IMG/VR virus record: IMGVR_UViG_3300025392_000466
Coordinates: 1 to 52,421 of that record
Direction: 5' to 3' (one strand)
DNA from: a virus
Taxonomy: Duplodnaviria > Caudoviricetes
DNA: 52,421 nucleotides
In this document: in pieces, positions 1-52,421 of the stretch
How positions within the stretch are numbered: the first letter of the stretch is position 1
How the letters are laid out: each line of letters begins with the position of its first letter
The notes under the pieces: model-generated
What the model was told of the DNA's origin: nothing
Databases searched by the model: none
The model's input: only the letters and a program-made list of their open reading frames with translations
Translations under genes and position numbers: made by a program

Positions 1-22
1 AATCCATTAGTAAAGAAATAAT

Positions 23-96
23 ATCTCAGTAGTGTAATGGCAGCACAACGGTCTCCAAAATCGTTTGTGAGGGTTCGAGTCCTTCCTGGGATGCCA
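23..96 (+). tRNA. tRNA-Trp(CCA)
   Basis: Acceptor ATCTCAG/CTGGGAT, anticodon loop CTCCAAA, T-loop TTCGAGT, encoded CCA. Confidence 0.93.
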
Positions 97-110
97 ATTT
101 AAGGATTGAT

Positions 111-611
111 ATGAAAAATTTCGACATAGAAAAAGTTAAGGAATTCTTGTCAGAACAAGGACCAGACACTAAAGTTTATCTTGGTGCAGATTCCGAAAGA
201 GTTCGTGTTGATGGTGTATGGTATGCAGATTATGCTTTGGCTGTCGTAGTTCATATTAATGGCCGTCATGGTTGTAAAATCTTTGGTTATGTTGAACGTG
301 AGTTAGATTATGACCATAAAAAATCTAAACCTGCTATGCGTCTGATGACAGAAGTATATAAGGTTTCAGAATTGTTCCAAAGTCTCCAGGAAGTTCTGGA
401 AGACCATCATGTTGAAGTTCACTTAGACTTGAACAAAGAAGACATTTATGGTTCTTCTTGCGTTGTCCAACAGGCAATTGGATATATAAAAGGCACTTGC
501 AACATGACACCAATGGTAAAACCAGATGCACCAGCGGCATCATTCTGTGCAGACCGTTTGAAACGGATTCTGGCAGAACAAGAAGTTTTAGAAAGTGCGG
601 GATTAGTTTAG
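111..611 (+). CDS. RNase H-like YkuK (DUF458)-type protein
   Basis: VYLGADS...AVVVH...RLMTEV...EVHLDLN...ASFCAD pattern of the YkuK family; SD AAGGA; last 15 nt overlap tRNA-Gly. Confidence 0.75.
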   Translation: MKNFDIEKVKEFLSEQGPDTKVYLGADSERVRVDGVWYADYALAVVVHINGRHGCKIFGYVERELDYDHKKSKPAMRLMTEVYKVSELFQSLQEVLEDHHVEVHLDLNKEDIYGSSCVVQQAIGYIKGTCNMTPMVKPDAPAASFCADRLKRILAEQEVLESAGLV

Positions 612-670
612 TGGTAAAACGAAACCTTGCCAAGGTTTAGTTACCAGTTCGATTCTGGTATCCCGCTCCA
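597..670 (+). tRNA. tRNA-Gly(GCC)
   Basis: GCGGGAT/ATCCCGC acceptor, AAACC-TTGCCAA-GGTTT anticodon arm, CCA end. Confidence 0.95.
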
Positions 671-676
671 TTTTAT

Positions 677-751
677 GCAGGTGTTAGTTTAGTGGTAAAA
701 CCTCGGATTGTGATTCCGATATCAAGAGTTCAATTCTCTTACGCCTGCCCA
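677..751 (+). tRNA. tRNA-His(GTG)
   Basis: G-1:C73 identity pair, TCGGA-TTGTGAT-TCCGA arm, CCA end. Confidence 0.95.
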
Positions 752-756
752 CATAT

Positions 757-832
757 GCCTTGTTAACTCAGTTGGTAGAGTGCCTCCCTTACAAGGAGGA
801 TGTCGGCGGTTCGAACCCGTCACAAGGTACCA
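757..832 (+). tRNA. tRNA-Val(TAC)
   Basis: CCTCC-CTTACAA-GGAGG arm, TTCGAAC T-loop, CCA end. Confidence 0.95.
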
Positions 833-836
833 ATTT

Positions 837-876
837 CGCCTCGACACACGGCGTACAAAAGGACAAATTGTGTGTC
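837..876 (+). other. Predicted H-type RNA pseudoknot in tRNA spacer
   Basis: CGCC(837-840)/GGCG(850-853) and GACACAC(843-849)/GTGTGTC(870-876), both perfectly complementary and interleaved. Confidence 0.45.
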
Positions 877-880
877 ACCT

Positions 881-955
881 GCTCCCATAGTATAATGGCG
901 ATTACACATCCTTGGTAAGGATGAGAACCAGGCTCGTTTCCTGGTGGGAGCACCA
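881..955 (+). tRNA. tRNA-Thr(GGT), atypical T-loop
   Basis: CATCC-TTGGTAA-GGATG arm, GCTCCCA/TGGGAGC acceptor, T-loop CTCGTTT. Confidence 0.88.
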
Positions 956-957
956 AT

Positions 958-1033
958 GCAACTCTAGCTGATGTGGTCATAGCGGTGGTCTGAAGAACCA
1001 TGGAAACAGGTTCGATTCCTGTGGGTTGCACCA
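958..1033 (+). tRNA. tRNA-Phe(GAA)
   Basis: GTGGT-CTGAAGA-ACCAT arm, TTCGATT T-loop, CCA end. Confidence 0.92.
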
Positions 1034-1040
1034 AAATTAT

Positions 1041-1117
1041 GCCTGAGTGATGGAATTGGTATACGTGCTTGATTCAAAACCAAGATTTTGTGGGTTCGAG
1101 TCCCACCTTAGGCACCA
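1041..1117 (+). tRNA. tRNA-Leu(CAA), short variable loop
   Basis: GCCTGAG/CTTAGGC acceptor, loop TTCAAAA, Leu-type D arm, A73, CCA. Confidence 0.88.
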
Positions 1118-1138
1118 ATAAAGAATACACTTAATTAT

Positions 1139-1215
1139 GCGGATGTAGCCGAATTGGTATAGGCAACAGACTTAAACCCTGTAATCTGCGAGTTCGAGTC
1201 TCGCCGTCCGCACCA
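1139..1215 (+). tRNA. tRNA-Leu(TAA), short variable loop
   Basis: GCGGATG/CGTCCGC acceptor, loop CTTAAAC, A73, CCA. Confidence 0.88.
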
Positions 1216-1226
1216 CCTATATACAT

Positions 1227-1300
1227 AGCGAGATGGAGAAACGGTAACTCAGGAGTCTCATACGCTCCAGGTCCAGGTTCGATTCCTGGTCTCGCAACCA
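1227..1300 (+). tRNA. tRNA-Met(CAT), initiator-like
   Basis: Loop CTCATAC; unpaired 1:72 (A:A) and fMet-like D arm, but lacks the three consecutive G:C anticodon-stem pairs. Confidence 0.85.
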
Positions 1301-1308
1301 GTTTATAA

Positions 1309-1382
1309 GCGGGATTAGTTTAATGGTAAAACGAAATCCTTCCAAGTTTTAGTCAGCGGTTCGATTCCGCTATCCCGCTCCA
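1309..1382 (+). tRNA. tRNA-Gly(TCC)
   Basis: GCGGGAT/ATCCCGC acceptor, loop CTTCCAA, CCA end. Confidence 0.92.
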
Positions 1383-1400
1383 AGTTAAAAAGGACAGTAT

Positions 1401-1619
1401 ATGGCACACATGGTAAAAGTTCAAAGATTCTTGAATGGTTTTTTAGAAACAAAAAATCATTTCATTGATTCATTGGAAGAAGCAATTGAATTTATTGAAA
1501 AACATCCAGATGCACATTGCAGAATCTTTGATGAGAATGGTGAACACAAACACGAACGTCACCCACTAGGAACTGTATCTATTGATGTTCCTGCCAGTTT
1601 GTCCGTATCTGTAAATTAA
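1401..1619 (+). CDS. hypothetical protein
   Basis: 72-aa ORF with SD AAGGA upstream. Confidence 0.7.
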   Translation: MAHMVKVQRFLNGFLETKNHFIDSLEEAIEFIEKHPDAHCRIFDENGEHKHERHPLGTVSIDVPASLSVSVN

Positions 1620-1987
1620 AATTTTAATTCTGCACCAATAGAAAGATTGTGGCCTATTACTAAAAGTTCTAGGCTTGTGTGCACTTTTAACCAAAGTAAT
1701 CGGTTATCATGACTAAGATAATCCGAAAGATAATAATTGCCAACCAAAGTTGCCACCTCGGCCAAATTCATTTTATCTTTACTGGGATGACGACCCAATA
1801 AAGGATTACTTTCATAGAACCCTTTACGTGCTTGTTGATATAACATATTCCTGGTTGTCTGATAGTCAATCACTTGTGTAATTTCACTAGCAGCAAACCA
1901 GGTTTTCTCCTCATCTGTCCAACCCTCAAAGGGTTCCGCATGAGCAGAACCAATCATCAATAAACATAACAAAAGTTTTTTTATCAT
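1616..1987 (-). CDS. exported/membrane hypothetical protein
   Basis: Signal peptide MIKKLLLCLLMIGSAHA; DYQTT...YESNPLLG motif; ATGA-coupled to the upstream gene. Confidence 0.75.
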   Translation of the reverse strand: MIKKLLLCLLMIGSAHAEPFEGWTDEEKTWFAASEITQVIDYQTTRNMLYQQARKGFYESNPLLGRHPSKDKMNLAEVATLVGNYYLSDYLSHDNRLLWLKVHTSLELLVIGHNLSIGAELKF

Positions 1988-2571
1988 TTATTTGCTAATG
2001 GATTATCCACGGCCTTTTGAATTTTAGCGTCAACTTCTTTCTTCAAAACAACCAATTCACGTTCAATTTCTTTACGCATTTGAGCATTTTCTTGGCGCAT
2101 TGCTTGAAGTTCTGCACGTTCTTTATCTAGGTCTTCACGGACACCCTTACGCATATCACGCATTTCGCTATCAGATTGGCGGTTTGCATCCTTAACATAG
2201 CGTTCAACTTGTTCTGTAACTGTTTCAGTTCTACGAATATCACCTTTCAAGTCATTCTTGATATCACGGGTATAGTCATTGGTTTTTCCAATGGTTTCTT
2301 CAATCACCGCTAGACGCTTGTCAAAACCACTTAGGTCTGGTGCAGAATAATCAGCAATCTTTTTCTTCATGCTTTGGTAGTCTTTATAAACTTCAAAGCA
2401 TCCATATAGACCGCCTAACAATGAAGATGCAAGTGTGAATGCAACCATCAATTTTGCTGGTGTGAATTCATAACCACCGATACTGATAACGGTGTCTTTG
2501 CTTGCATATTTTTTGATAGCGGCTTCCGCTTCGTCAATTTTTGCATTGACATTTTTGATTTCTTCGGTCAT
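1984..2571 (-). CDS. single-pass membrane protein with coiled-coil C-terminus
   Basis: TM LMVAFTLASSLLGGLYGCF followed by charged heptad-like region. Confidence 0.8.
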   Translation of the reverse strand: MTEEIKNVNAKIDEAEAAIKKYASKDTVISIGGYEFTPAKLMVAFTLASSLLGGLYGCFEVYKDYQSMKKKIADYSAPDLSGFDKRLAVIEETIGKTNDYTRDIKNDLKGDIRRTETVTEQVERYVKDANRQSDSEMRDMRKGVREDLDKERAELQAMRQENAQMRKEIERELVVLKKEVDAKIQKAVDNPLANK

Positions 2572-2897
2572 TATTTTACTCCTGGTAAGTGTTTTAATCG
2601 TTCTTCAATGATGGCAATCTCACGGCGATTTTCCATAATGTAATTACGGTTTTCTTGAATCTCTTTTTCCATATCTTGGCGTAGTTTTTCACGGGCAAGT
2701 TCGCTACTGGTGTTGGGTGCTTGCTTGTTGTCCGTTGTGACAACTAGACTAACCTTTTGATTAAGAATAGTTACATCATGTTCTAGATTACCTAATGAAC
2801 TAATTAAGTAACCTGTACTACCAATCAATAGTGGTAATAGAGCAAACAATAGTTTCTCTATGAACGCACCTTTTGCTGATTCTTTTTCTTCTGCCAT
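2571..2897 (-). CDS. single-pass membrane protein, coiled coil
   Basis: TM LLFALLPLLIGSTGYLI; SD AGGAG; TAATG-coupled to next gene. Confidence 0.8.
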   Translation of the reverse strand: MAEEKESAKGAFIEKLLFALLPLLIGSTGYLISSLGNLEHDVTILNQKVSLVVTTDNKQAPNTSSELAREKLRQDMEKEIQENRNYIMENRREIAIIEERLKHLPGVK

Positions 2898-2898
2898 A

Positions 2899-5682
2899 TT
2901 ATTCTCCTAGTTTGTATTGTTCATCAACCATTCGTTGCCATTTTGCGTCACTACCAAGACCTCTCAATGCACGGCGATTATCAACAACCTCTTGGTTTTT
3001 ATAAACTTCTTTTGATTCATAGAATTTTGCATCCACCAAAGTAACTTTTGTATAAGCATCATAACCTTTTGGCTGTGTGGCAATACTAGCAATATCAATA
3101 CCATTAGCAACTTCATTTGGTTGAACATTGCGTTTAATCATGCCGTCTTGTGTTTGTTCTGCACCTTGTAATGCCAAAAACGCTTGAGCATTCATGTAGT
3201 CACTTAATACACTTCTAGTACCGACTTTCATAGTTTCAACTTTAGGCACCTCAACTTCTGTTAAAGCAACAATGTTAGTTTTCTTCAAACTGTCTAAGTT
3301 TGTTTGCACAGTAATAGAGTAATCAACAAAAGAACTTGATTGAGTATTTACTGGTTGTGGTGGTGGAACATATTGTGATATAACAACTTCATTCTGTGTG
3401 GGTTGATAAGATTGTTGTTGAACAGTATTAACCATGGCAACTTGAGTTTGCTCAAATGTTGTTTGCACTTGTTTAGGTGGTTCCACGGTAGTTGCAACCA
3501 TAGTCTGTTGCACTACAACTGGTGTAAAATCTTGTTGTTTTGGTGCAACTGGTGGTAAACTTGTGGTCTGTAACTGTTGTGTATTTACTTGCACAAATTC
3601 CTGTTGTTTTGGTGCAACTGGAGGCAGACTTGATACTTGCATTTGTTGCATGTTTACTTGCAAAACTTCCTGTTGTTTATTTGGTGTAGGTAAATTCTGT
3701 GATTCGTTTTGTTGTGCAAACGTCATGGTTGTTTGTGCACTTGTCGAAGTTGTATTTCTAACTGGTGGCAATGAACTGGCAGTTTGTGTATTATTGGTTG
3801 CGGTAGTTGTTGCAACAGAATTTTCCATTGAACGTTGATTGTTAACAGAAACTACACTGGTTTGAGCATTACCTTGTAGAGTAACCACACTTGTTGTTGA
3901 TTGACTGGTTGTTGTAGTTTTACTTGAACTGGATGTTGCAGTTGCTGTGGCCATACTTGCAGAAATACTTGTTGCTTGTGCTGAACCAGCAACAGTCAAT
4001 GCTGTTGTTAATGCTTGTGAAGTTGCACTTGCTGCGGCATCATTTGCTTGTGCAACTACTGCTGCCGTTGTGGCTGATACTTTGGCCTGTTCTTTTGACA
4101 CAACACTCATGGCCAATGCTGAAGGTCCACTACTTTTACTTTCACTTGGTCCAGGTGGTTTTGTAGAACCTGCAACTTGAACATCACCGGGTTTAGGTTG
4201 TGGATTTGTTGCTGATGGTGCAGCACTTGTCACTGGTGCCGCTGGAGGTGGTGCACCATTTTGTGCAACGGCTTGCTGTTGCTGTTGTGGTTGTTGCTGT
4301 GAATTTGGATCAGGTGCAGGACCTGCCGCTTGTTGTGTGGGATTTCCACCTTGTTGTGGAGAATTATTTGCGGTTTGTGGTGCAGCTTGTGCGACTGGTG
4401 GTTGGTCTGCCGCTGGCGGAGGTTGTGTTGCAGCCGCCAAAACTGTTGATGTTTGTGCAGTAACTGCCGCAGATACCGCAGCCAATGCAGCCGCTTGAGC
4501 CGCTGCCTGTTGTTGCTGTTGTAATTGCGCTTGTTGAGCAGCATACGCTTTTGCATAACCTGTACATGTTGTACTACTCAATGGGTTAAGTGTACATGCA
4601 TCAGGCATAACAATCAAACTAGCAGTCATATTATAGATAGATGCTCCTGCACCATCTACACCTGCAAGAAAATTAAACGTGCCCATCGTATTGGTGTTAA
4701 TTGCAGAAGGTGTTAACAGTTGATAACTAGCAGTCTGTGCGCCTTGAGTTGGACCATTTAATTGACGAGTGAAACCACCAACACCGGCAGTTATATTGTT
4801 TCCTATGCCAACAGTAACATAACCTGATGTTGCTGTCGTTGGTAAATTATATGTGTAGCCGTAGTTAATACCATACAAGGACAAACCAGAACCACTGTTA
4901 GATAGTGCAGTTGAAATAGCAAAAGAATTGTCTACTGGATTACCAGGAGTTGCAACCGCATTTGGATTTGGTACTAAGTTTGCACTTGTAAGTAGACTAC
5001 TAAAACCAGGACAAGTTGTTGAATATGCAGGATTTGCTGAACAAGGATTGACACCATACAATAGTGAGAAACTATTCACATGAACTCTTGGACCATAAAA
5101 ACCAGCCCAATAGTTCTGGTCTTTACCAGTAAAACTAACTGTTACAGAACTGGCTTCACTAACATCATACTTATTGTTGAATAGTTGAGTTCCGTTGTAT
5201 TGTTGGAAATTACCGGCACCAGTGTCTATACCATTGTAGTTGTAGTTGAAACTTTCCAATGTTTGACCATTGGTGCCCTTTAGACTAACATTACCTGTTA
5301 TCGTGCCTCTATTTCCACCACCACTACTCAACTCATTGTTGATACCCCAAGAATAGTTATATCCTTCTAACTGAACACCAGAACCAGCATTAGCCAATGC
5401 CTTAGAGATGGCAACAGTTTGACTCACCGTTTGTGGCGTATAACCAAAAATGATATTGCCAGTACTTGGATTGTAAGCGGGTGTATAACCACCACTATAA
5501 CCCCCTGCCGAACCGGTAACAGTATTGTTCCAGGGAAGTCCTCCACCTAAGTTGAGAATGTTCCCTGTACTGTTTAATGGTTCACCGGAAGTTACATTAA
5601 CATTCTGTGCATTAGTGGCTAAAGATGCGGTAAGTAATAAAACCCAGCAAACTACCGATGCCAATATTTTTGTAATAGTCAT
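2899..5682 (-). CDS. large exported protein: beta-rich N-half, Q/A/P/S/T low-complexity stalk
   Basis: 927 aa; signal peptide; two CxxNPxxSTTCxG motifs; SLPPVAPKQQ repeats. Confidence 0.85.
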   Translation of the reverse strand: MTITKILASVVCWVLLLTASLATNAQNVNVTSGEPLNSTGNILNLGGGLPWNNTVTGSAGGYSGGYTPAYNPSTGNIIFGYTPQTVSQTVAISKALANAGSGVQLEGYNYSWGINNELSSGGGNRGTITGNVSLKGTNGQTLESFNYNYNGIDTGAGNFQQYNGTQLFNNKYDVSEASSVTVSFTGKDQNYWAGFYGPRVHVNSFSLLYGVNPCSANPAYSTTCPGFSSLLTSANLVPNPNAVATPGNPVDNSFAISTALSNSGSGLSLYGINYGYTYNLPTTATSGYVTVGIGNNITAGVGGFTRQLNGPTQGAQTASYQLLTPSAINTNTMGTFNFLAGVDGAGASIYNMTASLIVMPDACTLNPLSSTTCTGYAKAYAAQQAQLQQQQQAAAQAAALAAVSAAVTAQTSTVLAAATQPPPAADQPPVAQAAPQTANNSPQQGGNPTQQAAGPAPDPNSQQQPQQQQQAVAQNGAPPPAAPVTSAAPSATNPQPKPGDVQVAGSTKPPGPSESKSSGPSALAMSVVSKEQAKVSATTAAVVAQANDAAASATSQALTTALTVAGSAQATSISASMATATATSSSSKTTTTSQSTTSVVTLQGNAQTSVVSVNNQRSMENSVATTTATNNTQTASSLPPVRNTTSTSAQTTMTFAQQNESQNLPTPNKQQEVLQVNMQQMQVSSLPPVAPKQQEFVQVNTQQLQTTSLPPVAPKQQDFTPVVVQQTMVATTVEPPKQVQTTFEQTQVAMVNTVQQQSYQPTQNEVVISQYVPPPQPVNTQSSSFVDYSITVQTNLDSLKKTNIVALTEVEVPKVETMKVGTRSVLSDYMNAQAFLALQGAEQTQDGMIKRNVQPNEVANGIDIASIATQPKGYDAYTKVTLVDAKFYESKEVYKNQEVVDNRRALRGLGSDAKWQRMVDEQYKLGE

Positions 5683-7330
5683 TGTCTTTTACCACTTCTT
5701 CCATTTTAGGTAATTTATCTTCGTTTTCTTCCCATGCTTGTTTAGCGGCTTCACCGATTTTACCTTCATAGGGGCAAGGCGTACCTGCTGCCATCATAGC
5801 GTCAAATACACGGCGGTCTTGACACATTGTAGCAACAGCAGCAACTTTCATACCCATATCATAAAGTGTTTTGGATAGTTTCAAACGTTCGCAATTTAAG
5901 TCACGGTTTGTACCACCATTACTTACACCAAAGATTTGTGTTTGAACTGCACTAGAAGTACCTGTTGTACATAGGTCAGCATTACCACCACTCATCATAG
6001 CAGGACTTGCTGCTGTTGGTGGAGGTTGAATAACTTTCTGTGTAATATTGCTATTGTTGTTATTGTTGTTAGTCAATGTACCACTTTGGATGTTTTGATT
6101 GACGTTATTGTTTGAACTTGTGCTTTGGTTAACGTTGTTATTGTTATTTGTGGCAGTAGAAGTTGAAACATTATTGTTATTGTTAGTCATGCTACCACTT
6201 TGAATGTTTTGGTTAACATTGTTACTGGTGCTTGTATTAGTATTAACATTGGTATTAGCATTGGTGTTGGTGCTAACACTATTGTTAGTATTTGTGCTGT
6301 TAACAGTACTAGCATTGACATTATTGTTATTGTATGTCATAGTGCCACTATTCACATTATTATTGGTGTTAACATTAGTGTTTGTAGCAGTGCTGGTAGA
6401 TGCATTAACATTGTTATTGTTATAATTCATGGTGCCAGAATTGACGTTATTGTTAGTATTAACGTTTGTATTTGTAGCGGTACTTGTACTAGCATTGTTA
6501 TTATTGTATGTCATTGTACCAGAGTTTACGTTATTGTTGGTATTGACATTTGTGCTAGAACTTGTTGAAGCATTAACGTTGTTATTGTTGTAGTTCATTG
6601 TACCACTGTTCACATTGTTATTTGTGTTGACATTGGTTGCAGAACTTGTTGATGCATTAACGTTATTGTTATTGTAGGTCATGGTACCAGTGTTAACATT
6701 GTTGTTTGTGTTAACATTGGTGTTACTTGAACTACTTGTGGTAGCATTGTTATTGTTGTATGTCATAGTACCACTATTGATATTGTTATTTGTATTAACG
6801 TTAGTGTTACTATTGGTTGAACTGCTGGTACTAGCATTGTTATTGTTATAAGTCATTGTACCGGTATTAACGTTATTGTTTGTATTAACGTTTGTTGCGG
6901 AACTTGTTGAACTTGACGTATTAACATTGTTGTTATTGTATGTCATTGTACCGGAGTTGACGTTATTGTTATTATAAGTCATTGTGCCAGTATTGACATT
7001 GTTGTTATTATTTGTTACAGTACCGCTTTGAATGTTATTGTTGGTATTCACAGCAGTTGCGGTAGATGTTGAAACGCTGTTATTGTTATTTGTACTGGTA
7101 CTGTTTATTGTACTGGTGCTAGTAGCATTACTGGTACTAACATTATTGTTGTTACTATTGACCGTACTTAGACTGGTCGATGTGCTGTTGGTGTCAACCA
7201 GGGAACTAGAACTGTATGCACCACCAGTTAAACTAGAAGATTGGTTGATTAGTGTTGGGTCGGATTGGGCGATAGAGACAATACTTAGTGCTGATAGTAT
7301 GCCGGCCGCAAGGATTTTTCTAAAATTCAT
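5612..7330 (-). CDS. exported Asn-rich repeat protein with Cys-containing C-terminal domain
   Basis: Start reassigned to ATG 7330 (SD GAAGGA; signal peptide MNFRKILAAGILSALSIVSIA); GTMTYNNNN repeats; CERLKLSKTL..MGMKVAAV..MCQD..GTPCP domain; hydrophobic C-tail. Confidence 0.85.
   Translation of the reverse strand: MNFRKILAAGILSALSIVSIAQSDPTLINQSSSLTGGAYSSSSLVDTNSTSTSLSTVNSNNNNVSTSNATSTSTINSTSTNNNNSVSTSTATAVNTNNNIQSGTVTNNNNNVNTGTMTYNNNNVNSGTMTYNNNNVNTSSSTSSATNVNTNNNVNTGTMTYNNNNASTSSSTNSNTNVNTNNNINSGTMTYNNNNATTSSSSNTNVNTNNNVNTGTMTYNNNNVNASTSSATNVNTNNNVNSGTMNYNNNNVNASTSSSTNVNTNNNVNSGTMTYNNNNASTSTATNTNVNTNNNVNSGTMNYNNNNVNASTSTATNTNVNTNNNVNSGTMTYNNNNVNASTVNSTNTNNSVSTNTNANTNVNTNTSTSNNVNQNIQSGSMTNNNNNVSTSTATNNNNNVNQSTSSNNNVNQNIQSGTLTNNNNNNSNITQKVIQPPPTAASPAMMSGGNADLCTTGTSSAVQTQIFGVSNGGTNRDLNCERLKLSKTLYDMGMKVAAVATMCQDRRVFDAMMAAGTPCPYEGKIGEAAKQAWEENEDKLPKMEEVVKDNDYYKNIGIGSLLGFITYRIFSH
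6040..7170 (-). repeat. Degenerate tandem coding repeats (mostly ~26-30 aa units)
   Basis: Nine (S/T)GTM(T/N)YNNNN copies plus three variants, mostly linked by S/T-rich and NVNTNNNVN tracts. Confidence 0.9.
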
Positions 7331-7381
7331 TTCATTTCCTTCGTTATTTTTATAGAATAATGGCAAAAATGACACAAGTAG

Positions 7382-7410
7382 TTGCCTACTCAACTGAATT
7401 CATATATAAT
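7382..7410 (+). promoter_or_regulatory. sigma70-type promoter for the replication operon
   Basis: TTGCCT-17 bp-TATAAT. Confidence 0.55.
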
Positions 7411-7422
7411 CGCATATCCTAT

Positions 7423-7430
7423 TATTTATA
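7423..7430 (-). promoter_or_regulatory. T4-type late promoter
   Basis: TATAAATA on the minus strand upstream of the 7330-1616 operon. Confidence 0.75.
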
Positions 7431-7445
7431 ACGAAAAGGTTTGTC

Positions 7446-7754
7446 ATGGAAATTATTGTTTTGAAACTTATCACTGGCGAAGATGTTCTTGGAGAAATCC
7501 AAACTGAGTCTGAAACCGAGTATGTGATTGAAAATCCTGTAGGTATTGCTGTCGTTCGTGGACAAAACGGACAACCAAATGTTGGATTTGCACCTTTTCC
7601 GATACATGCACCACAAACTAAGGGTGCAACAATTACTCTTGCCAAAAAGAACGTGGTATATTACTATGTGCCTGCTGAAGACTTTATTGAAAACTACAAG
7701 CAAGTTTTTGGAGTCGGTATTGTTCTCCCCAACAAACAAATTATTACAGGTTAA
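7446..7754 (+). CDS. conserved T4-like protein preceding DNA polymerase (Sm-like fold likely)
   Basis: LKLITGEDVLG...IENP pattern; TAATG-coupled to gp43. Confidence 0.7.
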   Translation: MEIIVLKLITGEDVLGEIQTESETEYVIENPVGIAVVRGQNGQPNVGFAPFPIHAPQTKGATITLAKKNVVYYYVPAEDFIENYKQVFGVGIVLPNKQIITG

Positions 7755-10303
7755 TGACTAACTTTTATACTAATGTACAATGCTTCGGTAATGCGATCCT
7801 TTACCGAGGCGTTATGGATGGTAAGCGTGTGAAACAACGCATTGATTACCAACCATCTCTCTACATCCAACACAAAAACGGTAAACTTAAATCACTAGAT
7901 GGCACTCCGCTTCTGCAAAAGAAGTTTGATGACATCAAAGAAGCAAGAGAATATATCAAGCGTTTTGACGGTGTATCTGGTGGACCAAAAGTCTATGGTA
8001 ACACAAGATATGAATACGCTTTCATTGGTGAACAACATTCTGGTATGGTTGAGTGGGACCAAGACCACATTCGCATCGGTGTAATAGATATTGAGGTTGG
8101 TTCAGAAAATGGTTTCCCCGATCCATACCTTGCAAACGAACCCATCACTGCAATCTGTTTGAAATATCTCAACGGTATGACACTCGTCTTTGGATGCGGT
8201 GATTACCAAGTTCAAGGTGAAGAAATTTACATCAAATGTAAAGATGAATGGACTCTTTGCAAGAAATTCATTCAACATTGGGTCAATGATACACCAGATG
8301 TTCTGACTGGCTGGAACACCAAGTTTTTCGATATTCCATATCTGATTAACCGTTTTCGTAAGATTCTTGGTGTTGATGAAGCCAAGTTATTGTCTCCATG
8401 GAAATACATCGGTGAACGAAACACCATCATCAATGGTCGTTCCATGATTGCATACGATATCATGGGTGTTGCATCACTTGACTACATTGAATTATACAAA
8501 TGGTATGCTCCTGACGGTAAATCTCAGGAGTCTTATCGTTTGGATGCTATTGCAAATGCTGAAATCGGTGAAAGTAAATTGTCCTATGAAGAATTTGACA
8601 ACCTACATGCTTTGTATCGTTTGAACTTTCAAAAGTTTATTGAATATAACATCAAAGACGTTGAATTGATTATCAAACTAGAAGACAAGTTGAAGTTGAT
8701 TGAATTGGCTTTGACTCTTGCATATGATACCAAATGCAACTATGAAGATGTGTTTGCACAAACTCGTATGTGGGATGCATTGACATATAACCGTCTGATG
8801 CAAGATAACATTGTTGTTCCTCCACGGGAAGTTCAAGACAAAGATTCTGCATTTGAAGGTGCATATGTTAAAGACCCTCAAGTTGGTCTACATGAATGGG
8901 TTGCATCGTTTGACTTGAACAGTTTGTATCCTCACTTGATGATGCAATACAATATCAGTCCTGAAACATTGATTGAACCAGAAGACTACACGGATGAAAT
9001 GCGTGAGATTCTATCACAAGGTGTAACCGTTGATAAATTACTTGTTAAGACAGTTAATCTATCAAATATTGGTGATAAAGTTACCATGACACCTAACGGC
9101 CAATTCTTCCGTACGGACTTCCAAGGTTTCTTGCCTAAGATGATGGCAGAAATGTATGAAGACCGTAAGAAGTTCAAGAAGATGATGTTGGCCGCAAAAC
9201 AGGAGTATGAGAATGAAAAAGACGTTACTAAGAAGTATGATATTGAAAAGCGAATCGCTAGATTTAATAATCTGCAACTGGCTAAAAAAGTGTCCCTTAA
9301 TAGTGCTTATGGTGCTTTGGGCAGTCAGTACTTCCGTTTTTATGATTTGCGTATGGCGCTTGGGGTCACTTCTGCTGGTAAGTTGTCTATTCGGTGGATT
9401 GAAAACAAACTAAATGAATACATGAATAAGATTCTAAAGACTTCTGATGTGGATTATGTGATTGCGTCTGACACAGATTCAATCTATATGAAACTAGGTC
9501 CTCTGGTGAATAGTGTTTATGGTGCAGACGGTACTGTTGGACTTCCAAAGTCAAAAGTGATTGATTTCATGGACCGTGTTTGTGAACAGAAGATTCAACC
9601 TTTCATTGACAAGTCGTATCAAGAATTGGCCACTTATGTAAATGCATATGCACAAAAGATGCAAATGAAACGTGAGTGTTTGGCCGACAAAGGTATCTGG
9701 ACTGCAAAGAAACGTTACATCATGAATGTGTATGACAATGAAGGTGTTCGTTACAATGAACCAGACCTGAAAGTCATGGGTCTTGAAATGATTAAGTCTT
9801 CAACTCCTGCGGCAGTTCGTACAAAGATGAAAGAATCTATCAACATCATGATTGGTGGTTCAGAACACGATATGCACAAGTTCATTCAAGAGTTCCGTGA
9901 AGAATTCAAGAATCTACCTGTTGAAGAAGTATCTTTCCCTCGTGGCATCAATGGTCTTTCAAAATACGCCGATGCGGTAACACTATATAAAATGGGTACA
10001 CCAATCCATGTGAAAGGCGCAATCATTTATAATCACAATCTGGAAAAGATGGGTCTGACAAAGAAGTATCCCAAGATTCAAGAAGGTGAAAAGATTAAGT
10101 TTTCCTATCTGAAGAAACCTAATCCTTTCAAAGATACCGTTATTTCTTACCCATCACGATTGCCAAAAGAATTTGACATTTCCAAATTTATTGATTATGA
10201 TACACAATTTGACAAGACTTTTATTGAACCAATTAAAGTGATTTTAGATTGCATTGGTTGGTCCACCGAAAAGCAAAGCACACTTGATGATTTTTTTAGT
10301 TAA
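7754..10303 (+). CDS. 43: family B DNA polymerase (T4 gp43-like)
   Basis: ExoI DIE, SFDLNSLYP, KKVSLNSAYG, SDTDS motifs. Confidence 0.98.
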   Translation: MTNFYTNVQCFGNAILYRGVMDGKRVKQRIDYQPSLYIQHKNGKLKSLDGTPLLQKKFDDIKEAREYIKRFDGVSGGPKVYGNTRYEYAFIGEQHSGMVEWDQDHIRIGVIDIEVGSENGFPDPYLANEPITAICLKYLNGMTLVFGCGDYQVQGEEIYIKCKDEWTLCKKFIQHWVNDTPDVLTGWNTKFFDIPYLINRFRKILGVDEAKLLSPWKYIGERNTIINGRSMIAYDIMGVASLDYIELYKWYAPDGKSQESYRLDAIANAEIGESKLSYEEFDNLHALYRLNFQKFIEYNIKDVELIIKLEDKLKLIELALTLAYDTKCNYEDVFAQTRMWDALTYNRLMQDNIVVPPREVQDKDSAFEGAYVKDPQVGLHEWVASFDLNSLYPHLMMQYNISPETLIEPEDYTDEMREILSQGVTVDKLLVKTVNLSNIGDKVTMTPNGQFFRTDFQGFLPKMMAEMYEDRKKFKKMMLAAKQEYENEKDVTKKYDIEKRIARFNNLQLAKKVSLNSAYGALGSQYFRFYDLRMALGVTSAGKLSIRWIENKLNEYMNKILKTSDVDYVIASDTDSIYMKLGPLVNSVYGADGTVGLPKSKVIDFMDRVCEQKIQPFIDKSYQELATYVNAYAQKMQMKRECLADKGIWTAKKRYIMNVYDNEGVRYNEPDLKVMGLEMIKSSTPAAVRTKMKESINIMIGGSEHDMHKFIQEFREEFKNLPVEEVSFPRGINGLSKYADAVTLYKMGTPIHVKGAIIYNHNLEKMGLTKKYPKIQEGEKIKFSYLKKPNPFKDTVISYPSRLPKEFDISKFIDYDTQFDKTFIEPIKVILDCIGWSTEKQSTLDDFFS

Positions 10304-10311
10304 GGAACACT

Positions 10312-11346
10312 ATGAGTATATTAGACAAAATCAAGAAGAATAGTAGCATTAAAGATTCTGCTATTCTATCCAAATCAAAGTTCTTCACACAGAAGGACAT
10401 GATTCCAACCGCAGTACCGGCAATCAACATTGCTTTATCTGGAAAGTTGGATGGCGGTTTAACACCAGGTCTTACAATGTGGGCAGGTCCATCAAAACAC
10501 TTTAAGACTGCTTTTTCACTTTTGATGGCCAAATCTTACATGGACAAATACGAAGATGCTGCACTTCTTTTTTATGATTCTGAGTTTGGTACTCCTCAAT
10601 CTTATTTTGATTCCTTTGGTATTGATACTGACCGTGTTCTACATACTCCTCTTACTGATATAGAACAATTGAAGTTTGACGTAATGAAGCAATTGACTGA
10701 ATTGGAACGTGGTGAACACCTCATCATTGTTATTGATTCTATCGGCAACTTGGCATCCAAGAAAGAAGTTGAAGATGCATTATCTGAGAAGTCTGTGGCA
10801 GATATGTCAAGAGCAAAACAAGTCAAGAGTTTGTTCCGTATGGTGACACCACACTTGTCTTTGAAAGACATTCCAATGATTGTTGTGAATCATACTTACA
10901 TGGAAATTGGTATGTTCCCTAAAGCAATCGTTGGTGGTGGCACAGGTTCATATTACTCTGCCGATAACATCTTTATTCTTGGTCGCCAGCAAGAAAAAGA
11001 AGGTACAGAAATAACTGGTTATAACTTTATTATCAATGTAGAAAAGTCCCGTTATGTCAAAGAAAAATCTAAAATCCCTGTTTCAGTATCTTTTGACGGT
11101 GGTATTAGCAAGTGGAGCGGCCTATTGGATATCGCTCTTGAATCCAAACATGTGGTAAAACCAAGTAATGGTTGGTACAGTAAAGTAAATTCTGAAACTG
11201 GTGAAGTTGAAGAAAAGAAATACCGCGAGAAAGATACCAATACATCGGAGTTCTGGACTTCAATCTTGGCAGACCAAACATTCCAAGAATATGTGTCAAG
11301 CAAATATGGTGTTGCTACTGGTAACATCATGCAGGAAGAAGAATGA
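10312..11346 (+). CDS. uvsX: RecA-like recombinase UvsX
   Basis: AGPSKHFKT Walker A, YDSEFG, IDSIGNLASKKE. Confidence 0.97.
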   Translation: MSILDKIKKNSSIKDSAILSKSKFFTQKDMIPTAVPAINIALSGKLDGGLTPGLTMWAGPSKHFKTAFSLLMAKSYMDKYEDAALLFYDSEFGTPQSYFDSFGIDTDRVLHTPLTDIEQLKFDVMKQLTELERGEHLIIVIDSIGNLASKKEVEDALSEKSVADMSRAKQVKSLFRMVTPHLSLKDIPMIVVNHTYMEIGMFPKAIVGGGTGSYYSADNIFILGRQQEKEGTEITGYNFIINVEKSRYVKEKSKIPVSVSFDGGISKWSGLLDIALESKHVVKPSNGWYSKVNSETGEVEEKKYREKDTNTSEFWTSILADQTFQEYVSSKYGVATGNIMQEEE

Positions 11347-11669
11347 TAGAAGGTGTGGATTACTGTTTCATTTACCCTAAAGGTGATGAGACTATAACCC
11401 ACATCAAACTACTTAATGGTAGTTACAAGGATGTGGTGTTCAAATATGGTAAAGTTAAAATAACGGAAGAAGTTGACGGACCCCATTTACATTTTGCTTT
11501 TGATGTGTTAGAATCACCAATCGTGAAGCCTAAAAAACTTATGGATGATGCCAAATTCAAAAACTATCTTGGTGATATGTTGGTTGAATTGATGAGTGAC
11601 AATGTTGATGGGGATATTATAGATGAAACTAGAACAAACGATACTGAAGAACCTGATTTACTCAGATGA
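11343..11669 (+). CDS. 40: head vertex assembly chaperone (gp40-like)
   Basis: Synteny uvsX-40-41; size and YKDVVFKYGKV pattern. Confidence 0.65.
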   Translation: MIEGVDYCFIYPKGDETITHIKLLNGSYKDVVFKYGKVKITEEVDGPHLHFAFDVLESPIVKPKKLMDDAKFKNYLGDMLVELMSDNVDGDIIDETRTNDTEEPDLLR

Positions 11670-13005
11670 ATACCTGAGAAAAGTTCTTCCTTTCCTAAAG
11701 AGTGAATACTTCACCGACCGAGCAGAAAGACTAATTTATGATGAGATTAAATCATTCACAGAAACTTACAACAATGCACCAACGTCTGAAGCGCTTGTAT
11801 TGGCCATCCAAGAGAGGCGAAATCTCACAGATGCAGAAGTGGAAAAGTGTCAAACTACTATCCAAGAAATTGAGAAAACTAAAGGAGAGAAATCCCAAAT
11901 TCAATGGCTTACTGACAAAACCGAACAATTCTGTCAAGAAAAGGCCATCTACCAGGCAGTATTGGGGAGCATTTCTATTCTTGAAGGAAAAGACAAAACG
12001 CACGACAAAGGTCAGATTCCCAAAATACTATCAGACGCTTTAGCCGTAACTTTTGACACTTCAGTTGGCCACGATTATTTGGAGAACAGTGATGAACGAT
12101 ATGAATTCTACCACAGACACGAAGAACGAATCCCGTTCGACTTGGATTACTTCAACAAGATTACAAAAGGTGGATTACCTGGTAAAACTCTCAATATCGC
12201 TCTGGCTGGTACTGGTGTCGGTAAGTCTCTTTTTATGTGTCACGTTGCCGCTGGTGCTATGTCTCAGGGTCGTAATGTTCTCTACATCACAATGGAGATG
12301 GCTGAAGAAAAGATTGCCGAACGTATTGATGCAAACCTCCTTAATGTTACGCTGGATGATTTAACAAGTCTTCCAAAGGACATGTATGACAAGAAGGTTG
12401 CGAAACTGAAAGCAAAGACTACAGGCAAATTGATTATCAAAGAGTATCCAACCGCATCGGCATCCGCAACACACTTTAGGTCCTTATTGAATGAACTCAA
12501 TCTTAAAAAATCATTTCGTCCTGACATTATCTTTATTGATTATCTCAATATATGCTGTAGTTCTCGTATTAAAGCAGGAGCCAACATCAACTCCTACACC
12601 TACGTTAAGTCAATTGCAGAAGAACTGCGTGGCCTTGCCGTTGAATACGGAGTTCCAATTGTATCTGCTACACAAACAACACGTTCAGGCTTTACCAGTT
12701 CCGATCCCGGACTGGAAGACACAAGCGAGTCTTTTGGTTTGCCCGCTACCGCTGACTTGATGTTTGCTTTGATTACGTCCGAAGACTTGCAAGAACTTGG
12801 ACAAATCATGGTGAAACAATTGAAGAATCGTTACAATGACCCTACAATGTATAAACGATTCACCGTTGGTGTTGACCGTGCTAAGATGAAATTGTATGAT
12901 GTTGAACAATCTGGTCAAGATGGTTTGGTTGATGCAGGTGTGGTTCAAGCCGCAACAAATGTAAAGAAACCTGGTAAAAAATCATTTGATGGATTCAAGG
13001 TATAA
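11623..13005 (+). CDS. 41: replicative DnaB-like helicase (gp41)
   Basis: AGTGVGKS, ITMEMAEE, IDYLNIC, SATQTTR, SESFGLPATAD, KQLKNRY. Confidence 0.97.
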   Translation: MKLEQTILKNLIYSDEYLRKVLPFLKSEYFTDRAERLIYDEIKSFTETYNNAPTSEALVLAIQERRNLTDAEVEKCQTTIQEIEKTKGEKSQIQWLTDKTEQFCQEKAIYQAVLGSISILEGKDKTHDKGQIPKILSDALAVTFDTSVGHDYLENSDERYEFYHRHEERIPFDLDYFNKITKGGLPGKTLNIALAGTGVGKSLFMCHVAAGAMSQGRNVLYITMEMAEEKIAERIDANLLNVTLDDLTSLPKDMYDKKVAKLKAKTTGKLIIKEYPTASASATHFRSLLNELNLKKSFRPDIIFIDYLNICCSSRIKAGANINSYTYVKSIAEELRGLAVEYGVPIVSATQTTRSGFTSSDPGLEDTSESFGLPATADLMFALITSEDLQELGQIMVKQLKNRYNDPTMYKRFTVGVDRAKMKLYDVEQSGQDGLVDAGVVQAATNVKKPGKKSFDGFKV

Positions 13006-13008
13006 ATA
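13001..13008 (+). promoter_or_regulatory. T4-type late promoter
   Basis: TATAAATA overlapping the gp41 stop, 20 bp before the next ATG. Confidence 0.7.
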
Positions 13009-13028
13009 TTCTCATTTAAGGTAAGAGT

Positions 13029-13778
13029 ATGGCACAACAAGGTTTTCAGTATGAGGTTAATGCATGTGATGTGTTAAAGCCAATGGGATTTGTACCTAAA
13101 GATTTTAGACCTGCTGGTGCCGGTCACAACCAACCAGACTTGATGTTGTTATATAAGGGCAAAGAAGCTGGTTGTGAATTAAAAATTACAGCCGCCTCGG
13201 CAGGTTCATTAGTATTAAAATATAATGGAACAAATAAAAGAAATCCTTGGATGTTCGGTAAGATTGATGCATCTGATGAAGAAAAAATCTTCATTCGTGA
13301 TTTAGCTGAAGAAATCGGTCTTTTTTCTTTAATCAAAAAACAATGGAAAGAAGTTCCATTCAAACGTGAAGATAAAGATGCATTATGGAAAGCTACAGCA
13401 GGCAAGTTGACAAAGAAACAACAATATGAAAGAGACCGTGACACTTTTCCAGACATTCGTGGTGAGATTCCCGCAACAAAGATTGAAGAATACTATAATA
13501 AGAAAGATACATACTATGTAAATGTTGGAACTCATGGTTTTTATTTGATGGGTAGTAAAAATCCATTAAAGTTGGAGAATGTGCCATCATTTGGTTCTTC
13601 TGCTAAGGCCACATATAGAGCGAGAGTTCAGTATAAAGGTTCAGACAATTATCAGTTCACTTTTGAGATGCAATTTTCTATTCCATCTGCAAGTAAATCT
13701 GAGTACAATATAGCACCGGTAGATGGAAAAACGGTTAGAATTTTAGAAAATAAATTAAATTTGAGTTGTTTTATTTAA
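13029..13778 (+). CDS. PD-(D/E)XK nuclease-like protein
   Basis: GFQYE...PDL...CELK motif order; resembles 20578..21618. Confidence 0.6.
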   Translation: MAQQGFQYEVNACDVLKPMGFVPKDFRPAGAGHNQPDLMLLYKGKEAGCELKITAASAGSLVLKYNGTNKRNPWMFGKIDASDEEKIFIRDLAEEIGLFSLIKKQWKEVPFKREDKDALWKATAGKLTKKQQYERDRDTFPDIRGEIPATKIEEYYNKKDTYYVNVGTHGFYLMGSKNPLKLENVPSFGSSAKATYRARVQYKGSDNYQFTFEMQFSIPSASKSEYNIAPVDGKTVRILENKLNLSCFI

Positions 13779-13793
13779 GATAGGATTTTTGTT

Positions 13794-14495
13794 ATGACAG
13801 CAACAGTGATTATACCAACAACAGGCACACCAGACCTGAAAAAAGCAATTGAAAGTGTTCTCTCGCAAACATACCTAACAACTTGTTATGTTGTATGTGA
13901 CGGTGAACAAAACCGTGGTAAAGTTAATGTTATCACCAGTGAGTATGGTGATAAAGTTAAAGTGGCATACTTACCAATCAATGTTGGTGCAAATGGTTAC
14001 TATGGACACCGTGTATATGCCGCATTCACACACCTAGTCAATACCGAATATCTTTTATATTTGGATCAAGATTGTTACATGGACAAAAACCATGTGTTCA
14101 CACAAATTGAAAACATCAGAAAGAAAAAACTAGACTGGTCCTATTCATTGAGAAAGATTGTAGACAAGGATGGTAACTATCTCTGCAATGATGACTGTGA
14201 ATCCTTGGGTAAATGGAAATGTTTTCAGGATTACCATCATATAGACACAAATTGCTATTGCCTTAAAACAGAAATTGCGATAAGATTGGCAAGTGCATGG
14301 CATGGTGGATGGGGACAAGATAGGGTATTTCTAAATGTTCTATCTTCACATTTTACAAACTATGATTGCACAGGTGAATATACAATGAACTATAAACTTG
14401 CTGGTAATGAAGGTTCTGTTAAACCAGATTTCTTCTTGCACGGTAATGAAGTGATGAATAATCGTTATGGAGAAAAGTTGCCGTGGAGAAAATAA
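13794..14495 (+). CDS. glycosyltransferase family 2
   Basis: TVIIPT...AIESVLSQ...VVCDG...YLDQD (DxD). Confidence 0.9.
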   Translation: MTATVIIPTTGTPDLKKAIESVLSQTYLTTCYVVCDGEQNRGKVNVITSEYGDKVKVAYLPINVGANGYYGHRVYAAFTHLVNTEYLLYLDQDCYMDKNHVFTQIENIRKKKLDWSYSLRKIVDKDGNYLCNDDCESLGKWKCFQDYHHIDTNCYCLKTEIAIRLASAWHGGWGQDRVFLNVLSSHFTNYDCTGEYTMNYKLAGNEGSVKPDFFLHGNEVMNNRYGEKLPWRK

Positions 14496-15241
14496 TTAAC
14501 AAGCATGATTGGTACAAGATATCACAAGATTTCTTAAATGCAGAACCATTTCATCATGCAGTGATTGATAACTTTTTTGTTGAAGAAATTGCTCGTAGTA
14601 TCTTTGATGGCATGCCAGGATATGATGAAAACACAGATGCAAAGTATGACAATGCAATTGAAAAGAAACGCACGATACAAAACTGGACCAAGTTTTCTAA
14701 AAATGTATATAAGGCAATGTCGTGCCTTGTAAACGAACCTTTTGTTGGTAAACTTGCATATTTGGCTAATGATTTTGATTTGGTTCCTGATTATGGTTTA
14801 CATGGTGGTGGTATTCACATGCACCAAGCCGGTGATTACTTAAATGTTCACCTTGATTATGATATTCATCCTAAAATGGACATAAGGCGTAAGTTAAATC
14901 TTATCGTTTATCTAAATCCAAATTGGAAGAAGTCTTGGGGCGGTAACATAGGCCTTTGGTCACATGATGAAGAAACACAACAACCGAAGAAATTGGTCAA
15001 GTCTATTTGGCCAAAGTTCAATCGTGCTGTATTGTTTGATACCACACAAAATTCTTGGCATGGTGTAACTGAAGGTATTACTGCACCTGAAGGACAATAT
15101 AGAAAGAGTTTAGCAATCTATTATCTTGTTCCAGCAGATGACATAGATAATAAGAGACAGAAGGCTCTGTTCGTTCCACGTGATGAGCAAAAAGGTGATG
15201 ATGGTGTTATGGACTTGATTAAGACTAGGTCAGGATATTGA
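14483..15241 (+). CDS. 2OG-Fe(II) oxygenase
   Basis: HLD, NLIVYLN, FNRAVLF, SWHGV, RKS motifs. Confidence 0.9.
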   Translation: MEKIINKHDWYKISQDFLNAEPFHHAVIDNFFVEEIARSIFDGMPGYDENTDAKYDNAIEKKRTIQNWTKFSKNVYKAMSCLVNEPFVGKLAYLANDFDLVPDYGLHGGGIHMHQAGDYLNVHLDYDIHPKMDIRRKLNLIVYLNPNWKKSWGGNIGLWSHDEETQQPKKLVKSIWPKFNRAVLFDTTQNSWHGVTEGITAPEGQYRKSLAIYYLVPADDIDNKRQKALFVPRDEQKGDDGVMDLIKTRSGY

Positions 15242-15242
15242 A

Positions 15243-16091
15243 ATGAAGAATTTAATTATTGGTGGTTATACAAATTACGGTATCAATCAACTTAAACCTT
15301 GGGTATTGTCTGCACTAGAAGTTGCAGGAGATGATACTGATGTTGTATTGGTTGCAGGTAATACAACACAAGCCACGGTTGATTGGCTGATTAAACAAGG
15401 TGTATTTGTTGTACCTATGAAGATGGTACAAAACATTCCACCTCATGTGTTGCGTTTCTTGTCAATTTATGATTACTTGTATTCTAATTGGCAAAACTAT
15501 GAGTATGTTGTGACTACAGATGTGAAGGATGTTTACTTTCAATCTAGTCCTTTTGACATAATGAAAAGTATGGAAAATCTTGGAAACAATCTTGTAATTG
15601 CATCTGAAGGATTGAAATACAAAGATGAGCCATGGGGTGATGATAACCTCAAACAAGCATATGGTTCTTATGTTTATGAACAATTCAAAGACAACGAAAT
15701 CTTCAACGTTGGAACATTCGGTGGTACCTCCGAGTATGTAAAGGATATGGTGTTCAACATTTTCACCAATGCAACCAACAGGCCAATTCCTATCTGCGAC
15801 CAAGCGGTGTTCAATGTTTTAATCAATACACAACCATTCAAAGACATTACACAAACAACCGTTGATTGGGCTTGTGAGGCCGGCACGGTTGTAGACCCAT
15901 CTAAAATTGATTACTTTAGACCAAACTTGTTGTGTGACGAACCAACAGTAAAAGATGGCTTGGTCTATTACCGGAATCAGTTATTTCCAATCGTACACCA
16001 ATATGACCGTGTACCAGAATGGAAGAAGTTTGTCCAAGAAAAATATGGACAAGACAATGAATCGCAAATGTTTATCTATAGGACCGCATGA
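15243..16091 (+). CDS. GT-A-fold glycosyltransferase-like protein
   Basis: TDVKDVYFQ, NVGTFGG, DQAVFN, HQYDR motifs. Confidence 0.7.
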   Translation: MKNLIIGGYTNYGINQLKPWVLSALEVAGDDTDVVLVAGNTTQATVDWLIKQGVFVVPMKMVQNIPPHVLRFLSIYDYLYSNWQNYEYVVTTDVKDVYFQSSPFDIMKSMENLGNNLVIASEGLKYKDEPWGDDNLKQAYGSYVYEQFKDNEIFNVGTFGGTSEYVKDMVFNIFTNATNRPIPICDQAVFNVLINTQPFKDITQTTVDWACEAGTVVDPSKIDYFRPNLLCDEPTVKDGLVYYRNQLFPIVHQYDRVPEWKKFVQEKYGQDNESQMFIYRTA

Positions 16092-16657
16092 TGAGTGATA
16101 CAATTACCTTTAATACAGTGACACAAGCTTTTGGAGTTCAACAAATGTTCAAATGTTCAGGATATGGCCTTGGTGAGATGATTAAAGACATGTCATCGGT
16201 CAAAGGTTTAGAAATTGGTTGTGACATTGGTGATACCACCAATTTCCTATTGGACATTAATCCCAATTTAGATTTAACATCAGTTGATCCTTATGAAAAT
16301 TATGTTGATTGGAATGGAAGACCATTGAATGAACGCCAACATGTTTTTGAAACCATGACCAATCGTATGGAAAAATTTAATGAAAGGTTTCACCATATTC
16401 ATAGGACATCCGATGATGCAGTTGAATTATTCTTAGATGAAGAATTTGACTTTATCTTTATTGATGGTTTACACACATATGACCAATTAACCAAAGATTG
16501 TGCAAACTATTATTCTAAGTTGAAGACTGGTGGAATTTTTGCTGGCCACGATTTCACCGCAATTGAAGGTGTCAATAGAGCCGCAAAAGAGTTTGCCGCA
16601 AAAATGGGCAAAGAAATTTTAACAACCGAATGTGATGTGTGGTATTGGATCAAATGA
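16088..16657 (+). CDS. class I SAM-dependent methyltransferase (Methyltransf_24-like)
   Basis: LEIGCDIG, VDPY, DFIFIDGLHTY, GGIFAGHD. Confidence 0.9.
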   Translation: MMSDTITFNTVTQAFGVQQMFKCSGYGLGEMIKDMSSVKGLEIGCDIGDTTNFLLDINPNLDLTSVDPYENYVDWNGRPLNERQHVFETMTNRMEKFNERFHHIHRTSDDAVELFLDEEFDFIFIDGLHTYDQLTKDCANYYSKLKTGGIFAGHDFTAIEGVNRAAKEFAAKMGKEILTTECDVWYWIK

Positions 16658-17343
16658 AAAATTGTATAGTATTATCCGGTCAATACAGAACTTTTGACAA
16701 AACTTGGGAAAACATTAAGACATACATTGATGCAAATGAAATGGATGTTTATTGTCATTTGTGGTCAACCGATGAACAAGAAATTAAAAATGTTCAAGAA
16801 CGATTGAATCCCACAAAGTTCTTGGCTGAAGACTTTTCACAATATGAAAATGTTTTCATGGATATTGAAAAACGTGCACATGCCGCCAATCCAAAACCAA
16901 AAACTATTGATAGCATTTCCAAAAACGCATCAATGAACTATGGCAGATTCAAAGCTTTTGGTTTGATTGATGACATTGAATATGAGAATCTTTCATATTG
17001 CAGGTATGATTTAGTTTTTGACCCTCCTTTCAAATTTCAAGAGGTTGGTTTTATTGTTACTCCTATGGAAGAATCATACAACTTGATTTCTGACATTTTT
17101 GCTGTTATGCCATTCAAATGGGCTAACGCTTATTTCTTGTATAACAACTATGAACACCTACATTCAACTCAATTTGAGCCTGAGTTTGAAGACTGGCTCA
17201 GAAATGTAAAAAGATATCCAGAACATGATATCATAACACACAAAGAACAGAGATATTGTCCACACATGATGCTATTGAGAAACTTATTTCTTAAAGGTGC
17301 ACCATTTGATATCGTTAACATTCCAGTATATCTACAAAGATGA
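16654..17343 (+). CDS. putative glycan-modifying protein
   Basis: ATG 16654 in ATGA overlap; CIVLSGQYR...DVYCHLW...RYD; paralogous to next gene. Confidence 0.6.
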   Translation: MKNCIVLSGQYRTFDKTWENIKTYIDANEMDVYCHLWSTDEQEIKNVQERLNPTKFLAEDFSQYENVFMDIEKRAHAANPKPKTIDSISKNASMNYGRFKAFGLIDDIEYENLSYCRYDLVFDPPFKFQEVGFIVTPMEESYNLISDIFAVMPFKWANAYFLYNNYEHLHSTQFEPEFEDWLRNVKRYPEHDIITHKEQRYCPHMMLLRNLFLKGAPFDIVNIPVYLQR

Positions 17344-18029
17344 AAATAGCATTATGTTTCACTGGTCAGGCCAGGTCATTCCAAAAAGGATTTGAATACT
17401 ATAAGAAGAATCTATTGGACCATTTTGATGTGGATGTGTATATTCACACATGGCAATTTGATGGTGAAAAAGAACTTGAAAATTTGTATAAGCCATTGCG
17501 TATGTTGACAGAAGAAACTTTGGTGGTTGATGCAGACACAAAGTACACTAATACACCAAACCCACAAAAATATCCACCAAGGTTCACTTATTCGGCACTA
17601 TATTCAATTAATGAATGTCGTATGTTGATGATGAGTTCTGGAATTGAATATGATTGGGTCATTAAGACACGAACCGACTATGCATTGAATGTTCAGATTC
17701 CTTTTGAACAACTTGATAACACCAAGTTATACATTCCAAATTGCAGAATGGTTCCTGAAAGAGATTTTGGCAACGACCAGTTTGCTTTTAGTTCACAAAG
17801 CAACATGGACAAATATATGTCTACGTTCCAGAATATGGATAAGTATTATGAAGCTGGTGCACAGTATATTGGTGAAAATATGATGCAAGCCAACTTACAT
17901 GAGCATAACTTACACGGTGAAAATCTTGTGTATGTTAATATGAATAATCCATTTCCGCCTGGTGCACACAATGGCACATGGCACTCTTTGATTCGTGATG
18001 ATTATGACAACTGGACCAAGAATAGTTAA
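17340..18029 (+). CDS. putative glycan-modifying protein
   Basis: KIALCFTGQAR...DVYIHTW...YDWVIKTRTD...NDQFAF. Confidence 0.65.
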   Translation: MKIALCFTGQARSFQKGFEYYKKNLLDHFDVDVYIHTWQFDGEKELENLYKPLRMLTEETLVVDADTKYTNTPNPQKYPPRFTYSALYSINECRMLMMSSGIEYDWVIKTRTDYALNVQIPFEQLDNTKLYIPNCRMVPERDFGNDQFAFSSQSNMDKYMSTFQNMDKYYEAGAQYIGENMMQANLHEHNLHGENLVYVNMNNPFPPGAHNGTWHSLIRDDYDNWTKNS

Positions 18030-18765
18030 GAAGTTAAGTGGCCATTCAGGTAGCGAAATCTATCTGATGGAAAATTCTAATGGTCTATTTGTAAGAAAAA
18101 TTGGCAACACAGAAAGAAACAGGAAAAGACTAATACCTCTAAGTGCGGTTGGTTTTCCTGTTCCTAAAATCTACAATGTTGATGGTGATTCTTTTGACAT
18201 GGAATACTTCCATGGTCTAGACATAAAGAATTATTTGGTGTCACATAACACCAATCAGTTAGAAGAATTCTTATTCAACACACTAACAAAATTAAAAAGT
18301 ATATGTGTGGAAGAAACAAAAGACTTCACCGAAATCTATCACCAAAAACTTGCTTGGATGGATACTTCAACCGAGGACTTTCCTTTCACCAAGCAACAAC
18401 TTATTGATAAGTTGCCTAAGATTTTACCACACACATCTTACCTTGGCGACTTGACATTGGAGAACATAATCTATACAATAGACGGTTTCAAGATAATTGA
18501 TCCTGTTACTATTGAATATGAATCCTATGTGTTTGACATAGCAAAGCTTAGACAAGACTTGGAATGTCGCTGGTTTCTCAGGAAAGAGACAACCAAACTT
18601 GGTGCAAAACTGCACACAATTCAAAACAAACTGTTTGAAGATTTTCCCGAAGCAAACAACGATTACCTTTTGATTCTAATGTTGTTGAGGGTATACCTAC
18701 ATACAACAAAAGGTGATTTAGAATACAACTTTATAATGGATGAAATAAAAAGATTATGGAAATAA
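17995..18765 (+). CDS. aminoglycoside/choline kinase-like phosphotransferase
   Basis: LSGHSG loop, MEY, GDLTLENII, IDP, DIAKL; start could be an adjacent ATG. Confidence 0.75.
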   Translation: MMIMTTGPRIVKKLSGHSGSEIYLMENSNGLFVRKIGNTERNRKRLIPLSAVGFPVPKIYNVDGDSFDMEYFHGLDIKNYLVSHNTNQLEEFLFNTLTKLKSICVEETKDFTEIYHQKLAWMDTSTEDFPFTKQQLIDKLPKILPHTSYLGDLTLENIIYTIDGFKIIDPVTIEYESYVFDIAKLRQDLECRWFLRKETTKLGAKLHTIQNKLFEDFPEANNDYLLILMLLRVYLHTTKGDLEYNFIMDEIKRLWK

Positions 18766-19781
18766 TTGTACCAGCCGCAGGACTTTCTAGTCGTTTCCCC
18801 AACATGAAACCAAAGTATCTGCTATTTGACTATGAACATAAAATGATGTTACAAAAGGCTGTTGCAGACTATCCTGATTGCAACATTACAGTTGGCATTC
18901 TAAGTGAACATAATGCAGCATTTGATGCAGAAAAGTTTATCAACCACCAATTTGGCCATAGAGTTAAAGTTGTCATCATTAAAGAACTGACAAAAGGTCC
19001 AGCCGACACGGTTTATCAAATCTTACAGTCTGCCGGAATCTCTGATGATGCTGAATTCTTGGTAAAAGACTGTGATAGTTTCTTTACACACACAAAGACA
19101 CCAGGTAACTATATCTGCGTTTCAGATATTGCTGAACATGAAGTTCTCAACCGTCTTAAAGCAAAAAGTTTTGTTGTATCCAACGAGCAAGGTATTATAA
19201 CTGATATTATTGAGAAGCGTGTGGTTTCCAATAAGTTCTGTGTTGGTGGATATAAGTTTGAATCGGTTAGTGAATACAAAAAAGCATTTGAATCAATTTC
19301 ATCAGAAAGTGAAATCTTTGTATCTGATGTAATTTCTATCATGTTGCATGACGGAAAGATTTTCACCGAGAAACTCATCTCTAATTATGTTGATGTTGGT
19401 ACCGCACAAGAATGGTTCAAGTATAATGACAAGCCCGTAATCTTCTGTGATATTGATGGTACAATTATCAAAGCACAAAGACGAGTTGGCATCAATTCAT
19501 ATGATGATGAACCAGAAGTGATGACAAAGAATGTTGAGAGGTTGTTAGAATATGAACGAAATGGTTCATTGATTATCTTCACAACAGCTAGAGAAAAGGA
19601 CCAAGAATGGGTCACTAGGGCAATGTTGGCTAGATTGGGATTCAAATCAAATCAATTGATTATTGGTCTACCCAATGCTAGACGCATTCTTATCAACGAT
19701 TTTGATAACAGCAATCCTCATCCTAGAGCAGAAGCCATCAATATCTACCGTAACACCGACACATTGGACCATTACCTATGA
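18756..19781 (+). CDS. NTP-transferase fused to HAD-family domain
   Basis: IVPAAGLSSRF..KPK N-terminus; DVGT; C-terminal CDIDGT and TTAR. Confidence 0.8.
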   Translation: MEIIVPAAGLSSRFPNMKPKYLLFDYEHKMMLQKAVADYPDCNITVGILSEHNAAFDAEKFINHQFGHRVKVVIIKELTKGPADTVYQILQSAGISDDAEFLVKDCDSFFTHTKTPGNYICVSDIAEHEVLNRLKAKSFVVSNEQGIITDIIEKRVVSNKFCVGGYKFESVSEYKKAFESISSESEIFVSDVISIMLHDGKIFTEKLISNYVDVGTAQEWFKYNDKPVIFCDIDGTIIKAQRRVGINSYDDEPEVMTKNVERLLEYERNGSLIIFTTAREKDQEWVTRAMLARLGFKSNQLIIGLPNARRILINDFDNSNPHPRAEAINIYRNTDTLDHYL

Positions 19782-20470
19782 GTTTTATACCAGACAAGAA
19801 TTTGTTTCTTGTAACTTCAGCAATTAAATGTAGAAATGTGAAATTCTGGAGTCACGAACAGCGGTTTCAACAAACTGTATTAACCGTTGAATCAATACGT
19901 AAACAAGTACCAGAAGCAAGTATCATTTTGGCTGACGCATCAATTATACCACTGACAGAAGATGAACATAAACAATTACAGCCTTATGTAAACATATTCA
20001 TGGACATGAACCAAGTTCCAGATGTGAATAAGTTTTCTTCTGCTGGTATGCAAGCTTGGGCTGAAGGTGCATTAATGTTAAATGCATTACATATGTTGAA
20101 ACAACAGCCTTGTATTAAGGATGTTAAACGAATCTTCAAGGTTTCTGGTCGTTCCATATTGGAGCCAGAATTCAATCTAAGTGATTACGATAACTTATTT
20201 GGTAAATATGTATTCAAAAAACGTATTCCCACTTGGATGCCACAAGTAACCCATGGTGCAACTGACTTGTTGATTACTAGAATGTTGTCATTTTGTCCGT
20301 CTTTGATTGACAATTATATGGAAGTGACACAGAAAAACTTCCCATTGTTTCAATTTATGGACTTTGAACATGCACATTTTGTCAACATTCCAAAAGAACA
20401 TTTAGTTGAATTTGATAAAATTCACTGTTCTGGCTGGTTGGCAGGTAACGGACAAGTCGAAAAATATTGA
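19778..20470 (+). CDS. hypothetical protein, glycosyltransferase-like
   Basis: LVTSAI...ILADAS...RIFKVSGR; last gene of the sugar cluster. Confidence 0.5.
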   Translation: MSFIPDKNLFLVTSAIKCRNVKFWSHEQRFQQTVLTVESIRKQVPEASIILADASIIPLTEDEHKQLQPYVNIFMDMNQVPDVNKFSSAGMQAWAEGALMLNALHMLKQQPCIKDVKRIFKVSGRSILEPEFNLSDYDNLFGKYVFKKRIPTWMPQVTHGATDLLITRMLSFCPSLIDNYMEVTQKNFPLFQFMDFEHAHFVNIPKEHLVEFDKIHCSGWLAGNGQVEKY

Positions 20471-20477
20471 CTATGTA

Positions 20478-20518
20478 GTGAACCGAAACTCTCCACGGTT
20501 TGAGTGTGTGAACCGAAA
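20478..20518 (+). repeat. 11-bp direct repeat GTGAACCGAAA x2
   Basis: Copies at 20478-20488 and 20508-20518, 30-bp period. Confidence 0.8.
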
Positions 20519-20523
20519 AGTTA

Positions 20524-20559
20524 TATAAATAACTCCATGGCAATCATAGTGTATTGCAA
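20524..20559 (+). promoter_or_regulatory. late promoter plus leader hairpin (copy 1)
   Basis: TATAAATA-N5-ATGGCAATCATAGTGTATTGCAA. Confidence 0.8.
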
Positions 20560-20577
20560 TTCAATTGGAGCTGATTA

Positions 20578-21618
20578 ATGTTAACTTTTTTAAGTTTTCT
20601 CGGAGAAGATGTTGGATTTATAACGTCCACCGGTAAAAATCAATACGACATCGACAGACATAGAAAAAATTATATCTTACCATACCTGGGAAGTAAAGAT
20701 TACACACATACGCTTGGAAAATTCCACGATGATGGTGAACATGGTATTCCTGCCGGCACAAAATTAAAATTGCACAGAGAAGTTCACGTTGATGGAAAAC
20801 CACACCTGGAAGCCACAGCGGAGAATACCGGTCTAAAACACCTAATACCGGTAAACAAAATAAAAAAACCATATGGACATTCCAATAAGGGTTTTGAATT
20901 TGAAAACAAGTTTATTGAACATTTGAAAAAACATGGTTTAATGGAACACGATGCCAAAGGAGCTGGTGCATCTGCTGGCAACGATTTTTATCTAAAAGAT
21001 AAAATCAAAAATGTTAAACATAAAGGTGAAGTTCATCCAGAATCATCTATTTGGAAAAATAAAAACTTTACGGGTGAAACTAAACTAAACAAAACCGCAG
21101 CATTTGGTCAAGCAACGGTTCATTTTGACGAAAAAAAAGGTGGTTGGCATATTCCAGAACACACCAGACAAAAACGACCAGAATATTGTAAACATTTAGA
21201 AAAATCTGGTATACTGGAATTGTTAAATCAGCATCAGCATCCAAAGAATGCAACTCCCGGTAAAAAAGCAAAAGACCTTTCTTTGGACCATCCCAATTTG
21301 GATCCAGCAAATTCTTACTTGAAAGACCATCATGTAGACGTTTTACATGTTGGCTCACATGGAACATATAAAGTAGGAAAAGAAGATAAAACTGGCCACG
21401 GTCTGCCGGAGTTCAAGGGCGAAGGTCGTTGGATTTCTAAAGAGAAACACAAAGACGATTATAAGAGAACAATTCAATTCTCGGTGAGACATGCCGATAA
21501 AAGTCATGTAGATTTGGGTAAAGATGAACATGCACATGCAATGGCTAAAACTTTAGGACACCTAAAAGAAGATGTGCCAGAAAATCACGAAGAACACGGT
21601 ACACCATTTGATAAGTAA
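20578..21618 (+). CDS. His-rich PD-(D/E)XK nuclease-like protein, probable internal head protein
   Basis: N-terminus MLTFLSFLGE; GFEFE...NDF...GETK; 34 His in 346 aa by hand count. Confidence 0.6.
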   Translation: MLTFLSFLGEDVGFITSTGKNQYDIDRHRKNYILPYLGSKDYTHTLGKFHDDGEHGIPAGTKLKLHREVHVDGKPHLEATAENTGLKHLIPVNKIKKPYGHSNKGFEFENKFIEHLKKHGLMEHDAKGAGASAGNDFYLKDKIKNVKHKGEVHPESSIWKNKNFTGETKLNKTAAFGQATVHFDEKKGGWHIPEHTRQKRPEYCKHLEKSGILELLNQHQHPKNATPGKKAKDLSLDHPNLDPANSYLKDHHVDVLHVGSHGTYKVGKEDKTGHGLPEFKGEGRWISKEKHKDDYKRTIQFSVRHADKSHVDLGKDEHAHAMAKTLGHLKEDVPENHEEHGTPFDK

Positions 21619-21625
21619 ACAAACA

Positions 21626-21661
21626 TATAAATATCTCTATGGCAATCATAGTGTATTGCAA
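21626..21661 (+). promoter_or_regulatory. late promoter plus leader hairpin (copy 2)
   Basis: TATAAATA-N5-ATGGCAATCATAGTGTATTGCAA, 23-mer identical to copy 1. Confidence 0.8.
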
Positions 21662-21675
21662 GTCTAAAGGTAAAC

Positions 21676-22854
21676 ATGAGAACTTTCAAATCTCTACTCA
21701 AAGAGGAAGCTGACGAATCCAAACTGAAGCACATCACGCATGTGGAAGACCATGCCATACATGGTGGTGCTGAGGGGTTCAATCACGCTGTTGGAGTACT
21801 AAATCAGGTAAGAAAACACATCAAAGCGGGTAAAAATGATCCTACTTTGACGATGAAACATGATGGTTCGCCAAGTATTGTTTACGGACACCATCCAGAA
21901 ACTGGCAAATTCTTTGTTGCTTCCAAATCTGCATTTAACGTAAATCCAAAAGTTAATTACACAGAAAAAGACATTGAAGCAAATCACGGTCATGCACCTG
22001 GTCTTGTTGCTAAACTAAAAGACGCATTACACCACTTACCTAAAGTTGCACCAAAATCTGGTGTATATCAAGGCGACATGATGTTTGGCCATGGTGATAA
22101 GACCGAACATGATGGTAGAGTTCACTTCAAACCAAACACAATTAACTATTCTGCACCTAAAGATTCTGAAGAAGGCAAGAAAATCCGTAAGGCAAAAGTT
22201 GGTGTATATACCCACACACAATACCACGGCAAAACCTTGGCCGACATGAAGGCAGACTTTCATCCAGATTTATCGGGTTTCAAACAACATGCTGACGTGT
22301 ATCATAGAGAACCGGGACACGACACTTCTAAAGTTATGATGTCTAAACATGATGATGACCAATTTCATCACCACCTAGCATCAGCACAAGCATTACACGA
22401 CCTACACGGCAAACAGATGTATTCTGCTACAGAACCACACCGTAATGCTGGTGGTCCAATTGAAGCACACATTAATCAAACAGTTAGAACTGGTGAAAAA
22501 CCAAGTGTTCATGGACTAAGAAAATCTATTGAAGCTAAGTATGACAAAGACATTGCTAAGGTCAAAACACCAGCAGCAATTACTAGAAAAGAAGCAGAAA
22601 AGAAAGCTCATATTGAACATATAGATAACAATACACAACATTATGAGAATTTCTTCAAAATGCACAACCATTTACAAAAAGCCAAAGATTCATTGGTTCA
22701 TGTATTGGCTAGACACACAGGAGGTTTAGAACATACAGTTGGTGATGCATCAGTTAAACCAGAAGGTTTTGTTGCAACACACAAAGGCAAAGTTTCTAAA
22801 CTGAACGATAGACAAGAATTCAATAGACTTAACTTTTTAGCAAGACCACGATGA
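21676..22854 (+). CDS. His-rich protein with KxDG ligase/nucleotidyltransferase-like motif (DUF6267-like), probable internal head protein
   Basis: MRTFKSLLKEE N-terminus; TMKHDGSPS, QGDMMF, PEGFV motifs; 40 His in 392 aa. Confidence 0.65.
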   Translation: MRTFKSLLKEEADESKLKHITHVEDHAIHGGAEGFNHAVGVLNQVRKHIKAGKNDPTLTMKHDGSPSIVYGHHPETGKFFVASKSAFNVNPKVNYTEKDIEANHGHAPGLVAKLKDALHHLPKVAPKSGVYQGDMMFGHGDKTEHDGRVHFKPNTINYSAPKDSEEGKKIRKAKVGVYTHTQYHGKTLADMKADFHPDLSGFKQHADVYHREPGHDTSKVMMSKHDDDQFHHHLASAQALHDLHGKQMYSATEPHRNAGGPIEAHINQTVRTGEKPSVHGLRKSIEAKYDKDIAKVKTPAAITRKEAEKKAHIEHIDNNTQHYENFFKMHNHLQKAKDSLVHVLARHTGGLEHTVGDASVKPEGFVATHKGKVSKLNDRQEFNRLNFLARPR

Positions 22855-24653
22855 AATCATTTAGACAGTTAGTAGAAGAAAAAACCAAGTCAATTGTTAT
22901 GGCAATTGGCCGCATGAATCCGCCTACAAAAGGACATGAAGAAAATGTCAAAGGTATTCAAGACTTGGCTAAAAGAAATCATGCTGACCACATCATTGTG
23001 GCTTCACATGCACATGATGCTAAAAAGAATCCACTTGATGTCAAAACAAAAATGAAGCATATCAAACGTGCTTTTCCAGATGCAAATATTGTACCTGCAA
23101 CAAAAGAAGCACCCGGTCTATTGCATCATGCAGCAGAAATGCACAAAAAAGGTTACAACCATGCTATCGTTGCATCAGGTGAAGGTGCAGAAGCAAACTA
23201 TCACTTATTGAAGAAATACAATGGTGTAGAAGGCCGTCATGGTTACTTTAAGTTTGACCACATTGAACAACAATCAACTGGCGAACGTAAACCTGGTATT
23301 TCTGGCACTGACATGCGTAATCATGTTAAAAATGGTAATTTCAATGAATTCAAAAAGAATCTACCAACAAATATTCAAAAACATCCACAACATGCAACAG
23401 AATTGTTCCACGATGTAACTAAAGGTATGGGTCTACATGAATCTACCAATCGTGGCCACGGCAAAGCAATCTTTGTTACTGGTGGTCCTGGTTCTGGCAA
23501 AGATGTTGTTATCCGTGAGTGTATCGCAGAACAGAACATTGTAGAATTAAACTTCCAACAAGTTATGGACATTATGAACGACAAGCACAGGTTGGCTATG
23601 CGTTCTATGAATCCTAAGATGGAAGCAATTCGTCAACGTGGTCCACTTATCATTAATGGACCTGCCGATGATTATGAAAAGATTTCACATATCAAAGAAG
23701 AATTGGAAGAACTGGGTTATAAGACCATGATGGTTTTTGTTGATACAACAGACCAAGTTAGCCAAGAAAGAAATACATTATTGTCTAGAATGATGGTGGA
23801 ATCTATTCGCCATGCTCGTTGGGCAGAAGCACAAAAGAATATTACAAATTTCTCCGAATTGTTTGAAAGTTTCTCTCGTTTTGATAATACTGGAGACTTG
23901 GAAGAAAAAGTTAGTGACATTGCTGACTTGTTTGTGGAAACAACCAAATTCTTGGACAATGGTTCAATACATTATTCCAGTGCAAATAAATTCTTGCAAA
24001 TCTATGAAGGCTCAAAGTCTATTCAAAGAACCAATTTGAAAGATAAAGGACTAAATGTATTGAAAGACAACAACAGTCCAGTTATGCAATTTGCCGCAAA
24101 ACTAGGTCGTAGAGATGATGTTAGAGATGGTGATATCAAAATGAATACTGGTTATACACCTAGAATTGGTGGTGGTAGCACATATGCAGAAGATAAAAAT
24201 CCAGTAATGGTTAAGGCTCCAGAACCAAAAGTTTCAAATTTCAATAGAGATGCCGATTCCAATAGAAAAAGAAAAGTTGGTGACAAGTCTCTAACTGCTG
24301 CTAGAATAGGAAGTGTTGATGGTGTTGGTTCATCATATGACACAAGAGGTGGTTCTACTGGTGCCGCTAATGCAGGTCTTGGAGATAATACATACCATGA
24401 GGAAAGAGAATTTAGCAACGATGATGTTGCAAATTTTGCTGGTCAAACAAGAGGCGTAAGCCCAAATCCACTAGCAGAAAAGAATAAGAAATTGAAAAAG
24501 TTTAAGGAATCAATCTTTGATTTTGGTCAAGGAGATTCTGGTGTAGGTGGCACTCTTGGTGGTGCTGGTAATAAGGAAGACTTTGTTAAGCCATCAGAAA
24601 AGTTTGGCCAATCAGGTATAACAATTAAAAAGAAAAAAACAGGAGTAAAATAA
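22851..24653 (+). CDS. cytidylyltransferase-like domain plus P-loop kinase domain plus low-complexity tail
   Basis: MKSFRQLVEE; GRMNPPTKGH (HIGH-like) and ISGTDMR; GGPGSGKD Walker A. Confidence 0.8.
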   Translation: MKSFRQLVEEKTKSIVMAIGRMNPPTKGHEENVKGIQDLAKRNHADHIIVASHAHDAKKNPLDVKTKMKHIKRAFPDANIVPATKEAPGLLHHAAEMHKKGYNHAIVASGEGAEANYHLLKKYNGVEGRHGYFKFDHIEQQSTGERKPGISGTDMRNHVKNGNFNEFKKNLPTNIQKHPQHATELFHDVTKGMGLHESTNRGHGKAIFVTGGPGSGKDVVIRECIAEQNIVELNFQQVMDIMNDKHRLAMRSMNPKMEAIRQRGPLIINGPADDYEKISHIKEELEELGYKTMMVFVDTTDQVSQERNTLLSRMMVESIRHARWAEAQKNITNFSELFESFSRFDNTGDLEEKVSDIADLFVETTKFLDNGSIHYSSANKFLQIYEGSKSIQRTNLKDKGLNVLKDNNSPVMQFAAKLGRRDDVRDGDIKMNTGYTPRIGGGSTYAEDKNPVMVKAPEPKVSNFNRDADSNRKRKVGDKSLTAARIGSVDGVGSSYDTRGGSTGAANAGLGDNTYHEEREFSNDDVANFAGQTRGVSPNPLAEKNKKLKKFKESIFDFGQGDSGVGGTLGGAGNKEDFVKPSEKFGQSGITIKKKKTGVK

Positions 24654-25729
24654 TGTTTACTAAATCTCTAGTACCACAATCTTTGGTTGATGCAACAAAA
24701 GCAATCATGGAAGCAGACGAAAAGAAAAAGATGCTTCTAGAACCAGAATTAGATGAAACAGGTTTTCACAAAGCTGCACATGCCGCTAAGAGAGCAAACC
24801 AATCTCATTTTGAATTCCAAGGTAAAAGATATCCAGTAACAGCAAAACACCACTCTGAAGGTATGGTTCCTCCAGAAAAAATTGCTGCTCAAATCTCAAA
24901 GAAAAAAGATGACAAAGCAGCGGCATCTGGACACAGTGCTGACGTTAGAGAAGAAGATGAAAAGAAATCTTCTAATCCTTTTGACGTTCTAAAAGGTAAA
25001 TACATGAGTCAATTGCCTAAGAAACCAGGCGAATTGACTGGTCATGAACACAAGAAAACTTCTACTGGTGATGTGTACACCAAAAAAGCAGTGAAAGAAG
25101 AATCTCATCCAGATGAAAAAGAAGACAAAGCACTTGTTAAGAAAATGGTTAAAACATCCGCTTTGAAAAAAGAAGAAGATAAAGAAACTCGTTTATCTAA
25201 ACACAGCATGACAGAAGAAGGTGATTGCGTAACTGAACCACAAGCAAAGAAAATTGCTCACAAAGAAGTTGGCAAACACGAAAAAGAAATGCACAAAGAA
25301 GAACGTCACATGACTGCTTCTGAAAAAGAAAAACGTGAAAAAATTGTTAAGTCTATGAAAAAAGGCATTGCTGGTTTCAAAGACCGTTATGGTGACCGTG
25401 CTAAAAATGTAATGTATGCTACTGCTACAAAACAAGCCATGAAACATGAAGACCTTGGTGGTATCAGCACAATGAGCGAAGAAGATGACGTTCGTATTAA
25501 TCCAGGTGAAAACATGAAGACTAAAACTGTTGATACTCTAAAAGGACGTGAAAAAGTTCCTGCTGACTATCACAACAAGTCTCTTTCTTACAAAGTTAAG
25601 TTGAATGTTGAAGAAAAAACTTCACCAATGGAAGTTGCAAAAGAATTGGCTCGCAAATCTTTCAAAAAGATTAGAAATGAAACCATGATGGGTAAACTAG
25701 GCACTTCCGAGGAAAAGAAACATGACTAA
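24653..25729 (+). CDS. highly charged modular protein, probable internal head/scaffold-like polyprotein
   Basis: K/E-rich; many hydrophobic-x-E sites (IME, VRE, VKE, MTE, MSE). Confidence 0.65.
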   Translation: MFTKSLVPQSLVDATKAIMEADEKKKMLLEPELDETGFHKAAHAAKRANQSHFEFQGKRYPVTAKHHSEGMVPPEKIAAQISKKKDDKAAASGHSADVREEDEKKSSNPFDVLKGKYMSQLPKKPGELTGHEHKKTSTGDVYTKKAVKEESHPDEKEDKALVKKMVKTSALKKEEDKETRLSKHSMTEEGDCVTEPQAKKIAHKEVGKHEKEMHKEERHMTASEKEKREKIVKSMKKGIAGFKDRYGDRAKNVMYATATKQAMKHEDLGGISTMSEEDDVRINPGENMKTKTVDTLKGREKVPADYHNKSLSYKVKLNVEEKTSPMEVAKELARKSFKKIRNETMMGKLGTSEEKKHD

Positions 25730-26723
25730 AATGAAGGATGTGGTGAAAGGTGTTGCAAAACAATCTGCACCACCATCTAAAGGAAATGTGGATCCTAGCG
25801 ATCCATGGTCTGCTACCGGTGCAGGTGGTGGACTTCAAATTCCAGAAAATGTAACCTCACGCCGTGCAGACTTGCTATCCAAGTTCTATAAAGCTAAAGG
25901 TTACAACATTAACTATGTCAGCAAAAACCAAAGAGTTGGTCAAGCTAAGACTGGTGAATTTGAAAAATGGAAACGTGACCATGGCATCTATGAAGAAGAT
26001 GATGTTAATGAAGATTTAACAACAAAATATAATGGTAAACATACAGGTGCACCAGATATACGTTCAGATATTTCCAAATCTCCAACTCTAAAAAGAAAAC
26101 AACAACTGGATCAAGCAGCATCACATTATGCAATTCCAACTCCAGCAGGCACTATGAAGCGCACAAAAAATGAAGAAGTTGTGAACGAAATCAGTGATAC
26201 AACTGCTAAAAATTACATGAAAGGTGCTTTGCACGACACAATTACTGGTAAAAAAGACCGTAATGCTGGTTTGTCAAAAGCAATTTCTAGACTTGCTGGT
26301 AATAACAAGCCACTTTTGGATGCACCAAAGATGAAAACTGAGGACAACATTAACGATCCTCAATGTGCAACTCAATCTCCGTTTGATGGTGCAAATACAA
26401 CTAATGATGTTGCTCCTAAGAAATCTAAAGCTGCTAAAATGGTCAAAGAAATCTATGCAAAACATAGATTGAAAGAAGATTTGTATGACCATGAAAAAGA
26501 TGACAAAGGTCCTGGTACCAATGTTAAACCACCAAAAGTCGTTAAAAAACAAGAGGTTAATGATGACAATGAAAAAGGAACCAATGCTCGCATGGTTCTA
26601 AAAGGTGGAACCACTCTTACTGGAGAGAAACGTGACACGATTGAAATTGATCCAATGATGAAAAATCGTGGCAAACAACCAGACTATATTGCTACAAATA
26701 CAGGCAAAAAATCAATTCAATAA
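25722..26723 (+). CDS. charged modular protein, probable internal head protein
   Basis: K-rich segments separated by IYE, VNE, LKE sites. Confidence 0.6.
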   Translation: MTKMKDVVKGVAKQSAPPSKGNVDPSDPWSATGAGGGLQIPENVTSRRADLLSKFYKAKGYNINYVSKNQRVGQAKTGEFEKWKRDHGIYEEDDVNEDLTTKYNGKHTGAPDIRSDISKSPTLKRKQQLDQAASHYAIPTPAGTMKRTKNEEVVNEISDTTAKNYMKGALHDTITGKKDRNAGLSKAISRLAGNNKPLLDAPKMKTEDNINDPQCATQSPFDGANTTNDVAPKKSKAAKMVKEIYAKHRLKEDLYDHEKDDKGPGTNVKPPKVVKKQEVNDDNEKGTNARMVLKGGTTLTGEKRDTIEIDPMMKNRGKQPDYIATNTGKKSIQ

Positions 26724-26755
26724 ATAGGTAGATTACCCTTCAAGGAGATATAAAC

Positions 26756-27388
26756 ATGTCAGCATGGTCAAATACAGACGCATTTAGTAACCAAGGCAAA
26801 CCAAAAATGGATGCTTTGAGAGTTACAAGAGAAAACGTACAACTTACTGTTACTACCGGTAATACCGCAGGTAATAATGTTATTACAGTTTCTTATTACG
26901 ATGGTGGACTAAACAACGTAGCCAACATTGGTATTACAGCAGGTCAATACGTATATTTCTGGGCTAATGGCTTCGGTGATAACAAAGGTGGCCAAGCAGG
27001 TAATGGTATTCCTGGTTTCATTGCTTCAAATACAACTGTTGCTTCCACAAGCGGCAACACAATTACTTTGGGCACTGCACTATTTAATACCGTTAGCGCA
27101 GGTTTTGGTGTTGAGTTTGACAAAGCCATTGTTTATAACACAAACAAAACAATGCAAAAAACATACGGTGCAGATACAGTTTTGGTTACAGCAACTCGTT
27201 TGGCTAATAACACAGTTAATATGGGTAACCAAGTTCCAGGTTGGACTCACATCCAAAAGAAAGTTATGAATGGCGACACTGCTAATGCTCGTTACATCCA
27301 CGAAACATTGGTTGCTTTGGCTAATCCAACTGCCGCAAACACAAACTCTGGCAACACAAGCTGGGGTCAAGCGTTTACCGGTCTATAA
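26756..27388 (+). CDS. putative virion structural protein (beta-rich)
   Basis: Strong SD AAGGAG; G/N/T-rich; GW...ETLVA C-terminal pattern; near-consensus late promoter AATAAATA at 26719. Confidence 0.6.
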   Translation: MSAWSNTDAFSNQGKPKMDALRVTRENVQLTVTTGNTAGNNVITVSYYDGGLNNVANIGITAGQYVYFWANGFGDNKGGQAGNGIPGFIASNTTVASTSGNTITLGTALFNTVSAGFGVEFDKAIVYNTNKTMQKTYGADTVLVTATRLANNTVNMGNQVPGWTHIQKKVMNGDTANARYIHETLVALANPTAANTNSGNTSWGQAFTGL

Positions 27389-27394
27389 TAAGGA

Positions 27395-27410
27395 TGGGAC
27401 TTCGGTCCCA
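27395..27410 (+). promoter_or_regulatory. C(UUCG)G hairpin between SD and start codon
   Basis: TGGGAC-TTCG-GTCCCA between AAGGA (27390-27394) and ATG 27416; no U-tract. Confidence 0.7.
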
Positions 27411-27415
27411 ACATT

Positions 27416-27802
27416 ATGTTTGATGATTTGAATGAAGATAATTTTGTGATGTATGCGGTTAAGTGTTACACATCCACTAGCTGTCTTATGTCTGAATTTG
27501 AAGGAGACTTGAAAAGAACAAAGTATCTTAAAAGGCTCCTTCGTAGATATAAGATAACTAAGAATCTTAAAGAGAGATTGATACTTAATCACATCATATT
27601 ACTTAATAATGTATTTGGTGTTGAAGCAACCGCAAGAATATTGTTTTTTAGAATTGACGAGAAGGACTATGATGTACTCAAGACCTTCTTACTGTATCTA
27701 AATATATTACCAGAAGTGGTTGTCGGCATTAGAGGCAAGAATATAAGAACGGACATAATTCCAGTGGACATGAAAGTAGCAGACATACTGAGGAAAATAT
27801 GA
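27416..27802 (+). CDS. conserved T4-like hypothetical protein
   Basis: EFEGDLKR.KYLKRL...ERLILNHIILLNNVFG pattern. Confidence 0.75.
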   Translation: MFDDLNEDNFVMYAVKCYTSTSCLMSEFEGDLKRTKYLKRLLRRYKITKNLKERLILNHIILLNNVFGVEATARILFFRIDEKDYDVLKTFLLYLNILPEVVVGIRGKNIRTDIIPVDMKVADILRKI

Positions 27803-28941
27803 AAAACTTCAAAGAACTAAGAGAAAAAGTTAAAAAACCAACAGGTGGACTCAAAGATGCTTGCTGGACCGGTTACACTGCCGTTGGTATGAAAATGAAG
27901 GGTGGTCGTAAAGTTCCTAATTGTGTGCCTGAAGAAGTTACCGAAGCCAAAGACCATGAATATTCTGACCCACACATGGCAGTCAACCAACTAAGAACAA
28001 TCATGCACAATGCAGAAGAATTGTGTGAGATGCTTGGTGGCAACACCGACTTGCCTGAATGGGTTGAGTCCAAAATTACATTGGCAGAAGACTACATTAT
28101 GACAGTCGCCAATTATATGCGTAGTGAACTCAAAGAAGAAGTTGTGGCGGAAGGCTCGGGAAAGAATGTAGTCAAGTCAGTCAAGGTAGGAAACTTTAGA
28201 CACGATTTGGTCAATACTGGAATGGGTTGGCAGGTTCGTATCCATAACGGTGATAAACTTTATGATACTGGGTTGAGCAAGAACTCAGAAGAAAAAGGTT
28301 TAGCCGCATTGGATAATTCAGTGGCATACACTAAAAAGCAACTAAACATTAAAGAGCAAGGTGTGGCGGAAGGCGCTCCAGAACTATTGAAGAAAGAAAT
28401 GCCAACACATCGTCATGCTGAAAAATTATTAGCACAAAATGGTGTAAGTAAAGACGATCCAGATTATTACCACCATCTTAATAACACAATAAAACATCTT
28501 CGTCAGTTTGGTAACATTGATTTGATTAACAAAGGTGACGAGCAAGGTGTGGCGGAAGAAGTTGAATCAATGTTTGATATTGTTGAAGAACTTGTGATGG
28601 AGATTGCAGAAACTCACAACATTGATCCTGAACAAATTTGGGAAGACCTTGCTGACGTATCAGATGAAGAATTGTATGAGTCTGCTGCATGGAGACGCAA
28701 AGAAGGTAAAGACCCTAAAGGTGGTCTGAATCGTAAAGGTGTTGCATCTTACCGTAGAGAAAATCCAGGTTCAAAGTTGAAGATGGCAGTTACAACAAAG
28801 CCATCGAAACTAAAACCAGGTTCTAAGGCAGCTAATCGCCGTAAATCTTTCTGTGCAAGAATGGGTGGCATGAAAGGTCCTATGAAGAAGGACGGCAAGC
28901 CAACTCGCAAAGCATTGGCACTAAGAAAGTGGAACTGTTAA
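27799..28941 (+). CDS. modular polyprotein, probable internal head protein, with GVAEG-bounded cassettes and basic C-terminal domain (DUF6321-like)
   Basis: MKNFKELRE; CWTGY..VPNCVP module; LPEWVESKITLA module; GGLN..G...RRKSFCARM..RKWNC terminus. Confidence 0.75.
   Translation: MKNFKELREKVKKPTGGLKDACWTGYTAVGMKMKGGRKVPNCVPEEVTEAKDHEYSDPHMAVNQLRTIMHNAEELCEMLGGNTDLPEWVESKITLAEDYIMTVANYMRSELKEEVVAEGSGKNVVKSVKVGNFRHDLVNTGMGWQVRIHNGDKLYDTGLSKNSEEKGLAALDNSVAYTKKQLNIKEQGVAEGAPELLKKEMPTHRHAEKLLAQNGVSKDDPDYYHHLNNTIKHLRQFGNIDLINKGDEQGVAEEVESMFDIVEELVMEIAETHNIDPEQIWEDLADVSDEELYESAAWRRKEGKDPKGGLNRKGVASYRRENPGSKLKMAVTTKPSKLKPGSKAANRRKSFCARMGGMKGPMKKDGKPTRKALALRKWNC
28135..28564 (+). repeat. TGTGGCGGAAG x3 in frame, flanked by GAAGAAGTTG x2
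   Basis: Core at 28143, 28362, 28548 (219 and 186 bp apart); 10-bp direct repeat at 28135-28144 and 28555-28564. Confidence 0.9.
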
Positions 28942-29156
28942 TGAAACGTTTTAAAGATTTCGTCAAAGAAGATGGTATGGGTGCTGGTGCTGTATCATCA
29001 GGTCCAACAAATACTACCGGCGGTGGCCAAGTTGCAGGTATGGGTCAACCTCCTGGTAGTAAATCGGGTGAACCTGGTGTTTACTTGAAGAAAAAGAAAA
29101 AAGCACATAACCCCGTAATGATGGGAATGGGTTCAAGAAAACCACCAAAGATTTAA
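28941..29156 (+). CDS. small G/K-rich probable internal head protein
   Basis: ATG in TAATG overlap; MKRFKDFVKE N-terminus. Confidence 0.7.
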   Translation: MKRFKDFVKEDGMGAGAVSSGPTNTTGGGQVAGMGQPPGSKSGEPGVYLKKKKKAHNPVMMGMGSRKPPKI

Positions 29157-29165
29157 GGATATGAA

Positions 29166-29750
29166 ATGTTTGATATGTTCTCTCCTGAGTATGTTATAAA
29201 CTATGCATTAGGATTACTACCAACATGGGTACCATGGGCAATTGCTGCAAGCGGCATTGCCCTTTTTTTATTGTCACATATTTTTAACAAATTGATACCT
29301 TTGTTATATAGATTTGTCATTACAATTTTATGCTTCATATTGGTTGGTCTTGGTTTTTGGTTGCAAGGCCGACAAGACATTCTAATTGAAGGTAAACATG
29401 AAGTTGAAAAGATAGTTACGGAACAGAAAGTCATAACTAAGGTTGTTGTACAGAAGTTCATTGAAAAACAAAAAGAAATTGAGGTAGTACATGATAAAAT
29501 TGCAGCAGAAATCAATACTAAAGATGACCATATGTGTGATGTTCCTGAGTCTTTTGTACGGGTGCACGACAGCGCCGCTCAAAATACCGTTCCCGGACCT
29601 GCCAACGGAATTGATGGAACCTCCTCCGGAATTGCACTCTCTCAAGTCGAACACACAATCACCGACAACTACGAACTCTACCATAAAGTCGCAGAGCAAT
29701 TGAAGTCATTGCAAGAATGGGTAACTAAACAGAAGGAGTTGAATCCATGA
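29166..29750 (+). CDS. Rz-like inner-membrane spanin
   Basis: N-terminal TMs, coiled coil, C.VP..FVRVHDSAA and DNY..H...EQL..LQEW patterns; embedded lipoprotein ORF. Confidence 0.7.
   Translation: MFDMFSPEYVINYALGLLPTWVPWAIAASGIALFLLSHIFNKLIPLLYRFVITILCFILVGLGFWLQGRQDILIEGKHEVEKIVTEQKVITKVVVQKFIEKQKEIEVVHDKIAAEINTKDDHMCDVPESFVRVHDSAAQNTVPGPANGIDGTSSGIALSQVEHTITDNYELYHKVAEQLKSLQEWVTKQKELNP
29491..29703 (+). CDS. Rz1-like outer-membrane lipoprotein spanin embedded in +1 frame
   Basis: SD GAGG; lipobox LYGC; Pro-rich mature peptide. Confidence 0.65.
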   Translation: MIKLQQKSILKMTICVMFLSLLYGCTTAPLKIPFPDLPTELMEPPPELHSLKSNTQSPTTTNSTIKSQSN

Positions 29751-30118
29751 AAAAATTAATTTTAATCGGTGCACTTGCTTTGACTGGTTGTTCCAGTATC
29801 ATGGGCATCGTAGGAATGCAACCATTCGACAGTAATGAATATGGTTACACTGTGTCTATCCGAACCAGAGCAATCAGTGGAGACTGTTCCAAAGAGAACC
29901 TGAATGCAATGTATTTGGACAGTCAATTGTTCAAAAACTATACACAATATATTCCATACAACGACAAAACAAATAGTATGGCCACAGATTTGAATAAAAT
30001 TGTAGAAGAACTTTACAAGAGAGAAAATCCTAGTGCCACCTATTGTAAATTAAAACTAAATAGTATCAGCAAGTCCGCAGAAGAAATTCAACAAGTAGTT
30101 GGGAGTAAACCAAGATGA
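29747..30118 (+). CDS. lipoprotein
   Basis: MKKLILIGALALTG-C lipobox; SD AAGGAG. Confidence 0.8.
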   Translation: MKKLILIGALALTGCSSIMGIVGMQPFDSNEYGYTVSIRTRAISGDCSKENLNAMYLDSQLFKNYTQYIPYNDKTNSMATDLNKIVEELYKRENPSATYCKLKLNSISKSAEEIQQVVGSKPR

Positions 30119-30321
30119 GTACATTACAAGACATAACTGCATTGGCACAAGATTATCAAGCACAATATAATGCTGGTTCTCTATCTGCATCCGAATTCAA
30201 AGAATTGGTCGAAGACCTACAATTGGTCAAACACATCGAACAAACCGCAGCAGAATTGGCAACCGATGAAGAAGCACGTGCCGTTTTGATGGGTATTGTG
30301 CAAATTGCTGGAGCACTATGA
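30115..30321 (+). CDS. hypothetical protein
   Basis: ATGA-coupled on both sides. Confidence 0.7.
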   Translation: MSTLQDITALAQDYQAQYNAGSLSASEFKELVEDLQLVKHIEQTAAELATDEEARAVLMGIVQIAGAL

Positions 30322-30941
30322 TTTTAACTAAGCCGCAGTTGAAGCAGATTCTACCAAAGAATCCATATATTGACCATTGGTACTCTGCTTTAGAACAATT
30401 ATTGCCGGATTATCAAATTGATACACCGCAACGTATTGCTGCGTTCTTGGCTCAGTGTGCCCATGAGTCTGCTGAATTTACCGCATTGAAAGAAAATCTA
30501 AATTACAAAGCGGCAACTCTACGCAAGATTTTTCCGAAGTATTTCCCGACAGACGATATTGCAAACGAATACGCAAGCAAACCAAACAAGCAGGAAGCAA
30601 TTGCAAATCGTGTTTACGCCAATCGTATGGGTAATGGAGATGAAGCGTCTGGTGACGGTTACCGCTACTGTGGCCGTGGTCTAATTCAGACTACAGGCAA
30701 AGACAACTATTTCTGGTTTGCTGCAAGTATTGGTATAACACCAGAAGAAGCAGCAGAGTATATGCAAACATTTGAAGGTGCTGCACAATCAGCATGTTGG
30801 TTCTGGGAAACCAATAATTTGAACCAATGGGCCGACAAGAATGATATGTTAACCTTGACCAAACGTATCAATGGTGGCACTATTGGTCTTGATGACCGCA
30901 TTAAACATTATAACCATGTTATGTCTGTACTAGGAGCGTAA
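30318..30941 (+). CDS. GH19 (chitinase-like) endolysin
   Basis: AFLAQCAHES, ENLNY, YANRMGNG, GRGLIQTTG, TKRINGG. Confidence 0.93.
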   Translation: MILTKPQLKQILPKNPYIDHWYSALEQLLPDYQIDTPQRIAAFLAQCAHESAEFTALKENLNYKAATLRKIFPKYFPTDDIANEYASKPNKQEAIANRVYANRMGNGDEASGDGYRYCGRGLIQTTGKDNYFWFAASIGITPEEAAEYMQTFEGAAQSACWFWETNNLNQWADKNDMLTLTKRINGGTIGLDDRIKHYNHVMSVLGA

Positions 30942-30942
30942 C

Positions 30943-31230
30943 ATGCATGATAGAAAATTATTCGCATATGCAGCAATCTTACTCATATTACCACTTACTC
31001 TTGCTATGTGTGGGGGTGATAAGTTTCGTTACCCTTGTCAGGATCCTAAGAACTGGGATAAAGAGGAATGTAAACCGCCTATATGTGATGTCACAAGGAC
31101 TTGTCCGGAACATATCTTCAAGGGCCAGCGTGATCCAAGATTGGGTCCGCCAGCACCTGAACCAAGTGCGCCAGTCAATCAAACACCAACGGCAGGAAAA
31201 CCGCCGCAAGGAGTTAACTGTGGAAAATAA
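30943..31230 (+). CDS. exported Cys-rich small protein
   Basis: Hydrophobic N-terminus; FRYPCQDP.NW...C.PP.C.....C. Confidence 0.7.
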   Translation: MHDRKLFAYAAILLILPLTLAMCGGDKFRYPCQDPKNWDKEECKPPICDVTRTCPEHIFKGQRDPRLGPPAPEPSAPVNQTPTAGKPPQGVNCGK

Positions 31231-31723
31231 CGAACAATTCTTATACACTGAAGACCAGCTAATGGCTCGTCTGAAGTTCTTCATCGGTATCTGTCTAGCA
31301 TTGACTTTGACAGGTATCGTTTTCGTTGTGCTTTATTCTATCATCTTTATTACACAGCCGTTAAACGCTATCAGTCCTATTGACCAGAAGTTCTTTGAAA
31401 TGATTATACCAATTGCCACTTTCTTGACAGGCACATTGTCAGGTATTATGTTGGCAGGTAATGACAAAGATTTAAAAGCAAAGGCATTAGATGCAGCAAA
31501 CAGACCAACACCAGTCTCGCCAGCGCCAGTTGCAGCACCCGTACCACAACCTGTGTTTGCAACACCTCCAGTATCTGCGCCAGTACCAAAACCAATTATA
31601 CCAGTTACCCCCTTGCCAACAGCACCAGTTTCAGCAGATAATGCCGGTGTTCCGTCTTCAGATGTAGTGGTAGGTTTTGGTGGTAAGCTTGCTCCCCCTC
31701 CAGCTCCACAACCTGAAATCTAA
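31220..31723 (+). CDS. two-TM membrane protein with Pro-rich tail (holin candidate)
   Basis: GTG start at 31220 after SD AAGGAG; two hydrophobic helices; in lysis module. Confidence 0.6.
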   Translation: MENNEQFLYTEDQLMARLKFFIGICLALTLTGIVFVVLYSIIFITQPLNAISPIDQKFFEMIIPIATFLTGTLSGIMLAGNDKDLKAKALDAANRPTPVSPAPVAAPVPQPVFATPPVSAPVPKPIIPVTPLPTAPVSADNAGVPSSDVVVGFGGKLAPPPAPQPEI

Positions 31724-31732
31724 GGAACCAAA

Positions 31733-31912
31733 ATGAAATCAATTATTCTAGCCCTTTCTTTATCTCTAATGGCAGTTGGTGCAGTTCAAGCTGAAACCAA
31801 AAAGGTTTGCGAAACCACCAAAGACGCTAAGACACAAAAAGAAAAAGAAGTCTGCAAAACAATTACCATCCACAAAAAATTAGATGGTACCAAAATTCCT
31901 GACAAAAAATAA
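31733..31912 (+). CDS. small exported protein (59 aa, not in ORF track)
   Basis: SD AAGGA; MKSIILALSLSLMAVGAVQA signal peptide; two Cys. Confidence 0.75.
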   Translation: MKSIILALSLSLMAVGAVQAETKKVCETTKDAKTQKEKEVCKTITIHKKLDGTKIPDKK

Positions 31913-32325
31913 TGGCTGAAGATTCAATTCATGTTGATGTCGGAGTACTAAAGTCTCAAGTATCAACCATAACAGAACTGTGTAATAAGATGGACAAGGT
32001 TATAGAAAAACTTGTGGATCAGCACGACCGTCACATTGCAAAGGTATACGATGATATGGACAAGAGAAGACTTGAAACGAACGGCGATATCAATGAATTG
32101 CATGGCCGTATAGATGCAGTCTTGGACAAAGTTCAAGATACCGAAAAAACTTTATTGGATGAAATTAAGTTACTCCGTAAAGAAATGCAAGAACACAATA
32201 CAAAAGAAAAAGAATCCTTAGACAAGCTTTTGCAATGGAAGTGGATGGTTGCAGGTGGTATACTTGCTTTATCATGGTTGATTTCTCATGTCAAACCTGA
32301 TACACTGAGAAGTCTGTTCGGATAA
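31912..32325 (+). CDS. coiled-coil protein with C-terminal TM, primase-adjacent (T4 61.1-like position)
   Basis: Heptad pattern, KWMVAGGILALSWLI; synteny. Confidence 0.65.
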   Translation: MAEDSIHVDVGVLKSQVSTITELCNKMDKVIEKLVDQHDRHIAKVYDDMDKRRLETNGDINELHGRIDAVLDKVQDTEKTLLDEIKLLRKEMQEHNTKEKESLDKLLQWKWMVAGGILALSWLISHVKPDTLRSLFG

Positions 32326-32343
32326 TTTTCTCTTTTTTACATT

Positions 32344-33345
32344 ATGAGCGTATACATTGACCGTAGTTTCCTCCTCCAAGTGTCGCCAAAATTACTGAGG
32401 TTTTCTAAAAAGAAAGAAGACCTTTATAATTTTCGGTGTCCTCTGTGTGGAGATTCACAAAAAAATAAATCAAAGTGTCGTGGTTATGTTTACCGAAAAG
32501 GTAACAACTACTTCTACATGTGCCACAACTGCGGTGCATCCACCTCCTTCTATAACTTTCTAAAACAGGTTGACACTAACCTACTAGAACAGTATTCACT
32601 GGAACTATACAAGGCATCAGCCAACACAAACTCACCAGAGCCTACGTTCTCCGAGTTGACTGTAAAGCCTACCTTCAAGAAAAGTTTAGATTTACCAAAG
32701 ATATCAGAATTGCCTGATGACCACTTTGCAAAACAATATGTAATCAATCGTGCAATACCTACAACCATGTATAGTAATCTATACTATGCAGAAGAATTCA
32801 AAGCATTGGTAGATTCATTTGGTGTAGATAAAGATATCATTGCTGGTGATAAACGACTTGTTATTCCGTTTCACGATAAAGAAGGAAACATCACTGGATT
32901 CCAAGGTCGTGCACTGGGTGAATCAAAGATACGATACATCACAATTAAACTAACGGACGAAGGTCCACGCATGTTCGGTATCGACCGTGTCAATCAAGAG
33001 GAGAAGATTTTTGTTTTTGAGGGTCCTATTGATTCTATGTTTATTAAAAATTCTGTTGCCGTTGCCAGTTCTTCCTTGGAAGGAGCCGCAGAATACTTGG
33101 ACAAATCAAAATTGGTACTTGTCTATGATAACGAGCCAAGAAATAAAGAAATTGTCAAGTTGATGGAGAAAGCAATTGACAACCACTTCAATGTGGTAAT
33201 CTGGCCTCCCATGATTAACGACAAAGATGTTAATGATATGATTTTATCAGGATTTGACATTGAAGAATTACATGATATAATGGAGAAAAACACGTTTGTG
33301 AACCTACGTGCAAAAATGGAATTTGTAAACTGGAAGAAAGTATAA
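32344..33345 (+). CDS. 61: DNA primase (gp61)
   Basis: NFRCPLCGDS..CHNCG zinc finger; FEGPIDSMF, DNEPRN, KDVND toprim. Confidence 0.96.
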   Translation: MSVYIDRSFLLQVSPKLLRFSKKKEDLYNFRCPLCGDSQKNKSKCRGYVYRKGNNYFYMCHNCGASTSFYNFLKQVDTNLLEQYSLELYKASANTNSPEPTFSELTVKPTFKKSLDLPKISELPDDHFAKQYVINRAIPTTMYSNLYYAEEFKALVDSFGVDKDIIAGDKRLVIPFHDKEGNITGFQGRALGESKIRYITIKLTDEGPRMFGIDRVNQEEKIFVFEGPIDSMFIKNSVAVASSSLEGAAEYLDKSKLVLVYDNEPRNKEIVKLMEKAIDNHFNVVIWPPMINDKDVNDMILSGFDIEELHDIMEKNTFVNLRAKMEFVNWKKV

Positions 33346-33346
33346 T

Positions 33347-33994
33347 ATGAATGTAAAGTTGATTTCGTATTCCCAAGGTGCTGATGGGAAGAATTTGTTA
33401 GACCAGATTGCTTATGCGGCAAGAGTGTCTAATCCAGCCAACCAAAACAACTCGGATACATCCGAAAAGTTGGTGAGATACTTGATTAATAATCAACACT
33501 GGTCGCCATTGGAGATGGTTTCCTTGACTTTGGAGATTGAAACGACAAGAGATATTGCACGGCAAATTTTACGTCACCGTTCGTTCTCCTTCCAAGAGTT
33601 TAGCCAGCGTTATGCTGATGCCTCGCAACTTGGATTTGAAACACGGGAAGCACGATTGCAAGATACCAAGAATCGTCAGAACAGTATTGAAACCGATAAC
33701 GCAACATTGATTGAGACATGGCGTCAACGTCAAAACCAAATTATGGATGAAGTTGAAGATGCTTATAAATGGGCTTTAGACAATGGAATTGCCAAAGAAC
33801 AGGCTCGTGCGGTTTTGCCGGAAGGCATGACAAAATCACGCATGTATATGGCAGGAACCTTGCGTTCTTGGGTCCACTATATACAACTCCGAAGCGCAAA
33901 TGGCACACAAAAAGAACATCAAGTAGTAGCATTGGCATGTGCCTTGGTGATTGAGCCGGTTTTCCCAATGATTAAGGAATTTATTAATGTATAA
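33347..33994 (+). CDS. thyX: FAD-dependent thymidylate synthase
   Basis: HWSPLE, RHRSFSFQEFSQRY signature. Confidence 0.96.
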   Translation: MNVKLISYSQGADGKNLLDQIAYAARVSNPANQNNSDTSEKLVRYLINNQHWSPLEMVSLTLEIETTRDIARQILRHRSFSFQEFSQRYADASQLGFETREARLQDTKNRQNSIETDNATLIETWRQRQNQIMDEVEDAYKWALDNGIAKEQARAVLPEGMTKSRMYMAGTLRSWVHYIQLRSANGTQKEHQVVALACALVIEPVFPMIKEFINV

Positions 33995-34334
33995 TGATGT
34001 GGTGAAGTTTATTGAAGCGTGTGACCAAGAGAAAACTCTTGGTAATGCAAGTTTGTATCGTAATCTAATTGCTGAAGAATTCAATGAGTTCATTCATGCA
34101 AACAATAAAAATGATGAAGTTGAAAAGTTGGATGCTTGCATGGACATGATTTGGGTTATTCTCGGATTCTGTTACATGAAAGGTTATGATGTTCAGGGTG
34201 CATGGAATGAAGTGGCTCGGAGTAATCTAGCAAAGATTAATCCGGAGACAGGTAAAGTGATTAAAAGACAAGATGGTAAGGTGTTGAAGCCAGAAGGTTG
34301 GACACCTCCACAATTGGAACAGTTCGTAAAATAA
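33987..34334 (+). CDS. MazG-like all-alpha NTP pyrophosphohydrolase
   Basis: LIAEEFNE...LDACMD...EVARSNLAK...DGKVLKP. Confidence 0.85.
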   Translation: MYNDVVKFIEACDQEKTLGNASLYRNLIAEEFNEFIHANNKNDEVEKLDACMDMIWVILGFCYMKGYDVQGAWNEVARSNLAKINPETGKVIKRQDGKVLKPEGWTPPQLEQFVK

Positions 34335-34348
34335 TAACAAGGAATAAT

Positions 34349-36133
34349 ATGGAATACATGGGCATTAAGATAGACTTAGAGCGTGATAAGCTATTTGATG
34401 AGTTGGGTATTAAACGATTAAAAGAATCGTATATGCGTGAGGAAGAAACATCACCTCAAGAACGATTTGCATTTGTATCAGCATCTTTTGGATCCAATCC
34501 AGAACATGCACAGAGACTTTACGATTATTCATCTAAACATTGGTTGTCATATTCAACACCAATCTTATCATTTGGTCGTTCTAAAAAAGGCCTACCTATT
34601 TCATGTTTTCTAAATTATATTAATGACACAGCGGAGGGTTTAGTTGATAACCTATCAGAAACTAACTGGCTTTCTATGTTCGGCGGCGGTGTTGGTATTG
34701 GTTTTGGTATTAGGTCTGCCGATGATAAGTCTACAGGCGTTATGCCGCATCTTAAAATATATGATGCTTCTTCTTTGGCGTATCGTCAAGGTCGCACTCG
34801 CCGTGGCTCTTACGCCGCTTATCTTGATATTACTCATCCTGACATCATTCCTTTCCTAGAGATGCGTAAACCAACAGGCGACCCAAATGTGCGTTGCTTG
34901 AACTTACACCATGGCATCAATATCACCGATGACTTCATGCAAATCATTGAAAAGTGTATGTTGGATCCTAATGCAGATGATTCATGGAATTTAATTGATC
35001 CATACTCAAAAGAAATTCGTGAAACCGTTTCTGCAAGAAGTTTGTGGCAACAGATTCTTGAATTGCGTATGCACACAGGTGAACCATACATTCACTTTAT
35101 TGATACGAGTAATCGTGAATTGCCAGAATGGCTAAAAGAAAAAGGTTTGAAAGTTCACCAATCAAACTTGTGTTCTGAAATCATTTTGCCAACAAACAAA
35201 GAACGTACCGCTGTATGTTGTTTGTCATCTTTGAATTTGGAGACTTATGATGATTGGAAGAATGAGCCACTTTTTCTTCGGGACGTTGCGGAGATGCTTG
35301 ATAACGTCCTACAGTATTTCATTGATAATGCTCCTAGTGTCGTACAAAGAGCAAGATATTCTGCTATGTTGGAACGCTCTATTGGTGTTGGTGCCCTCGG
35401 TTTTCATGCATATCTACAAAAGAACGGAATTGCATTTGAAGGCGTAATGGCAAAAGTTGCCAATAACAAAATCTTCAGAAGTATTAGAGAAGGACTAGAC
35501 AATGCAAACCTTGCGCTCGGTTCTGAACGTGGTGAAGCACCTGATGCTAAAGGCACTGGCCGCCGCTTTAGTCATGTTATGGCTATTGCCCCCAATGCTT
35601 CTTCTTCTATTATTATGGGTAATACCTCCCCTAGTATTGAGCCTTATCGTGCTAATGCATATCGTCAAGACACTTTATCGGGCTCTTTTTTGAATAAGAA
35701 CCGTTGGTTGGATAAAATTCTTAAAGAGCTGATTACCGACACTGACAAATATAATGAAATATGGTCTTCTATTATTGCTAATGATGGTTCAGTTCAACAC
35801 CTAGATATTTTGTCTGATGACCAAAAGGCAGTATTCAAAACATCTATGGAAATTGACCAACGTTGGGTTATTGATTTGGCCGCAGATAGACAAGCACACA
35901 TTGACCAAGCACAGTCATTGAACTTGTTCTTCCGTCCGGACGCTAATATTAAATACGTTCATGCTATCCATTTTATGGCATGGAAAAAAGGATTGAAGAC
36001 TTTGTACTACTGCCGTTCTGAAAAGATTGGTAAAGCAGATAAGGTTTCTAAAAAGATTGAGCGTCAAGTCATCAAAGAAATTGACATGACACAGATTGCT
36101 CAAGGTAATGATTGTATTGCTTGTGAAGGATAA
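34349..36133 (+). CDS. nrdA: class I ribonucleotide reductase alpha subunit
   Basis: ATG 34349 with SD AAGGA; PISCF, SNLCSE, AIAPNASSS, TLYY, C-terminal CIAC; no obvious ATP cone. Confidence 0.96.
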   Translation: MEYMGIKIDLERDKLFDELGIKRLKESYMREEETSPQERFAFVSASFGSNPEHAQRLYDYSSKHWLSYSTPILSFGRSKKGLPISCFLNYINDTAEGLVDNLSETNWLSMFGGGVGIGFGIRSADDKSTGVMPHLKIYDASSLAYRQGRTRRGSYAAYLDITHPDIIPFLEMRKPTGDPNVRCLNLHHGINITDDFMQIIEKCMLDPNADDSWNLIDPYSKEIRETVSARSLWQQILELRMHTGEPYIHFIDTSNRELPEWLKEKGLKVHQSNLCSEIILPTNKERTAVCCLSSLNLETYDDWKNEPLFLRDVAEMLDNVLQYFIDNAPSVVQRARYSAMLERSIGVGALGFHAYLQKNGIAFEGVMAKVANNKIFRSIREGLDNANLALGSERGEAPDAKGTGRRFSHVMAIAPNASSSIIMGNTSPSIEPYRANAYRQDTLSGSFLNKNRWLDKILKELITDTDKYNEIWSSIIANDGSVQHLDILSDDQKAVFKTSMEIDQRWVIDLAADRQAHIDQAQSLNLFFRPDANIKYVHAIHFMAWKKGLKTLYYCRSEKIGKADKVSKKIERQVIKEIDMTQIAQGNDCIACEG

Positions 36134-36137
36134 AAAT

Positions 36138-36380
36138 ATGAAAAAGATTTTAAGATTTACCGCTTCTTGGTGCCAACCTTGTAAGGGTTTGGCAATGAAT
36201 TTGGCATCAGCAGAATTGGATATTCCAATTGAAGTTATTGATATTGATGTTATGTCTGATGTTGCTATTGAGTATGGTATTCGTTCTGTACCAACATTAG
36301 TATTGATGGATGAAAACATTGAAGTGAAAAGGGTTTCAGGTGTATTAACTCCACAAAAATTAAAGGAATGGGCAGCATGA
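36138..36380 (+). CDS. thioredoxin
   Basis: WCQPC active site, RSVPT; ATG 36138 with SD. Confidence 0.92.
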   Translation: MKKILRFTASWCQPCKGLAMNLASAELDIPIEVIDIDVMSDVAIEYGIRSVPTLVLMDENIEVKRVSGVLTPQKLKEWAA

Positions 36381-37363
36381 TTAAAAAAGCACAAAACGAT
36401 GTAACATCGGATCGTAGTTACTTCAAACCATTTAACTATGCTTGGGCTTATGATGCTTGGTTGAAACATGAACAATCACATTGGTTACATACAGAAGTGC
36501 CAATGATGGAAGATGTAAAAGATTGGAAAAAGAAATTAACGGATAGTGAAAAGAATTTCTTAACACATATTTTCCGTTTCTTCACACAAGGTGATATTGA
36601 CGTTGCTGGTGGTTATGTTAAGAATTATCTACCATACTTCCCACAACCAGAAATGAGAATGATGTTGTTGGGTTTTGCTGCCCGTGAAGCATTACACGTT
36701 GCCGCATACTCACACTTGATTGAAACTTTGGGTTTACCAGAAACAACATACAATGAATTCTTAGAGTATGCTGAAATGAGAGAGAAACATGATTATGTTA
36801 TGGACATCTCAAAGCAAAATACAACTAAAGAGAATACTGCAACCCATATCGCCGTGTTCAGTGCTTTTACTGAAGGTATGCAGTTGTTCTCCTCTTTCAT
36901 TATGTTGTTGAACTTTCCTCGTCACGGCAAGATGAAGGGTATGGGACAAATTGTTACATGGTCTATTGTTGATGAAACACAACACGCAGAGAACATGATT
37001 AAATTGTTCCGCACTTACATTCAAGAAAATCCAGAAATCTGGAATGATGAATTGAAGTCACGCATTTATACCATTGCTGAAAAGATGGTTGAGTTAGAAG
37101 ATAAGTTCATTGATTTGGCTTTTGCAATGGGTGAAATGGAAGGACTCAAAGCAGAGGATGTTAAGAAATACATTCGTTACATTGCTGACCGTAGATTGAT
37201 TTCTTTGTCACTCAAGGGCATCTTTAAGGTTAAGAAGAATCCTTTACCATGGGTTGAAGAAATGATTAATGCACCTACGCACACAAACTTCTTTGAAAAT
37301 CGTGCAACCGATTATGCTAAAGGTGCTTTGTCTGGGGATTGGTCCGATGTTTGGGCCAAATGA
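36377..37363 (+). CDS. nrdB: class I ribonucleotide reductase beta subunit
   Basis: FFTQGD, EALH..AY, EGMQLFSSF, DETQH, NFFE..ATDY. Confidence 0.96.
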   Translation: MIKKAQNDVTSDRSYFKPFNYAWAYDAWLKHEQSHWLHTEVPMMEDVKDWKKKLTDSEKNFLTHIFRFFTQGDIDVAGGYVKNYLPYFPQPEMRMMLLGFAAREALHVAAYSHLIETLGLPETTYNEFLEYAEMREKHDYVMDISKQNTTKENTATHIAVFSAFTEGMQLFSSFIMLLNFPRHGKMKGMGQIVTWSIVDETQHAENMIKLFRTYIQENPEIWNDELKSRIYTIAEKMVELEDKFIDLAFAMGEMEGLKAEDVKKYIRYIADRRLISLSLKGIFKVKKNPLPWVEEMINAPTHTNFFENRATDYAKGALSGDWSDVWAK

Positions 37364-37392
37364 TTTGTTAAACTATAATAAGAAGAATAAAA

Positions 37393-37581
37393 ATGACAAA
37401 CAAAGTAATTTCAGGAGAATGTTTAGAATGTGAATCAACTTATGCCGTTGAGTATGTTGAACAATTAGTATCACAACCTTTGCCAGAATATTGCCCTTTC
37501 TGTGGTGATCCAATCGAAGAATTATCCGAAGAATATATAGAGGATGATGACTTAGATGAAGATGACCTCAAATGGGAATAA
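37393..37581 (+). CDS. small zinc-ribbon protein
   Basis: CLEC...CPFC, acidic tail. Confidence 0.75.
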   Translation: MTNKVISGECLECESTYAVEYVEQLVSQPLPEYCPFCGDPIEELSEEYIEDDDLDEDDLKWE

Positions 37582-38024
37582 ACTGGCAATATAATGATAC
37601 TGATTTCACAGAAGACCAAATTGGTGATAGTTACGGATTTGTATATCTGATAACAAACCTAGAGAACAATAAAAAGTATATCGGCAAGAAACTTTTCTGG
37701 TTCTCTAGGACCAAAACGGTAAAAGGTAAACGTAAAAGAGTGAAAGTCCCATCGGACTGGCAAACTTATTACGGAAGTAGTGACAAACTGCAAAAAGATG
37801 TTATACTATACGGACAGGATAAATTCCGCCGAGAGATACTACATCTTTGCAAGACAAAAGGTGAGTGTAGTTACCTTGAAGCGAAAGAGCAATTCGCAAA
37901 TAATGTAATGGAAAGTGATGAGTATTACAATGACTGGATCATGGTCAGAGTAAGAAAGTCTCATATTAAGGACTACAATGACCGAACTAACAGAACTCAA
38001 ACAACTATTGAACAACGATTGTGA
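37572..38024 (+). CDS. GIY-YIG endonuclease (T4 endonuclease II-like)
   Basis: GFVYLITN...KKYIGKK, YYGSS, YYN. Confidence 0.75.
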   Translation: MGINWQYNDTDFTEDQIGDSYGFVYLITNLENNKKYIGKKLFWFSRTKTVKGKRKRVKVPSDWQTYYGSSDKLQKDVILYGQDKFRREILHLCKTKGECSYLEAKEQFANNVMESDEYYNDWIMVRVRKSHIKDYNDRTNRTQTTIEQRL

Positions 38025-38322
38025 TAGTTATGTCTTTTTACCAACAGAAGATGAAACTATACATGTTCAAGCAAGTGAATATAAGGATAAGGGAATCAAA
38101 TTAGATGGTTCACCTATGGGAGACTGTTATCATATTATTCTTTTTAGAGAAGACGAAGAAGGTGCACTGGTTGATGTGGATAAGTTTGAGGGTATCTTAA
38201 CTGCACCAGTTGAATATATTATGAGAATGATTAAAGAAGATTGGTTTGGTGTTGTTTGCAGAAAAACAACAACTTCCGATGAATTTGTTAACAACGTATT
38301 TGCCAAATTGCAAGAAGTGTGA
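37978..38322 (+). CDS. hypothetical protein
   Basis: 114-aa ORF, SD AAGGA. Confidence 0.7.
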   Translation: MTELTELKQLLNNDCDSYVFLPTEDETIHVQASEYKDKGIKLDGSPMGDCYHIILFREDEEGALVDVDKFEGILTAPVEYIMRMIKEDWFGVVCRKTTTSDEFVNNVFAKLQEV

Positions 38323-38352
38323 TATAGTACAATTTTAACTATTGGATTCGTA

Positions 38353-39204
38353 ATGATTCTCGTTGACCTGAACCAAGTCCTTTTAGCAGGACTTATGGCT
38401 CAAATCTCAAACCAAAAGAACGTGAAGTTGGAAGAAGGTTTAATCCGACATATGGTTCTCAATATCCTCCGAATGCACCTCAAGACGTTCCGCAAGGAAT
38501 ATGGTGAAGTTGTACTCTGCTGTGATAACCGCAAGTATTGGCGCAAGGAGTTCTTTCCATTCTACAAGGCAGGTCGTAAAAAGACCCGTGAAAAGTCTCC
38601 ATTAGATTGGCATGCCATCTTTGACATGTTGGCAAAGTTCAAGCAAGAATTGAAAGAAAACTTTCCTTATAAAGTTATTGATGTTGAATCTGCTGAAGCA
38701 GATGATATCATTGGTACTCTTGTTCCTCGCCATGCCGCACACGAAAAGATTCTTATCCTTTCCAGTGATGGAGATTTCTTACAGTTGCAACGCTGGGGTA
38801 GTAATGTCAAACAATACAATCCTGCATTGAAGAAATATTTGAAATCTGAGAATCCAATGATGGAACTCCAAGAAAAAATCATTCGTGGTGATAAGGGTGA
38901 CGGTATTCCTAACATCTTTTCACCAAGTGATTGTTTTGTCCGTGATTTGAGACAGAAACCTATAACCAAAGGTGTATTAGACAAATTGCTAAAAGAGAAT
39001 GCCGAAGATTGGTCGGATGAAAATGCAAAAATTGGTTATTCTCGTAACAAGACATTAATTGACTTGACCTGCATTCCCACTGAAATTAAAGAACAAATTA
39101 TAAATACTTACGAAGAAGCTAAACCTGCAAATAAGCAGAAGATGTTGAATTATTTCATTCAATATAAATTAACCAACCTAATGGATGTGATTGAGGATTT
39201 CTAA
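38353..39204 (+). CDS. rnh: T4 RNase H (5'-3' flap exonuclease family)
   Basis: ILVDLNQ, YWR...YKA.R, EADD, SSDGDF.QL, GDKGDGIPN. Confidence 0.95.
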   Translation: MILVDLNQVLLAGLMAQISNQKNVKLEEGLIRHMVLNILRMHLKTFRKEYGEVVLCCDNRKYWRKEFFPFYKAGRKKTREKSPLDWHAIFDMLAKFKQELKENFPYKVIDVESAEADDIIGTLVPRHAAHEKILILSSDGDFLQLQRWGSNVKQYNPALKKYLKSENPMMELQEKIIRGDKGDGIPNIFSPSDCFVRDLRQKPITKGVLDKLLKENAEDWSDENAKIGYSRNKTLIDLTCIPTEIKEQIINTYEEAKPANKQKMLNYFIQYKLTNLMDVIEDF

Positions 39205-39626
39205 TGAAGAATATGTATGAAGTTTTTGACGAATTTGAATTAGCCAAAAATAAAAAAGAACGAATTGCAGTATTGCAGAGAAATGTTTCCAAGTTGTTGA
39301 CACAAGTTTTGGAATTAGCATTTCATCCGCAATATGAGTGGTTACATCATGAAGTTCCACCAGGATATCAAATTAAAGATGTTCCAGTAGGAATGGGTTA
39401 TGCACAATTGACCACCGAAATCCGGAAACTGTATATGTTCCGTAAAGGTGACTCAACCGCTGAAAAACTAACACCACAAAAGCGTAACCAATTACTCGTT
39501 GAGTATCTCCAGAACCTAGAGCCACGGGAGGCAGAAGTCGTTATTGGTATTTTCAATAAAGACTTGGGTGTCAGAGGTCTGGATTATAAGTTCGTTAAAG
39601 AAGCCTTTCCCGGAATGTTACCATAA
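39204..39626 (+). CDS. conserved T4-like hypothetical protein
   Basis: KR.QL...L..L.P.EAE.....K..L.......V.EAFP pattern. Confidence 0.7.
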   Translation: MKNMYEVFDEFELAKNKKERIAVLQRNVSKLLTQVLELAFHPQYEWLHHEVPPGYQIKDVPVGMGYAQLTTEIRKLYMFRKGDSTAEKLTPQKRNQLLVEYLQNLEPREAEVVIGIFNKDLGVRGLDYKFVKEAFPGMLP

Positions 39627-39640
39627 TAAGGAGTTAGTAA

Positions 39641-39820
39641 GTGTCCAAAAATGTAGCTAAGTTTCGCAAAGAAAGAGACTACAACGATGAATATGCATTT
39701 AAAACAAATACATATGACCGTAAACAGCGAGACAAACAAAGAGAATCCAAAAAACAGTCAAAGTATTTTGATGCATACGAATCGGACTACTATTCAGACG
39801 CAAAACGTTACCGCAAATAA
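39641..39820 (+). CDS. small charged hypothetical protein (59 aa, not in ORF track)
   Basis: GTG start after SD AAGGAG; open to TAA 39818-39820. Confidence 0.6.
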   Translation: MSKNVAKFRKERDYNDEYAFKTNTYDRKQRDKQRESKKQSKYFDAYESDYYSDAKRYRK

Positions 39821-39872
39821 TGTTGTAAAAAAACAACACATGACTTGACAAGAACTAAAATCTCTGTATAAT
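39821..39872 (+). promoter_or_regulatory. early promoter with upstream palindrome
   Basis: TGTTG-N8-CAACA; TTGACA-16-TATAAT. Confidence 0.85.
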
Positions 39873-39894
39873 ACAAAACTTGTATGGAGATTTT

Positions 39895-40239
39895 ATGTTT
39901 ATTCACGGTAGTATTCCTAAGTCAAAAAAACGCAAAGTGCCTAAGGCTCAACAGGCTCAGTATGATGCATGGTTAAAATCCATCGAGGATATGAAACCTA
40001 AATCATTGAGTAAATTTACTCAGCGTACCGAAATCAAAAGTCCTGTTGTTACAGGCGTTTTTGTTCGGGAAACTCGTAAAATCGAATCTTTAGATACTGG
40101 CCTTGGTGTTGCCACCAAAGCACCACCAAAAGTTTACACCGGAACAAAGGTTAAGGGCATTGCAACTATGCATAAGTCTAATGCCGTGCCGGTTTTTACT
40201 GATGAAGAAGCAAAAGACATTTCAAGCATGAGGCGATAA
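39895..40239 (+). CDS. conserved basic hypothetical protein
   Basis: ATG 39895 with SD GGAG; YTGT..KGIATMHKSNAVPVF motif. Confidence 0.75.
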   Translation: MFIHGSIPKSKKRKVPKAQQAQYDAWLKSIEDMKPKSLSKFTQRTEIKSPVVTGVFVRETRKIESLDTGLGVATKAPPKVYTGTKVKGIATMHKSNAVPVFTDEEAKDISSMRR

Positions 40240-40373
40240 TGAAAAATACTAAATTTGTTGTAAAATTACAACGTCCGGTCTGTCGGACACCTATTAAACC
40301 AGTGCAAGCACATAAAAATGCTGCAAAATATTCCCGTAAACTGAAACATCCAACGAAAAGTCTGGAAAATTGA
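40239..40373 (+). CDS. small basic peptide (44 aa)
   Basis: TAATG-coupled; ends HKNAAKYSRKLKHPTKSLEN. Confidence 0.55.
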   Translation: MKNTKFVVKLQRPVCRTPIKPVQAHKNAAKYSRKLKHPTKSLEN

Positions 40374-40377
40374 TTAT

Positions 40378-40533
40378 ATGCAAATACAAAATGATGACCG
40401 TAAGCCGGAAACACTCAAAGTTGACCAAGAAGCAGTAAAATCACTAATTGAAGTTACTAAAATGTGGGCCAATCTCACTCAATTTGAGCAGGACCAAGAA
40501 AATTATGAAAAACTTAAACATCAATATGAATGA
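40378..40533 (+). CDS. small hypothetical protein (51 aa)
   Basis: Fills the gap between coupled ORFs. Confidence 0.5.
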   Translation: MQIQNDDRKPETLKVDQEAVKSLIEVTKMWANLTQFEQDQENYEKLKHQYE

Positions 40534-40690
40534 CCGTTCTTGGCCAGCAATTATTGAAGATGCTCCAGACGGATCCGGCGATGGAATTCTAACTTTTCCT
40601 CCGGAACTAATTGAAATTACTGGATGGGTAGAAGGAACTAAACTAAACCTTGAAGTAAAAGACGGTTGTCTCTATATTACTGAAATTTAG
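40526..40690 (+). CDS. AbrB/MazE-like DNA-binding protein
   Basis: GDGILTFPPEL....GW..G..LNLEV.DG.LYI swapped-hairpin pattern. Confidence 0.65.
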   Translation: MNDRSWPAIIEDAPDGSGDGILTFPPELIEITGWVEGTKLNLEVKDGCLYITEI

Positions 40691-40738
40691 TTGTAAAAAT
40701 ACAACACCACTTGACAAAACCTAGAATTATTGTATAAT
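40690..40738 (+). promoter_or_regulatory. early promoter with upstream palindrome
   Basis: GTTG-TAAAAATA-CAAC; TTGACA-16-TATAAT. Confidence 0.85.
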
Positions 40739-40763
40739 ACATACATATTCATTAGGACTTATT

Positions 40764-42920
40764 ATGTTACTTACTCAATCCAAGTCACTTTTGGCCAAAC
40801 TCATGGCCACCGAAAATCTTCACATTGAACAACGCAACGTTTCTACTGCATCCTTTGATGTTCAGAATCGTGTTTTGACTATTCCTGTTCTAAACAAAGA
40901 CATTACAAACGACCAATACGACCTTTTCATTGGTCATGAAGTCGGCCACGCACTTTTTACTCCATTGGATGGTCTTAAAAAGGCATTTGAAGAAAAAATG
41001 TCTATGTCCGTGCTGAATGTTGTTGAAGATTCTCGCATCGAACGCAAAATCAAGTCAAAATATCCTGGTTTGCGCCAGTCCTTTATTCGTGCATACAAGG
41101 ATTTGCTCGAAAAAGACTTCTTTGGTACTAAAGGTGAAGACCTGAACAAACTTAATTTCATTGACCGCATCAATTTGTATTGCAAAGGTGGTGTTGACCT
41201 TGGTATTTTGTTCACCGATGAAGAAAAACTCATCTTGAATGAAGTGGAAAGCACTGTAACCTATGATGATGTCATCCGTGTCGCTAAAAAAATCTGCGAT
41301 AACATGACGGAAGAAGAAAAAGAACAGTCTAAATCCTCAAATCTTGACGATTATGAGTATGACGAAGACGGAAATGAAACAGAACCCGGTGATTCAAATG
41401 GTGATTCTGCTGAAAATACTGGTTCCGGCAAAAAAACTGAGACTGAAAAGTCAGAAGGACAATTGGAACAGTCTAATGGCAATTCGAAACCTGAAAAACA
41501 AGAATCTAATGATGATGGCCAGATAAAAAGTGAGACTAAAGGTGCTGCCGGTCAATCCGGTGCTAACACCAAGACTCCTATTTCACATACCGATGAAGCG
41601 TTCCGCAGGAATGAACACAAATTGTTCTCGAATGATGGTCGTAAATATGCATACGGCAATGTTCCCAAGTTGAATATTGACGAAATTATTGTTGACCACA
41701 AACTGCTGTGGAATCGTTATCGTTTGGATGTGAAAACCAAAGTTGACTACGCCAAACATGTCAACGGGGGTTATGAATTGCCTGATGGTCGTAATGGTGC
41801 CGATAAAAATGCCTATCAAAAGTTGCGTGAAGAATCCAAGAAAGTTGTTGGTTACTTGGTAAAAGAATTTGAACTGCGTAAAAATGCGGATCAAATGAAA
41901 CGTGCAGCCGTTGCCAAAACTGGTGAATTGAATATGTCTAAAATCTATTCTTATGGTTTTAGTGAAGATATCTTCAAAAAGATTTCAGTTGTACCTAACG
42001 GCAAGTCTCACGGCTTGGTTATGTTTATTGACTGGTCTGGCTCAATGCACAATCACATTGATAACACTATCCGTCAATTGTTGAATCTGGTTATGTTCTG
42101 TAAGAAAGTTAACATTCCCTATGATGTTTATGCTTTCACGCAAGCATATGATAAAAATGCACGTGTTCATCCTAAGAAAGATGACATGGTATTGGGTGAA
42201 TTCTCTTTGATGAATCTGTTGTCTAGTCGTATGTCAGCAAGCGAATATTCATATGCCGCTTCCGCTTTGTTGGCTTTTCATAATCGTTACTGCGTCAAAC
42301 CTGATTGGTTCGGTCTTTCTGGTACTCCATTGAATGAGGCTGTTGTTGCCGCCATGGAAATTGTTCCCAAATTCCGTAAAGACAATCGTTTGCAAATTGT
42401 GAATACTGTATTCTTGACTGATGGTGATGGCCAAAAATCATTGTATGCATATGATTCTACTGGTCGTTATACAAGCCGACAAAGTAATACAACCTTTGTT
42501 ATTCGTGACCCTGTAACTAAACATGAAGAATATGTTGAAGATGGTTACAGTCGTGAATTGACTGCCGCATATATCAAACTATTGAAGGCACGTACCAATG
42601 CACATGTGGTTGGTTTCTATGTTCTTTCTGGTCGTGATTTTGGTTATCAAATGCACCACTTTTCTGATGCTGAAACCACTGCTGAACAGGATGAATTCAA
42701 GAAGAAATTCCGCAGTAATAAGTACCAAGTCGTAACATCAGAAGGTTATGATGAATACTACCTACTATATGCAGAGGGCCTGGAAACAGATGATGATACA
42801 GAATTTGAAGTGAAAGAAAATGCAACAACCCGTGGTTTTGTATCTGCTTTCTCCAAATACAATAACAACCGTAAAGCCAACCGAGTGGTATTGAACCGCT
42901 TTATTGGCCTGATTGCTTAA
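40764..42920 (+). CDS. HExxH metallopeptidase-like plus VWA (CobT-like) protein
   Basis: GHEVGHAL; acidic linker; DWSGS, GTPL, LTDG MIDAS motifs. Confidence 0.85.
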   Translation: MLLTQSKSLLAKLMATENLHIEQRNVSTASFDVQNRVLTIPVLNKDITNDQYDLFIGHEVGHALFTPLDGLKKAFEEKMSMSVLNVVEDSRIERKIKSKYPGLRQSFIRAYKDLLEKDFFGTKGEDLNKLNFIDRINLYCKGGVDLGILFTDEEKLILNEVESTVTYDDVIRVAKKICDNMTEEEKEQSKSSNLDDYEYDEDGNETEPGDSNGDSAENTGSGKKTETEKSEGQLEQSNGNSKPEKQESNDDGQIKSETKGAAGQSGANTKTPISHTDEAFRRNEHKLFSNDGRKYAYGNVPKLNIDEIIVDHKLLWNRYRLDVKTKVDYAKHVNGGYELPDGRNGADKNAYQKLREESKKVVGYLVKEFELRKNADQMKRAAVAKTGELNMSKIYSYGFSEDIFKKISVVPNGKSHGLVMFIDWSGSMHNHIDNTIRQLLNLVMFCKKVNIPYDVYAFTQAYDKNARVHPKKDDMVLGEFSLMNLLSSRMSASEYSYAASALLAFHNRYCVKPDWFGLSGTPLNEAVVAAMEIVPKFRKDNRLQIVNTVFLTDGDGQKSLYAYDSTGRYTSRQSNTTFVIRDPVTKHEEYVEDGYSRELTAAYIKLLKARTNAHVVGFYVLSGRDFGYQMHHFSDAETTAEQDEFKKKFRSNKYQVVTSEGYDEYYLLYAEGLETDDDTEFEVKENATTRGFVSAFSKYNNNRKANRVVLNRFIGLIA

Positions 42921-42928
42921 GGATTATT

Positions 42929-43126
42929 ATGAGCGAAATTATAATGATGTATAGCCACAGAAATAAAAGAACCGAAGTCATCAGAGAAGATGATGGTACA
43001 TATACCGTTGTCTTCTTTTCAAACGGTACTTGGATGCATGAAACCATTTCCACTAACGTAAACGAAGCCAAGCGATTGGCCGAGAATTACGTTAATATTG
43101 GTCCTGCTGAATTCTTATCTGAATAA
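42929..43126 (+). CDS. hypothetical protein
   Basis: 65 aa, SD AAGGA. Confidence 0.7.
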   Translation: MSEIIMMYSHRNKRTEVIREDDGTYTVVFFSNGTWMHETISTNVNEAKRLAENYVNIGPAEFLSE

Positions 43127-43128
43127 GA

Positions 43129-43290
43129 TTAAAACCAAGGCGCAACGCCTTTTTTCTCATACTGGCGAACCCAATAATCAACTTCAGCGGCACTTTGAAC
43201 ACCTTTAGAAGCAATGAATCTTTCAAGACCTTTGCTATAAGTATTTGCATCAAATAAGTTTTTGAAGAATTTAGAAATTACATTAAACAT
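43129..43290 (-). CDS. small hypothetical protein (53 aa, not in ORF track)
   Basis: MFNVISKFFKNLFDANTYSKGLERFIASKGVQSAAEVDYWVRQYEKKGVAPWF; own late promoter. Confidence 0.65.
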   Translation of the reverse strand: MFNVISKFFKNLFDANTYSKGLERFIASKGVQSAAEVDYWVRQYEKKGVAPWF

Positions 43291-43319
43291 TTTATCCACC
43301 CTAGTAGTAACGATATTAG

Positions 43320-43327
43320 TATTTATA
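43320..43327 (-). promoter_or_regulatory. T4-type late promoter
   Basis: TATAAATA on the minus strand ~30 bp upstream of ATG 43290. Confidence 0.65.
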
Positions 43328-43365
43328 CTAACTTATGTTGCAACGCACAAAAAAGAAAGTAAATT

Positions 43366-43626
43366 ATGATTACACCATTAAAAGACCGAGTTATCATTGA
43401 GTTGGTACAAAAAGAAACCACCACAGCAAGTGGTATTGTCCTGTCCAGTGCCGATCCAGCAGAAGCAAATCGTGGTATTGTTCTCTCTATTGGCCAAGAA
43501 GTACTTGACGTAAAAGTTGGAGATGTTATACTTGCTAACTGGAACAAAGCAACCAAATCAAAGGTAGACCAAGATGAGTTTTACATTATTAAAGAAGAAG
43601 ATATCATTGCTGTTTTCGAGGATTAA
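43366..43626 (+). CDS. groES: co-chaperonin GroES
   Basis: PLKDRVII...TTASGIVL...G.VLSIG...VKVGD...IIKEEDIIA. Confidence 0.93.
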   Translation: MITPLKDRVIIELVQKETTTASGIVLSSADPAEANRGIVLSIGQEVLDVKVGDVILANWNKATKSKVDQDEFYIIKEEDIIAVFED

Positions 43627-43692
43627 TTACTGGTTTTCCAGCGCCTCCGGAACCTCCTGCAATAATAACTGTAACCAAGGACGTAACTGCAC

Positions 43693-44352
43693 ATGCAAGT
43701 AATTCCGCATACACCGCATAAACCCTTGGTGACCAGAACACCTTTTGACCAATTGAGTAACCTAGAACGCCTCAAAGAAGCCCTAGAAAAAGACAAACCA
43801 GAGTCTCAGTTATTCCAAGAGGAATGCAAAGAACTCAAGTTGAAGGTCAGACAATCAGTTTTTAGGTTGTTTACTGATTTTCGTTTTGGTGTCCGGGAAC
43901 AAATGTCAATACAACTGATTCTCTCTGGAGGTTCCATATCGTCCTTATATCATGGAGAAAACGTAAAGGACTATGACTTCTGGTGCAGAGATTCCAAAGA
44001 CATTCATCCGTTGGCCACTATTCTCAGAGATGAGGCCAAAGATATTATAATGGATGATACTGGTCCCGAATACGGTGATATCTTTGAAGCAACTGGTTTC
44101 CATGAATCACCTAATGCAATTACTCTCAAGAACCGAATGCAATTGATAACACTTTCGGATTATGAGAAAGCCCGTAGTGCTTTTGATTTCATCCATTGTA
44201 TGCCCTATTATGACCTACACAGTGACCGATTGTATATCTCGATGGAACAATGGAGACTTATCAAGAGTAAGAGATTGGTTCGCCAGCACTTGACCATAGA
44301 ACCTTCTAGTCACCGTGTAGCGAAATATAAAGAGAGAGGATGGAAAATATGA
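43693..44352 (+). CDS. Pol-beta-superfamily nucleotidyltransferase-like protein
   Basis: LSGGSISS....VKDYDF, NAITL, FDFIHC. Confidence 0.65.
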   Translation: MQVIPHTPHKPLVTRTPFDQLSNLERLKEALEKDKPESQLFQEECKELKLKVRQSVFRLFTDFRFGVREQMSIQLILSGGSISSLYHGENVKDYDFWCRDSKDIHPLATILRDEAKDIIMDDTGPEYGDIFEATGFHESPNAITLKNRMQLITLSDYEKARSAFDFIHCMPYYDLHSDRLYISMEQWRLIKSKRLVRQHLTIEPSSHRVAKYKERGWKI

Positions 44353-44711
44353 GTATAGTATATGATCCAAATTCCTATACTGCACCAAACGGAATATCGG
44401 GTACTGTTATTGGACCTCTTACAGTCAATAGTAATTATGATTCAGGATTAAATTTTCAGAGCGTTCGTGGTGAAATGGTGTCGGTGCAAATGGCTATTGG
44501 TAGTAGTCTACTTGAAGACAATCTTATTGACAAAGATAAGATTAAACATGAATTGGCCTTGGAACTTGCACACAAATTATTGTCTGGTAAGTATATTGAA
44601 TTCACGCAACGACATGATTATCCAACGGATAACAAAATTATTGCTGCAAGATTATTTGTTACTCCCGATGGACAGACCCAATTGATTAGAAAGGTTCAAG
44701 AGAAGTCATGA
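44340..44711 (+). CDS. hypothetical protein
   Basis: Start may be 44349 (ATGA overlap). Confidence 0.65.
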   Translation: MENMSIVYDPNSYTAPNGISGTVIGPLTVNSNYDSGLNFQSVRGEMVSVQMAIGSSLLEDNLIDKDKIKHELALELAHKLLSGKYIEFTQRHDYPTDNKIIAARLFVTPDGQTQLIRKVQEKS

Positions 44712-44869
44712 ACATCCTACTGGTCGGTGTAAATTCACTGAACCTTTTCTCTTTTATGATTGGTATGTTCTTTGCAGCAACCATGTTCCGAGCAAAAGCA
44801 TTAATCTTTGTAGTGGTATACTTCATGGCTCTTGCTGGTTACTACTGGTGGAAATCTGGAGCCGTATGA
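44708..44869 (+). CDS. small membrane protein (53 aa, not in ORF track)
   Basis: ATGA-coupled both ends; two hydrophobic segments. Confidence 0.6.
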   Translation: MNILLVGVNSLNLFSFMIGMFFAATMFRAKALIFVVVYFMALAGYYWWKSGAV

Positions 44870-45048
44870 TTACCGCTAAAGACATTGAGTATTATACTAA
44901 GACCTATGTGTGTATGCATGGTCCTGTAGATTCACAGGAGAAACTTGTGGATATGCTCAATTGGGTGGAAAAAATGAGGTCCATGCGTCCGGACCTCCGA
45001 AAAAAAATTTTGAGGATTAAAAATAGTAAAATTCGAAATCCTGCGTAG
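44866..45048 (+). CDS. hypothetical protein
   Basis: ATG 44866 in ATGA overlap. Confidence 0.55.
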   Translation: MITAKDIEYYTKTYVCMHGPVDSQEKLVDMLNWVEKMRSMRPDLRKKILRIKNSKIRNPA

Positions 45049-45222
45049 GACCGGAAAAAATAAAATAGACGAAAAAAGAGTTTGACCTGGTGGCGATTTT
45101 TTCTTACACGCACCGCCACCAACGGCCCGCAAGGCCCCAGCACTGTCTCCGGGGGCTGCCCGGTCCCTGCGGTGGGCCTCTGAGGGCCTTGCCATGGCCC
45201 CTGTGATTATGCTATAATGGAC

Positions 45223-45348
45223 CTATTTTCTCTCCGGTATTATCCTCCGATTAACTACTGATTTTCCCATTCTATATTCCAAGAGAACCAGCGCCTCTTC
45301 CTTATTACCCATGAGAGCCATTACCATTAGTTTGAACCGATTATCCAT
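45223..45348 (-). CDS. small hypothetical protein (41 aa)
   Basis: SD AGGAG upstream; follows 45350..45595. Confidence 0.4.
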   Translation of the reverse strand: MDNRFKLMVMALMGNKEEALVLLEYRMGKSVVNRRIIPERK

Positions 45349-45349
45349 A

Positions 45350-45595
45350 TTATACTCCTGCCCTGTTCAATTTGGATTCCGTATGCTTGGCCAAATCACT
45401 GATAATCTGGTGCTGTTTGGTTACTGGCATATCCGCTATTATGTTATTCAATAATGACTGGATATACCCTAAGGTGTAATGTGCATTATCGGTGCGGTCA
45501 TAACCACGATTATCATTCATTATCCGGATGGATTCTATGAGGTCATTGGTTACTGTGTTAACGTCATTATAGGTGAAACGGATTTTCTTGGACAT
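45350..45595 (-). CDS. hypothetical protein
   Basis: 81 aa, SD AAGGA. Confidence 0.7.
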   Translation of the reverse strand: MSKKIRFTYNDVNTVTNDLIESIRIMNDNRGYDRTDNAHYTLGYIQSLLNNIIADMPVTKQHQIISDLAKHTESKLNRAGV

Positions 45596-45604
45596 AATGG
45601 TTCC

Positions 45605-45664
45605 TTATAGAATGAAAAACTTGAAAGCGATAATGCAGATAATGAGAATGGATAATACTAGCAT
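45605..45664 (-). CDS. 19-aa hydrophobic peptide
   Basis: MLVLSILIICIIAFKFFIL, TAATG-coupled. Confidence 0.4.
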   Translation of the reverse strand: MLVLSILIICIIAFKFFIL

Positions 45665-45756
45665 TAATAACCTTTATAATGGGCCACGATAATAGCAGGA
45701 CCAATCATACAGGCGAGAATAACTGCTGAGGAGATAATGTCTTGGATGAGTTTCAT
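45664..45756 (-). CDS. 30-aa hydrophobic peptide
   Basis: MKLIQDIISSAVILACMIGPAIIVAHYKGY; SD AAAGG; promoter directly upstream. Confidence 0.55.
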   Translation of the reverse strand: MKLIQDIISSAVILACMIGPAIIVAHYKGY

Positions 45757-45786
45757 TGTGGTACCTTTGTTTGTTTGTATGGATGG

Positions 45787-45815
45787 ATTATAACCGATCC
45801 ATGGCCGATCGGCAA
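45787..45815 (-). promoter_or_regulatory. sigma70-type promoter (leftward)
   Basis: TTGCCG-17-TATAAT. Confidence 0.65.
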
Positions 45816-45853
45816 CCAATACTTGACCATTCCGGTGGTGTATTCTCGGGGGC

Positions 45854-45881
45854 TTGTAAAATCCTCCGGTTCTGGTATAAT
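45854..45881 (+). promoter_or_regulatory. sigma70-type promoter (rightward)
   Basis: TTGTAA-16-TATAAT with GGTTCTGG spacer shared with other early promoters. Confidence 0.55.
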
Positions 45882-45958
45882 AGGATCCAGATTCGAAGCC
45901 AAGCGGGATGGACACGGAGGCTGCCTGAGTGTAATCCGGAGAAAACCTCGTTTGGACC

Positions 45959-46024
45959 ATTATAACATAGAATCCACGGCGGTGTCAACCAAAATATTTT
46001 CGAGAATGTTGCGAAAAAACAACG
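45959..46024 (-). promoter_or_regulatory. early promoter (leftward) with upstream palindrome
   Basis: TTGACA-18-TATAAT; TGTTG-N8-CAACG at 46007-46024. Confidence 0.7.
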
Positions 46025-46098
46025 GAAAACCTCTGAAAATGCTTGCCAACCTTCGGAAAATTTTGCTCGGAATCGCGGTAAGACACTTAGTGCCAATG

Positions 46099-46150
46099 TT
46101 ATCCACAGGTTCCGATTGATTCCGAAAGACTTATTCACAGGTTATCCACA
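46099..46150 (+). promoter_or_regulatory. DnaA-box cluster
   Basis: TTATCCACA (46099, 46142) and TTATTCACA (46131), same orientation. Confidence 0.7.
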
Positions 46151-46162
46151 GCATGCGACTAA

Positions 46163-46267
46163 TGTTGCGTAATAACAACACTATGTTGTTTCCATACAAC
46201 AAAATTGGAATACTTGACCAATCCATGTGGTTATTGGTTGACGGATCCATGGTTCTTCCGTTATAAT
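46163..46267 (+). promoter_or_regulatory. early promoter with two upstream palindromes
   Basis: TGTTG-N8-CAACA at 46163 and 46184; TTGACG-18-TATAAT. Confidence 0.75.
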
Positions 46268-46343
46268 CCAACCATTGTTTCGGATGATGGTTATTATATT
46301 ATATCATTATCCGATTCTATTATAACCATTATCTCTTTATATT

Positions 46344-46610
46344 ATGTCTACATTATCTCAATTAGAATCCCAATTGGCTGAATTGAATCGGTTAATCTTT
46401 GAAACTAAATGCAATAATACTGTCCAACCTGATTATGCACCTATTGACCTCTCATTATCTACTGTTACTGTAACCAATAATAAGCATAATGAGAATCGGT
46501 TAATCCAATCAGAACAGGCCCATATTGATTTTCTATTATCTGGTAAACGGATTACTGTTATTAAGCCTAAACGTAACAAAGCATTATCCAAAAAGTATTT
46601 TGGTATTTGA
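46344..46610 (+). CDS. hypothetical protein
   Basis: 88 aa, first ORF after promoter. Confidence 0.65.
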   Translation: MSTLSQLESQLAELNRLIFETKCNNTVQPDYAPIDLSLSTVTVTNNKHNENRLIQSEQAHIDFLLSGKRITVIKPKRNKALSKKYFGI

Positions 46611-46629
46611 TTGGTTAATCGGAGATAAT

Positions 46630-46905
46630 ATGAATAGGATTATGTTGAATATGCGGACTCCATTATCTCTTGATTATGGTTCTTATAATCAAATTTATAC
46701 CGACATGACGGAATTATATTTGGTTCCGTTCTCTTATGATAATGGTGGTTATAATAATCTCCATGAACCAAACTATAATCTATCCGATAATGAAGTGATA
46801 TTCAAACATAATATCATGGAAAAGATTATGCGTGTATTGGATGATAATGGTTGGAAACTGGGTAATATCAATTTTACCAGTATGACATTAACGATATTGA
46901 AATGA
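46630..46905 (+). CDS. hypothetical protein
   Basis: ATG 46630 with SD GGAG. Confidence 0.6.
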   Translation: MNRIMLNMRTPLSLDYGSYNQIYTDMTELYLVPFSYDNGGYNNLHEPNYNLSDNEVIFKHNIMEKIMRVLDDNGWKLGNINFTSMTLTILK

Positions 46906-47111
46906 AAGGAGTGATTATGCGGTTAATGAGTATGAATGAGGCGATGAGAATAGTATCTGATTATGGTCGTGATTATGGTTCGGTTAGTTTATTTGACGCC
47001 ATTGGTGATATGGAAGATAATAGAGATAATCTATTACCGCACCAGATAATGGCCATGGATATTGTAATCGGTGAATATGAATTGGTTCCACGGTGTGAAT
47101 TTGATATTTGA
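46902..47111 (+). CDS. hypothetical protein
   Basis: Start may be 46917 (SD AAGGAG). Confidence 0.6.
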   Translation: MKGVIMRLMSMNEAMRIVSDYGRDYGSVSLFDAIGDMEDNRDNLLPHQIMAMDIVIGEYELVPRCEFDI

Positions 47112-47207
47112 TATTATCATATTGGTGATATTCGGTATCGAGGTACTGGATATTCTTATAATGTGTTTACTTAATGGTCGGACATATTATAGGAAATAAT
47201 AATGATT

Positions 47208-47237
47208 AACCCGCATGGATTATCCCAGCGGGTTTTT
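47208..47237 (+). terminator. intrinsic terminator
   Basis: AACCCGC...GCGGGTT stem followed by T-run. Confidence 0.6.
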
Positions 47238-47259
47238 CAGGTGAAAGGGTTGGTTGAGG

Positions 47260-47342
47260 TGTTGTTTCCACGCAACAAATAGTCCAGTGTTCCGGTCAAC
47301 TACTAAAAAAAAGGTTGACGGATTCCTTGGTTCTGGTATAAT
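47260..47342 (+). promoter_or_regulatory. early promoter with upstream palindrome
   Basis: TGTTG-TTTCCACG-CAACA; TTGACG-16-TATAAT. Confidence 0.8.
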
Positions 47343-47390
47343 AGCCTCATTGATTCGGTACTTTGATTGTAAATTTTAAAGGAATATATT

Positions 47391-48140
47391 ATGCACTTAT
47401 TATCTACTGGTAATCCAAAAACGCTTAAAGGTATGTCACAAGGTTATAATACCTATATTCTCCATTTGGCTCCTTATACATTATCTGGCCATAATACTTG
47501 CCCAAAAGCAACCGCTGGCTGTATTATCTCCTGCCTTAATACTGCCGGTCGTGGTGGTATGTTTAAAAAAGGTGAAAATACCAATACAATTCAAAAGGCC
47601 CGTATTCGCAAAACACAATTATTTTATAATAACCGTGACGAATTCTTTTCATTATTGATTAAAGATATTCTCTTGGCTATTAAACAATCAGAGAAAATCG
47701 GTTTAATTCCCGTTTTTCGTTTAAATGGTACCAGTGATATTGCTTTTGAGAAATATGGTTTCACATATCAAGGTGTGTTTTATTCTAATATCTTTGAATT
47801 GTTTCCTAATGTCCAATTCTATGATTATACCAAGATTCTCGGTCGTAAGGTTAATGATATTAAGAATTATTCATTGACATTTTCTGCCGCTGACGGTAAT
47901 GATATTGACGTGTTAAATGCTATTAAGCAAGGTTATAATATCGCTACTGTATTTGGTATTAAGAAAACTAGCCCAATGCCTGATTATTATAATGGTTTAC
48001 CAGTATTTAACGGTGATGAGTCCGATTTGCGTTTTCTTGATCCAAAAGGTGTTATCGTTGGTTTATATGCAAAAGGTAAAGCAAAAAAAGATACTACTGG
48101 TTTTGTAAAATATCCTACCATTATGTTACAGGCAGCATAA
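47391..48140 (+). CDS. phage Gp88-like protein (Cys-rich, radical-SAM-like)
   Basis: CP.A..GC...CL..AGRG, RLNGTSD, QFYDYTK, GDESDLRF motifs. Confidence 0.7.
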   Translation: MHLLSTGNPKTLKGMSQGYNTYILHLAPYTLSGHNTCPKATAGCIISCLNTAGRGGMFKKGENTNTIQKARIRKTQLFYNNRDEFFSLLIKDILLAIKQSEKIGLIPVFRLNGTSDIAFEKYGFTYQGVFYSNIFELFPNVQFYDYTKILGRKVNDIKNYSLTFSAADGNDIDVLNAIKQGYNIATVFGIKKTSPMPDYYNGLPVFNGDESDLRFLDPKGVIVGLYAKGKAKKDTTGFVKYPTIMLQAA

Positions 48141-48193
48141 GCATTACTGATGAGGCTTTAATAGCCGAAACCGATTTTGAATCGGTCTAATGC
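48141..48193 (+). ncRNA. type I hammerhead ribozyme
   Basis: GCATTA-CTGATGA-GGCT(ttaat)AGCC-GAAA-CCGATT(ttg)AATCGG-TC-TAATGC; full core; cleavage predicted after C48187. Confidence 0.92.
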
Positions 48194-48213
48194 AACACAT
48201 AAAGGTAGATATT

Positions 48214-48399
48214 ATGTCAGTTTCTCGCAGCAAGATGGTTTTGGATTTGGTTAATAGTGAAATGCAAATGGTCCGTGGTATGAGTATGGATGAAATGGAC
48301 GAATATGTTGAATCATTATTGACTCGCATTATCAATGGTTTGCCTGATAATGAATTGACCGAAAATTATAATGAATATCTTTTCATGATTGAGGAGTGA
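48214..48399 (+). CDS. hypothetical protein
   Basis: ATG 48214 with SD AAGGT; the track's ATG at 48190 lies in ribozyme stem I. Confidence 0.65.
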   Translation: MSVSRSKMVLDLVNSEMQMVRGMSMDEMDEYVESLLTRIINGLPDNELTENYNEYLFMIEE

Positions 48400-48404
48400 T
48401 TATA

Positions 48405-48590
48405 ATGCGAGATAAAATGATTCAGGCTTTGGTTGATAATGATTTTGATTCTATTATGAGTGGTGATGCAACTGAATTGCTTAATTCATATTTGGAATTT
48501 GGACACCGTGGTTACCGTGATTATTCCACTTTGGAGTTAATCCGAGAATGTAATGAACGGGAAATTTATTTGGATATTTTAGAGGCTTAA
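48405..48590 (+). CDS. hypothetical protein
   Basis: SD GAGGAG. Confidence 0.65.
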   Translation: MRDKMIQALVDNDFDSIMSGDATELLNSYLEFGHRGYRDYSTLELIRECNEREIYLDILEA

Positions 48591-48591
48591 T

Positions 48592-48813
48592 ATGAAACGC
48601 AAATTACCATTTGATTGTTTGATTATGGATTCTGAACCTGTCGAGGTAAGAAACCCATTTTCTGGTCAATCATGTATATTAGAACCAGATGCTGTTGCCG
48701 TTTATGATTGTATTATGAGTGGTAATTTGACTGGTAACTATAAAAGAGTGGAAAAAGGTTGTGATTGGTTTCGCAAGTATTTTCCTGCTGAATATATGAT
48801 TTTATTGGATTGA
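48592..48813 (+). CDS. hypothetical protein
   Basis: 73 aa, SD GAGG. Confidence 0.7.
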   Translation: MKRKLPFDCLIMDSEPVEVRNPFSGQSCILEPDAVAVYDCIMSGNLTGNYKRVEKGCDWFRKYFPAEYMILLD

Positions 48814-48815
48814 TT

Positions 48816-48938
48816 ATGACACAAGAGTTTATCCGTAGCCAAGTTGAATATTATCGAAAGCATTTGAATTGCGGCCCAAGCCGTGATTGGAATCAGATTT
48901 TGGGATTGTATCAATACTATAAGGGGTTGTTGAAATGA
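48816..48938 (+). CDS. small hypothetical protein (40 aa)
   Basis: ATGA-coupled to next ORF. Confidence 0.5.
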   Translation: MTQEFIRSQVEYYRKHLNCGPSRDWNQILGLYQYYKGLLK

Positions 48939-49123
48939 ACGAACGAATCGCAAAACTATATGACCAAGCCTTGGTTATTGAAAGCAACGGTGATTATGTT
49001 GCTGGTGAATTGGATCCTGTAAAGTTCGCCGAATTGATTGTTCGGGAATGTATTGATACTGCCTTTCATAGAGGACATCCTGATTTAGAATTTTTGTTGA
49101 AACATTTCGGAGTTGAAGAATGA
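48935..49123 (+). CDS. hypothetical protein
   Basis: KFAELIVREC...KHFGVEE pattern. Confidence 0.65.
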   Translation: MNERIAKLYDQALVIESNGDYVAGELDPVKFAELIVRECIDTAFHRGHPDLEFLLKHFGVEE

Positions 49124-49347
49124 CAAAAGATGATATTATCACCAAATTAGAACGTGCACAAGATTTACTCGCTGAGGTATATCATTATGCCATTACCAAT
49201 GAAATTACTGATTTAGAATCGTTAATGTCAACGGCCGATGGTTGTATATGTGATGGTTTAGATGCTTTGGATTTTGATGAACCAGATTATGATGATAATC
49301 AACCAGATGAATCACAGGAATGGGAATCATTTGATCCTGATTGTTAA
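49120..49347 (+). CDS. acidic hypothetical protein
   Basis: Ends QPDESQEWESFDPDC. Confidence 0.7.
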   Translation: MTKDDIITKLERAQDLLAEVYHYAITNEITDLESLMSTADGCICDGLDALDFDEPDYDDNQPDESQEWESFDPDC

Positions 49348-49349
49348 TG

Positions 49350-49400
49350 TGTTGTAAAAAAACAACACCAGGTTGACAGGAATCCTGGTTGTGGTATAAT
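49350..49400 (+). promoter_or_regulatory. early promoter with upstream palindrome
   Basis: TGTTG-TAAAAAAA-CAACA; TTGACA-16-TATAAT; ACCAGG/CCTGGT inverted repeat around -35. Confidence 0.88.
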
Positions 49401-49432
49401 AGTGTTTTGATTGATTGAATAGGAATTATATT

Positions 49433-49939
49433 ATGTCTAATGCGAATCTTTTTAATTCTGCCGATGTTTTACCTTTGCACACTGGTATTTACATTGTCCA
49501 ACGTGGTGATAAACTGGGAACACCATATCGCTGGTTCCATGTGGAGACTGGTCAATGGGGCCGATGTGAATATGTGTTGGAAGATGCCATTGCTGCAAAA
49601 GATGCCAAAGGTGTGCTTCCTCCTCTGCCTTGGAAAGGTCCTGTCAAAGTGCAGAAGCAGGAAGTCCAACCATTAGAATTGGTTAATACTCCTACACCGG
49701 CACCAATGGTTGTTAAAACTGCAAAGGTTGCAACCCCCAAACCTGTTAAAACCACCAAGAGTGTCAAGGTATCAGTTACCAAACACCCTGACGGTACGAT
49801 TTTCTTCCGTGAGGATCGCCAGAAATGGGTTGCTATGCTTAATGGTAAACAGGAAGCCGCACGACCAACTGCCGATGCTTGCAAAGCATTTTTGGTCAAA
49901 AAAGGTTTTGATTCTACATTGATTAACGTGATTGTTTAA
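49433..49939 (+). CDS. two-domain hypothetical protein with P/K/T linker
   Basis: ATG 49433 with SD AGGA. Confidence 0.7.
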   Translation: MSNANLFNSADVLPLHTGIYIVQRGDKLGTPYRWFHVETGQWGRCEYVLEDAIAAKDAKGVLPPLPWKGPVKVQKQEVQPLELVNTPTPAPMVVKTAKVATPKPVKTTKSVKVSVTKHPDGTIFFREDRQKWVAMLNGKQEAARPTADACKAFLVKKGFDSTLINVIV

Positions 49940-49949
49940 GGAGTAAAGT

Positions 49950-50609
49950 ATGCCTAATTGGAATTATAATGTTGTCGAGGTCAGCCATTCACAAAAGAAA
50001 ATGATGGCCAAATTCAAAAAAGGTTGTAAGAATGGCCTTTTTACCGAATTCTTGCCCGTACCAGAAGAACAAAAGGAAAATTGGTATGAATGGTGCGTGA
50101 GTAATTGGGGCACCAAATGGGATGTAACCGAGGTTGATTGTATTATCGAGGGTAATTCCACAAAGGTAACATTTGATACTGCATGGGCACCTCCAATTGC
50201 ATTTTATGAACATTTGATTGAATTAGGCTTTACAGTCACCGCTTATTACTATGAGCCTGGTATGGCATTTTGTGGCATCTATGATGAATTAGGTGATGCA
50301 TATTATGAAATTGGTGATTTGAATAGTGATGAGGTAGAGGAAACTATTCCAAAAGAATTGGATGAAATGTTTGGCATTTCTGAAGAAAAGGCATCATGGG
50401 AAGATGAAGAAAATCAAGAAATTGAATTGGAAGATGCCTTTGATGATGAAATGACCGAAGAAGAAATTGAAGAAAACCTTGCCCAATTAAACGAAGCATT
50501 TGCTGAATTGGAAGCGGAACAAAATTCCGCCAAAGGTATTGCACGCCAAGAAATTCTATTGGCCATTGATAGCCTTAAAGCCGCATTGGCCGCTTTGGAT
50601 AGTGAATGA
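49950..50609 (+). CDS. DUF1281/YubB ferredoxin-like domain protein with acidic tail
   Basis: MPNW, WYEWC..NWGTKWD, FDTAWAPP, YYEPGM.FCG. Confidence 0.75.
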   Translation: MPNWNYNVVEVSHSQKKMMAKFKKGCKNGLFTEFLPVPEEQKENWYEWCVSNWGTKWDVTEVDCIIEGNSTKVTFDTAWAPPIAFYEHLIELGFTVTAYYYEPGMAFCGIYDELGDAYYEIGDLNSDEVEETIPKELDEMFGISEEKASWEDEENQEIELEDAFDDEMTEEEIEENLAQLNEAFAELEAEQNSAKGIARQEILLAIDSLKAALAALDSE

Positions 50610-50670
50610 TGTTGTAAAAATACAACACACCAAGGATTCTTGTTGACAGGATCCTTGGTTCTGGTATAAT
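50610..50670 (+). promoter_or_regulatory. early promoter with upstream palindrome
   Basis: TGTTG-TAAAAATA-CAACA; TTGACA-16-TATAAT; ACCAAGGAT/ATCCTTGGT inverted repeat around -35. Confidence 0.88.
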
Positions 50671-50696
50671 TGATGTTTTAATGATGAGGAATTGAT

Positions 50697-51188
50697 ATGG
50701 CAACTCGTTCTATGATTGGTGTTATGCACGGTGATAAATGCAAGGCAGTATATTGCCATTGGGATGGTTATTTGGCACATAATGGTCGTATTTTGTTTGA
50801 ACATTATGATTCACCAAAAGCGAATGAATTGGTTTCATTAGGTGATATTAGTTCATTGGGTAAAGAGATTGGCGAGAAGCATCCCTTTAGTTATTTTGAC
50901 TTACCTGAGGAAATGCGTAATATGACACAGGGCCAGTTTGAAGAAAAGTTTGGCAACATGACTACCTTCTATGGTCGTGACCGTGATGAGACTGATATTG
51001 ATTTTAAAACATTCAATTCATTTAAAGAATTGATTATTGCTGCATCTGGTCGTGGTGCTGAATATGTTTATATTATGAAAGATGGCCAATGGTATTATTC
51101 ATCTGTGCCTAGTTTTTATTCTGATTCCACACCAGAATTGCGTTTGATTACTGCTGAAATGTTTAAAACAGCAGAAGATGTGTTGTAA
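50697..51188 (+). CDS. conserved phage hypothetical protein
   Basis: MATRS.IG...VYCHWDGY...G..L..HY pattern. Confidence 0.75.
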   Translation: MATRSMIGVMHGDKCKAVYCHWDGYLAHNGRILFEHYDSPKANELVSLGDISSLGKEIGEKHPFSYFDLPEEMRNMTQGQFEEKFGNMTTFYGRDRDETDIDFKTFNSFKELIIAASGRGAEYVYIMKDGQWYYSSVPSFYSDSTPELRLITAEMFKTAEDVL

Positions 51189-51241
51189 AAATACAACAGC
51201 GTCCCGAAAGGCCTTGACGGCCCGGCCAACCATGTTATAAT
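51181..51241 (+). promoter_or_regulatory. early promoter with upstream palindrome
   Basis: TGTTG-TAAAAATA-CAACA; TTGACG-16-TATAAT. Confidence 0.85.
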
Positions 51242-51272
51242 GGATGTTTTGATTGATTGAACAGGAAATTTT

Positions 51273-52133
51273 ATGAGCATTTACATGATTGACGGAAAAT
51301 ATGCAGCCAACATCAACGGCAAGGTTGTTAAGCGTGCCAACCGCCGTGTGTTGGAACGTATGTTAAAATCAACCGAGCCTGTTGTTGCACCTAGTGAGTC
51401 CAAATTCTCTATCAACCAACGCTTTGGTTTTGTGCGTGACATGGTCCAAATGTTAGCCAAAGGTGACCAAGCATCAGTTGTTGTTACTGGTCCCGGTGGT
51501 CTTGGTAAGTCACACACGGTTACGGCTGCATTGTCGGATGTTGGTCTGGTTGATTTGTCTACGCTTGACGAATTGCCAGAAGGTGTAAAAGTACCTGATA
51601 ATGGTTTCAAAGTAATCAAAGGTTATTCTACACCTAAAGGTCTTTTTCGCACCTTATATGAGAATCGTAATTCGGTTATTGTGTTTGATGACTGTGATTC
51701 TGTATTAAAAGATCCTGTATCTCTTAACTTGCTCAAGGCTGCATTGGACTCTTATTCACGCCGTATTATCTCATGGCGTGCAGATATTCGTGATGAGGAC
51801 CTGCCTAATGTGTTTGAATTCAAAGGTCGTGTTGTGTTTATCTCTAACCTTGCATCATCATCTATGGATCAGGCCATTATCTCTCGGTCATTGGCTGTTG
51901 ACTTGTCTATGACATCACAACAAAAGGTCGAACGTATGCGCCATTTGATTAATCAGCCAGATTTTATGGAAGATTATGACATGGCCCACAAGGTTGATGC
52001 TATGAATTTGATTTCTGATTTGTGTAGTAATGTTAAAGAGTTGTCTTTACGCACACTTATTCAGGTTACAAAGATTCGCAAATCTGCTGGTGATAACTGG
52101 AAAGATTTGGCTGAATACGCAATTTGCGGTTAA
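51273..52133 (+). CDS. AAA+ family ATPase
   Basis: GPGGLGKS Walker A, VIVFDDCD Walker B, FISN, AIISRS. Confidence 0.85.
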   Translation: MSIYMIDGKYAANINGKVVKRANRRVLERMLKSTEPVVAPSESKFSINQRFGFVRDMVQMLAKGDQASVVVTGPGGLGKSHTVTAALSDVGLVDLSTLDELPEGVKVPDNGFKVIKGYSTPKGLFRTLYENRNSVIVFDDCDSVLKDPVSLNLLKAALDSYSRRIISWRADIRDEDLPNVFEFKGRVVFISNLASSSMDQAIISRSLAVDLSMTSQQKVERMRHLINQPDFMEDYDMAHKVDAMNLISDLCSNVKELSLRTLIQVTKIRKSAGDNWKDLAEYAICG

Positions 52134-52163
52134 TTTTCTTTTACTCTTATAATTTTTTATATC

Positions 52164-52421
52164 ATGATTACTTTGAATTTAAAAACTGGCACCATTGTTT
52201 TACCTAATGGATTTGATGTTGATTTGTCTGACCCAGAAAATTGTGTGATTAAGGAATCTGGTTCAGTTGATCTCGATAAGAAACCAGAATATGTTTCCGA
52301 TACTATTGCAGACCTGAAACACGGTGATGTTGCTCGACAAGTCCGTGCTAAGTTTGGTCGTGTAGGTAATACAGATATTGTTACAGCACATAGTTATAGC
52401 ACAGTCTGGTCGGCATTCAAT
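52164..52421 (+). CDS. hypothetical protein, truncated by window end
   Basis: Open from ATG 52164 to end of window. Confidence 0.55.
   Translation, partial: MITLNLKTGTIVLPNGFDVDLSDPENCVIKESGSVDLDKKPEYVSDTIADLKHGDVARQVRAKFGRVGNTDIVTAHSYSTVWSAFN

Follow-up and report, generated by a model that had tools for sequence, protein, structure and literature searches.

The stretch of DNA analysed here (52,421 bases, GC 38.0%; hereafter the window) is about 31% of the genome of a T4-like (Kyanoviridae-like) freshwater myovirus. It encodes T4-type replication genes (polymerase, UvsX, gp41 helicase and RNase H) in the gene order of the Methylophilales phage Melnitz, as well as ThyX and a 2OG oxygenase that matches the general families PF13640/PF13661. 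The genomes of its relatives measure 150-172 kb, and the structural genes lie outside the window. The main features are:

23..1382, + strand: array of 10 tRNA genes, the context of a large lytic phage
7754..10303, + strand: T4-type DNA polymerase of family B, with about 50% identity to its cyanomyovirus counterparts
10312..11346, + strand: UvsX/RecA recombinase (PF21134, PF00154)
11623..13005, + strand: gp41-type replicative helicase, 61-64% identical to the proteins of cyanomyoviruses and Melnitz
16088..16657, + strand: Methyltransf_24 ORF, the sole methyltransferase-like one, within a glycosyltransferase/nucleotidyl-transferase cluster
47391..48140, + strand: GP88-family protein (PF17338)

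Relatives were collected with the window polymerase, yielding 80 IMG/VR loci that are 70-99% identical. The photosynthesis marker psbA (PF00124), which we take to be carried by nearly all T4-like cyanophages, was found in none of five relatives, all at least 92% complete, and by this marker the phage does not fall among the cyanophages. Several leads to the host were followed. The ribonucleotide reductase is most similar (about 50% identity) to alphaproteobacterial sequences, the window polymerase has no relative among genome contigs, the methylase and S21 of Melnitz yielded nothing useful, and an Atlas search returned viral clusters. PQQ methanol dehydrogenase, reported as the marker of T4-like phages of methylotrophs in Lake Baikal (10.1101/2020.04.02.019802), was sought and not found.

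The window contains exactly 42 GATC sites by full count, the first at 4308, and 40 of them lie in a GGATC or GATCC context (probability of at least 40 of 42 being so flanked, 4e-15). An initial annotation had put these numbers at about 42 and roughly 40, and the two exceptions it named, CGATCG at 45807 and TGATCT at 52269, are the two that the full count returns. The sites are distributed as follows, strand not applicable:

4308..51870: 40 retained GGATC/GATCC sites (GGATCC 10, GGATCA/TGATCC 19, GGATCG/CGATCC 10, GGATCT/AGATCC 1)
51711..51714: the sole AGATCC/GGATCT site
45807..45810: first exception, CGATCG, within the ORF at 45742-46119
52269..52272: second exception, TGATCT, 150 bases from the contig end

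Markov models of order 0, 1 and 2 predict 180, 159 and 166 GATC in the window; the initial annotation, assuming a GC of about 36%, had expected on the order of 170. When synonymous codons were shuffled gene by gene (300 replicates), the expectation was 130.7 +/- 8.6. The depletion falls on GATC sites that lack both a 5' G and a 3' C (HGATCD, here called unflanked), of which the window holds two, as opposed to 81.5 +/- 7.2 in the codon shuffles (minimum 56; Poisson P = 1e-32) and 102 under an order-1 Markov model. The codon-aware null that the initial annotation had proposed for the flank classes thus leaves unflanked sites far from expectation. Flanked sites (GGATC/GATCC) are not depleted (40 observed, 49.2 +/- 5.5 expected; Poisson P = 0.10). 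The rule is palindromic: each of the six classes in which neither flank is G is empty or almost empty, whereas sites with a flanking G on one strand or the other are spared, and three of these four classes are at expectation. The fourth, GGATCT/AGATCC, is depleted in the window (1 observed, 14.5 expected; P = 8e-6), so that in this phage a CC/GG flank does not by itself ensure that a site is kept.

The first exception lies in a stretch of about 44.3-47.2 kb in which most ORFs have no counterpart in the 80 related loci or in the relatives G001 and G004; plausibly, this segment was acquired recently and its purge is still pending. Like the second exception, the single unflanked GATC of another relative, G002, is at a contig end, within the last 10 bases.

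Whole genomes of 168-170 kb show the same flank-dependent avoidance. In G002 (complete, 168 kb), 153 of 154 GATC are in a GGATC/GATCC context, with unflanked sites at 1 of 311 expected and flanked sites at 153 of 160; the corresponding values for G001 are 9 of 312 and 204 of 168. Among the 88 loci that measure 12 kb or more, 31 bear the pattern, 6 avoid all GATC, 25 are intermediate and 26 show no avoidance. Pooling the 31 pattern-bearing loci gives 21 unflanked sites for 1149 expected, while the flanked classes stand at 69/70 (GG), 251/271 (GT) and 88/102 (GC), and the GGATCT/AGATCC class at 0.58 of expectation.

These states (pattern, all GATC avoided, none avoided) interleave on the polymerase tree, and a single metagenome can hold two of them, as contig G001 bears the pattern and contig G005 does not. 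G002 and G005 are 78.5% identical in nucleotide sequence over 89.6 kb and are in opposite GATC states; at aligned positions, G002 keeps 0 of 95 unflanked and 39 of 95 flanked GATC of G005 (Fisher P = 3e-14). Such switching between close relatives and within one metagenome would be expected if the restriction systems of host strains differ. It also bears on the notion that the pattern reflects chance, codon usage or faulty assembly. The positions of the exceptions close to the ends of contigs hint at lower reliability there, but the deviation from the codon-preserving null, the recurrence of the pattern in independent assemblies and the different states of contigs from the same metagenome make an artefact of this kind so improbable as to be negligible.

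A cause other than restriction is conceivable, namely Dam together with MutH mismatch repair cutting unmethylated GATC, or a context-dependent mutational or repair bias. The scarcity of GATC in enterobacteriophages is reportedly ascribed to Dam/MutH, and the most frequent replacement in G002, GATC to GACC, is a transition. However, we know of no flank dependence of MutH that excludes GGATC, a mutational bias would not spare sites by their flank on either strand, and the pattern switches between close relatives and occurs beside a dozen restriction-like palindrome footprints. We regard such a cause as very improbable.

The initial annotation had proposed that GGATC/GATCC sites are exempt by virtue of a modification made by the phage, at GGATC or at CC/GG dinucleotides, that protects them from a GATC-directed host enzyme. 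Its view of strong selection against GATC with these contexts exempt has stood; the attribution of the exemption to the phage is unsupported. Its remark that no obvious methylase is in the window holds for the 50 of 85 predicted ORFs that were compared with Pfam, among which only the Methyltransf_24 ORF of the sugar-gene cluster emerged. In the relatives' genomes, a search for the methylase, hydroxymethylase and DpdA families to which it had pointed found none: PF02086, PF01555, PF00145 and PF05869 were found in none of five relatives, four of them at least 92% complete, PF02086 in none of five further relatives, and PF02384, PF00303 (the thymidylate synthase/hydroxymethylase family) and PF01702 (TGT/DpdA) in none of five records, the window among them. 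The window being about 31% of its genome, its own phage probably lacks a methylase too, judging by relatives whose polymerases are 73-81% identical.

Gene-content contrasts returned no gene that is in all pattern-bearing genomes and absent elsewhere, and comparing the available sequence of G002 and G005 revealed no difference in a methylase, nuclease inhibitor or gene of a similar kind. When the ten largest differential proteins were searched against Pfam, they matched epimerases, a phosphoesterase, an amidotransferase-like protein and a chitinase-like domain, with nothing DNA-acting. Three individual candidates were rejected. The Methyltransf_24 ORF is missing from pattern-bearing G001 and present in pattern-free G004. 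The same distribution holds for the ORF at 13029-13778, considered as a phage nuclease for a PD...E-x-K-like motif seen by eye, which had no Pfam or NCBIfam match. The GP88 protein is carried by loci in every state, including G011, which avoids GGATC too: in the 76 of 80 carrier loci with enough sites, unflanked GATC is below 10% of expectation in 35, intermediate in 16 and above 35% in 25. This protein had at first looked linked to the pattern, being in the window and G001-G003 and not in G004; it is also in G005, has no match in PDB or NCBIfam, and its family identifier, PF17338, has no mention in the literature searched.

A phage-made modification is compatible with the footprint itself, and T4-like genomes are rich in ORFs with no assigned function; G001 and G002 have in common about 15-20 small or unannotated genes that are missing from GATC-free G011 and G012. 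Against it stand the absence of six DNA-modification families from complete pattern-bearing relatives, the lack of a nucleic-acid enzyme among the largest differential proteins, the opposite states of G002 and G005 with no methylase-type gene difference, and the depletion of AGATCC in the window although CC is present. The data neither require nor demonstrate a general modification of CC/GG. The initial annotation was right that CCGG and GGCC are frequent in the window (67 and 89 observed, 52-98 and 73-81 expected), and strong depletion of GGCC or CCGG, found in none of the 31 pattern-bearing loci and in 5 and 2 of the 57 others, does not differ significantly. Moreover, CGCG and many other sites are avoided and not protected, as if avoidance were the strategy of this phage. 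Modification by the phage is, in our judgement, unlikely.

Several other words are depleted in the window (observed/expected): AGCT 32/129, TCGA 42/133, CGCG 2/37, CGWCG 0/33, CTGCAG 0/15 and CTCTTC 1/21.5. Restriction-type footprints in the relatives include RCATGY, YACGTR, CGCG and TGCGCA, with RCATGY in G002 and G012 (AA 0/83, GG 0/30, AG 0/100) and YACGTR in G001 (CC 1/21, TT 0/23, CT 0/44) as examples. Per complete genome, 5 to 14 six-base palindromes are at or below 15% of expectation. An RGATCY footprint is found in Limnohabitans phage DC31, which is unrelated, comes from fresh water and has a host in culture (GG 0/3, GA 0/14, AA 0/14, other classes normal), and in three of its seven IMG/VR relatives, indicating that outer-base variants of NGATCN restriction circulate in lakes; DC31 and its relatives were thereby rejected as carriers of the window's pattern. 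In DSL-LC02, a freshwater phage of Synechococcus, GATC is not depleted in the 41 kb examined.

Taken together, the GATC depletion, its context rule, its spread and turnover, and the lack of modification genes favor avoidance imposed by the host over modification by the phage. Very probably, therefore, the pattern is a restriction footprint of host origin of which phage modification is not the cause. The window would then be a fragment of an unmodified freshwater T4-like myovirus that host restriction has stripped of target sites, the responsible activity cutting GATC where neither strand reads GGATC, an effective specificity of HGATCD. We infer that the selective agent is restriction and that the context rule is a property of the enzyme itself. 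The simplest candidate at the level of the enzyme is a host Type II nuclease that acts as a symmetric dimer, like other readers of NGATCN, and whose own recognition sequence would be the degenerate palindrome HGATCD; one G:C outer pair in either half-site would then spare the site. A degenerate host enzyme of this type is our tentative choice of cause, preferred to its rivals yet somewhat less likely than not. To our knowledge, no enzyme with the recognition sequence HGATCD has been described; the literature searched contained no mention of "HGATCD" and no description of flank-dependent avoidance of a four-base core. The loss of GGATCT/AGATCC in the window is outside what an HGATCD enzyme predicts, and a second pressure is needed for it.

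The same footprint fits a GATC-cutting host enzyme (MboI/DpnII type) combined with a host GGATC adenine methylase (AlwI/EacI/GmeI type) that shields GGATC. Here, the methylase would be in essentially all hosts and would methylate both strands of GGATC during phage replication, and other GATC would be exposed once the phage enters a strain with the restriction system. Avoidance of GATC whatever its flanks is known from this group of phages, in G011 (2 observed, about 518 expected) and in Melnitz (8 observed, about 260-280 expected). Hemimethylated GATC also resists MboI. In the tree crown, no well-sampled phage loses GGATC together with other GATC, which lineage-wide GGATC protection predicts as well and which counts against the HGATCD enzyme. 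GGATC methylases exist and are described as two-domain fusions making GG(m6A)TC and G(m6A)TCC (PMC3526280), a combination that leaves the GATC core fully methylated. In a marine gammaproteobacterial MAG, methylation was reported at a GATCC motif for which REBASE had no match (PMC8919816). The arrangement of a GATC-cutting enzyme with a shielding methylase, on the other hand, calls for two traits in the host, of which one must be near-universal and lack a partner nuclease; selective GGATC loss, expected from an AlwI-type nuclease in some hosts, was found in no locus surveyed, and the window's GGATCT/AGATCC loss is left unexplained. We consider it possible, if rather doubtful.

The pattern could, finally, be the sum of several narrower enzymes (BglII-, BclI- and PvuI-like, plus enzymes for mixed flanks). 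In G004, G005 and G015, AGATCT, TGATCA and CGATCG are each at 0-2 while mixed-flank sites stay. In G002, however, the non-palindromic AGATCA, CGATCA and AGATCG are at 0-1 with 104, 52 and 37 expected, and at least three degenerate enzymes would have to act jointly in 31 of 88 loci, which makes the sum very improbable. In G003 and G015, where AGATCT, TGATCA and CGATCG are at 0-1 and the mixed-flank classes partly depleted, separate six-base enzymes are needed on top of the HGATCD enzyme. The two host-based accounts share a reading that is probably correct: an abundant lineage of freshwater bacteria has an undescribed restriction-modification specificity, either an HGATCD Type II endonuclease or a lineage-wide solitary GGATC adenine methylase set against a GATC-cutting enzyme.

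Phage genomes record the restriction enzymes used by their hosts. The record in this lineage is unusually sharp (one unflanked site where 311 are expected, in a complete genome) and unusually specific, its target rule (HGATCD, equivalently GATC minus GGATC) corresponding to no enzyme known to us. If the host-based reading is true, the genomes of T4-like phages reveal the existence and specificity of an enzyme in the bacteria they infect, and the first reading of the window is corrected from an exotic DNA modification to avoidance by an unmodified phage. The uncultured lake phages of this set carry a dozen more footprints, which switch over short evolutionary distances. They could be used to read host restriction repertoires from viral metagenomes, to pair phages with hosts whose methylomes agree with the footprints, and to prospect for new enzyme specificities.

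Among known systems, T4 hypermodification and phage Dam methylation share with the window the T4-like replication module, but no hydroxymethylase-family, Dam or other methylase gene was found in the relatives, and avoidance of sites on so large a scale speaks for ordinary DNA. Of the cultured relatives found, Melnitz (Kyanoviridae; GC 37%) is the closest, whose helicase is 64% identical and which has the same polymerase-recombinase-helicase-primase-ribonucleotide reductase order. It avoids GATC, as given above, and CGCG (0 observed, 34 expected). Unlike the window, Melnitz also avoids GGATC (G-flanked classes at 2 with 85 expected), carries a cytosine methylase annotated as HhaI-like, is marine and has a known host.

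In the AlwI/EacI/GmeI systems, the recognized word is exactly the one exempt in the window, GGATC/GATCC, and their methylases act on adenine in both strands (PMC3526280); in contrast, no such methylase was found in the phages searched, and the undepleted state of GGATC gives no indication of an AlwI-type nuclease. Enzymes reading NGATCN are well represented by BstYI/XhoII (RGATCY), BglII (AGATCT), BclI (TGATCA) and BamHI (GGATCC), and Bsp1286I (GDGCHC) is a precedent for H and D positions. Degenerate Type II enzymes of this kind resemble the predicted one in their symmetric six-base site, GATC core and selective outer pair; they differ in that the outer pair of HGATCD would be anything but G:C.

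Avoidance of restriction-site palindromes by phages is long known, classically as the scarcity of GATC in enterobacteriophages. As in those cases, short palindromes are depleted here independently of codon usage, to degrees that vary among related phages and with no modification genes. In the window's lineage, unlike in the classical cases, avoidance of the four-base core depends on the outer base pair, the sites avoided having any outer base but G.

The window contains 42 GATC sites, compared with 130.7 ± 8.6 expected when synonymous codons were shuffled within genes over 300 rounds. Forty of them are flanked, lying in GGATC or GATCC; the by-eye tally of the initial annotation was exact, and its two exceptions, at 45807 (CGATCG) and 52269 (TGATCT), were verified. 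Comparison of NGATCN sites with this codon-aware null, as the initial annotation had proposed, places the deficit on unflanked sites (HGATCD, with neither a 5' G nor a 3' C), of which 2 are observed versus 81.5 ± 7.2 expected; the lowest of the 300 shuffles was 56, and the Poisson probability of two or fewer is 1e-32. Flanked sites, at 40 versus 49.2 ± 5.5, are not significantly low (P = 0.10).

A further rule was overlooked in that tally: one flanked class, GGATCT/AGATCC, is almost missing from the window (1 versus 14.5), so that the five-base word AGATC occurs twice versus 70.6 expected. The nearest kin (L001-L003) have one such site among 11 GATC. This loss is restricted to the window phage and its nearest kin; it is predicted by neither leading model discussed below and implies further pressure on AGATC-containing sites. 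Also depleted in the window (observed/expected) are AGCT (32/129), TCGA (42/133), CGCG (2/37), CGWCG (0/33; an Hpy99I-type word), CTGCAG (0/15), CTCTTC (1/21.5) and TTTAAA (10/36). Most of the window's other avoided words are not avoided in the related genomes G001 and G002, and the window phage therefore meets different restriction systems.

Judged from its genes, the window is part of the genome of a T4-like myovirus near the Kyanoviridae. Its family B DNA polymerase is ~50% identical to cyanomyovirus polymerases. The gp41-type helicase shares 61-64% identity with its counterparts in cyanomyoviruses and in Methylophilales phage Melnitz, whose gene order the window shares; it also encodes UvsX, T4 RNase H, ThyX and ten tRNAs. 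Completeness is ~31% (CheckV), all 52,421 bases of the record being in the window. As relatives we took the best 80 of 592 confirmed IMG/VR stretches (polymerase identity 70-99%), several of them complete genomes of 150-172 kb. None of five complete relative genomes contains psbA, so the host is probably not a cyanobacterium.

Expectations for the relatives were calculated with an order-1 Markov model, which is not codon-aware but is adequate, since the unaffected genome G013 has 357 unflanked sites versus 386 expected. Whole genomes of relatives occupy three states: avoidance of unflanked GATC only (G002, unflanked 1/311 and flanked 153/160; G001, 9/312 and 204/168), avoidance of all GATC (G011, loci L197-L205, 2 sites in 168.9 kb versus ~518 expected; G012, 56 sites in total), and little or no avoidance (G013; G004, 164/339 unflanked). 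The sole unflanked site of G002 falls in the final 10 bases of the contig. Cultured marine Melnitz (L238-L239) has 8 GATC versus ~260-280 over the 82 kb examined. In a set of 88 loci, each 12 kb or longer (1.57 Mb in total, including the same-contig pairs L007/L128, L011/L196 and L018/L177), 31 avoid only unflanked sites, 6 avoid all GATC, 26 show little or no avoidance and 25 are intermediate. The 31 pooled loci contain 21 unflanked sites versus 1149 expected, with GGATCC at 69/70, GGATCA/TGATCC at 251/271, GGATCG/CGATCC at 88/102 and GGATCT/AGATCC at 112/193.

On the polymerase tree the states are interleaved, the all-GATC state occurring mainly in basal branches. G002 and G005 are close on this tree and 78.5% identical in nucleotides over 89.6 kb, yet have opposite states. 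At aligned positions, G002 retains 0 of 95 unflanked and 39 of 95 flanked GATC of G005 (Fisher P = 3e-14), the latter approximating a neutral four-base word at that per-base identity; the most frequent replacement is GACC. The pattern is thus a lineage property maintained by selection, and this retention supports the strong selection against GATC, sparing GGATC/GATCC, that the initial annotation had proposed. A library or assembly artefact has almost no probability, since G001 and G005 share one metagenome.

The footprint setting points to restriction enzymes. In each complete genome, 5-14 of ~50 testable six-base palindromes are at or below 15% of expectation, many at zero. CGCG is absent from five of nine relatives (G002, G003, G011, G012, G015) and from Melnitz. 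Footprints resembling known degenerate specificities include the NspI-like RCATGY in G002 and G012 (in G002, AA 0/83, GG 0/30, AG 0/100 by outer bases) and the BsaAI-like YACGTR in G001 (CC 1/21, TT 0/23, CT 0/44). Limnohabitans phage DC31 (L305, 1-50000), a lake phage that is not a relative and whose host is cultured, has a clean RGATCY footprint (GGATCC 0/3, GGATCT/AGATCC 0/14, AGATCT 0/14, the rest normal), as do three of seven DC31-like contigs (L306, L308, L310), in which these classes are at 0-1. DC31 has a GC content of 37% and avoids CGCG (2/25). In one freshwater Synechococcus phage (Kyanoviridae), GATC is not depleted over 41 kb. Other observations are a five-base word in G015, where every class with GAGCT is at 0-2 versus 16-61 expected, and zero counts of AAGCTT, TCATGA, TGCGCA and GCATGC among G001, G002, G012 and G015. 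A non-restriction cause, such as Dam/MutH, is very unlikely. AGATCT, TGATCA and CGATCG are singly avoided in G004, G005 and G015, where mixed-flank sites persist; that narrower enzymes sum to the pattern is, if anything, slightly more doubtful still.

TGATCC contains TGATC and yet is untouched, so recognition of five bases on a single strand cannot account for the pattern. The rule needs both flanks. We tentatively prefer a host HGATCD endonuclease, a symmetric dimer that would reject a site once one outer pair is G:C. It requires a single assumption, has a form like the other degenerate footprints, and has a precedent for H/D positions in Bsp1286I (GDGCHC). Alternatively, protection set by one GGATC strand would cover the entire site: a host GATC enzyme combined with GGATC methylation shielding flanked sites is a somewhat unlikely but serious competitor, built from known parts and in keeping with the GATC footprint in G011 and Melnitz. 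Two-domain GGATC methylases that modify both strands have been described (PMC3526280), and a marine MAG has yielded a GATCC motif that matches no known enzyme (PMC8919816). This combination demands, however, a near-universal host methylase without a partner nuclease, because GGATC is never selectively depleted.

Protection encoded by the phage itself, as the initial annotation had supposed, is improbable. The depletion of AGATCC despite its CC speaks against the modification at CC/GG dinucleotides suggested there, and no general CC/GG protection is indicated among the loci compared. Four DNA-methylase families (PF02086, PF01555, PF00145, PF05869) are absent from G001-G005, and D12-class methylases from G011-G015 as well; gamma-class N6, thymidylate-synthase/hydroxymethylase and TGT/DpdA families are absent from the window, G001, G002, G003 and G005. 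In agreement with the initial annotation, a Pfam scan of 50 of the window's 85 predicted ORFs gave no DNA methylase, the sole methyltransferase among them being a Methyltransf_24 protein in a sugar-gene cluster. Contrasts of gene content between states yielded no nuclease, methylase or inhibitor candidate, and no gene tracks state; the sequences give no sign of a phage modifying its own DNA. Methyltransf_24 was rejected as determinant because G001 shows the pattern but lacks this gene, whereas G004 has it. GP88 was likewise rejected, its apparent early correlation with the pattern not being upheld among more loci. These and other window genes are as follows.

2899-5682 (-) and 5612-7393 (-): a pair of very large ORFs whose starts resemble signal peptides and which contain long repeats of low complexity
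13029-13778: ORF of 249 aa right after the helicase, with an apparent PD...E-x-K nuclease motif
13794-20470: sugar-gene cluster with glycosyltransferase family 2, 2OG-Fe(II) oxygenase, Methyltransf_24, kinase-like ORF, nucleotidyl-transferase/HAD phosphatase fusion and several unknowns
20578-28941: lysine/histidine-rich ORF run with DUF6267 (E = 1e-91), DUF7207, DUF6321 and a cytidylyltransferase-like ORF with a zeta-toxin/AAA-like domain
37572-38024: SegE-like GIY-YIG homing endonuclease (E = 5e-42), downstream of ribonucleotide reductase genes (36368-37363)
47391-48140: GP88-family protein (PF17338), cysteine motif C-x6-C-x3-C
49950-50609: ORF with a strongly acidic C-terminal half (E/D runs)

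The two large ORFs have no Pfam match and have homologues in G004 and 8-14 related loci; their repeats comprise N runs with the unit NNNNVN(T/S)GTMTY, and Q/A/P/T-rich tracts. They may be secreted, as repeat or amyloid-like proteins, by analogy with Melnitz, which carries curli genes (CsgF/CsgG/curlin-repeat). The putative nuclease, without a Pfam or NCBIfam match, occurs in G004 (78% identical) and seven loci and is missing from G001. The sugar-gene cluster varies among relatives, and the nearest Atlas clusters of its fusion protein are mostly viral; the lysine/histidine-rich run is conserved in G001 and G004. The GP88 family includes 238 mycobacteriophage records and members in Pelagibacter, Puniceispirillum, Caulobacter and Rhizobium-group phages; the window's copy is 51% identical to that of DC31 and has no relative with a solved structure. 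Some acidic phage proteins block restriction by mimicking DNA; the acidic ORF has no Pfam/NCBIfam match and no counterpart among the relatives compared.

Restriction-site avoidance in phages is textbook knowledge, and GATC scarcity is known in some phages. In the full-text literature searched we found no description of four-base-core avoidance conditioned on the outer pair. Here such avoidance spans entire 170-kb genomes across a large uncultured clade, and either leading model implies an undescribed host feature: an endonuclease specific for HGATCD, or else a solitary GGATC methylase present throughout the lineage.

Follow-up and report, generated by a model that had tools for sequence, protein, structure and literature searches.

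Several described systems come close to the locus analyzed here. In polymorphic toxins of the CdiA type, homology at or before the VENN motif has been proposed to allow a stored module to take the place of the resident one (PMC7662968). Polyvalent proteins, as characterized by Iyer et al. (2017; PMC5512222), carry 2-15 unrelated domains per polypeptide and are highly mosaic, some of them being packaged and processed by peptidases, and recombinational variability has been suggested for this class (PMC5512222). For phage T4, the capsid targeting sequence (CTS) and its single cut by gp21 have been described, and any cargo fused to the CTS leader gets packaged (PMC8442874); the proteases of T4, phiKZ, 201phi2-1 and SPN3US are all reported to cut after Glu (PMC5694885).

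The locus described here lies in a window (the term denotes the whole stretch of DNA analyzed, 52,421 nt) that makes up 31% of its genome. We consider it fairly likely that a modular gene of a freshwater T4-like phage carries an insert of two cassettes here, and that cassettes are gained, lost and swapped by short-homology crossover at the junction sequence on their borders. The features to which we refer below are as follows.

27799..28941, + strand: ORF of the modular window gene, 380 aa, composed of a leader, a CW module, a helical 'hub', two cassettes and a C-terminal DUF6321
27799..27828, + strand: N-terminal leader MKNFKELREK, by pattern match like the T4 capsid targeting sequence
27829..27939, + strand: CW-x-GY...VPNCVPEEV module (partial PHROG matches over residues 5-55)
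27940..28134, + strand: helical 'hub' domain (…LPEWVESKITLAEDY…ANYMRSELK), which is conserved and flanks the cassette site on the left
28135..28155, + strand: junction copy 1, GAAGAAGTTGTGGCGGAAGGC (EEVVAEG), the left half of which deviates from the consensus
28156..28353, + strand: cassette 1, 66 aa, four strands and one helix (AF2)
28354..28374, + strand: junction copy 2, GAGCAAGGTGTGGCGGAAGGC (EQGVAEG), the consensus form
28375..28539, + strand: cassette 2, 55 aa, helical (AF2)
28540..28560, + strand: junction copy 3, GAGCAAGGTGTGGCGGAAGAA (EQGVAEE), overlapping the second GAAGAAGTTG (28555-28564)
28705..28932, + strand: DUF6321 (PF19846), a basic C-terminal module (Pfam)
28941..29156, + strand: downstream ORF of 71 aa with a leader of like kind (MKRFKDFVKE)
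10312..11346, + strand: UvsX-like recombinase (phrog_97, E 6.8e-92)

As the original prediction had it, the repeat TGTGGCGGAAG occurs at 28143, 28362 and 28548, with spacings of 219 and 186 bp. It bounds the 66-aa and 55-aa modules, and all three copies are in frame in ORF 27799..28941. The window contains these three matches and no more with one mismatch allowed, compared with 0.45 expected from shuffles (1 of 100 shuffles reached three); copies 2 and 3 additionally have GAGCAAGGTGTGGCGGAAG in common, and a six-frame translation of the window contains VAE[GE] nowhere else. The claims that the codons of the repeat are uncommon and that the block is flanked by GAAGAAGTTG also hold: GTG accounts for 15.4% of Val and GCG for 5.9% of Ala codons in 44 long window ORFs, and GAAGAAGTTG is located at 28135 and 28555 (4 copies in the window vs 0.2 expected). 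With the codon use of the window, the chance that V-A is written as GTG-GCG is 0.009 per site; the window gene has 27 Ala codons, of which 3 are GCG, all of them in the repeat. The junction has a GC content of 73%, against 41% for the window gene.

A search across other genomes, as the original prediction had proposed, identified exact matches to the 17-mer CAAGGTGTGGCGGAAGG (Q-GVAEG) in at least 120 viral contigs, a count that does not represent independent events because the loci are related and were partly ascertained by the motif. Among the matches listed, CAA is a codon of the longest open frame in 161 of 162, and 124 of 162 have a second near-consensus copy within 3 kb; the copies are few (3-7 per genome), lie on one strand and are clustered. 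The reversed motif was found in 1 contig, and a synonym written with the commonest codons in 33, mostly in unrelated proteins, with several junctions nearby in 3 (one context). In prokaryotes (one genome for each of ~186,000 species), there are at least 120 matches to the 17-mer, which are single and in mixed frames (72/36/12), with a second copy nearby in only 3 of the 120 listed. A literature search that did not extend to subscription journals and supplements yielded no paper on the junction motif in a phage context, and none on DUF6321 or on Syn9 gp114.

The window gene belongs to a large family: among 8000 candidates scored, 7048 relatives had E<=0.001. The only Pfam match of the window gene is DUF6321 (residues 303-378, E 2.5e-21, 76.5 bits vs a cut-off of 28.5, the gathering score being passed); this module is common to cyanophage and pelagiphage proteins, and the window gene matches 483 phage records. 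A similar protein of cyanophage S-E7, with several shared modules recognized by eye, is annotated by its depositors as 'structural protein, T4 GC0119', a hint that such proteins may be present in virions. Relatives of the hub domain are encoded in 415 viral stretches. The parts of the gene recur in other arrangements: in some relatives (P0018, P0024) the CW-x-GY module is found at the cassette site instead, after ELKEE; the left junction KEEVV[AT]EG, as in copy 1, also precedes another cassette (P0025); and in one locus (L175) a sequence resembling the downstream 71-aa ORF is fused straight to the hub, as judged by eye without an alignment.

Both cassettes are small, autonomously folding domains that are independently mobile. 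The AF2 model of cassette 1 has a pLDDT of 93.8 and a pTM of 0.81, and that of cassette 2 a pLDDT of 77.5; two MAFFT alignments (A1, A2) in which different architectures were mixed placed the modules wrongly and were left out of the folding. Cassette 1 was detected in 23 viral loci, with 1694 synonymous vs 514 non-synonymous codon differences, as well as in short predicted proteins of 76-79 aa (P0221, P0227) and, in other flanks, in an RNA library (run X23), where DNA carry-over is possible. Cassette 2 was detected in 24 viral loci, where it has 14 different neighbours on the left and about 11 on the right. The two window modules match 128 cluster representatives of 59-1208 aa, the best stretch covering both in 13; each is found without the other in many other proteins.

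In the loci sampled, the segments between junctions comprise 284 distinct sequences in about 206 families, with a median length of 68 aa, and the number of modules per array, like their order, varies, from 0 to at least 7. Nearly all of the about 206 families lack a Pfam match. In six large arrays, Pfam identified DUF6321 in four, GNAT in one and a weak DUF5872 match in one. An HExxH string was seen by eye in two loci (L005 and L037). Fold searches with modules 1 and 2 gave no match at E<=0.001 in the PDB, where the best hit of module 1 is the MMOD inhibitory subunit (TM 0.62, E 0.06), nor in BFVD, which returned small uncharacterized phage proteins only (best E 0.0037); an NCBIfam search of 4 proteins gave no match, and a protein atlas search returned small hypothetical viral clusters only.

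The alignment of alleles revealed the empty, one-cassette and other-cassette forms that cassette movement would produce. The cassette site is empty in 18 of the 30 closest loci. The clean empty allele ELKEEVESMF, which had been foreseen, was not seen; the 18 empty alleles read ELKEE-[HY]NP[DE]x-MFD, so the sequence at the site is replaced and not simply inserted. More distant relatives read NEEVEQLFDI (P0050). One locus (L172/P0002) has cassette 1 only, having exactly lost 28354-28539, a 186-bp unit of one junction and cassette 2, and three (L173, L176, L177) carry other sequence at the cassette site. The cassette block is 99.6-100% identical to those of L171 and L172, with 82-92% identity in the flanks; the high-identity patch shared with L171 spans about 28000 to 28600, and its ends therefore do not fall exactly at the junctions. 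In a freshwater metagenome (run X1) the filled form (depth 45) and an empty form (depth 20.7) occur together. Across four runs, 13 of the 21 loose contig ends listed (17 others lie beyond the list) are at junction edges, namely at 28135-28140, 28348-28354, 28372-28374 or 28558-28559, and continue into other sequence, two of them into neighbours known from other proteins. The search for excised circles yielded a single candidate, a contig joint that goes back 232 (28558 to 28327, run X17); this is at odds with a 186-bp circle, and a different order of modules is the likelier cause.

Overall, conserved motifs flank variable segments, and breakpoints and allele differences map to the junction. 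Comparison of the sequences shows that cassettes move, that alleles differ by whole junction-bounded units and that the border is conserved in its DNA, which suggests that the motif is a joint for in-frame swapping of protein parts. None of the observations that would speak against such movement (free synonymous variation beneath a conserved peptide, modules that stay in place, lack of any empty allele) was made.

Cassettes are linked through a junction that is conserved at the nucleotide level over about 17-19 nt, A(G)CAAGGTGTGGCGGAAGG, and whose single reading frame gives (E/K)-Q-G-V-A-E-G. In the mechanism we propose, this GC-rich junction would provide the short homology for crossover or template switching. 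Any two of its copies, whether in one gene or in co-infecting related phages, would be able to recombine and thereby to add, delete or swap a cassette with the frame kept. The machinery would probably be the general UvsX-type recombination of the phage, for which the UvsX-like recombinase of the window is a candidate; a stretch of 12-19 nt is short for UvsX-type homologous recombination, which counts against the crossover reading. Junctions that match the consensus would keep making new contexts while old junctions decay, and this would explain the dominance of the consensus across more than 200 unrelated module families. The evidence for exchange is all comparative; the recombination machinery, and the persistence of the motif through recombining, we infer.

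A dedicated site-specific system, in which an integrase, nuclease or homing-type enzyme recognizes the junction and moves the cassettes as in integrons or homing, would account for a motif that is sharply bounded and nucleotide-conserved like a recognition site and that occurs in few, clustered copies on one strand. We regard this explanation as improbable: neither a dedicated recombinase nor any integrase or nuclease family, IntI-type tyrosine recombinases included, is present among the ten commonest families neighbouring the arrays (167 loci), and no integrase, nuclease or IntI-type tyrosine recombinase is present among the 36 window ORFs scanned against PHROGs, although an enzyme acting on the motif may be encoded at a distant locus. 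Moreover, the junctions show no inverted-repeat symmetry (27700-29000 contains a single inverted repeat, a 10-nt pair at 28513/28565, away from the junctions), and selection on the product explains the single reading frame without any enzyme. Thus, of the integron-like or recombination-driven insertion originally envisaged, the in-frame array and the mobile, independent modules stand, whereas the likeness to integrons does not, there being no integrase and no attC-like symmetry, and the units being parts of one frame.

No more probable is conservation at the protein level only, with GVAEG serving as a linker or protease site, its codons inherited by common descent and the DNA uninvolved in shuffling. 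The peptide does end in Glu, which fits prohead proteases, old junction copies decay, and the 108 changed junction codons show a modest synonymous excess (45 vs about 31 expected). However, non-synonymous changes are frequent (63 of the 108). At 69 non-redundant GVAEG sites, taken from loci that were found via modules and not via the junction, the sequence is exactly GGTGTGGCGGAAGGC in 54, with GTG at 67 (background 24%) and GCG at 67 (background 12%), and third codon positions of the junction are as conserved (0.91-0.95) as the first and second, falling to the background level outside the motif. Identical junction DNA is even found beside copies of module 2 whose protein identity is no more than 58% (L146). 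A point against the crossover reading is that, for module 2, third-position diversity at the junction equals that of the module (0.243 vs 0.265), so that the junction is not kept constant where it stands; only for module 1 is it far lower (0.022 vs 0.293). Finally, common descent of modules cannot yield a junction shared by about 206 unrelated families, nor does this explanation fit allele breakpoints that fall on the junction. The codon use at the junction supports a border that is conserved as DNA and not as peptide alone.

Still less probable is a translational signal, whereby rare codons or a Shine-Dalgarno-like G-rich stretch would make the ribosome pause between domains, giving each module time to fold before translation goes on. 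The motif is located exactly between autonomous domains, and GTG and GCG are rare in the window (15% and 6%), but a pause would tolerate GCC or GTC, yet one exact 15-mer accounts for the 54 of 69 sites given above, and a pause leaves the breakpoints on the motif unexplained; it could be an added benefit of the junction. An assembly artefact, that is, chimeric contigs joined at a short repeat common to many genomes of one community in what are all metagenomic data, is very improbable given that contigs with different sample numbers share arrangements (that of the window in L124/L171, another in L127, L129, L130 and L134), that protein clusters hold several members and contigs, that Logan contigs, which are built on 31-letter words, cross the repeat of 17-21 nt, shorter than their words, and that all 125 host frames examined stay open across the junction.

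The crossover reading leaves room for a further role of the encoded peptide. We tentatively propose, from sequence patterns, that the product may be a capsid-targeted polyprotein with a T4-CTS-like leader, the Glu-ending junction of which would be cut by a gp21-type prohead protease, so that cassettes would be released inside the head. The leader pattern MKx#xx#xx[ED] is present in 41 of 120 family hits, compared with 9 of 1668 control ORFs, whereas for a looser pattern the array ORFs show no clear enrichment (16/186 vs 99/1668 controls); the pattern is also found at the head of a cytidyltransferase-like ORF, and the targeting role of MKNFKELREK is putative. Both the junction and the leader end in x-x-E; the T4 cleavage consensus is narrower, Leu/Ile-x-Glu. 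Peptidase_S77 (gp21-type) was identified in 8 of 10 large related contigs (3 of the 5 in one set, all 5 in another), and one array-bearing contig that is 99% complete has no match to it; there is none among the 36 ORFs scanned in the window, which covers 31% of the genome. A search with the phrog_459 'peptidase' of the window, considered as a partner, matched in 0 of 5 array-bearing giant contigs and was discarded, the control search having matched nowhere either; this protein has no Pfam match.

The neighbours of the window gene are lysis and replication genes, and PHROG scanning of 36 window ORFs detected no head genes. The T4-type late promoter TATAAATA occurs 6 times in the window (3.7 expected) with none near the window gene, and a sigma-70 promoter scan of the window returned fewer matches than chance.

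More doubtful is the combined reading of the junction as a dual-purpose adaptor, the DNA of which would be a universal in-frame crossover site through which any small accessory protein could join or leave a capsid-targeted carrier and the peptide of which would be a prohead-protease cut site freeing cargo in the head for delivery with the DNA. If true, phages of this kind would have a natural combinatorial means of putting together injected effectors and exchanging them.

The reshuffling of multi-domain and accessory proteins of phages has mostly been described after the fact, as 'mosaicism'; the junction provides a countable signal at the joints. It lets thousands of unannotated phage polyproteins be cut into real units, allows the gain and loss of these units to be tracked in natural populations, and makes it possible to ask by experiment whether a coding sequence may be retained because of how it recombines. 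Should the junction also be a prohead-protease site, it would mark a large hidden set of candidate capsid-delivered proteins and suggest a natural design for packaging exchangeable cargo.

Among known systems, integron gene cassettes likewise stand in arrays in which a repeated site borders each exchangeable unit; the arrays described here, in contrast, come without an integrase or a hairpin-forming attC, and their units are in-frame protein parts, not promoterless genes. The internal, CTS-targeted and gp21-processed head proteins of T4 have a short N-terminal leader, which the putative leader described above resembles in pattern, and cut sites ending in Glu, but are cut once and carry one cargo, whereas an array would, on the putative reading above, release several modules from one precursor. 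Polyvalent proteins are similarly strings of unrelated domains in one polypeptide; however, the paper that describes them mentions neither a conserved junction nor the word 'linker' (PMC5512222), and none of their defining domains (MPTase, ParB-like, ART and others) was detected by Pfam in the window gene or in six large arrays. In CdiA toxins, with their orphan cdiA-CT/cdiI modules, a conserved peptide motif also borders a variable module, yet there is one border per protein, the C-terminal tip alone is exchanged, an immunity gene travels along and the homology includes a longer upstream stretch; in the window-type arrays, the motif is present at both borders, the position is internal and immunity partners are absent. 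The T-even tail-fibre adhesins (gp37/gp38) share the alternation of short conserved motifs, glycine-rich in their case, with variable or hypervariable segments. In the adhesins, however, the motifs are essential and build the structural core of a single domain, whose loops are the segments, fixed in number and order, whereas in the window-type arrays each segment is an entire domain unrelated to the others (about 206 families), the segments number from 0 to at least 7, and one nucleotide motif extends across many genes and diverged phages.

The window (a viral contig of 52,421 bp, 38% GC, estimated to represent ~31% of its genome) corresponds to a stretch present in 22 metagenome runs, all labelled freshwater metagenome. 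It encodes a family-B DNA polymerase, a UvsX-like recombinase, a DnaB-like helicase, a primase, a ribonucleotide reductase and an endolysin, a gene set that makes it T4-like in replication. The gene considered here is:

27799..28941 (+), cassette gene, 380 aa, with DUF6321 at the C-terminus

The short repeat TGTGGCGGAAG occurs in this gene at 28143, 28362 and 28548, with no further match in the window even when one mismatch is allowed. All three copies are in frame, encoding EEVVAEG, EQGVAEG and EQGVAEE, and a six-frame translation of the window contains no other VAE[GE]. GTG and GCG are rare in the codon use of the window (15.4% and 5.9%, respectively), and all 3 GCG codons of the cassette gene fall within the repeat, confirming the in-frame repeat with uncommon GTG-GCG codons described in the original prediction. 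Upstream of the gene, between the ORF at 26756-27388 and a DUF7207 gene, positions 27395-27410 (TGGGACTTCGGTCCCA) pair without mismatch into a stem of 6 bp closed by a TTCG loop, a structure that is terminator-like in both strand orientations.

Alleles without cassettes or with other contents, which that prediction proposed to look for, were detected among the 30 closest viral loci, fetched via the conserved domain on the left of the cassette site. The site is empty (ELKEE-[HY]NP[DE]x-MFD) in 18 of the 30, holds both cassettes in locus L171 and cassette 1 alone in L172, is occupied by other sequence in L173, L176 and L177, and is joined to a different tail in L175; the remaining loci stop shortly past the site (3) or have no detectable anchor (3). 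Compared with the window, L172 lacks exactly 28354-28539, that is, one copy of the junction (the repeat bordering the cassettes) together with cassette 2. Over the cassette block, the window matches L171 and L172 at 99.6-100% identity, against 82-92% in the surrounding DNA, so the block has been transferred recently among diverged genomes. The identical patch shared by the window and L171 reaches ~100 nt past the left junction. Throughout 26800-29400, identity to L171 switches every few hundred bases between 77-89% and 97-100%, and this whole neighbourhood, beyond the cassette site alone, is a fine-grained recombination mosaic.

Contigs from four runs were mapped onto the cassette region. Run X1 contains the filled form (depth 45) alongside an empty one (depth 20.7) in which 427 letters are replaced by 13 others. 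Thirteen of the 21 loose ends listed (of 38) lie at junction edges (28135-28140, 28348-28354, 28372-28374 and 28558-28559) and continue into different sequence, including FVVK..., which adjoins cassette 2 in the protein cluster representative P0008, and EWSQKYKS..., found 3' of cassette 2 in locus L135. One contig of run X17 joins 28558 to 28327 (going back 232, with the intervening letters unread), linking the end of junction copy 3 to a point 27 nt upstream of copy 2. A circle of one 186-bp unit does not account for this joint, which probably represents a different module order.

The evidence presented here is metagenomic and comparative throughout, and the loci counted are related to one another; judged from these sequences, the junction recurs widely as a DNA motif. 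At least 120 viral contigs contain the 17-mer CAAGGTGTGGCGGAAGG, frequently in 2-4 copies per locus, at loci with GC content of 30-66%; in 161 of 162 motif matches the longest open frame reads CAA as a codon, and 124 of the 162 have a second near-consensus copy within 3 kb. The control motif with reversed letters matched 1 viral contig. Prokaryote genomes yielded at least 120 matches to the 17-mer, predominantly from genomes of high GC content (median 65%), but these look like chance occurrences because they are single, in mixed frames, and have a second copy nearby for only 3 among the 120 listed. Five giant contigs carry 3-7 motif copies each, on a single strand and grouped at one to three places (reversed-motif control, 0). 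Across 167 loci, 138 ORFs contain two or more junctions, and the 284 distinct inter-junction segments (median 68 aa, quartiles 55-109) fall into ~206 families, 164 of them singletons. In a Pfam search of six large arrays, the only names obtained were DUF6321 (four arrays), GNAT (one) and, as a weak match, DUF5872 (one).

The border is conserved as DNA, and the free synonymous variation around a fixed peptide that would have spoken against the original prediction was not seen. In an unbiased set of 69 non-redundant GVAEG sites from loci found via modules rather than via the junction, GGTGTGGCGGAAGGC is exact at 54, valine is GTG at 67 (24% background) and alanine is GCG at 67 (12% background); among 60 non-ascertained sites within motif-ascertained loci, 25 are exact, 50 have GTG and 49 GCG. 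Conservation at third codon positions of the junction (0.91-0.95) is on a par with that at first and second ones, and it is at background level beyond A(G)CAAGGTGTGGCGGAAGG. Changed junction codons comprise 45 synonymous and 63 non-synonymous differences against a neutral expectation of ~31 and ~77 by our own arithmetic, so that protection of the peptide is only weak. The synonym in commonest codons was found in 33 contigs, mostly in unrelated proteins or different frames, and lies near several junctions at 3 loci sharing one context. Third-position diversity is 0.022 in the junction versus 0.293 in the module beside module 1, and 0.243 versus 0.265 beside the diverged module 2; the match of junction drift to module 2 argues against a simple site under selection. 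Locus L146 has a perfect junction although its module 2 is only 58% identical in protein.

The cassettes themselves are real autonomous, mobile modules. An exhaustive profile-free search of 1.84 billion cluster representatives with residues 110-259 of the cassette gene produced 128 matches, 59-1208 aa long; the best stretch covers both modules in 13, and in the remainder a single module located anywhere along the protein, in agreement with the independent modules originally proposed. Short predicted proteins of 59-79 aa also contain cassette 1 or cassette 2. Cassette 1 (66 aa) is predicted to form four strands and one helix (pLDDT 93.8), and cassette 2 (55 aa) is predicted to be helical (pLDDT 77.5); fold and family searches gave no informative match on the function of either. 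The codon differences in cassette 1 (1694 synonymous vs 514 non-synonymous) indicate purifying selection.

The integron-like mechanism initially suggested is not borne out: the ten commonest array-neighbour families at 167 loci include no integrase or nuclease family, and an inverted-repeat check of the gene region revealed no hairpin site at the junction. Arrays most often adjoin a 1621-aa protein whose C-terminus is lytic (63 loci), followed by DNA polymerase (55 loci), a Dps-like protein (53), a small regulator (52) and a cytidyltransferase (31), and this recurrence implies conserved synteny within one phage group. Between syntenic genomes, one crossover or template switch at any two junctions would yield a viable in-frame recombinant. 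Annealing would be helped by the GC content of the motif (73%, against 41% for the gene), and the UvsX-like recombinase of the window is a candidate for the machinery. Intact junctions would recombine and so reach new contexts, and would decay once recombination ceases; junction copy 1 (EEVVAEG), as well as VVTEG, DVTEG and VVEEG of relatives, look like such decayed or hybrid copies.

The proposal that the product is a capsid-internal polyprotein cut by a gp21-type protease remains putative for both packaging and junction cutting. The cassette gene product (MKNFKELREK) shares an N-terminal pattern with its relatives (MKTLKDFITE, MKTFTQYIKE, MKSFKQYLDE), and in the window this leader also heads two other ORFs:

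22851-24653, cytidyltransferase-like ORF, 600 aa, phrog_3041, starting with MKSFRQLVEE
28941-29156, small downstream ORF, 71 aa, leader MKRFKDFVKE, starting one base past the cassette-gene stop codon

The strict pattern occurs in 41 of 120 family matches versus 9 of 1668 control ORFs; a looser one (16 of 186 array ORFs versus 99 of 1668 controls) shows no clear enrichment. The assigned starts of array ORFs are uncertain. The junction peptide ends in Glu. The T4 prohead protease consensus is Leu/Ile-x-Glu. Cutting after Glu is described for the prohead proteases of T4, phiKZ, 201phi2-1 and SPN3US (PMC5694885). In T4, the internal proteins begin with a capsid targeting sequence of ~10 aa that packages whatever protein is fused to it, and they are cut a single time behind it during gp21 scaffold degradation (PMC8442874). 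Of 5 giant contigs with arrays, 3 have Peptidase_S77 and one, 99% complete, gives no match; all 5 of a further set of large related contigs have it. Marine cyanomyoviruses encode a similar protein that has several modules in common by eye and lacks the junction DNA:

547-2136 of L372 (Synechococcus phage S-E7), 530 aa, labelled structural protein by its depositors, adjoining the small terminase gene

This S-E7 protein contains KEEVVAEK, resembling junction copy 1 of the window. In L175, a sequence similar to the 71-aa ORF (by eye, unaligned) is joined straight to the hub domain (the conserved domain on the left of the cassette site), and because of this fusion the 71-aa unit may stand alone as a gene in one phage and form part of a larger protein in another. 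Another type of leader, M(T)NKSIRDYINL(I/V)E, lies directly 5' of a junction or module in short proteins (cluster representatives P0133, P0176, P0178, P0189 and P0223). For the window ORF at 40764-42920 (718 aa), phrog_459 'peptidase' gives a full-length match (E 2e-196), but Pfam and NCBIfam give none; phrog_459 was not detected in the 5 giant array-bearing contigs by a search whose control also matched nowhere. Two array proteins with DUF6321 mid-protein, L005:3346-5934:- (863 aa) and L037:1854-4022:- (723 aa), have by eye an HExxH string (HELVHH) in a C-terminal part without Pfam matches, possibly a candidate zinc peptidase able to process the array.

We found no phage paper on the junction motif or DUF6321 in the open-access literature. 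Junction arrays have none of the tested defining features of integron cassettes. The most similar in their working are the T-even adhesins, with exchange at conserved motifs, and CdiA, with tip swapping at the VENN motif; the array products resemble polyvalent proteins. Unlike all three, junction arrays combine one nucleotide motif, which in a single frame flanks entire, unrelated domains on either side, with a variable number of modules and a distribution over many genes and diverged phages.
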